Of a stretch of DNA of 32,000 bases, positions 1 to 32,000 are shown one piece after another (positions within the stretch are counted from its first letter, which is position 1; the number at the start of each line of letters is the position of its first letter). Source of the DNA: Acaryochloris marina MBIC11017 (lineage in GTDB: Bacteria; Cyanobacteriota; Cyanobacteriia; Thermosynechococcales; Thermosynechococcaceae); assembly GCF_000018105.1 (NCBI RefSeq), contig NC_009928.1:241122-273121 (forward strand), written 5' to 3'. The notes beneath the pieces are model-generated. The model was not told the origin of the DNA. It did no database searches and worked only from the letters and a program-made list of their open reading frames with translations. The position numbers were made by a program, and so were the translations under genes.

Positions 1-21
1 ATAATCGCTGAGTTTCTTCAT
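1..21 (-). CDS. First 7 codons (MKKLSDY...) of a minus-strand gene that leaves the window
   Basis: ATG at complement(19..21) lies 7 nt downstream of GAGGAGG (complement of 29..35). The rest of the gene is outside the window. Confidence 0.3.
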
Positions 22-201
22 GTTCGTGCCTCCTCAATTACTGGATATTGGCAGCCTGATGATTGGCATTGCTTGATTATTGAGTCTCTCTTGGTTTCTG
101 AATATCAACCCATTCAGCTTCATCAAGATTGCTGATGACATCACTGACCATTACCGAGAGAACTCTTGGCCCAATTTCACTGTATCCAAGACGGCATCCC
201 T

Positions 202-250
202 TTGCTTATCCTCTGTCCTCACGGTAAATTGTCCCTGGAACTCACCAGGG
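202..250 (+). promoter_or_regulatory. Putative sigma70-type promoter plus 5'-UTR hairpin of DUF4259 paralogue 1
   Basis: TTGCTT (202-207), 17 nt, then TAAATT (225-230). Hairpin CCCTGG/CCAGGG spans 233-250, and its 3' arm runs into the G-rich SD region before ATG 259. The whole block is conserved at 3874-3923. Confidence 0.4.
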
Positions 251-258
251 GATAAGCG

Positions 259-657
259 ATGAGCATATGGGGACCAGGCAGCTTCGAGAATGATGACGCA
301 CTAGACTGGGTGGCTGAACTGGCCGATTCTGATGACGACAATCCGATCATTGATGCTCTAAACACCGTCATCGACCAAGCAGACGAGTCCCCAGAAGCCC
401 CTGATTGTGCGGTTGCCATTGCAGCGTTGGAGGTTGTGGCTGCATGGATGGGAGAACCCTCAGACGATTGCCCAGAGGAGGTGGAGGCATGGGTTGAAGG
501 ACGGCCAGCCCCACCCGCAACAATGATTTCTCAAGCGAGATATGTTGCCGAAGCCATTTCAGAAAAGTCTGACCTCAAAGAGTTGTGGAAGAATTCAGAT
601 GATTTTGAACTATGGCAAACTTCCGTGAATGATTTACTAGGCAGGTTGCTTTACTAA
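259..657 (+). CDS. DUF4259-family protein (paralogue 1)
   Basis: 132-aa ORF. The N-terminal WGPGSFENDDALDWVAEL plus helical A-rich core fits my recollection of DUF4259. It is clearly paralogous to 3927..4331. Confidence 0.85.
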   Translation: MSIWGPGSFENDDALDWVAELADSDDDNPIIDALNTVIDQADESPEAPDCAVAIAALEVVAAWMGEPSDDCPEEVEAWVEGRPAPPATMISQARYVAEAISEKSDLKELWKNSDDFELWQTSVNDLLGRLLY

Positions 658-741
658 AGAGGACAAAATTAACGACCCAAGCTGTTTGATGTAACGCAGG
701 ATCTGATAATTTGTCATCAATCCTCTGATTAAATCATCACC

Positions 742-1170
742 ATGACAAAGCAAGCTGAGTCCCCTCAATGGCAACCGATCAGGGTAATGCACGAATGTAT
801 TCCGATGGTCGATGGCATGTTGGAGGAGGTGCAAAGCCAGCACAGCAATATGCTGGAAGCCCAGAAGAAACCTCATACGATGGATGATGCCACCATTCAA
901 AGGGTCATTGACGTTTACTCTGAGCAGCATGAATTCTTGTGGGTTTATAGGGAGCAGTTCTCTCGCTGGAAACAGGAAAGCCCCACACCTCAACAGTTGA
1001 AGGATATCAACAGGCTTGAGCAGCAGGTGGATAAAATTGACCAAGCGCTCACGGGCATTCTGAACATTGCAGATGACATCAAAGGTAAAACCATCGATAG
1101 CATCCTGGGTAAAAGCGACATGGAGCTAGCTATGGATGTGCTGATGGGTAACCTGAAGATGCCTGAGTAG
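742..1170 (+). CDS. Hypothetical protein (142 aa)
   Basis: Clean ORF with protein-like composition in the same orientation as its neighbours. No family recognised. Confidence 0.7.
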   Translation: MTKQAESPQWQPIRVMHECIPMVDGMLEEVQSQHSNMLEAQKKPHTMDDATIQRVIDVYSEQHEFLWVYREQFSRWKQESPTPQQLKDINRLEQQVDKIDQALTGILNIADDIKGKTIDSILGKSDMELAMDVLMGNLKMPE

Positions 1171-1216
1171 GGTTGCTAGCATGAGTCCAGATAATTGAAC
1201 TGGGGAGATATTCCTA

Positions 1217-1459
1217 ATGCCCAGCACTCCAGATCCCATCAGAGGTATTCTCCTAAAAGACAAACCAGAAGGCATATCTCAGTGTGGGATGTCTCATGCA
1301 ACTGTTGCCCAACATCTGTTCACAAATCAGTGGTATGAGCTATCTGCGAACGGGCAAGTCATTGGTTCGGCTCTGGACTTAGACTTTTATAAACAGGATG
1401 CTACTCAAGGGCAAAATTCTGGGTCTACTGTCAAAACAAAGGAATTATCGAAGGTTTAA
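1217..1459 (+). CDS. Hypothetical small protein (80 aa)
   Basis: ORF that fits the gene spacing. No recognisable motif. Confidence 0.4.
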   Translation: MPSTPDPIRGILLKDKPEGISQCGMSHATVAQHLFTNQWYELSANGQVIGSALDLDFYKQDATQGQNSGSTVKTKELSKV

Positions 1460-1633
1460 AGCTAGGTTGCTAACATAATCACTCATTTTATTTCAATTAA
1501 AACTTCTTATGTAAAAATTCGATATCCAATGCCATCCTGACTAATTGGATCGGTTATCCGCTAGCCATAAACCTAAAACTATATGCAATCATTTAGTGGT
1601 CATAATGATACTGCTAGAGAGATTTTTTAACTC

Positions 1634-2011
1634 ATGCCGAGAAAGAAAAAGCAAGCTAAACCCTTAACAGGAAAAGACTTAGTAGCCAAAGTAAAACAAC
1701 TGAGTGATTACACTCGTGAAGAAAAAGCGAAAGCTTGCGGATACGTTTCTAATGACAAAGGTGGCTCTGAACGAATTAAAACTATCGCATTCCTCAATGC
1801 TCTTTTAGATGCAGAAGGAATTGATTTAGATAGCCAATCTTCCAATGGGAGCGGCGTTGGAGGACGAAGAGCAAGCTATAAAGTTAGTGTGCAGACCAAT
1901 GGCAATATTTTGGTGGGCCGTACTTATACCCAAGCACTAGAACTTGAGCCTGGGGATGAATTTGAAATCTCAGTAGGTCGCAAGCACATTCATTTGACCA
2001 AGGTTGCTTAA
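1634..2011 (+). CDS. Cyanobacterial AbrB-like (cyAbrB) transcriptional regulator
   Basis: The C-terminal segment SYKVSVQTNGNILVGRTYTQALELEPGDEFEISVGRKHIHL matches the swapped-hairpin AbrB/SpoVT fold placed C-terminally, as in cyAbrB proteins. The N-terminus is basic. An AT-rich promoter region lies upstream and a strong terminator downstream. Confidence 0.8.
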   Translation: MPRKKKQAKPLTGKDLVAKVKQLSDYTREEKAKACGYVSNDKGGSERIKTIAFLNALLDAEGIDLDSQSSNGSGVGGRRASYKVSVQTNGNILVGRTYTQALELEPGDEFEISVGRKHIHLTKVA

Positions 2012-2024
2012 GAGTTTATCCAGT

Positions 2025-2074
2025 CAATCAATAAACTCCCCTGTATAGTCTTGTACAGGGGAGTTTATTGATTG
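2025..2074 (+). terminator. Perfect 21-bp stem-loop, likely a bidirectional intrinsic terminator after the abrB-like gene
   Basis: caatcaataaactcccctgta (2025-2045) pairs perfectly with tacaggggagtttattgattg (2054-2074). The loop is 8 nt and the 3' arm is T-rich. Confidence 0.75.
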
Positions 2075-2217
2075 TGTAACCTCACTACATGGCAAACACA
2101 GAGGAGTATCTTTCCAACAATTGATATTCCCAGACCCAGTTATATTGCCCAGGTTCCCAGATACCCCCTATTACAATCCTTGCAGTACAATACTCGCAAT
2201 CCTTTCAAGGTACTGTC

Positions 2218-2493
2218 ATGAATAAAGGCGAACTCGTTGACGCAATTGCTGAAAATACTGGCGTCACTAAGAAGCAAGCTGATACTACCCTTTCGGCTAC
2301 TATTGAGACAATCGTTGATGCTGTTAGCTCTGGTGAAAAAGTTACTCTCGTTGGCTTCGGCAGTTTTGAAGCTAGAGACCGCAAAGCTAGAGAGGGACGT
2401 AATCCTAAGACGGGTGAGAAAATGACTACACCAGCTTCCAAAGCACCTGTTTTCAGCGCTGGCAAGCTTTTCAAGGAAAAAGTAAAACCCTGA
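2218..2493 (+). CDS. hup: HU-family nucleoid-associated DNA-binding protein
   Basis: 91 aa. MNKGELVDAIAENTGVTKKQADTTL...GFGSFEARDRKAREGRNPKTGEKM...P.FSAGK is a textbook HU/IHF signature. Confidence 0.95.
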   Translation: MNKGELVDAIAENTGVTKKQADTTLSATIETIVDAVSSGEKVTLVGFGSFEARDRKAREGRNPKTGEKMTTPASKAPVFSAGKLFKEKVKP

Positions 2494-2532
2494 TAGACTG
2501 AAGCATATCTATCATTCTATTTTCTACAATCT

Positions 2533-2571
2533 AGCTGGCAGATCTTCTTGTGATTCTGCCAGCTCTTTATT
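2533..2571 (+). terminator. Intrinsic terminator after the HU gene
   Basis: agctggcaga (2533-2542) pairs with tctgccagct (2555-2564), followed by ctttatt. Confidence 0.65.
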
Positions 2572-2661
2572 AGGTGCGATTACTTCCTCTGAGTTTCTTA
2601 AGAAATAACACAAGACCATTCCCATCTCTGGCATTTCAGGGTATTCCTCTACCAACGATGT

Positions 2662-3501
2662 TTGCAAGGCATCAAGCGGATGATTCAAACTGACAGCACT
2701 GGCGCTTATCTCAAAGAAATCGGACGCTATCCCCTTCTATCCCACGAAGAAGAAATCCAACTTGCCAGACAAGCTAAAGCTGGAAACCTTCGGGCCAAAC
2801 AACGGATGATCGAGTGCAATCTGCGCCTGGTCGTCTCCATTGCTAAAAAGCATCAGAATCGGGGCTTGCCATTCATGGACTTAATCCAAGAAGGCAGCAT
2901 CGGGCTGAGTCGAGCCGTTGAGAAGTTCGAGCCTGAGCAGGGGTATCGCTTCAGTACCTATGCCTATTGGTGGATTCGACAGGGAATAACCCGCTCGATA
3001 CAGAATAACAGTCGTGTGATTCGCCTCCCTGTGTGGCATTGGCAGACAGGAAACCAAATCAAACAGACTCAACGACAACTCTCCCAAGAATTCGGTCGTG
3101 AGCCTACACTTGCTGAACTTGCTGAGGCAATGGAGATTGACCTCGACAAACTGAAGCAAAACATGCATCATCTTCAAGATGTTCTCTCTCTCGATATGCA
3201 GGTTGGCAAGGAACAAGACACCACACTAGGAGAACTGATCGAAGCAGAACAATCGACACCAACCCATCTTGAACTGCTGAACCAGAGTGAAGAGGTATCG
3301 AGTTATTTATCACTCCTAGATGAACGGCAACGCTATGTGATTGTCCAGCGATATGGATTAGAAGATGGCGAAGCTAAGACCATGCAAGATATTGGTCAGC
3401 AGCTTGGCGTCAGCCGGGAGCGGATTCGACAAATTATCAACAAAGCGATGAAGAAATTACAGAAAAACAGTGACCTAGCTACAGAAATCAAGACGGCCTA
3501 G
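2662..3501 (+). CDS. RNA polymerase sigma70-family factor (short group 2/3-like)
   Basis: Region 1.2/2.1 [20 protein letters not shown]. Region 2.2-2.4 [12 protein letters not shown]...[41 protein letters not shown]. Region 4.2 [27 protein letters not shown]. The start may be TTG 2662 or ATG 2680. Confidence 0.9.
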
Positions 3502-3528
3502 TCCTCGCCAGGACCTAGGATAGAAAGA

Positions 3529-3636
3529 GCCCCCTAATGCTCATCAGCAGATCCAGGGGGCATACACCAGAATCATTAGGGTTCTCTGAAAACCCCACTC
3601 ATAACCTATCAATCGAACCTGGGGAAATGCTGGGGG
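3529..3636 (+). repeat. Structured repeat family, copy A (hairpin plus ATCAATC...TGGGG core)
   Basis: Hairpin GCCCCCT/AGGGGGC at 3529-3561. Core ctatcaatcgaacctggggaaatgctggggg at 3606-3636. See copies B-D. Confidence 0.5.
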
Positions 3637-3677
3637 TCAGCGGATGCCTTGATACCTGTGCTAGCTAATATTAAGAA

Positions 3678-3827
3678 ATGGAACCCACCCTAGCCATATA
3701 CAACGGCATCCCCATCGCCCCACCAACAGCCAAAACCCCAGACACCCCAAAGTCTCACCCCCAAGACAGCCCAGACCCAGGAAGTTCCTATGAGAGGACT
3801 TGGAAGGGAGCTTGTGCCTGTAATTGA
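3678..3827 (+). CDS. Possible small protein (49 aa, MEPTLAIYNGIPIAPP...)
   Basis: My own translation; the ORF is below the 60-aa track cut-off. The first 16 codons are paralogous to the N-terminus of the ORF at 7532. It lies about 40 nt downstream of repeat core A. Confidence 0.35.
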   Translation: MEPTLAIYNGIPIAPPTAKTPDTPKSHPQDSPDPGSSYERTWKGACACN

Positions 3828-3873
3828 TGTGGGAGCATGGGATACGGAGAAAACAGACTCTCCGACACTTACC

Positions 3874-3923
3874 TTGGCTTATCCTCTATCCTCAAGGTAA
3901 ATTATCCCTGAACTCAAACAGGG
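3874..3923 (+). promoter_or_regulatory. Putative promoter plus 5'-UTR hairpin of DUF4259 paralogue 2
   Basis: TTGGCT (3874-3879), 18 nt, then TAAATT (3898-3903). Hairpin CCCTG/CAGGG spans 3906-3923. Homologous to 202-250. Confidence 0.4.
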
Positions 3924-3926
3924 GGT

Positions 3927-4331
3927 ATGACGATGGGTGCATCAGGAGTTGGCAGTTTCGATAACGACGATGCAATGGACTGGGTGGCTGAGCTAAAAGG
4001 CTACGCTGACGATAGCCCGATTGTTGATGCACTGAATACGGTCATCGATCAAGCTGATGACTACCTGGAAGCCCCGGAATGCTTCAACGCCATCGCCGCT
4101 GCCGAGGTCGTCGCTGCACAGTCGGGCAACCCCCATGAGGACTGCCCAGAAGAAATTGAGGTATGGGTGGAGGGTCATCCTGCCCCCTCAGCGACGAGGG
4201 TTGCCCAGGCTCGACAGGCACTTGAGGTGATTCTAGCTGAGTCAGAACTCAAGGGACTTTGGAAAGACTCAGGTGGTTTGGATGAATGGCAGGGAGCGAT
4301 GGAAGAGTTGCTATCCCGTTTACCTTACTGA
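3927..4331 (+). CDS. DUF4259-family protein (paralogue 2)
   Basis: 134 aa, GVGSFDNDDAMDWVAEL...; collinear with 259..657 over its whole length. The start may be ATG 3927 or 3933. Confidence 0.85.
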   Translation: MTMGASGVGSFDNDDAMDWVAELKGYADDSPIVDALNTVIDQADDYLEAPECFNAIAAAEVVAAQSGNPHEDCPEEIEVWVEGHPAPSATRVAQARQALEVILAESELKGLWKDSGGLDEWQGAMEELLSRLPY

Positions 4332-4403
4332 GTATTGGTTTTAGAAGATTATTAGTCTATTTTGGGTATCCAAGGATAAAGCAAGTGAAAACCTCAAGCT
4401 CAA

Positions 4404-4886
4404 ATGGATCCGAATACTTTAGTCATCTGGAAAAACTTAGAGACTCGTCTAGATGTTCCCTTTAGGAATAATATGATGGCTCTCCTTTTGGAGATGGCAC
4501 GAGAACGGACAGCCGATCCCCAAAAAATTGCCACCTGGATGTTGACCACGTCTGCTTGTATCTGCAATGCCGTGTTTGGCATCAATGATCCAGTGCCTCT
4601 GCTCTCTCTCTACATTCGAGTGTTATGTGATCACTATCCTCGAACCATGGAACAAATTGCGCAGATATATTCTTACGGCAGCTTGAAGCGATATGTCCCT
4701 GTTATTGCAGATCGCGATGAGTTCATTGGTATCCTCAGTGCAGCAGGCTCAACCTTTGCGAATGGTGAACTGATACTGACGGATGGTGAAATCGATGTCA
4801 GCCAAAAAGGATTGGAGCGATTTCAATTGATCTGGAAAGCACCCGCCATGAAGCTTGAGAATCCTGGACCTTCAGTTTTATGGTGA
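4404..4886 (+). CDS. Hypothetical protein (160 aa)
   Basis: Clean ORF with globular-looking composition. No family recognised. Confidence 0.65.
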   Translation: MDPNTLVIWKNLETRLDVPFRNNMMALLLEMARERTADPQKIATWMLTTSACICNAVFGINDPVPLLSLYIRVLCDHYPRTMEQIAQIYSYGSLKRYVPVIADRDEFIGILSAAGSTFANGELILTDGEIDVSQKGLERFQLIWKAPAMKLENPGPSVLW

Positions 4887-5080
4887 TGTCTTAGTGATGG
4901 AAATAAAAGCTCCTCAAAATAGTCATTCTGGGGAGCTGTTCAAGTGAGGAGGTTCTCAAATACTGTTACAGAGAATCTCATTACCGTTAGGGTGCCCATA
5001 CCCGCTGTGTTTTTCTAGCTCAATTACAATCCTTAAAGATGCTCTAAGCTATTGTGTCTGCAACGTTCCAGGCCATTTAT

Positions 5081-5272
5081 ATGAACAAAAGCGAATTAGT
5101 CGATGTGATTGCTGGGAATATTGGAGTCACCATGAAGCAGGCTGACACTATCATCACAGCAATTACAGGAACCATCATCGAGATCGTCAGCTCTGGCGAG
5201 AAGATTTCTCTTGCTAAGTCTTTGACGCTCAAATTCTGCACACTATTCCGTCCGAACCGTCGCACCTATTAA
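5081..5272 (+). pseudogene. Truncated HU-like gene remnant
   Basis: MNKSELVDVIAGNIGVTMKQADTIITAITGTIIEIVSSGEKISL parallels the first 44 residues or so of the HU at 2218. HU similarity is then lost (no GFGSF...R.GRNP arm). The upstream attacaatcctt is shared with the intact copy. Confidence 0.6.
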
Positions 5273-5680
5273 TAGACCTAGCCAAGATACAAACGCCTGA
5301 CCAAGACGACTCGCGGCAAGTTCACAGCCGTAGATGAATATTTCAGCACCTTCTGTCAAATAGTCCTGCCATTGGCAAATCTCATCTGCATAATCCCAAA
5401 GGTTATCTACATCTAAACGAGTTGTTCCTAATTCAAGATGATCAGGTCCACCTTTGCAAATCAGGTGGAGACAAGATAGTCCTTCAAATTGACTCAAGAG
5501 CGTTTTGATTTGGGCAATCCCATCCGTTTCAATATCGAGAATATGAACCTCTCGACCCAATAGTGGGCTAGCTAGCAAATATTGGTAATTATCAATGGCA
5601 GTATCAACTACAACGAGGTAGGGAGTACTTTGGGAAAAGTTAATTGGAAAAGTTGGTTCGGTGCTTAAATTGGTAGTCAT
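5243..5680 (-). CDS. Stand-alone or truncated DUF4347-domain protein
   Basis: YLVVVDTAIDNYQYLLASPLLGREVHILDIETDGIAQIKTLL...LHLICKGGPDHLELGTTRLDVDNL...IFIYGCELAASRLGQAFV matches the DUF4347 N-terminal module of giant cyanobacterial repeat proteins. The ORF ends right after the domain. ATG 5680 is preferred over the TTG at 5734. Confidence 0.7.
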   Translation of the reverse strand: MTTNLSTEPTFPINFSQSTPYLVVVDTAIDNYQYLLASPLLGREVHILDIETDGIAQIKTLLSQFEGLSCLHLICKGGPDHLELGTTRLDVDNLWDYADEICQWQDYLTEGAEIFIYGCELAASRLGQAFVSWLGLLIGATVRTE

Positions 5681-6150
5681 AGGGGCTAAGGTAGGTTTTA
5701 TTGTCCCCCAGATACATGAGTTCGGCAGATTCAAAATTACCTCTCACAGTTTTCAGCATAATGGGCTGAGTCAGAGAAATTGCCTCACCTTAGCCTCAGT
5801 TTTTCTCAGGTTCGTTTAGATTCTGCAACAAAAAACCCCTGAAGCTATCAGGAGGTGTACACACAAAGAAGTTAATGAGAAGAAATTTAATAAATCTTGT
5901 AAGGGCAAGGCTGATCAGGAAAGATAGTCGATTCATTAACCTCACTCTTTCAGTGTGAGTCACGATGATTTGAGAACATGTTTGCAGAGGTGAGTATTAT
6001 GTATAACTTCTTGCTGAAGTTATTAAGAAGTATTATCAACAAATAGATTGCCAAATATCTCTATTCATAACCGGAGAGGAAAGAAAATTAAAGGCTGGTA
6101 GACTCAGTAGCAGAGTGAACGATGCGCTTCGTTCTCGTAATGCGAGTATG

Positions 6151-6190
6151 AAAACTGACAGGCACCACCACACACTGTCAGTTTTTTCTT
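6151..6190 (+). terminator. Canonical intrinsic terminator with no upstream protein gene (orphan)
   Basis: aaaactgacag (6151-6161) pairs with ctgtcagtttt (6175-6185) and is followed by a T-run to 6190. There is no plus-strand ORF of 60 aa or more between 5735 and 6150. Confidence 0.7.
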
Positions 6191-6197
6191 GTAAACG

Positions 6198-6352
6198 ATA
6201 CCCCCTCGGAATGGCCCAAGAGAGAAAACCCCCCTCAAAGTACGGGGGACTCCAGGGGGTATACCGTTAAGAGTTTCACCTTATAAACAAGGGGGACTCT
6301 GAGAAAAGCCCTTTCGGAAGATACCAATCAAATGTGTGGAAATGTTGGGGGG
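6198..6352 (+). repeat. Structured repeat family, copy B
   Basis: Outer stem ATACCCCCT/AGGGGGTAT at 6198-6262, with an inner CCCCC/GGGGG stem at 6230-6248. Core ataccaatcaaatgtgtggaaatgttgggggg at 6321-6352. Confidence 0.45.
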
Positions 6353-6513
6353 ACGGAAATATTACTTTGTTCTTCCTTAAAGGTGTCCTTCCACTGTTTC
6401 CTTGTTATTAGAATCGGGAACTCTGTCTACACAATAACCGTGTGCTGATTGATGAGTCATCTCTACCCTCGCCTCACTCAACCTCAACAAAACTGAACCA
6501 GGAGGTTCAACAT

Positions 6514-6837
6514 ATGAGCTATGAAGTTTTTCAGCCTGCTGACCTGATGGACGGAATCAGTGCCAACCAATTACGCAGTGAGATTAACGATGCCCTAGCT
6601 AATGGTGTGACAACGATTCTGATAGATCTTAGAGATGTCACCTTTATGAATAGTTCCGCCATTGGTTCCTTAGTGGCTACGCTTAAATCAGTGCGAGGAG
6701 AAGATGGCACCCTCTCGTTATGCTCACTGAATGATCAGGTTCGTATTATCTTTGAATTAACCAAAATGGACAATATTTTCGATATTTATGCAGATCGCCA
6801 AGAATTTATGCATAAAAATGGTATTTCCTCCAGCTAA
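6514..6837 (+). CDS. STAS-domain anti-sigma-factor antagonist (SpoIIAA/RsbV-like)
   Basis: ...TILIDLRDVTFMNSSAIGSLVATLKSVRGEDGTLSLCSLNDQVRIIFELTKMDNIFDIY is a typical STAS signature with a conserved Ser in the NSSAIG context. AGGAGG lies 7 nt upstream of ATG 6514; the ORF-track start at 6442 is a GTG. Confidence 0.85.
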   Translation: MSYEVFQPADLMDGISANQLRSEINDALANGVTTILIDLRDVTFMNSSAIGSLVATLKSVRGEDGTLSLCSLNDQVRIIFELTKMDNIFDIYADRQEFMHKNGISSS

Positions 6838-7223
6838 CCTCATCCAGGCTCTTATGAATCAAAGCTTTGTTCTCGGAAAAGGTTTCAGCCACAATGCAGA
6901 GGGTGAACTGATCATCTCTCCCCAGGTTGAGGCGTTTATCCACTCCATCATCTAGTGGAAAAACAAACCTCAAAGGGTCACTCTAAAGCTATTTACGGGT
7001 TCACCTTAACGGTAACCTGTATACCGATGGCCTGTACTGCGTTCCAGGGATTTAGTAGGCCGGTAGGGAACCCATAAATAGCAAGAGTGCCAGTCCTCTG
7101 ACATACCCCCCAAGCATATTAACCAATGCGTAGTTTTAGGGCATTTTTGTCAGCTTAAGAAGCTCATGTGATTGCCATGAGAGGACTGAAAGGTTCCGAA
7201 ACCTCATCACCAGCAGCAAGAAA

Positions 7224-7336
7224 CCCCTCAAAGCTCTTCAGGAGATTCAAGGGGCGACCCTGTATTCATGGACATCAACAAGGTCTTAAGGAATGCTTCC
7301 CAGAATCTATCAATCAAATTTGAGGAAATCTTGGGG
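7224..7336 (+). repeat. Structured repeat family, copy C
   Basis: Imperfect hairpin CCCCTCAAAGCTC/GAGATTCAAGGGG at 7224-7254. Core ctatcaatcaaatttgaggaaatcttgggg at 7307-7336. Confidence 0.5.
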
Positions 7337-7360
7337 AACGTACGGCTCATCCTTAGCAGC

Positions 7361-7491
7361 AGAATCCCTCTAAAGACTCGCACTCTAGAGGGATTCTAGT
7401 CTCAGCCTCTCTCCTAGAACCGTCAGGCTCCTGGGATATTGGCTGATCTTTTATTTTTAATCTATCAATCAACTTTGGGGAAATTTGGGGG
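7361..7491 (+). repeat. Structured repeat family, copy D
   Basis: Perfect 12-bp stem AGAATCCCTCTA/TAGAGGGATTCT at 7361-7397. Core ctatcaatcaactttggggaaatttggggg at 7462-7491. Confidence 0.5.
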
Positions 7492-7531
7492 AAGGGAAGA
7501 CACTAGCCTTAATGCTTGCCATAATCCAGAC

Positions 7532-7738
7532 ATGAAACCCACCCAAGCCTTCTACAACGGAACTCCCATCGCCCCACCCTCAATCCATCTGACGACAGAA
7601 CAGAAGATGGATCTGCTGGACTGGCATCCGATTTTCACGGGACGGTGCCCGAACTGTGAGAGGCCGATCAGGGAAACAACGCCACCGAGGAGTCACTGGG
7701 ACTGTGCGGAGTGTGGATGGAGGGAGGATTTGGCGTGA
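7532..7738 (+). CDS. Small zinc-ribbon-like protein (68 aa)
   Basis: MKPTQAFYNGTPIAPP... followed by CPNC...(17 aa)...CAEC, two CxxC pairs. The internal ATG 7532 is preferred because the N-terminus and upstream DNA are paralogous to 3606-3725. The track ORF starts at 7439, inside repeat copy D. Confidence 0.55.
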   Translation: MKPTQAFYNGTPIAPPSIHLTTEQKMDLLDWHPIFTGRCPNCERPIRETTPPRSHWDCAECGWREDLA

Positions 7739-8006
7739 TTAGTTTTCATGCTTCAACTCCTTCTTTAATCTCCCGACCCTGACAGTAAAGAGGACCGCTG
7801 ATCTCCAAATCTGGGATATCCTCGGCGCTCAGCAAAGATATTCGCTATTCATCCCGTTTAGATCATTCACTTTAGAGTTCTGCCTCTCTCATGAGCTAAA
7901 ACGTTTAAAGTCTGGACACTCGCTGAGGGTTGCAATTCTGTACGCACGGTCAAACTTTTTCAAGTTTCTCCGGCAAAGTCGGGGGGTTACCAATCATTAA
8001 TTAGTT

Positions 8007-8036
8007 TTGCGTATTTACCCGTTGCGTATTTACCCG
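8007..8036 (+). promoter_or_regulatory. Perfect 15-bp tandem direct repeat upstream of the response-regulator gene (candidate operator)
   Basis: ttgcgtatttacccg occurs twice back to back (8007-8021, 8022-8036), 54 nt before ATG 8090. Confidence 0.45.
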
Positions 8037-8089
8037 TAAAGATATGATGACCCCATTGAGGTGTTTAATTTACGACCCAAACCCTTCTA

Positions 8090-9805
8090 ATGTCTGACTG
8101 TCAAACGTTACTTGATTTTGCCGATCAGTTGATTGAATCCAATACAGGCGCAGTGCTGAGTCAGATACAACGTTTAGTGCTGATGGAGGCATTAACCCTC
8201 CGGGCAAAAGCCAAGACCTATGACCAGGTGGCATCTGAGACAGGTTACTCCAGTGGCTACATTAAAGCAATAGCCGCTGAACTGTGGAAATTGCTGTCAA
8301 AAGTCAGTGGCAAAAAGGTCACCAAAGGTAATGTCCAAACGATGTTGCAACAGCAGCTAAAGCATGAGCCATCACTACTGCAGGATGGGCGCTTGGTGGT
8401 TGAGACAGGGATGCTCCCAAACCGACAGCCAATTATCCCTAAAGCAACGGACGTGACGGCGGTGGTGACGGCGGCTAAAGCGACTGAAATTAAGGAGACT
8501 AACGGTAACAAGACTGACGTTAATCAAGCCGAAGTTAAGGAGAAGGCGACGGTTATACCATCCGTTATTCTGGTGGTGGATGACCAGCCTAATATCATGA
8601 ACCTACTCACCAGCATTATGGAACAGGATGAGTATGAGGTCTGGCAGGCCAGCAGTGGGGCGGAGGGGTTGCAAATGGCCGCGAAGGTGCTGCCGGATTT
8701 GATTTTGCTGGATGTCAACATGCCTGATATGGATGGTTATACCGTCTGCCAGCAGCTCAAGGCAGACCCACAGACTACCGCCATTCCCATTATTTTTGTC
8801 AGCGCCCTGGATGAAACCTGGGATAAGGTGAAAGGGTTTTCCGTCGGTGGCAGTGACTACATTACCAAACCCTTTAACACCCTAGAGGTGATTGTTCGCA
8901 TTGAGGATCAACTGAAAATTCGCCAGATCCAAGACCAAATGCTGAAGGCGGATCAAGCGCCAACTGATTCTCCTCAATCGAAGCCATCTTCCGCCAAAGC
9001 CGTCATTCTAATGGCGGATGATGAACCCAAGAACTTAGCCCTGCTGACGGATGTATTAGAGCAGGAAGGGTATGAAATCTGGCAGGCGGATAGTGGTGCG
9101 GAGGCGTTAAGGGTGGCCGGCATGGTGCTACCGGATCTGATTCTGCTGGATATCAATATGCCCGATATGCAAGGCTACGATGTGTGTCAACAACTGAAAG
9201 CAAACGCTAAAACCAAACTAATTCCGGTGATTTTTGTCAGCGCCCTGGATGAAACCTGGGATAAGGTGAAGGCATTTTCTGTGGGAGGCAGTGACTACAT
9301 CACCAAACCCTTTAACACCCTAGAGGTGATTGTTCGCATTGAGAATCAACTGGAAATTCGCCAGATCCAAGACCAAATGCTGAAGGCGGATCAAGCGCCA
9401 ACTGATTCTCCTCAACCGACGCCATCTTCCGCCAAAGCCGTCATTCTGATGGTGGATGATGAACCTAAGAATTTAGCCCTGCTGACGGATGTATTAGAGC
9501 ATGATGGGTATGAAATCTGGCAGGCGGATAGTGGTTCGGAGGCGTTAAGGGTGGCCGGCATGGTGCTACCGGATCTGATTCTGCTGGATATCAATATGCC
9601 CGATATGCAAGGCTACGATGTGTGTCAACAACTGAAAGCAAACGCTAAAACCAAACTAATTCCGGTGATTTTTGTCAGCGCCCTGGATGAAACCTGGGAT
9701 AAGGTGAAGGCATTTTCTGTGGGGGGCAGTGATTACATTAATAAGCCGATTCAGATCGTTGAATTAATGGCTCGGATGAAGCATCAACTGCAAATTTGGC
9801 ACTAA
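8090..9805 (+). CDS. Multi-receiver response regulator: N-terminal HTH-like module plus three CheY-like REC domains
   Basis: The N-terminal 85 aa or so (...IQRLVLMEALTLRAKAKTYDQVASETGYSSGYIKAIAAELWKLLSKVSGKKVTKGN...) resembles the HTH-like module seen at N-termini of many cyanobacterial signalling proteins. Three receivers follow, each with a DD pair, an acceptor Asp in LLD(V/I)NMPDM, and a (T/N)KP lysine. Confidence 0.9.
   Translation: MSDCQTLLDFADQLIESNTGAVLSQIQRLVLMEALTLRAKAKTYDQVASETGYSSGYIKAIAAELWKLLSKVSGKKVTKGNVQTMLQQQLKHEPSLLQDGRLVVETGMLPNRQPIIPKATDVTAVVTAAKATEIKETNGNKTDVNQAEVKEKATVIPSVILVVDDQPNIMNLLTSIMEQDEYEVWQASSGAEGLQMAAKVLPDLILLDVNMPDMDGYTVCQQLKADPQTTAIPIIFVSALDETWDKVKGFSVGGSDYITKPFNTLEVIVRIEDQLKIRQIQDQMLKADQAPTDSPQSKPSSAKAVILMADDEPKNLALLTDVLEQEGYEIWQADSGAEALRVAGMVLPDLILLDINMPDMQGYDVCQQLKANAKTKLIPVIFVSALDETWDKVKAFSVGGSDYITKPFNTLEVIVRIENQLEIRQIQDQMLKADQAPTDSPQPTPSSAKAVILMVDDEPKNLALLTDVLEHDGYEIWQADSGSEALRVAGMVLPDLILLDINMPDMQGYDVCQQLKANAKTKLIPVIFVSALDETWDKVKAFSVGGSDYINKPIQIVELMARMKHQLQIWH
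8793..9740 (+). repeat. 438-bp in-frame tandem duplication (about 2.2 units) inside the response-regulator gene
   Basis: tttttgtcagcgccctggatgaaacctgggataaggtgaa recurs at 8793, 9231 and 9669. By eye, units 2 and 3 are identical for about 185 nt (about 9101-9290 vs 9539-9728), with only scattered differences elsewhere. Confidence 0.9.
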
Positions 9806-9895
9806 AAATTTAACGAGATGACGATGCAACGCCACTCAGCCAGGGATCTCAAACTGACAAAACCGATGGCAAATTTAGCATGAAGGAATCATCAG

Positions 9896-12640
9896 ATGAA
9901 CCCCAAAACACCTTCGCTTTCCCTCCGTTGGGTTCTCATCATTCCATTCGTTGTGCAAATTTTTGCTGCCGTGGGAGTGGTCGGTTATTTTTCATACCGT
10001 AGCGGGCAGCGAGCGGTAGAAGATGTGGTGAATCAGCTCCAAAATGAGATTAGCGATCGCATTACCGAACGCCTCGATACATATTTACGCACGCCGAGCC
10101 TTGTGGCTGACAATTTGTCACTAGCCATCCAAACCCGAGAACTGGATATCAACCAAATCAATCGAGATTGGGAGCTTTATCTTTGGCGACATATTAATCT
10201 ATACGACAACGTTAAAGGCGTTTATGTTGCCACCGAAGATTTGCAATACAGGCACATCATTTCTCAGGAAGAAGGGCTGGTGATGGAGCTCTTCTCTTTA
10301 GAGGATCAGTTCCTCCGTTATTATTTAGTCGATCCCAAGGGCAGTGTTACCGATGAACTCATAGAAGTTCTGGAAAAAGAGTTCAAGCCACGCTCTCGTC
10401 CTTGGTACACGGCCCCCAAGCAGGCTGGTAAAGCGACATGGACCCCGATTTTTATTTGGGTTCAAGGGGATACGATGAGCGTCGATTTTGCAACCCCGGT
10501 TTATGGTCCATCGCAACAATTCGAAGGGGTGGTGGGAACCAGCTTTTCATTGTCGAATATCAGTGATTATCTTGCCACACTTAAAATTGCTGAATCTGGC
10601 GAGGCATTTATCCTCGAACGCTCTGGCGCAGTCGTCGCCACCTCCACTGGAGAAAAACCCCATGGGATCGATCTCGACAGTCAAACAGTTGCGCGATTGA
10701 ATGCTATAGATAGTCAAAATACTCTGATGCGCCAAACGACTCAATATCTCTTCGATCGCTTTGGCAGCTTAGAGAATATCAACTCCCTCACTCAAGATCG
10801 CTATAAAATTGAGGGTCGCCAATATTTCTTAAAGGTTGAATCTTATCGTGACAATTTAGGTTTAGATTGGCTGATTGCCATTGTCATCCCTGAATCGGAT
10901 TTTATGGCCCAAATCTACGCCAACATTCGCACGACCCTGGCCCTTTGCCTGGGGGCATTGGGCATTGCTACCTTTTTGGGCATCCTTACCTCTCGTTGGA
11001 TTTTGCAACCGATTTTACGCTTACAAATCGCCTCCAACAGCTTGGCGGCTGGGCAACTGGACCAAGCCATTGAGGTTAAAGGCATCCATGAACTCTCTAG
11101 TCTCGGCAGCGCTTTCAACAGCATGGCGAGACAATTGCAAGAATCGTTTCAAGCCTTAGAAGACAACAATGCAAAGCTGGATCAACGGGTGCAACAACGA
11201 ACCGCCGAGCTGAAAGTCGCCAAAGAAAAAGCCGAAGTGGCGAACCAGGCCAAAAGTCTGTTTATTGCCAATATGAGCCACGAACTGCGCACCCCCCTCA
11301 ATGGCATTTTGGGCTATGCCCAGGTGTTGGAGCGATCGCCCACTATCTCTGATAAAGCGCAGCAGCAAGTCCACATCATTCATAAGTGTGGCACCCATTT
11401 GTTGGGCATGATTAACGACATTTTGGACCTGTCTAAGATTGAAGCGGGCAAACTCGACCTGATGCCCAAACCCGTCCATCTGACCTCCTGCTTACAGGGG
11501 GTTGCCGAAGCCTGCCGGGTGCGGGCCGCCCAAAAGGGACTGGAGTTTGTCTATGCCGTTGACCCAGGGTTGCCCGAGGGGGTGGAACTGGATGAACAAC
11601 GGCTGCGACAGGTGCTGTTCAACCTGTTGAGCAATGCCATTAAATTCACCCAGCAGGGCACCGTGACCTTGCAGGTGTCGGTCGCTGAGGTAACCCGATC
11701 CGATTATCGGCGACTGCGTTTTGGGGTAACCGATACCGGCGTGGGCATTGCCCCAGCCCATCTGGATCAGCTATTTAATGCCTTTGTGCAAGTGGGCGAT
11801 CGCCAAAAGCAAGCTGAAGGCACCGGGCTCGGCCTCGCTATCAGCCGCCGACTTGTGCAATTGATGGGCTCACAGATTGAAGTGCAAAGCGCAGTGGGAC
11901 AAGGCAGCCAATTTAGCTTTGAACTCGAAGTGCCATTGGCTACCGAATGGGAGCTATCTCCCAGTACCCTACAGAACCACGCTATTATTGGCTATGCCGG
12001 TGAACGGCGGCGTGTGTTGGTGGTGGATGACCGCTGGGACAACCGCAGTGTTTTGGTCAGTCTCTTGCAGCCCATTGGCTTTGAAATCGTGGAAGCGGAG
12101 GAGGGGCAGCAGGCCCTGGCTGTGCTCCAACAGCAGCCCTTTCATCTCATGATTACTGATTTGGCTATGCCCGTGATGGATGGGTTTGAGTTGCTCCGGC
12201 AGGTACAACAGTTGCCCATACGCCCCCCCAAAATGCTTGTGTCTTCGGCCTATGTTTCTAAGCAGGAACAGGAACTGGCGATGGCCGCAGGGGCAGATGC
12301 GCTGCTGCCAAAGCCCGTTGATGCGGCCAAGCTGTTTGAGCTTTTGGCGCGTGAGCTAGGGTTGGAGTGGCAATATGTGGGGAATGAGGCCCCTCAGGAC
12401 ATTACCTCTGCACCCGCAGCGGCAATTACCCTGCCGTCCCGAGAGCGGTTGCGATCAATGTATGACGCGGCGGATGCGGGGGACTTTCGCATGGTTCGCC
12501 GACAGTTGGAGCAGCTGATGGCGACGAACCCAGAGTATGAGGGGTTTGTAAGGCCGCTGCTAGCGTTGGCGAAGAAGCTGAAGACGGATGAGATTAAGGG
12601 GATGCTGGCGCAGTATGTCGATGATGAAGCGTCGGGATAA
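9896..12640 (+). CDS. Hybrid sensor histidine kinase (TM, Cache-like, TM, HAMP, HisKA, HATPase_c, REC, helical tail)
   Basis: TM helix [20 protein letters not shown]. Extracytoplasmic region with SRPWYTAPK (Cache-like). Second TM plus HAMP. H-box [20 protein letters not shown]-box [11 protein letters not shown]1 DTGVGI, G2 GTGLGLAI. Receiver VLVVDD...[11 protein letters not shown]...LPKP. Three HIP1 sites lie inside the gene. Confidence 0.95.
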
Positions 12641-12667
12641 GGGATCTGCGGTACAAGTTGACAAAAT

Positions 12668-12717
12668 CTTACTTTTTCTAACTCCGTCACTGAAGTAATG
12701 AAGTTAGAAAAAGTAAG
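12668..12717 (+). terminator. Perfect 15-bp stem-loop downstream of the kinase gene (possible terminator, no U-tract)
   Basis: cttactttttctaac (12668-12682) pairs with gttagaaaaagtaag (12703-12717). The loop is 20 nt. It lies 28 nt after the stop at 12640. Confidence 0.4.
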
Positions 12718-13074
12718 GTGGGTCGGCTGTGTAACGCCTCGTAAACAAAACCCGTTAATTTCGCTTCAACTAATTAGGTTTTAAATCCATTTTTGATGGG
12801 GAAACCAACTGGATAATGCTGATTTGTGATTTGAATCACGTCTAGAAAAAGACTAGATCACAAGAAGAAAGAAAGTCTTTCGAACCTGGCTTTTTGCATC
12901 ACTAAATCTAACTTTTTCGGTATTTCGCCTTATTGAAAAGTTGACGATAGTGGGTTCAACAGCACGGGACATTAAATCCCACAGCCAGTCTCAACAAATC
13001 TGAGGTGCCGATCTAAATACTGGTTGGTATCAAGAGCAAGAAGCTCAACTTACCCACAAAAAGGAGCAAGGACA

Positions 13075-15906
13075 ATGACTATTGAAGCAAGATATGACAT
13101 CGACCCCGACCTAACTGGAATCTCTCGTATTACTGATGATTCTCCCATTCAGTTCCTATCGAATCGCCTCGATCATTGGAAGGGATTGAAACATTATCGA
13201 TTTGACTTAACCGTTCGCAATTCTTACCAGTTTGCTACTGCACCTAATCATGATGGCAAGCACGGTGGTTCGCTAGAACTCACCAGATTTAATAAGAAGT
13301 GGACTAATCAGAAACAGGACTACTATCAGTATAAAACCCTCTTTGGTACTGATTCAAGAGACGTTATTTACGAAACCCAAGACTATAGATACTTGGGGGG
13401 TTGGGGTGAATACCTTGACGAAACATTGAAACCTGTTTCACAAAACATATACGGTGGTGGCGGTAATGACACCATTATTGCTCATGATTTGCAAGGTTAT
13501 AGCGACAGCGTAAAGAGTTATTTAAACGGTGATCCAAGTAGTATTAATCAATTTCATGGTGAAGCTGGAAATGACATTTTGAAAGGTAACGCGTTCCAGA
13601 ACCTCCTGTATGGAGGGACTGGCAACGATACGCTAGATGGTGGCGGAGGCGATGATTTTCTCTCAGGCAATGAAGATAATGACAAACTATGGGGTGGAGA
13701 TGGAGAAGATCAACTCTTTGGCGGAATAGGAAATGACATTCTGGTTGGTGGAGACGGATACGATGAAATAGACGCTGGTGATGGTGATGACACGATTTTT
13801 CTGGATGTTCCAATTGAGGGTAACAATAAGGGTGACTATGTAATTGGTGGAACAGGTGCTGACACCTTCGTCATTGGTGGCACGACAATGACTACTACTA
13901 CTACCACCACCACCACACCCTATGACTGGAAGGGGACAGGTTTAGGTGCCACTACTGATGTAATGGGTGCTGTCATTGATGGTACTGGTTTAGGTGTCGC
14001 CTCGAAAGTTACCAAAGGTGTTGTTGGTGCTGTTATTGATATTTTTAAGGGTGCTGAAAGCAAAAATGTTGAAACAACCACAGTGGAATCAGTACCTGGC
14101 AACATAGCAACAGGAAATTATATCCAAATCACTGATTTTAATCCTAGAGAAGATGTCATTGTTATTCCTATAAGTGCTGAACTGTCTAATGTTGGGCGTA
14201 CTATCACAGATGATAATTTGCGTACGCTAGAACTCTACTACAAAGACAGCGGGCGAGTTTTTGCCGAAATCAAGCTTGAAGAACTCTATAAACTTTACAA
14301 CAACGACGAAGTTGCTCTGAATATCAACAACCGTGATGAGTTGGAGAGCGTTTGGGAATCTGTTCTAGACAGCTCACTCTATCTTGGTACATATGATGCC
14401 AATGACTCTAGTCCCACCATTAAGTTAGGTACAACAACAGAAAACTTTAAAAATGCTGATGGCAGTCTTACCGAAATCAAAACCACTGTATCTGAGCTAG
14501 ATGCTAACTACATGGTTATTGGCGCTTATGCAGGAGCTAATATTCTTACTTCAGGTAAGGACGATGATCTCTGGGGAACTGACTATAATGACGTTCTCGT
14601 AGCCTATCCCACAGCTTCCAATAAAGAACCTCAGCATAATGAGATCAATAAGCTATACGGTTTCAACGGGGATGACATTTTAGCTGGTGGTGCTGGTGCC
14701 GATTATTACTTTGGTGGTGACGGTACTGATATTGTGTCTTATGCTGACGATAGATTTGACGATAACGATTCTAATGGCATCACAGTTAATCTTGCAGACT
14801 CGCTTGAAGGAAATAAAGAAGACTATGCCTACTTAGACCCTGAAAGTGAAAAAGCAATTTTTTCTTGGGCTTGGGATGTTTATGCAGATCCTCTGGACCC
14901 AGATCAGGCTGACAAGCTATTCAGTATTGAGGGCATTATTGGTTCCAAATGGGATGACAGTATTAAAGGAGATAAGTGGAACAACATATTCAATGGTGGT
15001 GACGGAAATGACACCCTAGAGGGTGGCGCCGGAAATGATACTCTCATTGGTGGTGAGGGTGAGGATACCCTAGAGGGTGGCGGCGGAAATGATACCCTCA
15101 TTGGTGGTGCTGGTAGCGATACTCTAATCGGCGATGTTGTTGCTGGTAACGATACTCTAATCGTCGATGCTGGTGCAGATACTTTTGTGTTAGATACCAC
15201 TGAAGGTGGCATCGACACGATCAGAGGCTTTAGCCTTGCAGAAAATGATGTGCTCTTGATTGACAATAAGAGCCTAGGTACTAGTCATGCGAAAGCCCGG
15301 AACTTGAATGGAATGCTCTCCGCTACGGGCCTTAAGCTTCAGTTAGGCAACGTAGGAATTGCGACTATCGAAAACGTCGATAGCTCTAACGTTCATCGAG
15401 TGCTGGGTCGTGTCGAATTCACCACTAGCTCACACATCAACACACCACTTGGCCTCGGCGATGATTTGCTGGCAACAGGTGACGGCAATGATAGGCTCAC
15501 GGGAGGATCGGGTGACGACCTTCTCAGTGGTGGTGCTGGAAATGACACTCTGCTAGGCGGCACGCACAAAGACCTTTTACTGGGTGGTCGTGGGGATGAT
15601 TTACTCGACGGGGGAAAGGGCATTGACCGTCTCTATGGCGGCAGTGGTGCGGACACCTTCGTCATCAACAACACGGTATCAGGCCTCAACAAGAGATCAG
15701 GCATCGATGTTATCCAAGACTTCAGTGTGGATGAATTCGATCACATTCAGATTGATGCTTCTGTCTTCGGTATCGGGATTAACGATCACCATTTAGTTCA
15801 GCTTGGCAATGACAGTTTCTTACGAGTGAACAACAGAAAAATTGCACAGCTTACCGGTGTGGATGTGAATACTTTCGTCACCGACGAACATGTTAACTTG
15901 GTCTAA
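13075..15906 (+). CDS. Large RTX-type calcium-binding repeat protein (probable T1SS substrate)
   Basis: Three blocks of hemolysin-type nonapeptides GGxGxDxUx, for example GGTGNDTLDGGGGDDFLSGNEDNDKLWGGDGEDQLFGGIGNDILVGGDGYDEIDAGDGDD, GGDGNDTLEGGAGNDTLIGGEGEDTLEGGGGNDTLIGGAGSDTL and GGSGDDLLSGGAGNDTLLGG. No N-terminal signal peptide. AAGGAG lies 8 nt upstream of ATG 13075; the track start at 13024 is a TTG. Confidence 0.9.
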   Translation: MTIEARYDIDPDLTGISRITDDSPIQFLSNRLDHWKGLKHYRFDLTVRNSYQFATAPNHDGKHGGSLELTRFNKKWTNQKQDYYQYKTLFGTDSRDVIYETQDYRYLGGWGEYLDETLKPVSQNIYGGGGNDTIIAHDLQGYSDSVKSYLNGDPSSINQFHGEAGNDILKGNAFQNLLYGGTGNDTLDGGGGDDFLSGNEDNDKLWGGDGEDQLFGGIGNDILVGGDGYDEIDAGDGDDTIFLDVPIEGNNKGDYVIGGTGADTFVIGGTTMTTTTTTTTTPYDWKGTGLGATTDVMGAVIDGTGLGVASKVTKGVVGAVIDIFKGAESKNVETTTVESVPGNIATGNYIQITDFNPREDVIVIPISAELSNVGRTITDDNLRTLELYYKDSGRVFAEIKLEELYKLYNNDEVALNINNRDELESVWESVLDSSLYLGTYDANDSSPTIKLGTTTENFKNADGSLTEIKTTVSELDANYMVIGAYAGANILTSGKDDDLWGTDYNDVLVAYPTASNKEPQHNEINKLYGFNGDDILAGGAGADYYFGGDGTDIVSYADDRFDDNDSNGITVNLADSLEGNKEDYAYLDPESEKAIFSWAWDVYADPLDPDQADKLFSIEGIIGSKWDDSIKGDKWNNIFNGGDGNDTLEGGAGNDTLIGGEGEDTLEGGGGNDTLIGGAGSDTLIGDVVAGNDTLIVDAGADTFVLDTTEGGIDTIRGFSLAENDVLLIDNKSLGTSHAKARNLNGMLSATGLKLQLGNVGIATIENVDSSNVHRVLGRVEFTTSSHINTPLGLGDDLLATGDGNDRLTGGSGDDLLSGGAGNDTLLGGTHKDLLLGGRGDDLLDGGKGIDRLYGGSGADTFVINNTVSGLNKRSGIDVIQDFSVDEFDHIQIDASVFGIGINDHHLVQLGNDSFLRVNNRKIAQLTGVDVNTFVTDEHVNLV

Positions 15907-16011
15907 TCCCAAGGGGGTGGGTGTTGACCACCGCATTGGAAACGCAATAAACCAGGCAGTACCCACTAATTACTTGAATGTTCATTCCCTAGCAATGACT
16001 GTATAAAAAGA

Positions 16012-16040
16012 GCGATCACGGTTGGCCAAACTGTGATCGC
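16012..16040. terminator. 8-bp stem-loop between the convergent RTX and 286-aa genes
   Basis: GCGATCAC (16012-16019) pairs with GTGATCGC (16033-16040). The loop is 13 nt. Confidence 0.35.
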
Positions 16041-16050
16041 ATTCCCAGTC

Positions 16051-16911
16051 TCACCCCCCGTCGTCCATCCCGTTATTGCCTCTACTGACATCCCAGAAGA
16101 AAGTGGCACGTCTCAAGCCAATGACACCCGCTCCACAACAAGCGAGCACTAGCGAACCGTGATGAAGAGCATCATTGGCATCGGGCTTATGGATAAGAGC
16201 TTCAGACAAGATGTAATAGGCGTCGAGTCTTGCTTGAGCATAGGTTTTGGTTGTTGTGACACAGGCCAGCTTGCTTTTTAAGTAGCAGTATTTATGGTTT
16301 ATCCAGAATATATTTGGATTGGGAGGCACCTTAGTAACTTTTCCTGACGCCACTTCCTCAATCACAGGCATTTGACATCCTCCATTACTTGGGTTCGCAA
16401 CCAAGGATCCTTTTGGGGTGTTGACGTATCTTTCGTAATTGTCTAATCCGTGAAGCGTCATGGCATGAACTTCAAGGGCCAAACCAGGCTTATACCGTCG
16501 GTGGTTAATACCTGCCATTAATTCAGGGTTTAACAGGCAATCTGCAAGGTCGGTGTAGGTCTCTTCATCTGAGAAAAACAGATGCTTCCAATTCCAAACG
16601 TCGTACAGATCTATCTCGTCTAGTTCTGTTTCTGGGTCCACATTTGGCTGATGTGTTGCACCATAATACTTCTGCAATAGGTAGCAAACATGCTCTGAAA
16701 ATATGGCTTCTTCTAGGTTTGGGAAGTCTTGAATTGCATTACGTCCGTATTCCCATGCGTCCCAATGGATTGAAAGGATATGCAAAATGGATTCAACTAA
16801 ATCAAGCTTAGTGCCGGGGAATGTAATGTTTGTTTCTGTTGGCTTATTAATGCGAGGGCCAAAAGTAATCCAGTAAACGGGGTTGCCCACGGGAGTAACT
16901 GCGGTTTTCAT
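16051..16911 (-). CDS. Hypothetical protein (286 aa)
   Basis: Long clean ORF. GAGGAA lies 6 nt upstream of the ATG. No family recognised. Confidence 0.75.
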   Translation of the reverse strand: MKTAVTPVGNPVYWITFGPRINKPTETNITFPGTKLDLVESILHILSIHWDAWEYGRNAIQDFPNLEEAIFSEHVCYLLQKYYGATHQPNVDPETELDEIDLYDVWNWKHLFFSDEETYTDLADCLLNPELMAGINHRRYKPGLALEVHAMTLHGLDNYERYVNTPKGSLVANPSNGGCQMPVIEEVASGKVTKVPPNPNIFWINHKYCYLKSKLACVTTTKTYAQARLDAYYILSEALIHKPDANDALHHGSLVLACCGAGVIGLRRATFFWDVSRGNNGMDDGG

Positions 16912-17019
16912 CGCTATTTCCTCAATTGGTTGATAGGTATGAAGTTGAGAATCTGGCTAGGTAATACAGATTCCGCGCGGATACTGAAAGTAGTGAGAGT
17001 TCAATCTTCCGTAGCTTTG

Positions 17020-17229
17020 CTAGTACCGCTGGACAATACCCACCCGTATACTCAAAGCCGTCTCAGACTCAGGTGGTATCAGCGGATTGAACTCACTTAA
17101 CCAGGACGCAACCCGGTCTAGGATCTGATCTGATGGCAGTCCTGTGCATGGGTCTGGGTGCTGACCGTAGTCGGTCTGGTGGTAGATCCAGGCTTGCTCG
17201 ATATAGCCGATAAAGGGGTTAGTCGTCAT
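17020..17229 (-). CDS. Hypothetical small protein (69 aa)
   Basis: ORF with GAGGA 8 nt upstream of the ATG. No family recognised. Confidence 0.55.
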   Translation of the reverse strand: MTTNPFIGYIEQAWIYHQTDYGQHPDPCTGLPSDQILDRVASWLSEFNPLIPPESETALSIRVGIVQRY

Positions 17230-17267
17230 TGGGGATCCTCGTTATAATTAAATGAAAGGATTTATTT

Positions 17268-17308
17268 ACGACCTCCTGGGCTGGGAAGATCAAGGAGGTC
17301 GTTTTATT
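17268..17308. other. 10-bp stem-loop (terminator- or attenuator-like) between the YlqD-like and 69-aa genes
   Basis: acgacctcct (17268-17277) pairs with aggaggtcgt (17293-17302). tttatt follows on the plus strand and taaataaat follows on the minus strand. Confidence 0.45.
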
Positions 17309-17412
17309 GTGGTTGGGTGGGAAGTCTGGGAGGTGGTATTGGGGTAATTGTCATTGGTATCAGAGTTGCGATCGCGTATCACCCTCAGTTGATGAGTTGG
17401 GAAGGGGCAAAT

Positions 17413-17423
17413 AATATACCCCT
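17413..17423 (-). promoter_or_regulatory. Backbone motif copy (minus strand AGGGGTATATT)
   Basis: aatatacccct lies in the intergenic region just downstream of the YlqD-like stop, 58 nt upstream of a 16-codon mini-ORF. Confidence 0.35.
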
Positions 17424-17446
17424 CCCTCAAAGCAGCTAAGCCAATA

Positions 17447-17962
17447 TCACAATTCGCCCCGAAGTTCTTCAATGACCCCATCCCGCAGCACCATCTCGAC
17501 CTGCATCTTGCGAATAAAGTGGTCGCCTTGCTTGACGTAAAAGTAGCTATCTACCTGGCCTTGTTCAACTTCCTCGCCCAGCTCCAATGTTCCGACCTTC
17601 TCCAGTTGCTGCAAGACTTGAGCTTTTTGCTGGAGCAGTTCGTTTTTGCGTTGTTCAGCTTGTACCTGGATGCCTTGGATCTGGTTCTGGGTTTCGCCTA
17701 CAGCACTGCTATCGGCCCCAACAACTTGAATCGTATGCTGGCTTAGCTCCTCAACCATTTGATTGACCTGGATGGCCAGTTGGCCAAGCTGCTCGTCTAA
17801 CTGATCAACTTGGGACTGGAGAAGTTGCTGTGCCTCGTCTTTCCATATAGGAGTGACGATGGCCTTGATGGTGATTGGACGATTGAGTAAGAGCTGATTG
17901 GATGATGGAGACTCAACCCAAAGTTCTGGTTTGGGCTGGGTGGGACGGTTTTGAGTAAGCAT
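17447..17962 (-). CDS. Coiled-coil protein, YlqD-like (tentative)
   Basis: 171 aa. ...ITIKAIVTPIWKDEAQQLLQSQVDQLDEQL...LELGEEVEQGQVDSYFYVKQGDHFIRKMQVEMVLRDGVIEEL resembles cyanobacterial YlqD-family proteins as I remember them. AAGGAG lies upstream of the ATG. Confidence 0.7.
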   Translation of the reverse strand: MLTQNRPTQPKPELWVESPSSNQLLLNRPITIKAIVTPIWKDEAQQLLQSQVDQLDEQLGQLAIQVNQMVEELSQHTIQVVGADSSAVGETQNQIQGIQVQAEQRKNELLQQKAQVLQQLEKVGTLELGEEVEQGQVDSYFYVKQGDHFIRKMQVEMVLRDGVIEELRGEL

Positions 17963-18004
17963 GATTTGCTCTCCTTAATTTGATAGTTTTGAAGGTGACG
18001 AATT

Positions 18005-18180
18005 AATATACCGCCGCTCTGATTTGCTAGTTGGCGATGCTGGGTAATATGTCACCAGCTTTATTGGCTCCTGTTGGAGATGCCAGGTAATGTGCCACCG
18101 CTCTGATTTACTTGGTTGGAAGTGACCGATAATCTGCCACCTTGAGAATTTAGCTGAGTGGTGCCAGTGAATATGCCACT
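18005..18180 (-). repeat. Phased array of five backbone-motif copies (about 42-bp period)
   Basis: aatataccgcc 18005, aatatgtcacc 18046, aatgtgccacc 18089, aatctgccacc 18131, aatatgccact 18170. Copies 1 and 3 share about 30 nt (ccgctctgattt.ct.g.ttgg). The array straddles the stop codon at 18061. Confidence 0.75.
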
Positions 18181-18444
18181 CTTGTCATTTGCCGAAGTTG
18201 GGGCGATGGTCCCCCGCAGCCACCAGCCCCCAAACCCAGCGATGAGGGCGACTAGCACAACTAGCCAACCCCAATAACTGACATCGCCAAGCACAGCCAT
18301 GCGGTACTCATGGTCTCGGCGACGTTGGGCAGACTGCATTAGGAATTGCTGGTTGTCGTTAATTTGCTTGCGCTCTCGCAGGGCCTCAATCCGCTCGTTG
18401 TTCTCAAGAATGCTCATCACCCACGAGAACACCATTTCGCCCAC
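18061..18444 (-). CDS. Small membrane protein (127 aa, one TM helix)
   Basis: GTG start. TM helix YWGWLVVLVALIAGFGGWWL. The C-terminal 40 aa or so are encoded by the motif array, so the tail may be incidental. Confidence 0.6.
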   Translation of the reverse strand: MGEMVFSWVMSILENNERIEALRERKQINDNQQFLMQSAQRRRDHEYRMAVLGDVSYWGWLVVLVALIAGFGGWWLRGTIAPTSANDKSGIFTGTTQLNSQGGRLSVTSNQVNQSGGTLPGISNRSQ

Positions 18445-18455
18445 GAAAGTCCACG

Positions 18456-19097
18456 CTACTCCTCCACCACAGTGGCTTTTAAGAGCGGCTGCTTTCCCGG
18501 CGTCAGTTGATTGGCCGTTAGCTTACTCACTAGCGCAGCCACCTCTGGACGCTGCATAATTTCATCGGCTTTGGCCTGGATTCGGGCGTTGACGTATCGG
18601 TTGGCACTTTCATCCAACTCACCCAAAACTTGTACAACCTGATGGATGGTATTCTCCGTCGCCAAGTCGATAATCGGATCTATCTTCCGCTTCAGAACTT
18701 CCGGTAGTTCAGCTCTGGGGATTGCAGATTCTACCAGTGGTACCTCTTCTACCCCTCGCATCTCTGCTTTGACCGCATCAACAGGGTCAACCCCTTCCTC
18801 AGAGACACGCTCACAGACGAGGATAAACAGTGGGTGATATAGGTCGTCTCCTGTCTCAATCCCTTCAGCAGAAATCGCCTTGTGGATAGGCTTAAGGTCC
18901 ACTTGATACATCTCAGATGTGTAGATGCACCAGCCATGCGTGTAGGTGTCTGCGTTGTTTTCAGCCTTGAGCTGGAGGACACCCTGCAAGGTCTCCAGAT
19001 CATAGCCGTCCTCGCTCATTCCGCAGGCCCGTAGTAGCTTGTCGAGGTCATTTTGCTCAATGCCCAATGTTTGGGTTAGGTCAGTTGCATTCGTCAT
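18456..19097 (-). CDS. Hypothetical protein (213 aa)
   Basis: Clean acidic ORF. ATG 19097 lies 30 nt downstream of the first copy of the three-copy motif array. Confidence 0.75.
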   Translation of the reverse strand: MTNATDLTQTLGIEQNDLDKLLRACGMSEDGYDLETLQGVLQLKAENNADTYTHGWCIYTSEMYQVDLKPIHKAISAEGIETGDDLYHPLFILVCERVSEEGVDPVDAVKAEMRGVEEVPLVESAIPRAELPEVLKRKIDPIIDLATENTIHQVVQVLGELDESANRYVNARIQAKADEIMQRPEVAALVSKLTANQLTPGKQPLLKATVVEE

Positions 19098-19126
19098 TGT
19101 TTAATTCTCCAAATGTTGTGCTGGTG

Positions 19127-19228
19127 GAATATGCCACCGTGGATTTTGATGGCAGCAAAGAAGGGACATGTGAATATGCCACCGTGGGTTTTGATATCGG
19201 TAGTGAGAGGACATATGAATATGCCCCC
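19127..19228 (-). repeat. Three backbone-motif copies at an exact 45-bp period (candidate centromere or iterons)
   Basis: gaatatgccaccgtggattttgat begins at 19127, gaatatgccaccgtgggttttgat at 19172, and gaatatgccccc at 19217. The array lies between the stop of the ParR-like gene and the start of the 213-aa gene. Confidence 0.8.
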
Positions 19229-19244
19229 TCACTTTTTTTTGCGG

Positions 19245-19643
19245 TCAGTCGTCCATAACGAACTCTTCAAATTCCGCTTGCGACTCATCCCAAGGGGGTG
19301 TGTCATCAAGGTCATCGGCTTCCGCTGGTAATGTGCCACCAGGGTTACTCAGTGTTGGTGCAACCATGACGGGTAGGGGCACCTCTGCTTCAGCTAGCCC
19401 CAAAGCCATCTGGTAATAGCCTTCAACTTGGACCCTAGAAACTTCAATAGCCCCTTGAATCGCAGCTCGATTACGAGTCTGGATGGCGACAGACAGCACC
19501 TTTAGCACAGAAAACATAATGTCCATGCATAGCCGGGTAAAACTGGGTCCAGGGCCGTAGTGATTGCGAACCGTTTTGACAATTACCCCTCGCTCAGAGG
19601 TGAGTTTCCACTGAGTCTTTACCTTGAAATAGATATCAGACAT
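19245..19643 (-). CDS. Small protein with acidic C-terminal tail; candidate ParR-like adaptor
   Basis: 132 aa. It overlaps the parM-like stop by 8 nt (translational coupling). The tail is AEADDLDDTPPWDESQAEFEEFVMDD. The assignment rests on position only. Confidence 0.7.
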   Translation of the reverse strand: MSDIYFKVKTQWKLTSERGVIVKTVRNHYGPGPSFTRLCMDIMFSVLKVLSVAIQTRNRAAIQGAIEVSRVQVEGYYQMALGLAEAEVPLPVMVAPTLSNPGGTLPAEADDLDDTPPWDESQAEFEEFVMDD

Positions 19644-20754
19644 TGCTCACCTCCGCTTTTGCACGCTTAGCTGACTTAGTAGTCTTGGTTGTCTTGACAC
19701 TTTTACGAGTGGGGGGAGCTTGCAACGTTTCAGGACGATCTGCACTCTGCCGCCATACCAGATAGGCATCCGTCAGACGGTAGGTCATCGGAGACTTTGA
19801 CCATTCTGGGAATTCCTGACCAATAGTGCGAATCACAGGGCCTAGGGAGTCCATCTTGCCACTAAAGAATTCCTTGAGCTGCTTAGACCAGGCGGGCGCA
19901 CCCCCTCCCGCAACATAGATGCGCTTGGCTTGCACCACATCTATGTCACTACTCAATTGATGCTGGAGATTCACCCAGTACAGATCCCTAGCTTGGCGTA
20001 AGGAAGCCACGATGGGGCCAGCTTTCTCACCCAATGTCTTCTCAAGCCCTTTCTGGCCAACCCCCTGGGAAAAAATCAGCTTGGCACCCGTCAGCTCATT
20101 CGATGGTGTCCAGTTCATATGGTGCTGAATCATCAATGAGCCTCGTCCAGCCCAGGTCTGGATATAGCCCAAGCCACTATGCTCATCCTTGACCTTCGTC
20201 AAAGTGAAGTCCTTGTGACCAAACATCAGAATAATCGAGGGGTAGACCTTGGCATACGAGACGATTCCCGCACTCTCTGGCAAGACATTCACAAACCTCG
20301 GCGCACAGGTCAGTTGCTTCGGCCCGTACAAAAACTTGCTGACGTACTTCGCCAAATCTCGCTTCATCTGGGCAAAGCTTGGCTCCTCACTCTGAGGCAA
20401 GAGCAAGTCCAAATACATCTCGCAACCATTCCCAGCCTTCGAGATGGCATACCCCGCAATCGACAGCACCTTGGCAATCGCTTCAGGGTGCTTGTGCTGA
20501 TCTGTATTCGTCTGCCTGAGATTGGTTTCGGCAATCTGGCCCGTCTGCCAGTACATCCCTCCATAGCCAAGGAGAGAACTGTGAGCGGAGTTGTCGTGGT
20601 CCGACTCCTCATACAGACTCTCGGTTGTTCTGAGGACAGCAGATGGTTGTGTAATACATTCCTCAATCGGAAGCTTGCCATCCGGTGCAATTTGCAAGAA
20701 GGCTTTGGTCAAACTTGCACCGACATCGACCGTCAAAAATATTTTTGTAGTCAT
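19636..20754 (-). CDS. parM: ParM/StbA-like actin-fold plasmid segregation ATPase
   Basis: MTTKIFLTVDVGASLTKAF carries the phosphate-1 motif DxGxxxxK. RIYVAGGGAPAW carries the GGG loop. The protein is 372 aa. ATG 20754 is preferred because the TTG-extended ORF (to 20799) would run through a motif copy. Confidence 0.85.
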   Translation of the reverse strand: MTTKIFLTVDVGASLTKAFLQIAPDGKLPIEECITQPSAVLRTTESLYEESDHDNSAHSSLLGYGGMYWQTGQIAETNLRQTNTDQHKHPEAIAKVLSIAGYAISKAGNGCEMYLDLLLPQSEEPSFAQMKRDLAKYVSKFLYGPKQLTCAPRFVNVLPESAGIVSYAKVYPSIILMFGHKDFTLTKVKDEHSGLGYIQTWAGRGSLMIQHHMNWTPSNELTGAKLIFSQGVGQKGLEKTLGEKAGPIVASLRQARDLYWVNLQHQLSSDIDVVQAKRIYVAGGGAPAWSKQLKEFFSGKMDSLGPVIRTIGQEFPEWSKSPMTYRLTDAYLVWRQSADRPETLQAPPTRKSVKTTKTTKSAKRAKAEVSNV

Positions 20755-20783
20755 GTTGAAAAACCTATCGGTTTGGTCAAGGT

Positions 20784-20794
20784 AATGTACCCCC
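20784..20794 (-). promoter_or_regulatory. Backbone motif copy upstream of parM (minus strand GGGGGTACATT)
   Basis: aatgtaccccc, with 29 nt between the motif and ATG 20754. Confidence 0.4.
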
Positions 20795-20991
20795 GCCAAA
20801 ATTGCGGTTTTTGGGGGTCGATTGGGGGTCGTTTAGGTACTCGAAAGCCCTATTTGCAAGGATCCTAGAGATGGTGCTACTTTGGGGGCAGATTCAAGAG
20901 GTTCTGGAGGGGTCGCTGAGGCTCCCACACCCATCACCACTCCGAGGCACCGGAACGGAAATTTACCCAATCGGACTGACCCTAAATTTTC

Positions 20992-21086
20992 GTAGTACAT
21001 TCAGAAACATTTTTGTACTATCACGTAGTACTTCCGTAGTTGTTTTGTAGCTTCACTCTGTAGTATTCAGTAGTATCTCTGTAGTT
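20992..21086. repeat. Array of about eight yGTAGTwy iterons at 10-13 bp phasing in the parM/relaxase divergent intergenic region
   Basis: GTAGT(A/T) occurs at 20992, 21025, 21036, 21060, 21070 and 21081, with variants GTACTA at 21015 and GTAGCT at 21047. Confidence 0.7.
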
Positions 21087-21205
21087 TTTATGAGAACGAT
21101 CACGTTTGTGGTCGATGGAATCGCTTTTTAAAAATTTCACTGCAGTTATTCCCATGCTTAAAACTTTCCTGAAGCGTCTGAACCGCTGAATCAAAGGCCG
21201 ATGTC

Positions 21206-24200
21206 ATGAAGACGATGCGGACCATCTATGGAGAGATGATTGACTATTACGATGAGGATGAATCTCTCGTAGATGCTCCAGAGCGCTATTACAGCGAATC
21301 CGAGGTTATCACTGACATCGACCGCATGAGTACCGCTGTCTGGGTCGGCTCCAACGCGATTGTTCAAAAGTTAGGCACCTACGTTAAACGAGAGGACTTT
21401 AAAGCCCTCAGTCGAGGATTTCTGCCTGAATCCTTAAAGAGTGTCGCGGGTGGTGCAGTCCAACGGATTCGGGGCAAGAAACCCAACGAAGAAGACAAAG
21501 AACGCCTTGCCCATGACCTGGTGCTGTCTGCGCCTAAAAGTGTGTCGATGGCCCTGCACTTAGAGGGGGACAACCGGATCTTTGATGCCCACATGGAGGC
21601 AGTTCTCGAAACCTTTGAGTTGCTTGAACGCGAGTATGCCCAGACCCGAATTCAAGTAAACGGGGTGCGCTCCGTCGTCGATACGGGCAATATGATTGCT
21701 GCATTGATGCCTCATCACACGTCTCGCGATGGAGACATGCAGCTCCACACCCACATGCTGATCATGAATGGCACTGAGGGGCCAGATGGTCGGTGGCGCT
21801 CCCTCTCTCATGAAAAGCTGGCTCAGGCCAAGTGGATCGGCAGCTTCTACCGTCAGAAGTTAGCTGAGAAAGTTCAACGGCTGGGCTATCGCATCTATCA
21901 AACCAAGGATGCATTTGAGCTAGTGGGCTACGACCGTTCTGATGTCGAAGTCTTTTCTAAGCGTCACCGGGCCATCGTCAAAGCGGTTCAGAAAGAGGGG
22001 CTAGAAGTTACTCCTGAGAATAAGAAGCTGAAGGTACTCCCCACTCGCAAAGCTAAGCGGGGTGTGGGCAAAAAGCTCGAAATCATCCAAGACCATTGGA
22101 GAGAAGAAGCCCGCTCTCAAGGGGTGGGTCATCCGGTTTTGGCTGAACCTCTGGCTGTAATGCCTGACCCAGACCGAGCCAGGTATGAGGTTGAAAGTGC
22201 TATTCGCCATTATGCGGAGTGGTCCTCAATCTTTGAGAAGGACGACATCTATGCCTATGTCTTCAAGACCCTCAAACGTCAAGGCATGGCTATGGAACAG
22301 GTGGATGAGGCCATCAAGCAAAGCAAGGAACTGATCCCCGTTGACCGTGGATTCACCACCGTCACTGCCGTTGAAGAAGAAGCCCAGATCCACCAGCGCT
22401 GGATGGAGGGCCAAGGTCAAGCTCAGCCGATGGTCGCTCATCCTTCCCTTTTGGGGATTAGCGTTGAGCTGAATGAAGACCAGGCCAAGGCCATACTCAA
22501 TACCCTCTCCAGCTCTGACCGTTACCAAATCTGGCAGGGCTTTCCAGGGGTGGGCAAATCTCGCACATTGGGGGTACTCAAGACTTTACTCAATGGATCT
22601 GGCTTAAGTATTCGGGGATTCAGCCCCACGATTCCAGCCGCAAAGAAGCTCCAGGATGAGCTTGGAATCACGACCAATACCGTTGAGCATCTAGTTCTAC
22701 ATAAAGTTGAGGACAGCCCCAATCAAGTCTGGCTGATTGATGAAGCGGGCATGATGAGCCGACGACAGATGAAGGTGATTCTGGAGAAAGCTGAACCCAT
22801 TGGGGCACAAGTCATCTTCGTAGGGGATGCAGGTCAAAACTCTGCGATTGAGGCAGGCAATCCCTTCAAGTTCATGCAGGCCAATGGAGCCACCACCCAT
22901 CGGATTGAGGAGATTGTCAGGCAAAAAGTTGATGTCCAAAAGCAGGCCGTTGAACTGATTGCTAGAGGCAGAGGAATTGCAGCACTAGAACTCCTCGATG
23001 CTAATGGATATGTGATTGAGTCGGGCTGTAAAGCGGAAATGGCCCAAGCCGCAGCAGATCAGTTCCTCGCACTCCCCCTCAAAGAACAAGAGGAAACCCT
23101 GATTATCGCTGGCACCAATGAGGAACGACTCGATACGGAGCAAGCCATTCGTTGGGGTGAGAAACAAGCGGGACGGCTAGGGGAATCCAGCAAGATTGTT
23201 CAGCTCAAGTCTCGCAACCTGAGTATCGAACAAAAGCGACGGGCGGATTGGTATCGAAAAGGGGATTACGTTCGGCTACTGCAAACATCGAAGACATCAT
23301 CCATCAAACGGGGACAGCTCTACAAGGTGGAGAAGCGAGAGGGAGATGAGCTGGTGGTATCTTCCTTTGGCGGTCGGCTCTATCGATTCAAACCCGCGAA
23401 ATACAAACTAAAGGAGGTCTACAGTGCCCATAAATTTGATGTGGCCGTTGGAGATAAGTTGCGGTGGACGACAACGATCAAAGAAAACAACTGGATTAAC
23501 GGTCAGCAGCTCACGGTCACCGCCCTCGATGGCTTGAATATGAAGGTCAGGGACCATGAGGGACGTTCCCATGATGTGCCACTGACGCAACCGCTTGCCT
23601 TGGAGTATGACCGGGTGTGGACTTCCTACCGCTCCCAGAGTGGCACGAAGAAACGGACGATTGTCATCACCACGAATGACCGGACCTCAAGCCGAGAGCC
23701 GTTCCTCGTCGATATTTCCCGACAAGAACATGAATTGACTGTCTATACCGAGAGCCTGAACAAACTCAGAAACCGAGTCGCCAAATCCAATGCTCAAAAA
23801 AGTGCTTTAGATCTAATCGAGGGAACCTATGGAAACCAACGAACAACAACAACAGAACGTCAACAATCAACAGCAGATCATCAACAATCAACAGCAGATC
23901 ATCAACGAGCTTCGAGTCCAGTTAGCCCCACTCACGGACGCGATCACCATCTTGACCAATCAAGTCGAAGAGGTCCAAACTCAGAACCAACACATCCTCG
24001 ACGAAAACAGAGAACTCAAGTCCCAGGTCAGGGAGCGGATCAACACCATCCCAATGGAAGTCAAAGCCGTTCTCAACCTATTTATCCAGGAGTTCAAGGA
24101 GGCGATGGCATCCAAGAAACCCTCGGATATGAGCGAGAGCATCAAGGAACTCGCCAAGGCAATGGACAACTTAAGGATGAAAATCGAGGATACCAGCGTG

Positions 24201-26815
24201 TTGCAGTTGACGATGAGCGACAAGGTATTGGAGGCCGCAGAGGAAATTATGCAGATCAAGAACAAGCTCCCCCGACACGCCCCACCCAAGACGGTCGCTC
24301 AACAGAATGGGGGTCAACCTCCTCAGACCTAGCAAACTGGGTGATGCAATGGTCTGAGGAGCAAGAGCTTGCAGCAAGTGGGTTAGGTGAACACCTGCTA
24401 GCCCTCTCTCAAAGCATAAACAGACTGAGTGAAAATCTCGATAATGTTTCTTTTAATGGCCTGGGCGAATTGGCTGAAGTCGTAGTAAGGGAGCTAGAAC
24501 AACAAGCCCTCGCCCAGAACCTTACTCATATTGCCCAATCCATTGACCAGATTGACCAGACCATCGAACAGACGGTTAGACAGCAAAGGATCAGGAGCAT
24601 TGCCGATGCTGTCACAGAATGGCGAACGGGCCAGGAGCTGGCAAATGCCGTCACCGAAATGGTGAATGTCCTGACTCAGGGCACTGAAGGGCTAGACCGG
24701 GCAATCATCCGACTCCAAGCCGGGATTGAAGCCACCCAATCTCTGGATGTCCAATTCCCCGCAATGGCTGAATTGGTCGATGCCGTTCATGATTGGCAAA
24801 CTGAGGTGGAAGTCTCTGCGGTCATGGGCGAAGTGCAGGACTTGGTTGCGTCAATCACGGTGCCCCAATTCCTGGGCATGGATGACCTGGCTCAGGATGT
24901 CCATGCCCTCAACGAAGAACAAGCCTTGGCTGAGAGTGGCTTGATTGAGCAGTTAGCTGAGTTGACCACTCAGATTAACGAGTTGGTTGAACCCCAGCAA
25001 GTTCAGTTTGAGGGCATAACTCAGTTGGCCGAAGTGGTGAGCGAACTCCAGCAGGGGCAATCCCTCGCTCAGGTGCAACCTCAGCTCCAGGCCATCACCC
25101 AGCAGATTGAAGCGTTTAACGCCAAGCAACCCACTTTTTCTTTTGCCAGAATCAAGGAGCTGGCCGATACCGTCAGTGAATGGAGGGCACATGAGTCCAT
25201 TGCTCAGCACATTGGCGCACTCAATGATCTAACCGTTCGCGCTCAACGAAGTCTGAGAATCTTCCCAGCTATGCTGCAATTGGCTAAATCCGTGAAGGCG
25301 ATGCGCTCAGTGGATGCACTCATGAATGGGCCAGTCGCAAATCAGCTCAAGGAAGTCGCCCAACAGTTGACAGACAAGGGAATAAGCGTCACTCCTAAGC
25401 CCAAAACCATTGATGATCAGGTGTTCTGGACACCCGACTATGAGGGAGTGGCGCGGCCAGACTACATTGATGAAAAACACTGGAATGAATGGGTGTCTAG
25501 TTGTGCCCATCCTGATGTGATTGCCGCTCGGCTCCAATCCATCGCCGATGATCAGGTGATTGATCGGTTGCTGGGAGCCAAGATTGAAGACATCGCCACT
25601 CGTAGACGGGATGGGTCTTTCAAGACGGTTCGTACTCAATATCCCATTAAAGCGATTCGGTCTTTGATTAATGAGCGGTCTCATCCTGAAGTGTTGAGCT
25701 ATCAAGAGCTAGCTGAAGGTGGGGGCTGGTGGGCTGATGCTGGAGTGGATCCGCTGTCCTTTGAAGAACTTGGCCCCAATGAGGAACCCACACTGAGTCT
25801 ATATGGAACGTTTAAACCTGATACTCCCCGCATTGACGTAGACAAGACCCGCAGAGCTAGGGCTAAAAACCCCAATGCCCCAACCAAATATCGCAAGTAT
25901 GAGAATCCATTGGGAACCAAGCGCGAATTGTTCGAGCGAGACATGGCATTCCAACCCGTCCCAGACCATATCGCTGAGCGGATCTTTGCCAAGTATGGTG
26001 TCACCCAAACCCAGGAGGAGAAAGCCAAGGGATTCTGGTACACGGTCTACAAGCATCCTGAGATTCCCATCTACCGGACTGAAGGCGATAAAAAAGATGC
26101 GGCATTAGTCTCTCAAGGAAGAGTCGTCATTGGTGGTCAGGGGGTCAACATCGGCTATCGGGCCAAGAACCAGCACGATGAAAAGCTCGAAAGAAGAGTA
26201 CTGCACCCTCAGCTAGACGTGTTTGCGGTTCCAGGCAGAGAGTTCAGGTATGCCCATGACTGGGATTCTGAGCAGTCCACGGTCTGGAACGTTCGCCGTG
26301 AAATGGTCAGAGAGGCTGAACTCATTGAAGAAAGAGACTGCAAGACATGGAGAATTCCTTGGGATTCTGAGAAAGGGAAAGGCGTCGATGACCTGATCGC
26401 TAATCATGGCCCCATCGCCTTTGAGCGGGCCGACAAGAATGCCTATCCGATGGAGCGGGAAATCACGATGCACTATCGGGGCCAGTACACCCAGATTAAG
26501 AAGCGATTAAATCGTCACTTTGGATGCGCGGTCCACGATATTCCCATTTACCTAGAAGCGATGAAGGATGGGGACGAGATGGATGGCATTCGGGTCCTAT
26601 GGGAGTCTTCCACTGCCCGGTCCTTCCAGCATTACCATGACAAGCAGCACTATATCGAGGGCATCATCAAACTCTCGGATGCCTATCGTAGACTCGTCAG
26701 AAAAGACGGTGACCCCAAGGCCATGCAAATCCTCGTCAACAGACTAAAAAAGCCCCGACCCATTATCAAGGTCGAGGCCAGAAGTCGGAATATAAAACGA
26801 GGCTATGGACGTTAG
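21206..26815 (+). CDS. MOBF-type (TrwC/TraI-like) relaxase plus RecD-like helicase, ending in a helical-repeat region and a Toprim-like (DUF3854-type) domain, all as one 1869-codon ORF
   Basis: N-terminal ERYYSE...WVGSNAIVQKLG. His triad HHTSRDGDMQLHTHMLIMN. Walker A GFPGVGKSRTLG. Walker B VWLIDEAGMMS. C-terminal IYRTEGDKKDAALVSQGRVVIGGQGV (Toprim Glu) and GKGVDDLIANHG (DxD). The bridge at 23829-24332 is suspect; see findings. Confidence 0.85.
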   Translation: MKTMRTIYGEMIDYYDEDESLVDAPERYYSESEVITDIDRMSTAVWVGSNAIVQKLGTYVKREDFKALSRGFLPESLKSVAGGAVQRIRGKKPNEEDKERLAHDLVLSAPKSVSMALHLEGDNRIFDAHMEAVLETFELLEREYAQTRIQVNGVRSVVDTGNMIAALMPHHTSRDGDMQLHTHMLIMNGTEGPDGRWRSLSHEKLAQAKWIGSFYRQKLAEKVQRLGYRIYQTKDAFELVGYDRSDVEVFSKRHRAIVKAVQKEGLEVTPENKKLKVLPTRKAKRGVGKKLEIIQDHWREEARSQGVGHPVLAEPLAVMPDPDRARYEVESAIRHYAEWSSIFEKDDIYAYVFKTLKRQGMAMEQVDEAIKQSKELIPVDRGFTTVTAVEEEAQIHQRWMEGQGQAQPMVAHPSLLGISVELNEDQAKAILNTLSSSDRYQIWQGFPGVGKSRTLGVLKTLLNGSGLSIRGFSPTIPAAKKLQDELGITTNTVEHLVLHKVEDSPNQVWLIDEAGMMSRRQMKVILEKAEPIGAQVIFVGDAGQNSAIEAGNPFKFMQANGATTHRIEEIVRQKVDVQKQAVELIARGRGIAALELLDANGYVIESGCKAEMAQAAADQFLALPLKEQEETLIIAGTNEERLDTEQAIRWGEKQAGRLGESSKIVQLKSRNLSIEQKRRADWYRKGDYVRLLQTSKTSSIKRGQLYKVEKREGDELVVSSFGGRLYRFKPAKYKLKEVYSAHKFDVAVGDKLRWTTTIKENNWINGQQLTVTALDGLNMKVRDHEGRSHDVPLTQPLALEYDRVWTSYRSQSGTKKRTIVITTNDRTSSREPFLVDISRQEHELTVYTESLNKLRNRVAKSNAQKSALDLIEGTYGNQRTTTTERQQSTADHQQSTADHQRASSPVSPTHGRDHHLDQSSRRGPNSEPTHPRRKQRTQVPGQGADQHHPNGSQSRSQPIYPGVQGGDGIQETLGYEREHQGTRQGNGQLKDENRGYQRVAVDDERQGIGGRRGNYADQEQAPPTRPTQDGRSTEWGSTSSDLANWVMQWSEEQELAASGLGEHLLALSQSINRLSENLDNVSFNGLGELAEVVVRELEQQALAQNLTHIAQSIDQIDQTIEQTVRQQRIRSIADAVTEWRTGQELANAVTEMVNVLTQGTEGLDRAIIRLQAGIEATQSLDVQFPAMAELVDAVHDWQTEVEVSAVMGEVQDLVASITVPQFLGMDDLAQDVHALNEEQALAESGLIEQLAELTTQINELVEPQQVQFEGITQLAEVVSELQQGQSLAQVQPQLQAITQQIEAFNAKQPTFSFARIKELADTVSEWRAHESIAQHIGALNDLTVRAQRSLRIFPAMLQLAKSVKAMRSVDALMNGPVANQLKEVAQQLTDKGISVTPKPKTIDDQVFWTPDYEGVARPDYIDEKHWNEWVSSCAHPDVIAARLQSIADDQVIDRLLGAKIEDIATRRRDGSFKTVRTQYPIKAIRSLINERSHPEVLSYQELAEGGGWWADAGVDPLSFEELGPNEEPTLSLYGTFKPDTPRIDVDKTRRARAKNPNAPTKYRKYENPLGTKRELFERDMAFQPVPDHIAERIFAKYGVTQTQEEKAKGFWYTVYKHPEIPIYRTEGDKKDAALVSQGRVVIGGQGVNIGYRAKNQHDEKLERRVLHPQLDVFAVPGREFRYAHDWDSEQSTVWNVRREMVREAELIEERDCKTWRIPWDSEKGKGVDDLIANHGPIAFERADKNAYPMEREITMHYRGQYTQIKKRLNRHFGCAVHDIPIYLEAMKDGDEMDGIRVLWESSTARSFQHYHDKQHYIEGIIKLSDAYRRLVRKDGDPKAMQILVNRLKKPRPIIKVEARSRNIKRGYGR
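23829..24332 (+). CDS. Embedded +1-frame ORF encoding a 167-aa coiled-coil-like protein (possible separate cistron)
   Basis: GAGG (23819-23822) lies 6 nt upstream of the ATG. An in-frame TAA sits at 23814. Codons are C/G-ending. The product is amphipathic (NELRVQLAPLTDAITILTNQVEEVQTQNQHILDENRELKSQV...). The ORF stops 11 nt before the in-frame ATG 24344 of the long ORF. Confidence 0.5.
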   Translation: METNEQQQQNVNNQQQIINNQQQIINELRVQLAPLTDAITILTNQVEEVQTQNQHILDENRELKSQVRERINTIPMEVKAVLNLFIQEFKEAMASKKPSDMSESIKELAKAMDNLRMKIEDTSVLQLTMSDKVLEAAEEIMQIKNKLPRHAPPKTVAQQNGGQPPQT

Positions 26816-27012
26816 TCTACACGACGGGAGTTAATCACCGTACCACCGTAAGGACTAATCCAATCAGACCCCGGCATGGGAGGTGGGCCTGGAACAATCT
26901 CAGTGCGCCTCCAACCAGATCTATCTTCAATTTCTATGAGGCTCCGTTCTTGAGGTTTGCGGTTTTCTGGAAAGACTCGGCTTTGAATATCGTCTGAATA
27001 AATTTCTGACAT
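26812..27012 (-). CDS. Hypothetical small protein (66 aa)
   Basis: AAGGAG lies 7 nt upstream of the ATG, and a motif copy lies 46 nt upstream. Its stop overlaps the relaxase stop in a convergent arrangement. Confidence 0.5.
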   Translation of the reverse strand: MSEIYSDDIQSRVFPENRKPQERSLIEIEDRSGWRRTEIVPGPPPMPGSDWISPYGGTVINSRRVD

Positions 27013-27058
27013 CGGATTTCTCCTTAATTTGAGTTACAACGTGAAACTGATTCGAGAG

Positions 27059-27069
27059 AATATGCCACC
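27059..27069 (-). promoter_or_regulatory. Backbone motif copy (minus strand GGTGGCATATT)
   Basis: aatatgccacc lies between the 752-aa stop (27073) and the 66-aa start (27012). Confidence 0.4.
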
Positions 27070-27072
27070 CCT

Positions 27073-29331
27073 TTATCGGGACATGGAAACTTCTCGTTTG
27101 GGCTGTTCTTTCTCCTCAACGGGGGGACGAGCATTGTTCTTTTTAATCCTGGCAATGAGCTTGCTTGAATCTAGGCCTTTCTCTCGCCTCCGATTAATCG
27201 TATCTTTCTGTTCTTGAGTGAAGCCCGCTAGCTCATCCTGGCTTTCTGCGGTGGGACTCTCATTCTGAGATTGGGTATTTTTGGACTCTACATTTATTTT
27301 CTCATCCCCAGATTTCTGATTTTGAGAATCTGGTTTGGGTTCCTCAACCTCAGCCTGCTCATCTTGCGCTTTTGGCTTCGGAGCCTCTGTCTCAGCCTTC
27401 TGGCTTTTTGCTTCGCCTTGCTGCTCTTGATTATCCTTTGGCATGTCAGCCTCAGCTTTTAGGTCTTTCCCAGCGAGATTATAGCGATCTGGAAGCGCAA
27501 TACCATTTTGGATTCTGAGAACCGTGCGAGTGCCCAATTTAATCGTCAGCGTCCCTTTGAAATTCTCAGGGTTTTTGAGGGCATCCTGAATCATCTGAGC
27601 CTGCTCTAAATTGACGGAACTGCGATTGTGGTCAATCATTCCATCACCATCAAGCCGAAATATCTCTTGTCGATTCAAAATAACTCGCAGATTGCTAATC
27701 TCAATGCTACGACCCAGCTTTTCAACGATATCCTCATTGATCATGCGGAGTGGGTCAAGGTCTTCAGATTCCGAGGTTTTCGCTTTCGGTGCTTCCGCTT
27801 CAGGTGCTTGAGAGGGTTCAGACCTTTCTGGTTCTGAGGAGTTGCGGACCACAGCCCTAGCCTCCTCCTCACTCATGCCTTCCTCTTGACCTTGCATCAC
27901 GACCAGCTCGTCATAGTATTCCTGCAACTGCGGATCTTCGCTGATGTATTCTTGAATGTCAGCATAGGTCAGCTCTTCGTCCAGGGCTTTAGACAACAGC
28001 TCCGCATATTGGTCTTGGCTTGTGGGGGCATTCTGTACCTCTGCCCCCTGCTCAAAGGCATCATAGTTGGCCTCAGTGGTGACGAGTTTCTGAACGTCCT
28101 CAATGTCCATCCCATTAACAGCAGCTTGAGCCACCACCTTCTGATCCAGCTCACTCAATAACGTTGGTTTCTCACTGAGGCGAGACTGAATATCCTCCCA
28201 GGTCAGATCTGGATTCTTCTCAAATTCACCCAGTAGCTGGGAATATTGCTGTTGGGCGTCCGTTGATAGTTCGACCGAGGGATTCACGACAGAAGCATTC
28301 ACTTCCAATACTGTTTGAGCTTCAGGCTCCTGGTTCAGCTCCTGATTAACTTCTGGGGTGGGGTTCTCTAGTTTGTATTGCGCCTCCACTGACTTTGCTG
28401 TCTCAGCTAGATAAACAGAGGTATCTTGAAGCTTCGCGTCAGCCATCTGAGATACATTCGGTCCCTGTGAGATAATCGCGGTTGCTTCATCCGGGCCTTT
28501 CCCTGCTTTGAGCGCTTGGTAGAAGACTTGCTTGTCATAGTCAGCTCCTAAGTCGGGCTGATTTTGGAGAGTCTCCTGAATACGCTCATAGGTGAGATTG
28601 GGGTCATTCTGTTGCTCAGATAGGATCTTTACATATTCATCTCGTCGCTCCATATCGCGCTCTGTGGGGATGGAGGCTTGGTTCTGTGCTTCAGCCATTG
28701 TTGCTTGTCTCCTTTGTACGGTTTCCATTGCACTACGAACGTTCTGCTGCACTTGCTCTGGCAGCTTGCTCAATGTTTCCTCAAACCAATCCTTGGCCCG
28801 ATTGATGTAGTGATTCGTCATCCTCCACATATGGACCACGGGACGAGCTACCACGGTAGGAATGCCCTGTCTGGCATAGCTAATGGCAAGTTTGCCTGTA
28901 TCAATCATGCTTTTCCCGATCACCGTCGGAGCGGCAAACCCGCTCAAGGGCCGTGCCCAAGCATCCGTCTTTGCGAGGAGATCTGGGATTCTGACTTTCG
29001 CCCAATCGTCAAACGCCCTTTGACGGAACCAATGGGTTAAACCCGGTTGGATCTGGCTGGACATCTCGGCAAACTGATTCGTGAGCCGTGTTTCGGTAAA
29101 GTCATGGATACTGGAGTGCATCCAGTGAGTGGCTTGACCCACGGCACCCGCGACGAAGGGGCCAACGATGGGGGTATGGGTCGCTGCCACGGCTACTCCT
29201 GGCACTGCTGCCATCTGAATCCCTTTCTTAGCCACACGCATTAAGGGAGCCGCTTGGAAAAAGAGTTGTTCTTCCTCCCTGAGTTCTTGATATTTTTTGC
29301 TGATGAAATTCTGAAATTCAAGTTTTTCCAC
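27073..29331 (-). CDS. Large acidic repeat protein of unknown function (752 aa)
   Basis: GTG start with GGAGAA upstream. The N-terminus has a hydrophobic segment AAVPGVAVAATHTPIVGPFVAGAVG. Three modules of about 57 aa are present (...DP.LT(Y/W)E.IQ..L...P.L....D..V...). The tail is K/E/Q-rich. Confidence 0.8.
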   Translation of the reverse strand: MEKLEFQNFISKKYQELREEEQLFFQAAPLMRVAKKGIQMAAVPGVAVAATHTPIVGPFVAGAVGQATHWMHSSIHDFTETRLTNQFAEMSSQIQPGLTHWFRQRAFDDWAKVRIPDLLAKTDAWARPLSGFAAPTVIGKSMIDTGKLAISYARQGIPTVVARPVVHMWRMTNHYINRAKDWFEETLSKLPEQVQQNVRSAMETVQRRQATMAEAQNQASIPTERDMERRDEYVKILSEQQNDPNLTYERIQETLQNQPDLGADYDKQVFYQALKAGKGPDEATAIISQGPNVSQMADAKLQDTSVYLAETAKSVEAQYKLENPTPEVNQELNQEPEAQTVLEVNASVVNPSVELSTDAQQQYSQLLGEFEKNPDLTWEDIQSRLSEKPTLLSELDQKVVAQAAVNGMDIEDVQKLVTTEANYDAFEQGAEVQNAPTSQDQYAELLSKALDEELTYADIQEYISEDPQLQEYYDELVVMQGQEEGMSEEEARAVVRNSSEPERSEPSQAPEAEAPKAKTSESEDLDPLRMINEDIVEKLGRSIEISNLRVILNRQEIFRLDGDGMIDHNRSSVNLEQAQMIQDALKNPENFKGTLTIKLGTRTVLRIQNGIALPDRYNLAGKDLKAEADMPKDNQEQQGEAKSQKAETEAPKPKAQDEQAEVEEPKPDSQNQKSGDEKINVESKNTQSQNESPTAESQDELAGFTQEQKDTINRRREKGLDSSKLIARIKKNNARPPVEEKEQPKREVSMSR

Positions 29332-29374
29332 TGTTCAAGTTCTCCATAGTTAGAGTCCTAAATCGTTGCAAGAG

Positions 29375-29385
29375 AATGTACCGCT
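29375..29385 (-). promoter_or_regulatory. Backbone motif copy (minus strand AGCGGTACATT)
   Basis: aatgtaccgct overlaps the stop of the 118-aa gene and lies 43 nt upstream of GTG 29331. The flank AGAGAAT is shared with the copy at 27059. Confidence 0.4.
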
Positions 29386-29740
29386 ACCGTCCAAACCCTC
29401 GATTTTGGCCTCGGTTCCGATTCTGGGTGAGCTTGTGGCCGTGGGTTTCCACCGCGACTTTGAGCTGGGCACTCTTCACATACCGCTCCGCCATCTTGGT
29501 TGGGTCTTGCACTTTCTCGGCATAGTCGCTCATCCGTAGCTTGGTCTTAATCACATCCGTGGGGGTGTTGTTCCGTATCTCCTGCTTCGCCAGTTCCATT
29601 GCCTGTTCAGCGGTCTCGATCTTGACCGCCACTCGCGGCTTGCGGAGGGCGACGGCATTGATGATGACGCTGTTGGTCGCATTCACGGCCTGCTGGCCGA
29701 TTTGCAACGCTTCTCTAAATTGCTGTTCTTCGCTACTCAT
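29384..29740 (-). CDS. Hypothetical protein (118 aa), translationally coupled to the coupling-protein gene
   Basis: ATGA start/stop overlap with the T4CP gene at 29737-29740. The C-terminus is basic (NRNRGQNRGFGR). Confidence 0.7.
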   Translation of the reverse strand: MSSEEQQFREALQIGQQAVNATNSVIINAVALRKPRVAVKIETAEQAMELAKQEIRNNTPTDVIKTKLRMSDYAEKVQDPTKMAERYVKSAQLKVAVETHGHKLTQNRNRGQNRGFGR

Positions 29741-31464
29741 GCGGCTTGTTCCTCCTGTTGCTTCAATTTGTGGGATTCAACTTCTTGGGTAGAGGGCAGC
29801 AAAGCATCCGCAGACACCATGCGGTCGGACATGATTTGTTCTGGAGAATCTAACACCCGCTCTTGGGCTATCCTCTCCATCTGCCTATGGACATGGCTGT
29901 TGTACATCCGCTCACATTCGGTGAACCGCTGCATGTCCGTGCCATTCCGCTTCTTCAAGTTGAAGCGCATCCGAATGGGCCGATCATCCATGCCGGGGTT
30001 GGTGCAGATAAATTCCCCTTTCTTCAATCGCTTGATATCTGAAGCGGTAATCAACCGCTTCTTCTTCTCCTGTTCATTGCGGGAGCGGCTGTTGCCCATC
30101 TTCCCGTAGCTGCGAGATTTGGAATGGTAGTGCTTGGTGTATTCCCCCAAGTCCGCACTCAGGTCTTCTCGGACTTTGTAGCTCCCACTCTTGAATATGA
30201 ATTGGGTGGAGGTGTTATCAAAGATCGACTCTGAGGTCTCAGACTGATATTTAATCTTGGGTTGGCTATAGCTCTGCATGGACACAAAGGAATAGAACCC
30301 ATAGCTCCGATCCAAGGACACCACTTCTTCAAAGCTCGGCAGCATCAATCGGGCGAATTCATCTAGGAACACACCAAAGGGCCGATCCCGTTCTGTATCC
30401 TCATTCAGGTTGCGCTGAATCAGTAGGTGAATAGCAACTGCGACGAGGGGGGCCGTGGCTTTCTTGGCTTGTCCATCCAACTCAAAGAAGATGATTTGCT
30501 TACCCGGTAGGTCCAAAGGAATGGTGGATTGGGTGGGTTCGCGCCCATCGATGGACAGACAGGGGATGGTCTGCCGATTGACCATTGGTAAGAGATAGTT
30601 GATGCCACTCGCTAATATGCCACCAGCAGTATCTTGGGTGCCCGTCACGCTCATCAGGCCCACGAGCTGTTGCCTCACCCACATGCCCAAATCGCTATCT
30701 ACTTTGAATGCCCCTTCTTGGTCCGCCAACTGAATCCGCTCGGCGATGCCCGGCAGGCCCATCAAGGCCCAGACCATCGGCAAGTCCGCATAGTCTGCCC
30801 GCTTTGCCATCATCAGCAATGCTTGTAGAAGGTACTCGGCGTGATTGTCGAAGAAAGGATGCTTGTTCGACATATTGACAATCACGTTATCGGACAAGGT
30901 TGAGGCGATGGACCGGGCAATCAGGGAGTCATCCGCATCCCGCATAAATCCCAGGTAGTCAAAGCCATGACTATAGGGCTTGCCCGGAGCAAAGCAGTAG
31001 CACTCATAAGGAATTTTTTGCTTGCGGGCATAGGGGATGAATATCTTCTTGAGGGTGCCTTTGACATCAAAGACAATCAGAGTGTGCTCTTGAAGAATGG
31101 CATCTGCTAAAGCTAGCTCAATTAGTTTGGTCTTGCCCTTACCAGAGCCGCCTACGATGGTGACGAGGGGTTGGAGGTCGGGGAGGATCAGGGGGTCATC
31201 GCTACCCAAGCGCAGGGCAATCTCATCCCGTTTTCGGTCTCTGATCTGCTTGAGTCCCAGCATCTTAGCTCGATGCTGTTCCCGTCTCGTGGCCCACCGG
31301 GCATCATCGGGTTCACGTCTCGTCTCATCCTCAAACCACCACAGGGCAATCAGGATGAGAGCCAATAAGCCCGTCAACCAGGGGAGAGGGCCACTGAATA
31401 GGGGAGACAGGTCAACTCCTTCAGATTGGGGCTGGGGAGGCTGTTCGGTTTTGTGCTGCATCAT
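29737..31464 (-). CDS. Type IV secretion coupling protein (VirD4/TraG/TraD family)
   Basis: N-terminal TM helix LPWLTGLLALILIALWWF. Walker A IVGGSGKGKTKL. Walker B-like GVFLDEFARL. 575 aa. Confidence 0.9.
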   Translation of the reverse strand: MMQHKTEQPPQPQSEGVDLSPLFSGPLPWLTGLLALILIALWWFEDETRREPDDARWATRREQHRAKMLGLKQIRDRKRDEIALRLGSDDPLILPDLQPLVTIVGGSGKGKTKLIELALADAILQEHTLIVFDVKGTLKKIFIPYARKQKIPYECYCFAPGKPYSHGFDYLGFMRDADDSLIARSIASTLSDNVIVNMSNKHPFFDNHAEYLLQALLMMAKRADYADLPMVWALMGLPGIAERIQLADQEGAFKVDSDLGMWVRQQLVGLMSVTGTQDTAGGILASGINYLLPMVNRQTIPCLSIDGREPTQSTIPLDLPGKQIIFFELDGQAKKATAPLVAVAIHLLIQRNLNEDTERDRPFGVFLDEFARLMLPSFEEVVSLDRSYGFYSFVSMQSYSQPKIKYQSETSESIFDNTSTQFIFKSGSYKVREDLSADLGEYTKHYHSKSRSYGKMGNSRSRNEQEKKKRLITASDIKRLKKGEFICTNPGMDDRPIRMRFNLKKRNGTDMQRFTECERMYNSHVHRQMERIAQERVLDSPEQIMSDRMVSADALLPSTQEVESHKLKQQEEQAA

Positions 31465-31598
31465 TCACCACCTTTGTTTTTAGCGATGGGGATGAATCTG
31501 TCGTTGTGTCTAAAGTAGTGGTCACAGCAATAGGTTTGTTGGCTGGAGTAACCCAACTGCACAAGCAGGGGCACTACGAGAAATCTGATGTTGGTCAT
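31461..31598 (-). CDS. Possible 45-aa leader ORF coupled to the coupling-protein gene
   Basis: My own translation is MTNIRFLVVPLLVQLGYSSQQTYCCDHYFRHNDRFIPIAKNKGGE. Its TGA overlaps the T4CP ATG (ATGA). A motif copy lies 24 nt upstream of its ATG. Confidence 0.3.
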   Translation of the reverse strand: MTNIRFLVVPLLVQLGYSSQQTYCCDHYFRHNDRFIPIAKNKGGE

Positions 31599-31622
31599 GA
31601 CGGTCAGAATTATCTACGCGAT

Positions 31623-31633
31623 AATGTACCGCC
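31623..31633 (-). promoter_or_regulatory. Backbone motif copy upstream of the T4CP operon (minus strand GGCGGTACATT)
   Basis: aatgtaccgcc lies in the intergenic region between the divergent T4CP operon and the Uma2 gene. Confidence 0.4.
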
Positions 31634-31744
31634 ATGTGGTATTTGGGGTGGGGTGGTGGTGTAGTGGGAGCTTTAGGAACTGAGTTAACAAGCTACAGTA
31701 AGAATGAATCTCAAGCTAAGCCCGTCAAGGAATGGGGAAGTGTA

Positions 31745-32000
31745 GTGACAGCTTATACCATTGACTTCAGCCCAATTACCAAACTCACAGATGAGCAGTT
31801 TGACCTTCTCTGTGAGGCCAATCCTGAAATTAAGTTTGAGCGCACCCCAACTGGAGAACTTGTCATTATGCCGCCAACTGGTGGGGAAACGGGTCGAGGT
31901 AATGCAAAACTTACCTCCCGATTCGTTGTTTGGAGCGAACGATATGGCCTTGGTGAAGTCTTTGATTCATCCACCTGTTTCAGAATTCCTAGTGGTGGTG
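31745..32000 (+). CDS. Uma2-family (DUF820) endonuclease, N-terminal part; the gene runs off the window
   Basis: My own translation from GTG 31745 is MTAYTIDFSPITKLTDEQFDLLCEANPEIKFERTPTGELVIMPPTGGETGRGNAKLTSRFVVWSERYGLGEVFDSSTCFRIPSGG. This is the typical Uma2 pattern (ER...GEL..MPPTGGETG...FDS..GF). Confidence 0.85.
   Translation, partial: MTAYTIDFSPITKLTDEQFDLLCEANPEIKFERTPTGELVIMPPTGGETGRGNAKLTSRFVVWSERYGLGEVFDSSTCFRIPSGG

Follow-up and report, generated by a model that had tools for sequence, protein, structure and literature searches.

The window analysed here is a 32,000-nucleotide stretch of an Acaryochloris marina plasmid. On its minus strand lie a T4CP operon, a 752-aa gene, a 66-aa gene, parM- and parR-like genes of 372 and 132 aa (19245..20754), the gene of a 213-aa protein called p213 here (18456..19097), and ylqD. 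A group-2-like sigma factor of the RpoD family, with a non-canonical region 3.0, is encoded on the plus strand (2662..3501). It was found that one short motif, of 11 bases, recurs closely upstream of the minus-strand operons.

Distribution of the motif in the window

The strict plus-strand pattern AATRTRCCVCC has 10 matches in the window, all on the plus strand, against 0.12 expected; none of 100 shuffled sequences reached 10. When one mismatch was allowed, 19 matches were found (4.1 expected), of which 16 are on the plus strand between 17413 and 31865. All 15 copies of the original prediction are among them, 10 fitting the strict pattern and five being one base off, and a position weight matrix with a cut-off score of 15 or more returned exactly these 15 sites. 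Another one-mismatch match on the same strand, at 31865, falls within the Uma2 gene. The motif had been described as strand-locked. It precedes minus-strand genes only and points with the downstream gene, and to this extent the description holds; it is not absolute, since one-mismatch matches in the opposite orientation occur at 10185, 20884, and 23353.

An enrichment between genes, which the original prediction had suggested looking for, is clear: the intergenic share of the backbone is 9.4% and holds 10 of the 15 copies (P = 1e-7). With each array counted once, seven of nine clusters are intergenic (P = 2e-6). The predicted spacing of 24-46 nt before six start codons was reproduced, the recomputed gaps being 24, 43, 46, 29, 30, and 42 nt. 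Every backbone gap of at least 50 nt on the motif-bearing strand carries a copy. The tightly coupled pairs parM-parR, T4CP/118-aa gene, and p213/p127 have none, and the relaxase operon, the sole backbone operon on the plus strand, is without a GGYGG-type copy.

All copies are read on the minus strand, and related loci are given by their L numbers. In the divergent region of the T4CP operon and Uma2, the copy GGCGGTACATT (31623..31633) lies 24 nt upstream of ATG 31598, and L001, L002, and L004 have the identical sequence in the equivalent position. The copy AGCGGTACATT (29375..29385), 43 nt upstream of GTG 29331 of the 752-aa gene, also has a counterpart at the same place in these three loci. 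A copy of GGTGGCATATT (27059..27069) lies 46 nt upstream of ATG 27012 of the 66-aa gene; it is the same in L138, and L005 and L006 have their own motif type at the equivalent place. Another GGTGGCATATT (30614..30624) lies within the T4CP gene, where it codes for the conserved peptide AGGIL. The motif is absent from the homologous T4CP sites in L001 and L005, and this copy is probably fortuitous.

The copy GGGGGTACATT (20784..20794) lies 29 nt upstream of the parM start codon (ATG 20754), directly on the downstream side of two tandem iterons of 11 bp (20811..20832, with the minus-strand sequence [AT]CGACCCCCAA) that are distinct from the motif. The copy GGTGGCACATT (19330..19340) lies within the parR-like gene, at its 3′ end; the array described next follows 112 nt downstream. 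It is kept in L013 and L137, and L003 and L012 have their own type, CACGGGTATATTATCT, at this place. Since relatives keep it, each in the motif form of its lineage, this copy is probably functional.

Two arrays were found. The one upstream of the p213 gene (19128..19228) has three copies (19128, 19173, 19218) at 45-bp spacing, of which the proximal one lies 30 nt before ATG 19097 and the distal one within a hairpin. The one upstream of ylqD (18005..18180) has five copies (18005, 18046, 18089, 18131, 18170) at 39-43-bp spacing, of which the proximal one lies 42 nt before ATG 17962; the tail of the 127-aa ORF extends over three of the copies. Relatives have 1-3 copies in the former and 1-5 in the latter. 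Because copy number varies in this way, the arrays are labile amplifications. The last copy, AGGGGTATATT (17413..17423), is an orphan downstream of ylqD. Its orthologues in relatives precede a 141-149-aa gene that is missing from the window, where the two genes found after ylqD in relatives are deleted. This copy is either an orphan promoter remnant or now serves a 69-aa gene 184 nt away.

Conservation of the core and divergence of the flank

Is the motif common to related plasmids? It was found upstream of almost every maintenance or transfer operon in one family of Acaryochloris plasmids. In 13 related backbones it occupies the same syntenic promoter positions, in the same direction as the downstream gene; the recurrent positions are upstream of the T4CP gene, the 752-aa gene, parM, the p213 gene, ylqD, and the gene after ylqD. 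As an independent test, a matrix trained on the window alone was applied to five other loci. It gave 36 sites, all within the backbones and all gene-oriented, and no site in the flanking cargo of the same loci. The motif was also absent from about 20 kb of chromosome, of which three near-identical copies were read.

The constant part of the motif is G-YAYATT. The 5′ flank differs by lineage, being GGYGG, CACGGG, or AAATCMG, and copies within a plasmid are identical over up to 15 nt (e.g., in L003 and L012). Judged from these sequences, the motif type appears to be uniform within a plasmid, L005 being the exception. Since L005 has both types, the flank type is not strictly plasmid-specific. Nor does it simply follow the neighboring genes: the L004 ParM belongs to the L005-L008 clade (48-57% identity, versus 38% to the window), although L004 has a parM promoter of the GGYGG type, and the T4CP module of the window is nearer to that of L005, yet its copies are GGYGG-type.

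The hexamer hardly varies at its second position (A) and in its final ATT, and varies most at the third position. This profile matches the conservation of sigma-70-type -10 hexamers. When parM promoters (six of them) and p213 promoters were aligned, the motif was the most conserved island. In the gaps of 52 nt (that of the 752-aa gene) and 60 nt, it is the sole TAnnnT/CAnATT candidate. GGAG lies between the motif and the start codon in four of the six cases. No -35 element is present at the motif sites.

A proposed shared promoter element and its alternatives

These comparisons point away from a partition site; most likely the motif shows where the -10 region of shared promoters lies. On balance, I lean toward a core-promoter element common to these operons, with a flank that a plasmid factor reads. 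The original prediction had raised a shared promoter, -10 or extended -10, as one possibility; it fits best, given the conserved island, the sole candidate in short gaps, the hexamer profile, and the parC iterons-motif-parM order. The original interpretation as a whole is supported in part. The presence, orientation, intergenic placement, and syntenic recurrence of the motif, its division into core and flank, and its independence from ParR are observations; from them I infer promoter activity, where transcripts start, and which factor acts.

The coding-strand reading is GG-Y-GG-YAYATT, in which YAYATT would be the -10 hexamer and the GGYGG box would occupy -17 to -13, the place of an extended -10. 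Such promoters would work without a -35 element. Transcripts may start about 7 nt past ATT, leaving a 5′ UTR of about 17-39 nt, in which GGAG would serve as the ribosome-binding site of four of the six genes. Since the core is constant in all lineages and the flank is lineage-specific and uniform per plasmid, a plasmid-encoded reader of the flank can be inferred. This factor would co-regulate the whole backbone, and may be either a regulator bound over the -10 region or a sigma factor with an altered reading of the extended -10. The candidates are p213 and the plasmid sigma, the latter also being a candidate reader of the -10 core. The 42-45-bp arrays would result from recent tandem amplification of a promoter-bearing unit.

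Several observations sit less easily with promoters. Nine of the 15 copies have C, not T, at the first hexamer position, and among 72 unique sites there are six that lack both a TG and a T at -12. It would be odd for five promoters to stand in tandem every 42 bp, a layout that suggests a protein-binding array, and promoters are not usually so dense as one for every one or two genes.

For the lineage-specific flank, an operator of a global regulator is favoured. Might the motif then be only an operator, an asymmetric site bound by a global backbone regulator (e.g., p213 head to tail), and not a -10 element? Single copies would then serve for repression, and the arrays for high-affinity nucleation or titration. 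The arrays have a period of about four helical turns and lie upstream of ylqD and of the gene of the candidate regulator, and the near-identity of copies within L003 and L012 also suits an operator. The flank type follows the N-terminal domain of p213, which groups by motif type: Arg23 is present in seven of seven distinct GGYGG-type backbones (L001 and L002 taken as one) and in none of seven others. The first 113 residues of p213 are predicted with pLDDT >90 in an a1-a2-b-b-a3 topology with weak matches to the DNA-binding domains of RacA and MerR. However, the match to this winged HTH is not significant (E of about 0.9), and the domain is strongly acidic (about 8 K/R versus about 24 D/E by my own count). 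The p213 family is very narrow, and its tracking of the flank could be simple linkage. Moreover, what deeply diverged lineages have kept unchanged is exactly a -10-like hexamer, and it lies as far from the gene as a promoter would; the short gaps offer no alternative -10 candidate, and array copy number falls to one in many lineages. I consider the operator-only reading unlikely.

Another proposal is a sub-case of the shared promoter element in which the trans factor is named: the motif would be the promoter class of the plasmid sigma, whose altered region 3.0 would read GGYGG in place of TG. A sigma gene of this family lies within 4-15 kb of the backbone in five of five complete plasmids examined, and also in L138. 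The extended -10-reading segment, PVHxxET in cyanobacterial SigA, is PVWHWQT in the window sigma. The sigmas of L004 and L005 differ at only six positions past residue 21; three of these (121, 124, and 125) are in the equivalent segment, and the motif flanks of these two loci differ too. On the other hand, GGYGG-type plasmids have W, C, or R at the position equivalent to the His, and both the L004 and L005 sigmas have Asn at the Glu-equivalent position, though the -14 base differs. The family, often multi-copy, is also present on Acaryochloris plasmids that lack a motif-bearing backbone, whereas p213 is confined to backbone plasmids, and the sigma gene itself has no upstream motif. Naming this sigma as the factor is doubtful.

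It is quite improbable that the motif acts in RNA or in the non-template strand, whether as an ops-like pause or antitermination site or as a 5′ UTR signal for processing or translation. The motif is coding-strand-locked in the leaders of long transfer-backbone operons, and its GGCGGTA form matches the start of the Escherichia coli ops element GGCGGTAGnnTG. The array upstream of p213 folds better than shuffled sequence (z = -3.4), although this signal is one hairpin and the array upstream of ylqD is unstructured (z = -0.98). However, the AAATCMG and CACGGG lineages have no GGCGG, no NusG/KOW protein was found in the 28 window ORFs scanned, and there was no Rfam match. In addition, the T4CP and parM copies are in divergent regions, and the parM promoter alignment has no other conserved -10-like island upstream of the motif.

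Tandem direct repeats of 42-45 bp could also be replication-origin iterons for a Rep protein, with the dispersed copies as autoregulatory sites. This is very improbable: close relatives have anywhere from 1 to 5 copies in their arrays, the array units are poorly conserved outside the motif, no recognisable rep gene is adjacent, and single copies dispersed at six promoters are untypical of Rep iterons.

Least credible of all is that the ParR-like adaptor of the ParM system binds the motif as its centromere (parC) or operator, as one copy upstream of parM and an array just downstream of parR might suggest. The L004 ParM and ParR are 35-38% identical to those of the window, yet the motif is identical; the plasmids L001 and L004 of strain S15 have the motif in common, and a common centromere would mean incompatibility. 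The separate iterons upstream of the parM motif, in contrast, change with ParR type in L002, L003, L004, L005, L006, and L007, while the motif beside them does not, so the ParR-like protein, listed earlier among those to try in EMSA, can be dismissed as the binder. These iterons are probably the true parC centromere and ParR operator.

Comparison with known systems

The proposed promoter element is of a known kind, but its family is undescribed. Like the extended -10 (TGn-TATAAT) promoters of the sigma-70 type, it has an invariant A2 and T6 and a variable third position, lacks a -35 element, lies gene-oriented at a short fixed distance before the ribosome-binding site or start codon, and in its GGTGGCA form has TG at -15/-14. 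Unlike them, the conserved block is longer, with the G-run GGYGG, and nearly identical across the whole regulon; C stands at -12 in many copies, TG is missing from the GGCGGTA form, the flank varies by plasmid lineage, and copies form tandem arrays.

The KorA and KorB operators of IncP-1 RK2 and the StbA and ArdK direct repeats of IncW R388 define global regulons of conjugative plasmid backbones. As in these, one short cis element is present in most maintenance and transfer promoters but not in cargo, and arrays adjoin regulator or partition genes. The KorA and KorB sites are palindromes, whereas the present motif is asymmetric and orientation-locked. It also differs from all of these in overlapping or constituting the -10, in having only candidates for its DNA-binding protein, and in its cyanobacterial host, with backbone proteins that are mostly orphans.

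Some sigma factors encoded by plasmids or phages have a promoter class of their own, e.g., SigN of Bacillus subtilis pBS32. Here too, the element carries a sigma gene and a distinctive promoter motif confined to its own genes. Unlike SigN, the sigma-motif link is putative, with inconsistent covariation, and the sigma is a multi-copy family found also on plasmids without such a backbone.

In the type II partition system of R1, parC/ParR, iterons surround the parA promoter, according to a passage in bioRxiv 10.1101/2025.06.27.661541 that cites Dam and Gerdes 1994. Unlike parC, the motif is not an iteron, the lineage-specific iterons being separate and directly upstream, and it is common to five other operons unrelated to partition. 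As in R1, the window has 11-bp direct iterons beside a promoter, followed by parM and parR, and its ParR-like protein ends in an acidic C-terminal tail, as is typical of the adaptor. ParR bound to these iterons would repress the parM promoter, as in R1.

Placement of the motif in the window

A strict search of the window for AATRTRCCVCC, the plus-strand form of the 11-nt motif (GGYGGYAYATT on the coding strand), gave 10 matches, all on the plus strand, against 0.12 expected by chance. With one mismatch allowed, 19 matches were found against 4.1 expected, and all 15 copies listed in the original prediction are among them. A position weight matrix (PWM) built from the 15 copies returned precisely those 15 sites at a score of at least 15, while the best score in the cargo half (1-17 kb) was 10.6. 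The distances of 24, 43, 46, 29, 30 and 42 nt claimed between motif copies and six start codons were all obtained again. Intergenic sequence makes up only 9.4% of the backbone, the half with the maintenance and transfer genes, yet it holds 10 of the 15 copies (P = 1e-7), or seven of nine motif clusters when each array is counted once (P = 2e-6). No copy lies between translationally coupled backbone genes in the window. What had been called strand-locking is the orientation of the motif with its downstream gene; every gene that it precedes is on the minus strand.

The minus strand of the backbone encodes T4CP (29737-31464), a 118-aa protein (29384-29740), a 752-aa protein (27073-29331), a 66-aa protein (26812-27012), a distant actin-like protein of the ParM/StbA family (19636-20754), a ParR-like adaptor of 132 aa with an acidic C-terminal tail (19245-19643), the orphan 213-aa protein p213 (18456-19097), the small membrane protein p127 (18061-18444), and a YlqD-family protein (17447-17962). 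A MOBF relaxase fused to a C-terminal DUF3854 domain is encoded on the plus strand (21206-26815). The cargo side has a gene for a group-2-like RpoD-family sigma factor (2662-3501), as well as AbrB-like, HU, STAS, and two-component genes. One cargo gene, for a 571-aa response regulator, contains a 438-bp tandem duplication (8792-9740; 2.2 copies, 95% identical), through which the protein has three receiver domains. The window comes from a plasmid, whose closest relatives in PLSDB were found in A. marina S15 and in Acaryochloris sp. 'Moss Beach' (about 81% DNA identity).

Three copies deserve a separate description. The copy at 19330 lies inside parR but is conserved and is of the local motif type in two relatives with another flank (L003 and L012); thus, it is probably a member of the cluster upstream of the p213 gene. 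The copy at 30614, which codes for a conserved peptide, AGGIL, is probably coincidental. The copy at 17413 has lost its downstream genes by deletion: two genes that follow ylqD in the related loci L001, L005, and L013 are missing from 17230-17446, and the distance from the orphan copy to a conserved 69-aa gene (17020-17229) is now 184 nt.

Upstream of the T4CP gene, a Uma2 endonuclease gene begins on the plus strand at 31745, which makes the intergenic region between them divergent. The T4CP ORF itself begins at 31464, and the motif and the ATG at 31598 sit 134 nt upstream in another frame (31464-31640). Similarity to L001 and L004 stops directly past this motif copy. This looks to be a junction where recombination took place at the promoter, leaving behind a leader ORF or an N-terminus shifted in frame.

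Between parM and the relaxase gene, seven GTAG(T/C)(A/T) repeats were found on the plus strand (20992-21086), six of which are spaced 10-12 bp (21025-21086). A similar repeat is present in L005. The first repeat includes GTACATTC, the motif core without GGYGG, directed at the relaxase gene. These repeats may be an oriT or relaxosome accessory site, or the promoter region of the relaxase gene. CyRepA proteins, which serve in the replication of cyanobacterial plasmids, presumably contain DUF3854 as well, and if so, the relaxase might also act in replication. DUF3854 is not mentioned in the CyRep paper (PMC10899382).

Constant core and lineage-specific flank

Thirteen related backbones (L001-L008, L011-L013, L137-L139) were compared; a profile search of genome contigs with the ParM alignment returned one locus only. 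In an oriented scan with the matrix trained on the window, 36 sites were found in five other loci, all in the backbone and all oriented with their genes, and none in the flanking cargo of these loci. Throughout the relatives the motif occupies the same positions, upstream of the genes for T4CP, the 752-aa homolog, ParM, p213, YlqD, and the gene after ylqD. In the aligned parM and p213 promoters, it is the most conserved block besides the ribosome-binding site and the start codon. About 20 kb of the Acaryochloris chromosome around a ylqD paralog (L014-L016, three near-identical copies) has no motif site, including upstream of the paralog itself. This paralog (10001-10468) encodes a protein 64% identical to the plasmid copy and has an unrelated housekeeping neighbourhood; in fold, YlqD matches only PDB 4dci, whose function is unknown. 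A metagenome scan for motif pairs (GGCATATTN{29,36}GGYGGYAYATT) gave essentially chance matches from unrelated environments. An AT-rich, unrelated metagenome contig (L043, 300-590) has seven exact 42-bp tandem repeats with GGGGT(A/G)GCATATTACTT, followed by a second tandem-repeat array; its likeness to the motif and the spacing is probably a coincidence. No account of the motif was found in the published literature; it is a real and conserved cis element, not described before.

Three motif types were distinguished. The GGYGG type (GGYGG-YAYATT-A/C) is found in the window, L001, L002, L004, L011, L013, L137, and L138, the CACGGG type (CACGGG-TATATT-ATCT) in L003 and L012, and the AAATCMG type (AAATCMG-TAYATT-CYCAGCAAG) in L005-L008 and L139. 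Constant across the three are G-TAYATT and a short, fixed distance to the start codon. Among 40 unique GGYGG-type sites, A2, A4, T5, and T6 of YAYATT carry 1.6-1.8 bits, while the third position is the most variable at 0.8 bits, which is the profile of a sigma-70-type -10 hexamer. All 15 copies in the window fit this hexamer. Every site of the GGYGG and CACGGG types has G at -14, while the AAATCMG type has CAG instead. T at -15, present in 40 of the 72 unique sites, goes together with C at -12. In the GGYGG type, positions 3 and 6 of the motif are tightly associated over the 72 unique sites (T..C 36, C..T 20, G..T 6, G..C 6, T..T 3, C..C 0), and orthologous sites flip between GGTGGCA and GGCGGTA with no intermediates (18005 in the window and 10819 in L013; 19128 in the window and 15871 in L001). 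It is possible that TG at -15/-14 compensates for T at -12, or that gene conversion between copies has generated the coupling.

No -35 element is present at any copy, and a consensus scan for canonical -35/-10 promoters detected none of the copies. In the gaps of 52 and 60 nt between genes, the motif is the sole -10 candidate. The placement fits a promoter, 24-46 nt from six start codons, with 36 of 36 independent sites oriented with a gene. An expression study of Acaryochloris (PMC11633204) contains no mapped transcript starts for these backbone genes. From the hexamer profile and the placement I infer promoter activity, and I lean, if only slightly, towards a regulon of the plasmid backbone whose shared core-promoter element (-10 region) is this motif. 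The presence of the same site in several backbone operon promoters, and of none in the cargo, is also the distribution of an operator for a global regulator such as KorA/KorB or a StbA-like protein. The lineage-specific flank probably serves a plasmid-encoded factor.

Candidate readers of the motif

Each plasmid keeps to a single motif type, also where its modules differ in ancestry. The parM module of L004 is one such case; another is the T4CP module of the window, which is closer to that of L005 (45% vs 36%). This uniformity argues for a plasmid-specific trans-acting factor. An exception is L005, which kept two GGTGG copies beside a recently exchanged ylqD segment.

A candidate for the reader of the flank is p213, whose gene is itself preceded by three motif copies. 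Its N-terminal domain groups by motif type (window and L004, 86% identity; 34-40% to L005-L008), and Arg23 is found in seven of seven distinct GGYGG-type backbones (L001 and L002 counted together) and in none of seven others. This tracking may, however, be mere linkage, and the N-terminal domain is very acidic. The domain is predicted with pLDDT above 90 and an a1-a2-b-b-a3 topology. Its only specific fold matches are the DNA-binding domains of RacA (a winged HTH; probability 0.84-0.97) and the MerR family, and these are weak (E 0.9-3.7). Foldseek gave no significant match in the PDB or viral library, nor did sequence comparison match anything in Pfam, NCBIfam, or the PDB. The family is extremely narrow, with five representatives in 1.84 billion proteins, and in PLSDB it is confined to four backbone plasmids. 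Cys25, Cys57, His72, and Cys95 are invariant and may form a metal site, while the C-terminal half is variable. AbrB-like, HU, and YlqD proteins were rejected as type-specific binders, as their identities fail to separate the motif types.

The other candidate is the sigma factor encoded at 2662-3501. In E. coli sigma-70, His455 and Glu458 of region 3.0 read the TG of an extended -10. The corresponding PVHxxET segment of cyanobacterial SigA is PVWHWQT in the window sigma (residues 119-127). Variants of the segment in the plasmid sigmas are VWHWQ, ACHWQ, IHLNQ, ERHWN, and DHHWN. The sigmas of L004 (25088-25921) and L005 (20853-21677) have only six differences after residue 21, three of which fall in this segment; such a concentration between near-identical proteins hints at diversifying selection on extended -10 reading. 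Against the sigma, GGYGG-type plasmids have W, C, or R at the position equivalent to the His, and the family also occurs on Acaryochloris plasmids without the backbone, whereas p213 is confined to backbone plasmids.

It is conceivable, though I consider it rather unlikely, that these Acaryochloris megaplasmids transcribe their own backbone through a private system, via the sigma or p213. In such a system, promoters without a -35 would be recognized through a box at -17 to -13 (GGYGG, CACGGG, or AAATCMG by lineage). The box would be read either by the plasmid group-2-like sigma, with its replaced and fast-evolving TG-reading residues, or by p213 as a new acidic RacA/MerR-like protein working with RNA polymerase.

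Other roles and comparison with known systems

The ParR-like protein had been listed among possible binders of the motif, but the comparison with L004 speaks against it. In both ParM and ParR, L004 falls into the L005-L008 clade (48-57% identity) and reaches only 35-38% identity to the window (35% for ParR), while it bears the window-type motif unchanged at every promoter, that of parM included. Directly upstream of the motif at parM, 11-bp tandem iterons were found in 2 to 7 copies, with their own sequence in each ParR lineage: two copies of [AT]CGACCCCCAA in the window and L001 (20811-20832 in the window, minus strand ACGACCCCCAATCGACCCCCAA), two of CAAACGACCGA in L002, and seven of GGGAACTnnnn in L004 (about 12880-12955). 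Lineage-specific iterons are also present in L005 (about 12740-12790), L006 (about 9830-9940, two clusters), and L007. They, rather than the motif, are probably the parC centromere, in a type II partition system of a cyanobacterium. The order of iterons, motif, and parM is the same as in the parC/promoter region of the R1 plasmid. The motif itself was rejected as parC because it does not change with ParR, while the neighbouring iterons do. It is also a single copy at parM, and its arrays are spaced 39-45 bp and lie downstream of parR, unlike contiguous parC repeats. Moreover, L001 and L004 are plasmids of a single strain, S15, and both carry the motif, which would not be tolerated if it were their common centromere.

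Upstream of ylqD, the motif is repeated five times in the window and L138, four times in L004, and three times in L001, L002, L013, and L137, while L003, L011, L012, and the AAATCMG lineages have a single copy. Since the number varies from 1 to 5 among relatives, the arrays are labile tandem amplifications rather than a conserved architecture; a role in dosage, titration, or cooperative binding is possible. Iterons for Rep at an oriV were rejected because of this variation, and no rep gene was recognized nearby. A perfect 14-bp hairpin (GTGAGGGGGCATAT / ATATGTCCTCTCAC, 19205-19236) directly after the parR stop codon encloses the copy at 19218. T8 follows it on the plus strand, so that it resembles an intrinsic terminator of antisense transcripts; the stem at this place in L001 is a different one.

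RNA-level readings are unlikely. An RfaH-type ops element was rejected since only the first 7 nt of the GGCGGTAGnnTG consensus match, and only in the GGCGGTA form; the G-nn-TG part is absent from every window copy, and two of the three motif types lack GGCGG. No NusG or KOW domain was found among the 28 ORFs scanned in the window, although a paralog could be encoded elsewhere. No consistent RNA structure was found (z = -0.98 for the array upstream of ylqD, while the signal of the array upstream of the p213 gene is due to one hairpin), and Rfam gave no family match.

Acaryochloris has many large plasmids, which make up about a fifth of the genome, and their regulation is, to my knowledge, essentially unknown. 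The motif gives a first regulatory map of one plasmid-backbone family, with its transcription units, probable promoter positions, and likely joint control, in which the putative promoter element is now told apart from the probable parC iterons. It is also a candidate for a compact, portable, -35-less promoter for cyanobacterial engineering, and the lineage-specific flanks offer a way to study joint and separate control of transcription among co-resident plasmids. If the private system were true, it would shield maintenance and transfer genes from promoter recognition by the host, and co-resident plasmids could share or separate control by motif type; if the motif is an ordinary promoter read by a host sigma, it is a useful annotation and no more. 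Global regulons of other conjugative plasmids already have elements of this kind. New here are the particular member, the host group, and an asymmetric design that overlaps the -10.

Follow-up and report, generated by a model that had tools for sequence, protein, structure and literature searches.

Tandem copies of a short motif run off the 3' end of an open reading frame (ORF) for a 127-aa membrane protein and up to the leader of the ylqD gene in plasmid DNA of Acaryochloris marina MBIC11017, which raises the question of whether they are protein-binding iterons of the plasmid or a signal that belongs to the genes around them. This array, here called array A, was analysed within a window of 32,000 nucleotides (the whole stretch of DNA, NC_009928.1:241122-273121) and in related loci gathered from PLSDB, from GTDB genomes and, for the most part, through exact-protein look-ups. 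The original prediction held that the repeats are conserved as DNA and not as protein, and that they resemble iterons bound by a Rep or centromere protein more than they resemble a promoter. The DNA-level signal has stood up to analysis, while the preference for Rep or centromere iterons over a promoter mostly has not. Array A would on balance be best explained, and we hold this with modest confidence, as the promoter-plus-leader module of ylqD duplicated in tandem, its core resembling an extended -10 and possibly overlapping an operator.

Anatomy of the repeat array

Array A comprises five copies starting on the plus strand at 18005, 18046, 18089, 18131 and 18170, at copy-to-copy distances of 41, 43, 42 and 39 bp, the same starts and spacings as originally described. 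A repeat search placed four of the copies in a family of 25 nt (D1, 64-100% identity) and the unit junctions in a second family of 27 nt with three copies (D2); because the two families overlap and D2 spans the junctions, it is the whole ~42-bp unit that is repeated, and not an 11-mer alone. The extended unit that had been proposed for copies 1 and 3 was likewise recovered, at 84% identity over 25 nt. At its default settings TRF did not report array A, as the units are only about 65-85% alike. With the pattern AATATGCCACC and up to two mismatches, 23 matches were obtained against 8.9 +/- 3.0 in shuffles, and in 100 shuffles the count always stayed below 23. The arrays are not an assembly artefact, since L018 and L019, two independent assemblies of one and the same plasmid, are identical over 1321 bp spanning array A and a second array, array B. 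The suggestion that the spacing keeps the copies on the same face of the helix proved weak: over all three arrays described here and their relatives, the units vary in length from 38 to 47 bp (3.6-4.5 helical turns), and a constant helical face is therefore not maintained.

In an alignment of 29 units, the core of the motif reads GGnGGyAyATTm on the gene strand (minus), a 12-nt sequence that carries 1.44 bits of information per column versus 0.66 for the rest of the unit, which points to selection on the core. A right arm, G(T/G)CA(C/T)C, partly complementary to GGTGGC (GTCACC-like), lies 3-4 nt past the core and is followed by a poorly conserved spacer terminating in CAAATCAGAGC. Around the cores of array A the two arms form an imperfect inverted repeat, GGTGGC-N9/10-GTCACC. 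Within the yAyATT hexamer, the A at position 2 and the T at position 6 are retained in every listed copy; they are also present in the degenerate copies GGTGGCATGTTA, GGTGGAAGATTA and GGGGGACATTC, which were found by eye, an observation that is partly circular as the patterns required these bases.

The 127-aa ORF ends in a tail rich in S, G, T, N and Q (...SGIFTGTTQLNSQGGRLSVTSNQVNQSGGTLPGISNRSQ*) that is encoded by array units A5-A3. Three copies were said to lie inside this tail and two past its stop codon, and this is confirmed; the first copy beyond the stop codon falls in a different reading frame. Whether the tail is conserved as protein in relatives had been named as a check of the DNA-level claim. 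It is not: the tail comprises 29-55 residues and ends in different units and frames, varying in length and sequence while the DNA motif is kept. The repeat thus runs past a stop codon and into another frame, and the same motif is also found in non-coding DNA upstream of other genes, all of which favours conservation of the DNA and not of the protein. The DNA would then carry a regulatory array and an ORF at once, with the ORF tail following whatever the array encodes.

On the other side of the array, the core nearest to ylqD starts, on the gene strand, 53 nt upstream of the ATG at 17962. The ylqD leader and the spacers of the units are homologous: the spacer end aligns with CAAATTAAGGAGC in the leader, which is the ylqD ribosome-binding site, and the AAGGAG of that site aligns with CAGAGC of the upstream units. 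From this match, and from the alignment of units over their whole length, array A looks like a repeated duplication of the ylqD promoter-plus-leader.

Occurrence of the motif in the window and in related plasmids

A search with the core pattern GGnGGyAyATTm (GGNGGYAYATTM), allowing at most one mismatch, gave 19 matches against 2.9 +/- 1.7 expected, a number reached by none of 100 shuffles. Of the 19, 15 are minus-strand matches from the 17.4-31.6 kb region, and eight of these make up arrays A and B; the accessory half of the window gave no functional-looking copy. Most copies outside the arrays lie ~35-57 nt upstream of start codons, and no fewer than five further genes of the window are preceded by a single copy, each oriented with transcription (Table 1).

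Table 1. Positions of the arrays, single motif copies and neighbouring genes, counted from the first nucleotide of the window.
Feature	Position	Strand	Description
Copy AGGGGTATATTA, then TTTGCCCCT	17412..17423	-	Directly past ylqD stop codon
YlqD-family gene, 171 aa	17447..17962	-	PF11068, E = 1.6e-38; directly downstream of array A
ylqD leader	17963..18003	-	attcGTCACCTTCAAAACTATCAAATTAAGGAGAGCAAATC, then ATG; downstream of gene-proximal unit
Array A	18004..18180	-	Five tandem units, 39-43 bp each
Array A core	18004-18015	-	GGCGGTATATTA
Array A core	18045-18056	-	GGTGACATATTA
Array A core	18088-18099	-	GGTGGCACATTA
Array A core	18130-18141	-	GGTGGCAGATTA
Array A core	18169-18180	-	AGTGGCATATTC
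127-aa membrane-protein ORF	18061-18444	-	Conserved body ends ...WWLRGTIAPTSAN
213-aa gene	18456..19097	-	Between arrays A and B
Array B	19127..19228	-	Three 45-bp units: GGTGGCATATTC, GGTGGCATATTC, GGGGGCATATTC
ParR-like adaptor candidate, 132 aa	19245..19643	-	Start overlaps ParM-like gene by 8 nt
Extra copy GGTGGCACATTA	19329..19340	-	Within 3' part of ParR-like gene
ParM-like actin-family ATPase, 372 aa	19636..20754	-	Length from ATG at 20754
Single copy GGGGGTACATTA	20783..20794	-	Starts 40 nt upstream of probable ParM-like ATG (20754)
Two 11-bp direct repeats	20811..20832		TTGGGGGTCGA on plus strand; directly upstream of ParM-like promoter region
Copy GGTGGCATATTC	27058..27069	-	57 nt upstream of ATG of 66-aa ORF (26812-27012)
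Copy AGCGGTACATTC	29374..29385	-	54 nt upstream of GTG start of 752-aa gene
Exact copy GGTGGCATATTA	30613..30624	-	Inside coupling-protein gene
Copy GGCGGTACATTA	31622..31633	-	35 nt upstream of 45-aa ORF

The proximal core of array B begins 41 nt before the 213-aa ATG, and its distal unit is a 14-bp imperfect palindrome directly after the stop codon of the ParR-like gene. The copy at 27058 is directly downstream of the stop codon of the 752-aa gene and that at 29374 overlaps the stop codon of a 118-aa ORF, while the 45-aa ORF that follows the copy at 31622 overlaps the start of the type IV coupling-protein gene. Like array A, several of these copies adjoin or overlap the stop codon of the gene that precedes them. 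The copy within the ParR-like gene has an equivalent in the related locus L006, where it carries the motif variant of that locus, and the copy past the ylqD stop codon is a remnant of a two-unit 'array C' that is present in relatives.

The closest plasmids in PLSDB are Acaryochloris plasmids of about 78% nucleotide identity, and a scan of GTDB genomes with the 213-aa family added one extra locus only. The layout is kept in 10 related Acaryochloris plasmid loci, and every relative with the same gene order has array A. Copy number across relatives, also proposed as a check alongside the original prediction, is variable: the ylqD site has one copy in L006 and L011, three in L001, L002 and L007, four in L003, L014 and L015, and five in the window and L016. 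The two single-copy loci, L006 and L011, are the most divergent of the relatives keeping the layout; they carry the motif once at each site, and in L006 the two sites share an identical sequence of 22 bp. Positions relative to the genes are kept within narrow limits in the relatives, the proximal core lying at -51 to -58 of the ylqD ATG and the distal core following directly on the conserved ...SAN(N/D)(K/S/R) of the membrane protein. Array B ranges from one to three copies, with the proximal one at -40 to -42 of the 213-aa gene; the ParM-like gene has its copy at -38 to -41, and the gene after ylqD has the motif at -50 to -51 and is preceded in six relatives by a third array, of two units. 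A 50-kb stretch of plasmid S15 'unnamed10' contains 13 matches on the gene strand and two on the other strand, the former being either 37-52 nt upstream of seven annotated genes or in arrays that precede these genes; three transfer genes of this plasmid have the motif at -37, -39 and -52. Over the window and the 10 related loci, gene-proximal copies lie at -35 to -58, all on the gene strand.

Partition genes and candidate binding proteins

The minus-strand genes follow one another in the order ParM-like, 132-aa, array B, 213-aa, 127-aa membrane protein, array A and ylqD; a MobF relaxase gene is divergent from the ParM-like gene, and the type IV coupling-protein gene is located further along from the ParM-like region. 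The profile of the ParM-like family matched CorM (PDB 9rmi, E = 8e-5), a ParM derivative of cyanobacteria (10.1101/2025.06.27.661541); the ParM-like gene also matched FcmB (E = 6e-4), and a homologue had a weak match to ALP_N. The AlphaFold model of the 132-aa protein, of low confidence (pLDDT 62), consists of an unstructured N terminus, three helices and a disordered acidic tail, and is compatible with, though no proof of, a ParR-type adaptor. Foldseek returned only meaningless helical matches for this model, which speak neither for nor against a ribbon-helix-helix fold, and a PDB profile search with the ParR-like family found nothing.

In eight loci, four types of 11-bp repeat pair with four types of ParR-like N terminus. 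The repeat GGGGGTCGATT, in two copies, accompanies the N-terminal residues DIYFKVKTQWK in the window, L001 and L014; GGTGGTAAnC, in 2-3 copies, accompanies RV(I/V)FRIDTRW in L007, L017 and L006; GGGAACT..., in 7-8 copies, accompanies HYRFRMDTVWD in L003; and CACCGACAAAG, in four copies, accompanies DIYFKIQTRWK in L016. Despite their different iterons and ParR-like N termini, the window and L007 encode ParM-like proteins that are 99% identical. The array core does not follow this pairing, being the same in the window and L007, with their different N termini and iterons, and of a different variant in the window and L001, which have the same N terminus and iterons. The arrays were therefore rejected as a ParR/parC site, the core varying independently of the ParR-like protein and the 11-bp iterons fitting better. 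The latter, upstream of the ParM-like gene, probably form a parC-like centromere, for which they are a better candidate than the arrays; arrays A and B are downstream of the ParM/ParR-like genes, with one core copy only upstream of the ParM-like gene. That the ParR-like adaptor tracks the 11-bp iterons and not the array motif also tells against the predicted binding of array A by a centromere protein. The match between iteron and ParR N terminus, combined with a near-identical ParM, suggests how related plasmids avoid partition incompatibility.

A search for other proteins that might bind the motif led to the 213-aa protein as the sole candidate found. Its N-terminal ~110 aa are highly conserved across plasmids, and its model contains a moderately confident four-helix N-terminal domain (residues 1-60, pLDDT 76-89). 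The N-terminal 57 aa bear a weak likeness to RacA/MerR-type winged helix-turn-helix proteins that is not significant (probability 0.92 but E = 0.6), and the protein had no match in Pfam or NCBIfam scans. Pfam and NCBIfam scans of the neighbouring ORFs detected no Rep family, which counts against the Rep protein of the original prediction; domain scans of the same ORFs detected no ParB/SopB-type and no ParA-type protein, the NTPase present being actin-like. A sigma factor encoded in the window (2662-3501) was also considered as the reader of the motif and set aside, as it is RpoD/group-2-like and not SigF/SigJ-like, a type that lends the idea no specific support.

Function of the array and comparison with known systems

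A promoter-proximal role accounts best for the motif because the core is asymmetric, its orientation follows transcription and its distance from start codons is narrow, and because it is present at the operon head and is near-invariant where the ParR-like proteins differ. Its place at the operon head, flanked by the 11-bp iterons and the ParM-like ATG, is one where a promoter is required. The preference for iterons over a promoter is hard to reconcile with a motif that stands singly and transcription-oriented ~35-57 nt upstream of at least five other genes of the window and upstream of seven genes of S15, or with a ylqD site that ranges from five copies down to one in L006 and L011.

Array A would, in this explanation, be the ylqD promoter-plus-leader amplified to five ~42-bp units, extending into the dispensable 3' tail of the membrane-protein ORF. 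Its core would be a common promoter-proximal signal of the plasmid maintenance and transfer backbone, preceding the ParM-like, 213-aa, ylqD and 752-aa genes, two small ORFs and the coupling-protein region. The yAyATT is predicted to serve as the -10 hexamer and the G-rich bases directly upstream as an extended -10, such that RNA polymerase with a host sigma factor would start ~7 nt downstream and produce leaders of ~20-35 nt that contain the ribosome-binding site. The imperfect inverted repeat, which has the hexamer at its centre, may be an operator, overlapping the -10, for a plasmid regulator, with the 213-aa protein as the candidate. Extra units might add start or binding sites and in this way raise or tune the expression of ylqD and the 213-aa gene, independently of the presumably autoregulated ParM/ParR genes upstream. 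Several observations count against a promoter. A scan with the sigma-70 consensus found no -35/-10 pair on the gene strand at the core sites, and no conserved -35 element was seen; at a spacing of ~42 bp, neighbouring units would fall within a single RNA polymerase footprint and overlap; two exact copies are inside genes (19329 and 30613); and simple duplication does not explain why three arrays with different spacers have a ~42-45-bp period in common.

This common period recalls sopC and counts towards a segregation or positioning site like sopC or the stbS of R388, in which a dimeric plasmid protein (e.g., the 213-aa protein) would bind each palindrome, and where the single sites at promoters would make the binder of the segregation array a global repressor, like omega of pSM19035, StbA of R388 and KorB of RK2. 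The units of 39-47 bp, each with an inverted repeat, match the sopC format (PMC3177203), array B is directly downstream of the ParM/ParR-like genes, and the N terminus of the 213-aa protein has the weak RacA/MerR likeness noted above. Known dual regulator/centromere proteins have the same repeat at several promoters and in one large cluster, and here too the same motif is found at several backbone promoters, as in operator sets of the StbA/omega/KorB type. However, what is conserved of the unit is asymmetric, with a weakly conserved right arm that is differently positioned in array A, array B and the single sites; every copy is oriented with transcription; L006 and L011 make do with one copy per site; no ParB/SopB-type or ParA-type protein was detected near the arrays, and the partition adaptor that is present follows other repeats; and the structure matches of the 213-aa protein are not significant. 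We consider a segregation site unlikely, and retain it because of the ~42-45-bp period of the three arrays, the 43-bp units of sopC and the dual roles of StbA and omega. A combined arrangement, in which an uncharacterised Acaryochloris-specific protein (the 213-aa protein being the candidate) would bind arrays and single sites alike, repressing the backbone and forming a positioning complex, is put forward as speculation that will probably not hold. If it did, the complex would be a second, NTPase-independent device of the StbA/sopC kind beside ParMRC, serving a cell that keeps many related plasmids apart.

The units could also act as RNA, forming a GGUGGC-loop-GUCACC hairpin ~40-50 nt ahead of start codons in a polycistronic transcript and serving as a processing, stabilising or protein-binding element, which we judge improbable. 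The arms pair in 87% of cells in the proposed register versus 28-73% in shifted registers, but shuffles pair at 86.8%, and the covariation score is equalled or exceeded in 222 of 500 of them; the columns thus do not covary more than their composition would give. The gene strand folds at -7.0 kcal/mol versus -5.3 kcal/mol for the antisense strand, owing to G-U pairs, and versus -5.6 kcal/mol for shuffled tails, a comparison in which the sites are not independent and p-values are inflated; perfectly matched variant arms occur in the second array A unit of L001 (GGAGGTA...TTACCTCC) and of L003 (GATGGCA...TGCCATT). On the other hand, RNAalifold gave no consensus structure, an Rfam search gave no match above threshold, the complementary arm is in another register at array B and the single sites, and the operon-head copy would be upstream of, or at, the start of the transcript. 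The one point in favour of replication iterons, to which a Rep initiator would bind at an origin of the plasmid, is that the array broadly looks like the direct repeats of a plasmid; they were rejected as very improbable on the grounds that no Rep gene was found, that copies number from one to five, and that the motif is spread upstream of many genes over 14 kb. An AT-rich unwinding region is not evident (GC is 52% at 18-19 kb), and the units recur every 42 bp, whereas plasmid iterons, repeats of about 17-22 bp, typically follow one another at about 22 bp. Cumulative GC skew has its maximum near 17-18 kb, which is no evidence of an origin since it coincides with the change of gene strand. Equally hard to credit is that the membrane protein has a tail built of a 13-14-residue repeat, the copies past the stop codon being remnants of a recent truncation. 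The first three units are indeed in frame (39 + 42 bp) in the window, L015 and L016, as are the first two in L007 and L014, and the first core stays in frame 0 throughout, where it encodes SGI(L/F), TGIL or GGTL; but the variation in tail length described above extends to L001 and L003, whose tails end at different units and frames, the core is conserved in non-coding units and at non-coding sites of other genes, and it is from the ylqD start codon, not from the ORF, that the proximal unit keeps a fixed distance.

A. marina has many large plasmids with closely related backbones, and nothing was found in the literature searched on how these are regulated or kept apart. One common upstream motif would give a handle on their transcriptional wiring, and it could supply promoter parts for genetics in the chlorophyll-d Acaryochloris. 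A tandem promoter/operator array is no new principle, and we infer its function here, including promoter activity, the sigma factor and any regulator, from the sequence.

Among known partition systems, sopC of the F plasmid consists of 12 units of 43 bp with a 16-bp inverted repeat in each (PMC3177203), and the arrays resemble it in their ~43-bp tandem unit, their internal inverted repeat and their location downstream of partition genes. They differ from it in that no SopB, ParB or ParA homologue was detected, and in that the motif is asymmetric and transcription-oriented, occurs singly at promoter-like positions of many genes and is single-copy in some relatives. The stbDR sites of StbA in R388 contain 2, 3, 5 or 10 copies of a contiguous 9+2 bp repeat (10.1101/2022.04.29.490116), and the heptads of omega in pSM19035 form sites of 7-10 contiguous 7-bp copies (PMC9499535). 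Like the motif described here, these are short motifs that occur in variable copy number at several maintenance or transfer promoters and overlap the promoters; unlike them, the cores here are not contiguous and stand ~42 bp apart, and the partition adaptor tracks other repeats. The classical R1-type parC, with its 11-bp iterons at the parM promoter, is the arrangement that fits the repeats at 20811-20832 but not arrays A and B, which repeat every 42-45 bp, lie downstream of the ParM/ParR genes and are independent of ParR. The ParR-specificity families of Clostridium perfringens plasmids (PMC9426499) are a parallel to the matching of iteron type with the ParR-like N terminus.

For the core itself, the nearest likeness drawn here is to the J-box (GGGaAtacT) promoters of the cyanobacterial group-3 sigma factors SigJ and SigF, in which GGG stands directly upstream of an nAnnnT -10 hexamer and the -35 is only weak and AT-rich (PMC6495340). 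This likeness, which is a lead and not a test, extends to the G-rich bases upstream of the hexamer, the lack of a clear -35, the strict orientation and the use of one motif for many promoters. The plasmid core GGnGGyAyATT differs from the J-box in that only two or three G adjoin the hexamer, and the plasmid motif in being tandemly amplified and confined to the plasmid backbone.

11-bp repeats and ParR-like proteins

Direct repeats with an 11-bp period adjoin the ParM-like promoter (see table), and equivalent repeats were observed upstream of the ParM-like gene at seven related Acaryochloris plasmid loci (L001, L003, L006, L007, L014, L016 and L017). These repeats fall into four sequence types, and every type is paired with a single kind of N-terminus in the 132-aa ParR-like protein. 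The ParM-like protein can remain 99% identical between repeat types, as in the comparison of the window with L007. On sequence comparison, parC/ParR specificity looks to have been swapped as modules among co-resident Acaryochloris plasmids. In a more distant plasmid, represented by loci L011 (1122-2055) and L012 (113-2197), the ParM-like gene is followed by two ParR-like paralogues: the first (145 aa) is of the L003 type and abuts the ParM-like gene, and the second (135 aa) is preceded by a core-motif copy of its own, 40 nt ahead of the ATG.

Sequence features discussed in the text, with their positions in the window
Feature	Position	Strand	Location
G+C-rich hairpin GACCTCCT...AGGAGGTC, then A/T-rich run	17255-17300	minus	Between ylqD and the 69-aa ORF
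14-bp imperfect palindrome GTGAGAGGACATAT/ATATGCCCCCTCAC, then T8 on the + strand	19203-19245		Distal unit of array B
Direct repeats, 11-bp period	20811-20832		Adjoining the ParM-like promoter
Core-like sequence GGGGGCAGATTC	20884-20895	+	In the divergent intergenic region, pointing towards the relaxase
GTAGTA(C/T)-containing repeat cluster (cgtagtacattc..., cacgtagtacttccgtagttg..., ctctgtagtattcagtagtatctctgtagtt)	20990-21100		Upstream of the MobF relaxase gene
438-bp unit repeated in tandem (2.2 copies, 95% identity)	8792-9740		Inside the 571-aa gene (8090-9805)

Divergent intergenic region, towards the relaxase

The GTAGTA(C/T) cluster, within which TRF detected a period of 10 at 21056-21085, is kept in both L001 and L003, and is probably an oriT or relaxosome-accessory binding region. 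The same two loci retain a similar core-like sequence, GAGGGCAGATTC, at the position matching GGGGGCAGATTC of the window. The core-like sequence may be the counterpart signal for the relaxase operon.

Hairpins flanking the ylqD and ParR-like genes

The palindrome in the distal unit of array B, one of the tandem arrays built on the core GGnGGyAyATTm, sits directly past the ParR-like stop codon. With its T8 run it gives a hairpin that resembles an intrinsic terminator, on the antisense strand relative to the genes. Against Rfam it gave a below-threshold match to P31 (27 bits; gathering score 40). The G+C-rich hairpin following ylqD is a probable terminator. The genes downstream of ylqD in the window are unlike those of its relatives, which have the two-unit array C and other genes there.

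The 571-aa gene and the accessory part of the plasmid

The 438-bp tandem repeat sits inside a gene (571 aa) with three response-regulator receiver domains, which suggests that a domain was recently duplicated within it. Genes for a short group-2-like sigma factor (279 aa), a regulator resembling AbrB and an anti-sigma-factor antagonist with a STAS domain lie in the accessory part (1634-3501 and 6442-6837), and several sigma-70-family genes are likewise present on related plasmids.

Follow-up and report, generated by a model that had tools for sequence, protein, structure and literature searches.

In the window, by which is meant the whole stretch of 32,000 nucleotides that was analysed and which comes from a megaplasmid of the Acaryochloris type, a parM-like gene and a relaxase gene diverge from an intergenic region of about 450 bp that carries an array of short direct repeats. 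The first-pass annotation had called both of these genes, and both calls stand up to profile and structure comparison. On the + strand, positions 21206–26815 encode a MOBF/TrwC-family relaxase-helicase of 1869 amino acids with a C-terminal DUF3854. The protein matches the Pfam families TrwC (1.5e-63), AAA_30 (1.6e-50) and DUF3854 (4.6e-42), and its PDB matches include R388 TrwC (1.3e-36) and F TraI (1e-28), with which the HxDxxxHxH-type motif is aligned. DUF3854 also occurs in cyanobacterial plasmid replication proteins. A gene for a type IV coupling protein of the TraG/TrwB family is found on the - strand at 29737–31464 (Pfam TraG-D_C 1.6e-28, T4SS-DNA_transf 9e-23 and TrwB_AAD_bind 5.6e-22), and its presence means that the window carries a DNA-transfer module.

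Just upstream of the relaxase gene, alignments reveal an 11-codon ORF remnant on the + strand (MLKTFLKRLNR, then a stop; 21155–21190). In relatives this small ORF encodes 61–140 amino acids that duplicate part of the relaxase N-domain, with TrwC/MobF matches in Pfam and NCBIfam; in the window it has suffered an in-frame deletion, and it is absent in locus L023 and in the distant clade. The ORF that occupies the “trwA position” in relatives is a duplicated relaxase fragment only.

On the opposite side, the - strand gene at 19636–20754 encodes a parM-like actin-fold ATPase of 372 amino acids. The protein itself has no direct Pfam match, and its homologues carry PF17989 (ALP_N). Its AlphaFold2 model (pLDDT 67) points to a ParM-type actin fold, with R1 ParM as the top Foldseek match (E 8e-13), followed by the CorM filament and pSK41 ParM. 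The next gene on the same strand (19245–19643) encodes a protein of 132 amino acids in which an extended N-terminus is followed by three helices and by an acidic, disordered C-terminal tail that ends in FVMDD. No significant sequence or fold match was found for this protein, and its designation as ParR-like rests on context and covariation, that is, on its position, on the layout of the operon and on the way it varies together with nearby iterons.

Two further landmarks of the first-pass annotation, a copy of a backbone motif and a tandem repeat pair, were recovered close to the parM-like gene. The motif copy, at 20784–20793 on the - strand, is a promoter-like -10 element, GGGGGTACAT(TA), of the parM-like operon. 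It recurs along the backbone, with copies at 17414, 18006, 19219, 20785 and 31624, each located approximately 30–160 bp upstream of a - strand gene start. The repeat pair consists of two tandem 11-bp iterons, TTGGGGGTCG(A/T), at 20811–20832, and is the best parC/operator candidate for the ParMR-like operon. At the same position, eight of the nine relatives examined have a 10–11-bp unit of their own, present in 2–7 copies, and in L018 these iterons flank the promoter, as in R1. Changes in the sequence of these proximal iterons go together with changes in the first 34 residues of the ParR-like protein. Between L001 and L002, 12 of the first 34 ParR-like residues differ and so do the proximal iterons, but the arrays near the relaxase gene are 97% identical; between the window and L001, the ParR-like N-termini are identical over their first 69 residues and the iterons are the same.

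Farther toward the relaxase gene lies a 22-nt core, CACACCCATCACCACTnCGAGG, at 20926–20947, 44 bp upstream of the array. This core is identical in every examined locus that includes the region, across relaxases that are 64–98% identical, those at only 64–68% included, and it is the predicted nick region. On the - strand the core reads 5′-CCTCGGAGTGGTGATGGGTGT/GGGAGCC, where the slash denotes the predicted nick. The - strand sequence across this site is 5′-CCGGTGCCTCGGAGTGGTGATGGGTGTGGGAGCCTCAGC-3′. The part around the slash is GGGTGT/GGGAGCC in the window and GGGTGT/GGTGC in the distant clade, and the pattern GGGTGTGG(K)(R)(S) has exactly one copy in each matching locus and one at the nick region of F. 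The polarity of the nick strand toward the transfer genes is likewise that of F and R388, in both of which these genes are located 5′ of the nick. The core thus has the appearance of a MOBF-family nick sequence that is antisense to the transfer genes. By analogy with F, the nick would fall on the - strand between + coordinates 20927 and 20926. An inverted repeat is expected 5′ of such a nick, but what is present is short, lineage-specific and inconsistent. The stems have only 3–5 bp, differ in position between clades and are absent in some loci. In a possible hairpin beside the core, the variable base of CACTnCGAGG is paired in some loci (C:G, G:C, A:T), but in five Acaryochloris-type loci the stem is broken, and it competes with a mini-hairpin, CCGnnACGG.

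The core is bordered on both sides by segments that behave differently in alignments. Beside the predicted nick, on its leading side, is a near-invariant block (20873–20925), which is near-identical in the window, L001–L004 and L022 and looser in L005, L018, L019 and L023. On the other side is the spacer that separates core and array (20948–20991), which is variable in sequence and fixed in length. In the window, an inverted repeat (20955–20965/20983–20993) overlaps this spacer and is not conserved in relatives. Folded as single-stranded DNA, the block is not structured (z +1.6 and +1.8 against shuffles) and the array folds no better than shuffles (z +0.5), so single-strand structure was rejected for both. 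A structured RNA was also considered and rejected, the Rfam search having returned one sub-threshold match, at 20858–20910, with 16 bits against a gathering score of 40 bits (E 0.3).

The array itself occupies positions 20992–21085 of the + strand. It contains eight GTARY units, six of which are exact GTAGT (G at 20992, 21025, 21036, 21060, 21070 and 21081), the two variants being GTACT at 21015 and GTAGC at 21047. These eight positions, which the first-pass annotation had listed, agree with a reading of the sequence and a pattern search, as do its spacings of 23, 10, 11, 11, 13, 10 and 11 bp and its distances to the parM-like start (20754) and the relaxase ATG (21206). Its motif, yGTAGTwy, was too narrow, since the strict pattern fits only four of the units. 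An alignment of 80 units from 10 plasmids gives the consensus yyyyGTA(G>A)(T>C)(A/T), in which GTA is near-invariant, each of its positions being kept in 73–74 of the 80 units.

The array is real, non-coding and phased. Six copies of GTAGT fall within 94 bp, compared to 24 on the + strand over the entire 32 kb, and in 500 shuffles the number in a stretch of 100 bp never exceeded four. The units are in phase at a period of 11.0–11.2 bp (resultant length R = 0.92–0.94) and much less so at 10.5 bp (0.55), with p ~0.0015 under a null in which eight non-overlapping sites are placed in 90 bp. For the 10–11.5-bp periodicity of GTA, TTT and TT, the array region ranks first among 3189 segments scanned across the 32 kb. 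This regularity is due in part to an internal 45-bp duplication, since 21014–21047 and 21059–21092 are 74% identical. In base composition the array is AT-rich (34–38% GC), with an excess of T on the + strand. Coding sequence was rejected as an explanation, since in the window there are stops in all six frames and no frame is stop-free across the 10 plasmids.

Besides the window, the comparison set comprised nine loci of the Acaryochloris type, which come from nine or more plasmids. The first-pass annotation had proposed comparing unit number and phasing in related plasmids, and both turn out to be conserved: all eight units are kept in the nine other loci, and the spacing is constant within 1 bp across the 10 plasmids. 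Between the core and the eighth unit there are 151–153 bp in all 10, despite the differing sequence of the spacer. More distant relatives have only 1–3 units, and eight units are therefore not required for the family to which the window relaxase belongs.

Conservation of the array follows the relaxase and not the ParMR-like operon. Arrays are 73–97% identical across plasmids whose relaxase N-domains are 78–98% identical, and in the same plasmids the ParM-like proteins fall to 36–38% identity and the ParR-like proteins to 24–34%. The same is seen between plasmids that reside in one host, with arrays that are 90–97% identical (90% in S15, 97% in Moss Beach) and ParR-like proteins that are 27–34% identical. 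Locus L022 is a natural recombinant in which an L004-type parM and its iterons are joined to a block, array and relaxase of the window type. The array is thus inherited with the relaxase module and independently of ParMR.

It is probable, at roughly 0.6, that the array is the accessory-protein and operator array of a cyanobacterial MOBF origin of transfer (oriT), in a layout like that of stb-oriT-trw in R388. Origins of transfer are in general AT-rich and repeat-rich (PMC4853378), and here a MOBF relaxase gene adjoins an intergenic region that is AT-rich (34–38% GC) and repeat-rich. Accessory repeats would be expected between the nick and the promoter of the DNA-processing (Dtr) operon, and the position of the array, its conservation and its length-locked distance are consistent with such a role. 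The first-pass annotation had offered two alternatives, a parC site and an oriT accessory site. The latter fits all of the comparative evidence, with binding presumably by a ribbon-helix-helix protein or a protein of another kind. The former is not supported, in view of the sharing of arrays between plasmids and of the separate proximal iterons.

If the array were parC, the ParR-like protein would bind it and the resulting partition complex would cap ParM filaments as in R1. In favour of this, direct repeats of about 11 bp lie in an intergenic region upstream of a true ParM-fold gene, with a ParR-like gene downstream, and R1 parC is described as having ten 11-bp repeats (cited in bioRxiv 10.1101/2025.06.27.661541). 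Tandem repeats of this size are not specific to parC, however, and near-identical arrays on co-resident plasmids are tolerated by an oriT element but not by a centromere, which if shared would cause incompatibility. The array also lies 238–332 bp from the parM start, on the far side of the predicted nick core and away from the parM promoter, where most of the plasmids examined have separate, plasmid-specific iterons of 10–11 bp. It is these proximal iterons that track changes in the ParR-like N-terminus (L001 and L002; the window and L001), so the specificity for a cognate ParR is not seen in the array, and in L022 the parM/iteron and array/relaxase modules have been recombined. A parC role for the array is very unlikely, and the candidate parC of the ParMR-like operon is the iteron pair at 20811–20832. 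The argument from co-residence also weighs against iterons of a replication origin, bound by the DUF3854/Toprim-like C-terminal region of the relaxase or by another Rep, since near-identical arrays would again be expected to cause incompatibility. Such iterons are typically 17–22 bp long, compared to a 5-bp core at 11-bp spacing in the array; moreover, there is no GC-skew switch beyond that of divergent gene orientation, and a relaxase-type nick core lies 44 bp away. In its favour, the array is co-inherited with a DUF3854-carrying relaxase, in a region that is AT-rich and repeated; overall, this explanation is highly improbable.

The remaining alternatives concern what the array does beside the relaxase gene. 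It could act on transcription only, as an operator or upstream element that belongs to the relaxase promoter and is bound by a plasmid or host regulator, and have no role in nicking or transfer. In all Acaryochloris-type plasmids, 46–70 bp separate the downstream end of the array from the start codon that opens the relaxase operon, and the array is followed by a conserved A/T tract (21124–21137 in the window, as the first-pass annotation had also seen) with weak -35/-10-like hexamers recognised by eye. In R388, the Dtr and maintenance promoters that were tested are all under repressors (PMC3937220). A pure promoter element would not, however, require the distance to the nick core to be locked at 151–153 bp over a variable spacer. 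Neither consensus (sigma-70-type) promoters nor terminators were detected in 20600–21400, and no regulator came to light. Known MOBF systems combine the roles of operator and accessory site (PMC3264647), so this explanation overlaps the favoured one; in its pure form it is unlikely. Alternatively, the array could be DNA with an intrinsic curvature, or a site preferred by HU or another non-specific nucleoid protein, and serve as an architectural bend in oriT with no sequence-specific binder of its own. The phasing of TT and TTT at 10–11.5 bp is strongest here in the window, the AT content is high, and the neighbouring ORFs yielded no dedicated protein. But what is nearly invariant across the 80 units is G-T-A and then R-Y rather than the T-tracts, which suggests base-specific recognition, and a similar G/CTAC motif recurs in the corresponding place in plasmids of the R388 family, where a specific ribbon-helix-helix protein is encoded. 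A bend without a dedicated binder is thus quite unlikely.

From these patterns we infer, for the oriT accessory array, a nick position, a bound protein and effects on nicking and transcription. The relaxase would cut the - strand within the invariant core, near 20926/20927. Transfer would then start with the parM side as the leading end, with the block at 20873–20925 as the first DNA to enter the recipient, and the relaxase gene would enter last. The eight GTARY sites would lie 65–160 bp 5′ of the nick, on its trailing side and at a fixed distance from it, directly upstream of the relaxase gene at the presumed relaxase promoter. A small, sequence-specific DNA-binding protein, modelled on TrwA/TraY-like accessory factors, may coat the array cooperatively; the relaxase itself or a host factor is a less likely candidate. 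Since the repeat of about 11.1 bp exceeds 10.5 bp and the T-tracts are phased with it, the bound protein would trace a shallow, left-handed course along the AT-rich DNA and bend or wrap it. Such bending would aid the melting and presentation of the nick region and would also autoregulate transcription of the relaxase gene.

The neighbourhood was searched for such a protein. Pfam, NCBIfam and PHROG gave no accessory-protein match among the neighbouring ORFs, in which no ribbon-helix-helix or other DNA-binding family of the kind expected for a TrwA/TraY-type accessory gene by oriT was matched, and phmmer with R388 TrwA, R388 StbA and F TraM found no homologue among all ORFs of the window and the nine loci. 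An ORF of 118 amino acids beside the coupling-protein gene has no family match. Operon proteins of 213 and 127 amino acids were considered as the binder and rejected, being mosaic and without array-like conservation.

Mechanistically, the array is an element of the expected kind and introduces no new principle. A MOBF oriT of this cyanobacterial type would be previously undescribed, and none of the literature searched describes an oriT for Acaryochloris plasmids. Up to nine such plasmids occur in Acaryochloris, each with a mobF relaxase of its own (PMC9324425). The analysis separates three cis elements within one region of 450 bp: a candidate parC (20811–20832), a candidate nick core (20926–20947) and a phased accessory array (20992–21085). 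Fragments carrying them could be used, testably, for mobilisable or stably partitioned vectors in chlorophyll-d cyanobacteria. On the favoured reading, coupling of a stability operon to oriT of the R388 type also exists in cyanobacteria with a ParMR system.

Among known systems, parC of R1 and of pSK41 resembles the array in its direct repeats of about 11 bp and the nearby gene for a ParM-fold ATPase; on repeats of this kind, ParR forms a superhelical complex in which they are wrapped. In R1, incompatibility is determined by the iterons, which lie on both sides of the parMR promoter, whereas the GTAGT array is located far from the parM promoter and is common to co-resident plasmids. Nor does the array co-vary with the ParR-like protein, and it is the proximal iterons at 20811–20832 that fit parC instead. 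The F plasmid offers a closer parallel at the nick. Its nick region, GGGTGT/GGTGC, matches that of the distant clade at 11 of 11 positions, compared to GGGTGT/GGGAGCC in the window, and its accessory sites, for TraY, IHF and TraM and placed between the nick and traM, also lie 5′ of the nick, in the direction of the transfer genes. In F the first of these genes is about 320 bp from the nick, comparable to the 228–279 bp in Acaryochloris-type loci. Unlike the window, F lacks both GTAGT and ACTAC in the interval from nick to transfer genes, encodes the accessory proteins TraY and TraM beside oriT, and differs in the spacing between its flanking inverted repeat and the nick.

The most extensive resemblance is to the IncW, MOBF plasmid R388, whose TrwC is the closest solved relative of the window relaxase domain (1.3e-36). 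In both, two operons diverge from oriT, the leading side being taken by stability genes and the trailing side by the relaxase (PMC3098194), iterons of 11-bp period surround the promoter of the stability operon, and the nick is placed on the strand antisense to that of the relaxase gene. In R388 these iterons, the stbDRs, are two sets of five repeats around the stbA promoter (PMC3098194). Both also have a GTAGT(G)/CACTAC cluster between the nick and the Dtr operon, with two of the R388 motifs 11 bp apart; in R388, whose 33.9 kb contain 12 copies of GTAGTG, 4 of these are packed into 73 bp in the interval from the nick to trwA. The trwA product, a ribbon-helix-helix protein, has two binding sites in oriT, acts as a repressor of trwABC and enhances nicking (PMC3264647, PMC4853378). 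The proteobacterial MOBF plasmids R388, pMBUI4 and pPL2 have the same layout as the window, from a stability operon through 11-bp iterons, the nick and repeated (G)TAGT/CTAC motifs to the Dtr operon, which speaks for the oriT reading. There are differences as well. The stability genes are StbA/StbB in R388 and ParM/ParR-like in the window, no TrwA-like gene adjoins the window array, the coupling-protein gene of the window lies outside the relaxase operon, and the window nick sequence is closer to that of F. R388 has four sites, two direct and an inverted pair, compared to eight same-strand units in the window, and the motif is oppositely oriented, with GTAGT on the relaxase coding strand in the window and direct CACTAC repeats relative to trwA in R388. 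The parallel between the GTAGT motif and the TrwA-side repeats of R388, drawn from sequence comparison, is only a lead. It allows the tentative and rather doubtful idea that the array docks an unrecognised relaxosome accessory protein, perhaps encoded far from oriT or on the chromosome, whose recognition motif, (G)TAGT/ACTAC, is that of the R388-family TrwA-side repeats. If this were true, one factor could control the transfer of all co-resident Acaryochloris megaplasmids via their near-identical arrays. A relaxosome architecture (stability operon, 11-bp iterons, nick, GTAGT repeats and relaxase) would then be common to Proteobacteria and Cyanobacteria.

Eight GTAGT-like units lie on the forward strand of the intergenic DNA that separates the parM-like and relaxase genes (20992–21085). 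Six are exact GTAGT, at 20992, 21025, 21036, 21060, 21070 and 21081, and two are in-register variants, GTACT at 21015 and GTAGC at 21047, giving unit-to-unit spacings of 23, 10, 11, 11, 13, 10 and 11 bp. The array and these spacings, noted in the first-pass annotation, were recovered both by reading 20600–21400 and by a pattern search for GTAGT. The unit proposed there, yGTAGTwy, was too narrow: its strict form matches only four units, and 80 aligned units from ten plasmids give the broader consensus yyyyGTA(G>A)(T>C)(A/T), in which 73–74 of the 80 have G-T-A. GTAGT occurs 24 times on this strand in the 32 kb, the maximum per 100-bp window in 500 shuffles is four, and the clustering is not due to chance. 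The phasing is also real, with a period nearer 11.1 bp than 10.5 bp (R = 0.92–0.94 at 11.0–11.2 bp versus 0.55 at 10.5 bp; p ~0.0015 against the null), and among 3189 windows this one has the highest rank for 10–11.5-bp periodicity of GTA, TTT and TT. A 45-bp duplication inside the array accounts for part of this regularity. The array region is AT-rich (34–38% GC compared to 48% window-wide), holds stops in all six frames, folds as a single strand no better than random sequence, and has no credible Rfam match (a single sub-threshold one, 16 bits, E 0.3). The only other local cluster of this pentamer (ACTAC/GTAGT), at 13891–13955 on the reverse strand, is a 3-nt-period run within an RTX-repeat protein gene (13024–15906), and these coding repeats are unrelated to the array.

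The genes flanking the array are as first annotated. The 1869-aa protein encoded at 21206–26815 (+) is a MOBF relaxase-helicase by Pfam (TrwC, 1.5e-63; AAA_30; DUF3854), and among solved structures it is closest to R388 TrwC (1.3e-36), with pCU1 and F TraI next. The divergent 372-aa ORF (19636–20754, −) has no direct Pfam match; its homologues carry PF17989, and R1 ParM (E 8e-13), the cyanobacterial CorM filament and pSK41 ParM are structural matches to its AlphaFold2 model. The product of the next ORF (132 aa) is ParR-like in layout, combining three helices with an extended N-terminus and an acidic, disordered tail, and a fold search with this protein returned no significant match. A coupling-protein gene lies at 29737–31464. 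The window also encodes a regulator resembling AbrB and a sigma factor of the sigma-70 family (1634–2011 and 2662–3501), which may be regulators of backbone promoters.

The loci compared were four PLSDB plasmids (L001–L004), one Acaryochloris MAG and four more distant cyanobacterial MAG contigs (L005–L009), two metagenome contigs (L016, L017) and six contigs found via ParM homologues (L018, L019, L022, L023–L025). The window, which is 85–87% identical to Acaryochloris plasmids, forms an Acaryochloris-type group with L001–L005, L018, L019, L022 and L023. Unit number and spacing are conserved in all ten of these loci: every one keeps all eight units, at identical spacings save 1-bp shifts (throughout in L019, and in the unit 1–2 interval in some). 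In the more distant clade there are only one to three units, and the ancestral pair, TTTTyGTA...TTGAAAC-TTTTTGTAGTAC, is 21–23 bp apart.

All loci that cover this stretch also share an invariant 22-nt core, CACACCCATCACCACTnCGAGG (20926–20947), even where the relaxase N-domains are just 64–68% identical. On the reverse strand of the core, the distant clade has ...GTGGTGATGGGTGTGGTGC and the window has ...GGGTGTGGGAGCC. This resembles the nick region of the F plasmid, GTGGGGTGT|GGTGC, a sequence confirmed at F oriT, in which we take the bar to mark the nick. The motif GGGTGTGGKRS has exactly one copy per matching locus and one at the F nick region. In F and R388 the transfer genes sit 5′ of the nick and the nicked strand is their antisense strand; the reverse strand of the window has a like relation to the relaxase gene. 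Because of this resemblance and shared polarity, a nick is predicted at about 20927|20926 on the reverse strand. The parM side would therefore be the leading end, paralleling R388, whose stb operon enters first (PMC3098194). Where an inverted repeat would be expected, 5′ of the nick, there is just a short stem, and it differs between lineages. Core and unit 8 lie 151–153 bp apart, with a 40-bp spacer between that varies in sequence, and because this distance is length-locked it argues for array and core lying within one stereospecific nucleoprotein complex. Six plasmids have near-identical copies of a block of about 55–80 nt on the leading side of this nick (20873–20925); the genes that flank it have diverged far more. 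As ssDNA the block lacks structure, and Rfam gives no credible match to it. Because the relaxase bears a C-terminal DUF3854 domain, this block might act in priming or establishment, as a signal on the DNA that enters the recipient first.

Most plasmids examined also carry their own 10–11-bp tandem iterons directly upstream of parM (20811–20832 in the window). The repeated unit is TTGGGGGTCGA in the window and L001 (2 copies), TTTGTCGGTCG in L002 (3 copies), AATCCCGCA-type in L003 (about 5), GAGTTCCC in L004 (7) and L022 (6), CTACCA-type in L019 (5), and TCACAyCCC in L018, where two clusters flank the promoter as in R1. These proximal iterons adjoin a −10-like element, GGGGGTA(C/T)ATTA. This element recurs: the motif G(G/C)GGGTA(T/C)ATTA, which joins a G-run to a −10-like sequence and is the "backbone motif" of the first-pass annotation, occurs on the reverse strand at 17414, 18006, 19219, 20785 and 31624. 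Its copies lie tens of bp (roughly 30–160) upstream of reverse-strand backbone start codons, including those of the YlqD-family, 213-aa, parM-like and coupling-protein genes, and it is probably a shared promoter element. The 213-aa protein, encoded downstream of the ParR-like gene (18456–19097, −; homologues in L001–L005), is a mosaic of an N-terminal half conserved in every plasmid and a C-terminal half that exists in two unrelated versions, one in the window and L004 and the other in L001, L002 and L005. In L007, a Thermosynechococcaceae MAG, an element of roughly 35 bp, GGGGACTTTTTGGA-N8-CCTATTACTAA, is present four times in the interval from the parM-like gene to the core (2111–2870), twice per orientation, with one pair near parM and one near the core; these copies may be the centromere or operator of that plasmid.

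It is the proximal iterons that bear on parC. L001 and L002 have ParM-like proteins 96% identical, arrays 97% identical and different proximal iterons, and 12 of the 17 differing positions in their ParR-like proteins fall among the first 34 residues. The window and L001 have the same proximal iterons and no ParR-like differences over the first 69 residues. These alignments indicate that the ParR-like protein co-varies with the proximal iterons, the signature expected of a centromere/operator and its binding protein, and this co-variation would place parC at 20811–20832 and not at the GTAGT array. The array itself is conserved with the relaxase. Relaxase N-domains are 78–98% identical among the window and L001–L005, and arrays are 73–97% identical across the ten Acaryochloris-type loci (frame-shifted L019 excluded), compared to ParM-like proteins that fall to 36–38% and ParR-like proteins that fall to 24–34%. 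Two plasmids of A. marina S15 have arrays 90% identical and ParR-like proteins 34% identical, and two of strain Moss Beach have 97% and 27%. L022 (an ENA ERZ25067879 contig; reverse-complement coordinates about 1700–2130) is a natural recombinant in which a parM and GAGTTCCC iterons of L004 (S15-unnamed8) type meet the conserved block, the array and the relaxase of window type. Its junction lies between iterons and block, and compared to the window its array is 95% identical and its ParM 37%. Genetically, then, the array belongs to the relaxase module, not to ParMR.

The best explanation is that the array forms one arm of a MOBF oriT, serving as accessory-protein site and operator (probability about 0.6). 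The first-pass annotation had proposed a parC or oriT accessory site; relaxase linkage and the locked core distance favor the oriT half of that proposal. A parC at the array is very improbable, given its lack of linkage to ParMR and the ParR-like co-variation at 20811–20832, and a set of replication iterons is more improbable still. An operator acting in transcription only is unlikely, and a purely architectural bend somewhat more so, and both of these overlap the oriT model. By analogy and geometry, a putative accessory protein in the oriT model would coat the array cooperatively, the coated DNA would be wrapped, the wrapping would assist melting at the predicted nick, and the bound protein would give autoregulation. 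A comparative study of Acaryochloris plasmids noted a mobF gene on each plasmid and described no oriT (PMC9324425), so the delineation is new; the class of element is familiar.

The closest parallel is R388, in which divergent MOB and stb operons flank oriT, the nick lies between them, and the stbA promoter sits amid 2x5 stbDR repeats of 11-bp period (PMC3098194). This organization is the same as that of the window. Unlike in R388, no TrwA-like gene was found near the array, and in relatives the ORF at the trwA position (61–140 aa, directly upstream of the relaxase gene) duplicates part of that enzyme's N-domain, spanning TrwC profile positions about 70–117 (L001 4888–5304; L003 3301–3615; L004 4283–4525). 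The window copy has an in-frame deletion that leaves an 11-codon remnant (21155–21190; first six and last five codons), and the ORF is missing from L023 and the distant clade. Relative to the Dtr gene, the window motifs also face the other way, and they number eight compared to four in R388. There, 4 of 12 plasmid-wide copies of GTAGTG cluster within 73 bp between the nick and trwA, two as direct repeats 11 bp apart and two as an inverted pair. In the TrwA-family plasmids pMBUI4 and pPL2, the nick-to-trwA interval contains (G)CTAC(A/G)GG repeats and the stb side has 11-bp iterons. TrwA, a ribbon-helix-helix protein, has two binding sites in oriT; it is a repressor of trwABC and a stimulator of nicking (PMC3264647, PMC4853378, PMC3937220). 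That the R388 GTAGTG motifs may be TrwA sites, and hence a motif parallel to the array, is a lead.

Follow-up and report, generated by a model that had tools for sequence, protein, structure and literature searches.

A probable dual-coding segment in a cyanobacterial plasmid mobF gene: a conserved helical protein overlaps a disordered linker of the relaxase

The segment 23829..24332 of the DNA analysed here (the window, a stretch of 32,000 nucleotides from Acaryochloris marina MBIC11017; NC_009928.1, positions 241,122 to 273,121) is very probably a case of true dual coding. One frame, mobF, would specify a disordered linker inside a large relaxase, and the other, emb, a conserved all-alpha protein. 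Judging from the sequence and its relatives, translation initiated at 21206, the mobF ATG, would continue through the overlap and give one protein of 1869 aa and about 210 kDa. In it, the flexible linker would connect the relaxase-helicase with helical repeats and a Toprim-like DUF3854 domain. The same mRNA would also be entered internally, by other ribosomes that bind the GAGG at 23819 and begin translation at the ATG at 23829. This internal initiation would yield the helical Emb protein of 167 aa and about 18 kDa.

The long gene (mobF; 21206..26815, forward strand, from the list of open reading frames) encodes a fusion of a MobF-family relaxase-helicase with helical repeats and the Toprim-related DUF3854 domain. 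Domain content and family score identify its product as a MobF (MOBF) conjugative relaxase-helicase. It scores 243.6 bits against the NCBIfam model for MobF (NF041492, cutoff 100), and its homologues on 4 Acaryochloris plasmids bear the mobF annotation. The TrwC relaxase domain (aa 12-303; 21239..22114; PF08751, 215.5 bits) is followed by an SF1B helicase domain, with the AAA_30 helicase core at aa 421-605 (22466..23020; PF13604, 171.9 bits), and Pfam also matches TraI_hel_assoc_N. The C-terminal region of the helicase extends to ~23827, and 22706-23827 matches the helicase parts of MobF/TrwC proteins in 2053 plasmids. Downstream of the overlap lie the helical repeat region (aa 1047-1500; 24344..25705), recognised by internal repeat matches, and the DUF3854 domain (aa 1610-1736; 26033..26413; PF12965, 143.5 bits), all on the forward strand. 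That DUF3854 is related to Toprim and is used by Rep proteins of cyanobacteria has been described (PMC10079941); a PDB sequence search with the domain gave no match. A type IV coupling protein is encoded nearby on the reverse strand (29737..31464; Pfam TraG-D_C, T4SS-DNA_transf and TrwB_AAD_bind), which gives mobF the context of a DNA-transfer module.

The nested ORF, emb (23829..24332, forward strand), is offset by +1 from mobF, and its 167 codons end at a TAG (24330-24332). A TAA in the emb frame (23814..23816) lies 12 nt before the emb ATG. Between them is a Shine-Dalgarno-like GAGGG (23819..23823), 5-6 nt upstream of the ATG, which reads as Glu-Gly in the mobF frame. The third sense frame over the overlap is closed by a TAG at 23923, and 11 nt past the emb stop there is an in-frame mobF ATG (24344..24346); all these signals are on the forward strand. 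The original prediction had given the 1869-codon ORF, the 167-codon +1 ORF at 23829-24332, the GAGG six nt before the ATG (23819-23822), the flanking TAA and ATG, and the TAG that closes the third frame, and every one of these positions proved exact. Neither a sigma-70-like promoter nor a terminator was predicted near the emb start.

Codon usage over the overlap fits emb. In a log-likelihood comparison, the emb frame is favoured at ~23900-24200 and the long frame across the remainder of mobF, and third-position T makes up 9% in emb vs 23% in upstream mobF. Fifteen emb codons end in T, and 57 of the 167 (34%) begin with AA, AG or GA. T-ending codons precede none of these 57, compared with 15 of the 109 others (naive probability 0.0019). 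The hand counts that had first drawn attention to this pattern, with a chance of about 0.002, were thus accurate. Taken alone, an uninterrupted +1 stretch of 171 codons, in a gene with 79 +1 stops, is only marginally unusual (~0.05, an estimate).

The same +1 arrangement of emb within mobF is found in 40 related loci on Acaryochloris and Nostoc plasmids and metagenome contigs. These comprise 5 close Acaryochloris-type loci, 1 on pREC2, 1 in a MAG, 8 on metagenome contigs, 7 on Nostoc plasmids and 18 Nostoc-like metagenome loci. At every one of them emb is offset by +1 and nested in a mobF frame that is either annotated or open. The overlap, 110-167 codons long, is conserved over two cyanobacterial orders, and the third frame contains 6-22 stops across the loci. 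The emb carried by pREC2 of A. marina MBIC10699 is only ~27-32% identical. On pNPUN01 of Nostoc punctiforme PCC 73102, emb lies at 1498..1902 of locus L020, about 41260..41664 of NC_010631, within the mobF gene NPUN_RS38015. With tblastn, 16 Nostoc plasmids were matched, always under an annotation of mobF, DUF3854 or AAA ATPase, and a homologous-protein search returned 2 matches for Emb and 3 for the C-terminal half of MobF. A scan of genome contigs gave no match with the single window Emb protein and one MAG only with Emb alignment A1; a scan of metagenomes gave no match with alignment A4 and yielded loci with the Nostoc-clade alignment A5. The local signals recur as well. An emb-frame stop precedes the emb ATG by 12-33 nt in 12/12 loci examined for it, and most loci have GGAG, AGGAG, AAGGA or GAGG 5-10 nt before this ATG, though the long-frame residues differ.

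This recurrence bears directly on the possibility, raised in the original prediction, of compensating indel errors, in which two such errors in this record would have shifted a coiled-coil segment of MobF out of its frame. Frame hopping is indeed seen in the draft relative P0002 (Acaryochloris sp. CCMEE 5410), in the fragmented locus L010 and in the low-coverage locus L008. However, complete, independently sequenced plasmids of five strains show the identical layout with unchanged boundaries, as do dozens of independent assemblies including metagenomes. Length differences between emb homologues are all multiples of 3, and emb is never in frame with its flanks at any locus. The comparison of loci thus refutes this explanation.

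The substitution pattern argues that emb encodes a protein. Between the window and locus L001, emb codon positions 1, 2 and 3 differ at 0.085, 0.039 and 0.216, the inverse of coding in the mobF frame, while the flanks behave normally in the mobF frame. Substitutions that are synonymous in emb and nonsynonymous in mobF occur at 1.94 times expectation, and those that are nonsynonymous in emb and synonymous in mobF at 0.60 times. Between distant loci, phmmer scores 15-50 bits for emb vs ~0 bits for the bridge peptide, and similarity of the emb protein persists at 20-30% identity, where the linker peptide shows none. These observations support purifying selection on the Emb protein. The original prediction had taken the embedded frame for the real coding frame and had proposed alignment of homologues as a check; codon usage, emb-phase substitutions and deep protein conservation all bear it out. 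It had also considered that relatives might break the +1 frame and conserve the long-frame peptide. Instead, it is the emb protein that is conserved.

An open +1 frame is weaker evidence. When the linker peptide is held fixed and recoded, the +1 frame is open by chance in 5-53% of recodings. The openness of emb alone therefore proves nothing, and the case for emb rests on protein-level conservation. This chance openness speaks for an untranslated +1 ORF, whose conservation would stem from constraint on the nucleic acid itself, such as an RNA structure or a DNA site, or would follow from constraints on the linker. Such a constraint would have to account for a three-base substitution periodicity in the emb phase, the excess of emb-synonymous over emb-nonsynonymous changes given above, and similarity that is retained by the emb protein and lost by the linker peptide. 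The start codon, Shine-Dalgarno sequence and stop are conserved too, and the Emb fold is confidently helical in the AlphaFold2 (AF2) model. We consider an untranslated ORF very unlikely.

Over the same DNA, the mobF frame has a very different character. The linker (23828..24343, forward strand, 172 codons) is hydrophilic, compositionally disordered, unconserved and stop-free. In the window its content of ILMFWV is 7.7% and that of P+G 19.6%, which places it under the Uversky boundary, and the bridge peptide is compositionally disordered in 19/19 loci. A single-sequence AF2 model of MobF aa 801-1200, with confidence low throughout (pLDDT 49.6), agrees weakly with this and shows no secondary structure for aa 901-1037. 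The original prediction had described this stretch as nearly devoid of hydrophobic residues and typical of an out-of-frame read. The composition was correctly described, but the frame is more than a mere out-of-frame read, as strong selection acts on its openness. When emb's own synonymous codons in the window are permuted, 0.035% of trials retain an open long frame. With emb codons drawn from the usage of the window, ~13.8 mobF-frame stops are expected and 0/20000 trials remain open. Across 22 loci, the emb protein sequence would lead one to expect 6-14.5 mobF-frame stops per locus, and none are observed (P(open) <= 8e-4 at every locus). Emb-synonymous substitutions that would make a mobF-frame stop occur at 0.13 times expectation. 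Of 39 complete overlaps, 38 are stop-free in the mobF frame, with emb likewise open; the exception, the metagenome locus L028, combines an intact emb with a mobF-frame nonsense codon inside the overlap. These results support strong selection for a stop-free mobF frame. The mobF reading is best interpreted as a disordered interdomain linker without conserved sequence, which would be constrained only to stay open. Together with the coding signature of emb, this favours the dual coding that the original prediction had listed among three options.

Another of these options was that three cistrons, for the relaxase-helicase, Emb and a protein of repeats plus DUF3854, are welded together. If they still acted as separate genes, the long frame would be open across emb by mere accident or history, and the fused protein would not be the functional product. 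The codon usage of the overlap, which fits emb and not mobF, is compatible with this, as are the ATG 11 nt past the emb stop in the close set, the gene calls on short contigs (emb plus a downstream gene), and the behaviour of emb and the repeats as a movable module. Yet no stop ends the helicase part in any relative, and upstream ribosomes must therefore read through. The absence of stops from 22 loci against 6-14 expected, and the depletion of stop-creating changes in emb, would be hard to reconcile with an accidentally open frame. The downstream ATG is kept only in the close Acaryochloris set (five loci). None is found near the emb stop in L005, L006, L007, L008, L009 or L011, and L012 has its nearest one at a distance of 77 nt, so the ATG at 24344 is not a conserved cistron start. 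Moreover, MobF-DUF3854 fusions are known that lack emb and the repeats. As a description of the present organisation, separate cistrons are very unlikely; three formerly separate cistrons are possible as the evolutionary origin of the locus.

The conserved protein sequence sits in the emb frame, as would also be expected if ribosomes shifted by +1 from mobF into emb and then back (or terminated at the emb stop), making the coiled coil a part of MobF. One degraded contig (P0009/L010) does encode a helicase-emb fusion. A shift of the prfB type requires a stop in the 0 frame, and the junction contains no such stop. The emb-frame stop, 12-33 nt before a conserved Shine-Dalgarno sequence and ATG in the loci examined, also stands against entry from upstream, and selection for a stop-free mobF frame would be needless if ribosomes left that frame. 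When the junctions of divergent loci are compared by reading, they share only the Shine-Dalgarno-ATG arrangement and no common slippery motif. Frameshifting is therefore highly improbable, and independent initiation within an overlapping gene remains our preferred interpretation.

The position of emb within the relaxase gene differs between the two lineages. In Acaryochloris the order is helicase-[emb/linker]-repeats-DUF3854, in Nostoc helicase-DUF3854-[emb/linker]-repeats, and short MobF-DUF3854 genes exist without emb and without repeats. The repeat region nevertheless always lies directly after the emb/linker segment, Nostoc-type genes included, despite the different domain order. The three elements always co-occur and have moved as one block. 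A possible, if rather doubtful, scenario is that Emb was overprinted on a disordered MobF linker (de novo birth) and is now a co-translationally delivered partner of the downstream repeats. If so, the Shine-Dalgarno sequence, emb/linker and repeats would form a self-contained dual-frame module that was shuffled within relaxase genes, ahead of DUF3854 in the Acaryochloris lineage and behind it in that of Nostoc. To our knowledge, a domain cassette that yields two proteins from one segment is undescribed for conjugation systems.

The Emb fold is predicted to be all-alpha and confidently helical. The AF2 model contains helices at 2-94, 98-122 and 125-146 (mean pLDDT 77), and its coiled-coil-like character agrees with the amphipathic, heptad-like product that had been anticipated. 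The window Emb protein contains ...SQVRERINTIPMEVK.... Searches of Emb against Pfam, NCBIfam and PHROGs gave no family at threshold and sub-threshold coiled-coil noise only. With 17 Emb members, Pfam gave no consistent family, and the scattered coiled-coil matches stayed below gathering scores. A profile search of the PDB returned GCN4- and keratin-type noise, and Foldseek against the PDB found 0 matches. We also considered emb as a frame-shifted repeat unit of MobF; weak blastp matches between Emb and the MobF repeats (E ~0.03, in a tiny database) were not confirmed by the Emb HMM, and this idea was rejected. A second +1 ORF in L007 is unlike Emb (hhalign probability 0.4%). Emb has no detectable homologue of known function, so that a role can be argued from analogy and gene position only. 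It may assist the transfer machinery as an accessory or partner protein expressed together with MobF. The best candidate for a partner would be the helical repeats encoded next to it on the downstream side, since emb, linker and repeats stay together and move as one block.

Small genes inside relaxase genes have precedents. On RSF1010/R1162, mobB lies within mobA/repB, a relaxase-primase fusion, in another reading frame (PMC2200642), and the title of Parker & Meyer 2007 (cited in PMC3912908) states that the transport signals of the R1162 relaxase/primase require MobB. The likeness to emb is twofold: a small gene lies wholly inside a relaxase gene, on the same strand and in another frame, and the relaxase is fused to a further domain, Toprim-related here and of the primase type there. 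In contrast, the relaxase here is a MOBF with an SF1B helicase and not a MOBQ, the C-terminal domain is DUF3854 and not the RepB' primase, and an internal in-frame start comparable to that of RepB' is not conserved. Emb itself matches no described family in Pfam, NCBIfam or PHROGs. By analogy, the role of Emb may resemble that of MobB in its logic. On ColE1-type plasmids, mobB (mbeB) and mobD (mbeD) lie entirely inside mobA (mbeA) (PMC5935869), so that here, too, accessory mobilisation genes are wholly overlapped by the relaxase ORF. These are, however, small MOB-HEN plasmids with a relaxase of ~500 aa, and Emb does not belong to the MbeB/MbeD family (17 Emb members, E<=0.01, Pfam).

Two studies of overprinted viral genes (bioRxiv 10.1101/229690; PMC6195259) describe a general pattern in which one partner is disordered. 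The emb/mobF pair resembles it in combining a structured, conserved frame with a disordered, fast-evolving one, and in a third-position bias shaped by the partner frame. It differs in being a plasmid gene of a bacterium, in which the disordered partner is the linker of a multidomain enzyme. The C-terminal part of MobF shares its Toprim-related DUF3854 domain with CyRepA1 and CyRepA2 (PMC10079941), but these Rep proteins carry a DEXDc helicase and lack a relaxase, and a nested gene is not reported for them.

Claims of long same-strand gene overlaps in bacteria usually meet with doubt, because the evidence tends to consist of a single ORF. For emb/mobF, each frame has its own quantifiable signature of selection, over ~40 loci and two cyanobacterial orders. 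In the annotated plasmid records examined, the DNA of emb is assigned to mobF, to a DUF3854 protein or to an AAA ATPase, or carries no annotation at all; emb is unannotated in all of them, and a conserved plasmid protein family is therefore currently invisible. If emb is translated as proposed, the theme of an accessory gene inside a relaxase gene would extend from small MOBQ/ColE1-type plasmids to cyanobacterial megaplasmids with their giant MOBF relaxases, and Emb would be a candidate partner for a poorly understood relaxase region, the helical repeats and Toprim-like domain. The two frames are separable genetically. The change T23830C would abolish the emb start (ATG to ACG) and be silent in mobF (TAT to TAC), whereas C-to-T changes at emb third positions before AA, AG or GA codons would create a mobF stop and be silent in emb. 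The overlap can also absorb length changes: a 21-nt tandem repeat of 3.1 copies (23842..23906, forward strand), encoding part of the Emb N-terminus, is the source of a 14-codon insertion relative to homologues, and the alignment shows that both frames are preserved across it.

Judged by its domains, the long open reading frame mobF (21206..26815, plus strand, 1869 codons) is a MobF-family relaxase. It matches the NCBIfam MobF profile at 243.6 bits (cutoff 100) and combines a TrwC relaxase domain (aa 12-303), an AAA_30 helicase (aa 421-605) and a C-terminal DUF3854 domain (aa 1610-1736), which is Toprim-related and found in cyanobacterial plasmid Rep proteins (PMC10079941). Between helicase and DUF3854 lie helical repeats of about 450 aa and the segment in which a second gene, emb (23829..24332, plus strand, 167 codons), is open in the +1 frame of mobF. 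A type IV coupling protein gene is located near mobF in the window.

The boundaries of emb are as originally described: an emb-frame TAA at 23814, GAGG six nt 5' of the ATG, and a TAG at 24330 that 11 nt separate from the long-frame ATG at 24344; TAG 23923 shuts the third sense frame. The hand count of 15 T-ending emb codons is exact, and the codons beginning with AA, AG or GA, put at about a third, number 57 of 167. A third-position T precedes none of these 57 and 15 of the 109 others (naive probability 0.0019, first given as about 0.002). Trained on the codon usage of the remaining genes in the window, a model favours the emb frame at about 23900-24200 and the long frame throughout the rest of mobF. 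The 14 extra codons of the window's emb relative to its homologues stem from a 21-nt tandem repeat at the N-terminus (23842..23906, 3.1 copies, 91% matches). In emb it encodes a Q/N/I-rich repeat and in mobF QQSTADH repeats, with both frames kept.

The same arrangement recurs well beyond the window. Four complete Acaryochloris plasmids with 75-83% identical DNA each annotate one mobF (1863-1949 aa). In 4/4, emb is open in the +1 frame, its protein (Emb) is 71-88% identical, and the boundaries are shared: TAA, ttGAGGaaacctATG, TAG, 11 nt, ATG. Homologue length differences are all multiples of three. The layout is also present in pREC2 of A. marina MBIC10699 at an Emb identity of only about 27-32%, in one Acaryochloris MAG, and in eight metagenome contigs found via a JGI protein and a phmmer search of 1.84 billion representatives. 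Further out, an Emb HMM matches a +1 ORF within mobF genes of Nostoc megaplasmids, and tblastn locates emb in 16 Nostoc plasmids, where the DNA is in every case annotated as mobF, DUF3854 or AAA-ATPase or bears no annotation. All 7 checked Nostoc plasmid loci have the +1 offset and 0 long-frame stops, with 15-19 third-frame stops in five of them. This recurrence, from complete plasmids to MAG, metagenome and Nostoc loci, excludes sequencing error, and with it the compensating indels offered as one explanation in the original prediction.

Among 18 Nostoc-like metagenome loci, the overlap lacks a long-frame stop in 17. The eighteenth, L028, carries a single Arg-to-stop change in the mobF frame (at about 3160) and an intact emb; its near-identical neighbour L038, likewise one of the 18 and itself truncated through rearrangement, has Arg there. 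The L028 nonsense codon could mark a pseudogene of recent origin, an error in sequencing, or a lineage in which emb persists longer than mobF. In no locus examined does emb share the frame of its flanks or stand alone as a gene, and separate emb gene calls occur on short contigs only, with the long frame open right through. The plasmid annotations lack emb. Among named database proteins, Emb is matched only by P0002, a 91-aa 'hypothetical protein' of Acaryochloris sp. CCMEE 5410. It starts in the emb frame, passes into mobF-frame peptide (…PHGRDHHPDQS…), switches back to emb and undergoes one more shift before its end, so indels or a decayed mobF are present at this point of the record.

Which of the two frames is constrained? 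Between the window and the close plasmid homologue L001, differences in the overlap are 0.085/0.039/0.216 at emb positions 1/2/3. Substitutions between close homologues track emb codon phase; viewed in the mobF frame they invert the coding pattern, which the helicase and C-terminal flanks show as usual in that frame. Constraint on the nucleic acid itself, which might otherwise underlie the apparent conservation of emb, would not yield such codon-phase patterns. Changes synonymous in emb and nonsynonymous in mobF occur at 1.94x expectation and the converse class at 0.60x. Those synonymous in emb that would make a mobF-frame stop fall to 0.13x. In distant loci, Emb proteins score 15-50 phmmer bits, versus about 0 for mobF-frame peptides over the same DNA. 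When Emb is recoded with local codon usage, 6-14.5 mobF-frame stops are expected per locus, and the observed mobF frame is stop-free (P of an open frame given Emb ≤ 8e-4 in each of 22 loci). Recoding in the reverse direction does not discriminate: owing to the composition of the linker peptide, 5-53% of recodings keep the +1 frame open.

On these substitution, distant-locus and stop-avoidance results, emb is conserved at the protein level and the mobF frame of the overlap only as an open, hydrophilic reading. Codon usage, substitution phase and protein conservation support the initial impression that the embedded frame looks like the real coding frame. The mobF-frame peptide contains 7-20% ILMFWV and 7-25% P+G, lies below the charge-hydropathy boundary in 19/19 loci and, as MobF aa 901-1037, has no secondary structure in an AF2 run (low confidence).

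In most loci a purine-rich GGAG, AGGAG, AAGGA or GAGG precedes the emb ATG by 5-10 nt. This SD-like motif is kept despite differing mobF-frame residues (IEG, IEE, IGE, LGE, KDY, IGQ, KEQ and others). A double programmed frameshift joining emb into MobF would leave the conserved SD-ATG unaccounted for and would make long-frame openness needless. No promoter-like or terminator-like site was found near the emb start. The in-frame mobF ATG after the emb stop is confined to the closest set of loci, so the C-terminal part lacks a conserved separate start and would depend on read-through. As a description of the present organisation, the proposal of three welded cistrons is contradicted: selection keeps the long frame open, the helicase part has no stop and a conserved third start is missing.

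With Emb conserved and the long frame kept stop-free, genuine dual coding, also among the options first listed, is the best reading of the sequence comparisons, and we consider it very probable that each of the two frames is a functional coding frame. An internal start on the mRNA segment would give the conserved helical Emb protein, and the same segment would encode an unconstrained flexible linker within full-length MobF.

Emb is predicted to be all-alpha (AF2 on an 11-sequence alignment, mean pLDDT 77), with helices at 2-94, 98-122 and 125-146 and a disordered tail. Its N-terminal coiled-coil part is variable among homologues; the conserved core lies around ...P..V...L..FI.QF.E......K.S.M.E.I..L.... 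Family-profile and structure searches found no match.

Out-of-frame accessory genes nested in relaxase genes are already known. In RSF1010, mobB lies within mobA/repB, itself a relaxase-primase fusion (PMC2200642), and ColE1-type plasmids nest mobB and mobD within mobA (PMC5935869). By its title, Parker & Meyer 2007 (cited in PMC3912908) reports that MobB is needed by the transport signals of the R1162 relaxase/primase. The emb-in-mobF layout is alike, but its host relaxase is MOBF whereas those of the known systems are MOBQ or HEN, and the internal primase start of RSF1010 has no conserved counterpart in emb-bearing mobF. An accessory or partner role for Emb is a tentative suggestion. A limited literature search found no description of a gene nested within a MOBF or cyanobacterial relaxase; emb would represent a clean example of same-strand gene overlap in bacterial plasmids, unannotated and deeply conserved.

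Module order differs between lineages: relaxase, helicase, emb/linker, repeats, DUF3854 in the Acaryochloris type, and relaxase, helicase, DUF3854, emb/linker, repeats in the Nostoc type. Neither emb nor a long +1 run is present in two shorter Acaryochloris MobF-DUF3854 genes (1317 and 1344 aa), which also lack room for the repeats. Emb, linker and repeats therefore occur and move together, from which we infer that Emb may work with the MobF repeat region. The permuted order is seen in L017, L018 and L020-L024; the L018 gene is annotated as two CDSs split within the helicase region (mobF 3558..5786 and a DUF3854 protein 5927..10909).

The paralogous mobF genes of L001-L004, the close Acaryochloris plasmid homologues, have a mosaic make-up. 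Between L001 and L003, 1% of amino acids differ in the helicase part, against 14% for emb and 17% for the C-terminal part, and the C-terminal 500 aa of L002 differ by more than 55% from the others. This mosaicism suggests that plasmid relaxase genes have recombined at module boundaries. The L007 mobF (JGI metagenome 3300079875) contains, downstream of emb (176..598), a second +1 ORF of 131 codons (899..1294) over another hydrophilic, disordered-looking mobF-frame stretch. Its helical-looking product is not Emb-like (hhalign probability 0.4%), and the ORF might represent either another nested gene or a chance opening. Beyond the emb region, further unusually long alternative-frame open runs occur inside the mobF homologues of L001 (from 7086, +1, 126 codons) and L005 (from 3676, +2, 137 codons).

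Upstream (5') of the transfer module, cargo genes lie at 8090..15906 of the window. The first (8090..9805) encodes a protein bearing three receiver domains, the next (9896..12640) a hybrid Cache/HAMP histidine kinase, and the last (13024..15906) an RTX-repeat protein of 960 aa. AbiEii/AbiGii-family nucleotidyltransferase toxin genes lie directly 3' of mobF, on the opposite strand, in 3/4 close plasmid homologues (L001 9077..10090; L003 8136..8420; L004 7771..8784). The same site is occupied by an NTP_transf_2/HepT-like pair in L012 and, in the window, by a 752-aa ORF (27073..29331, minus strand) whose sole domain match is a weak FF-domain.
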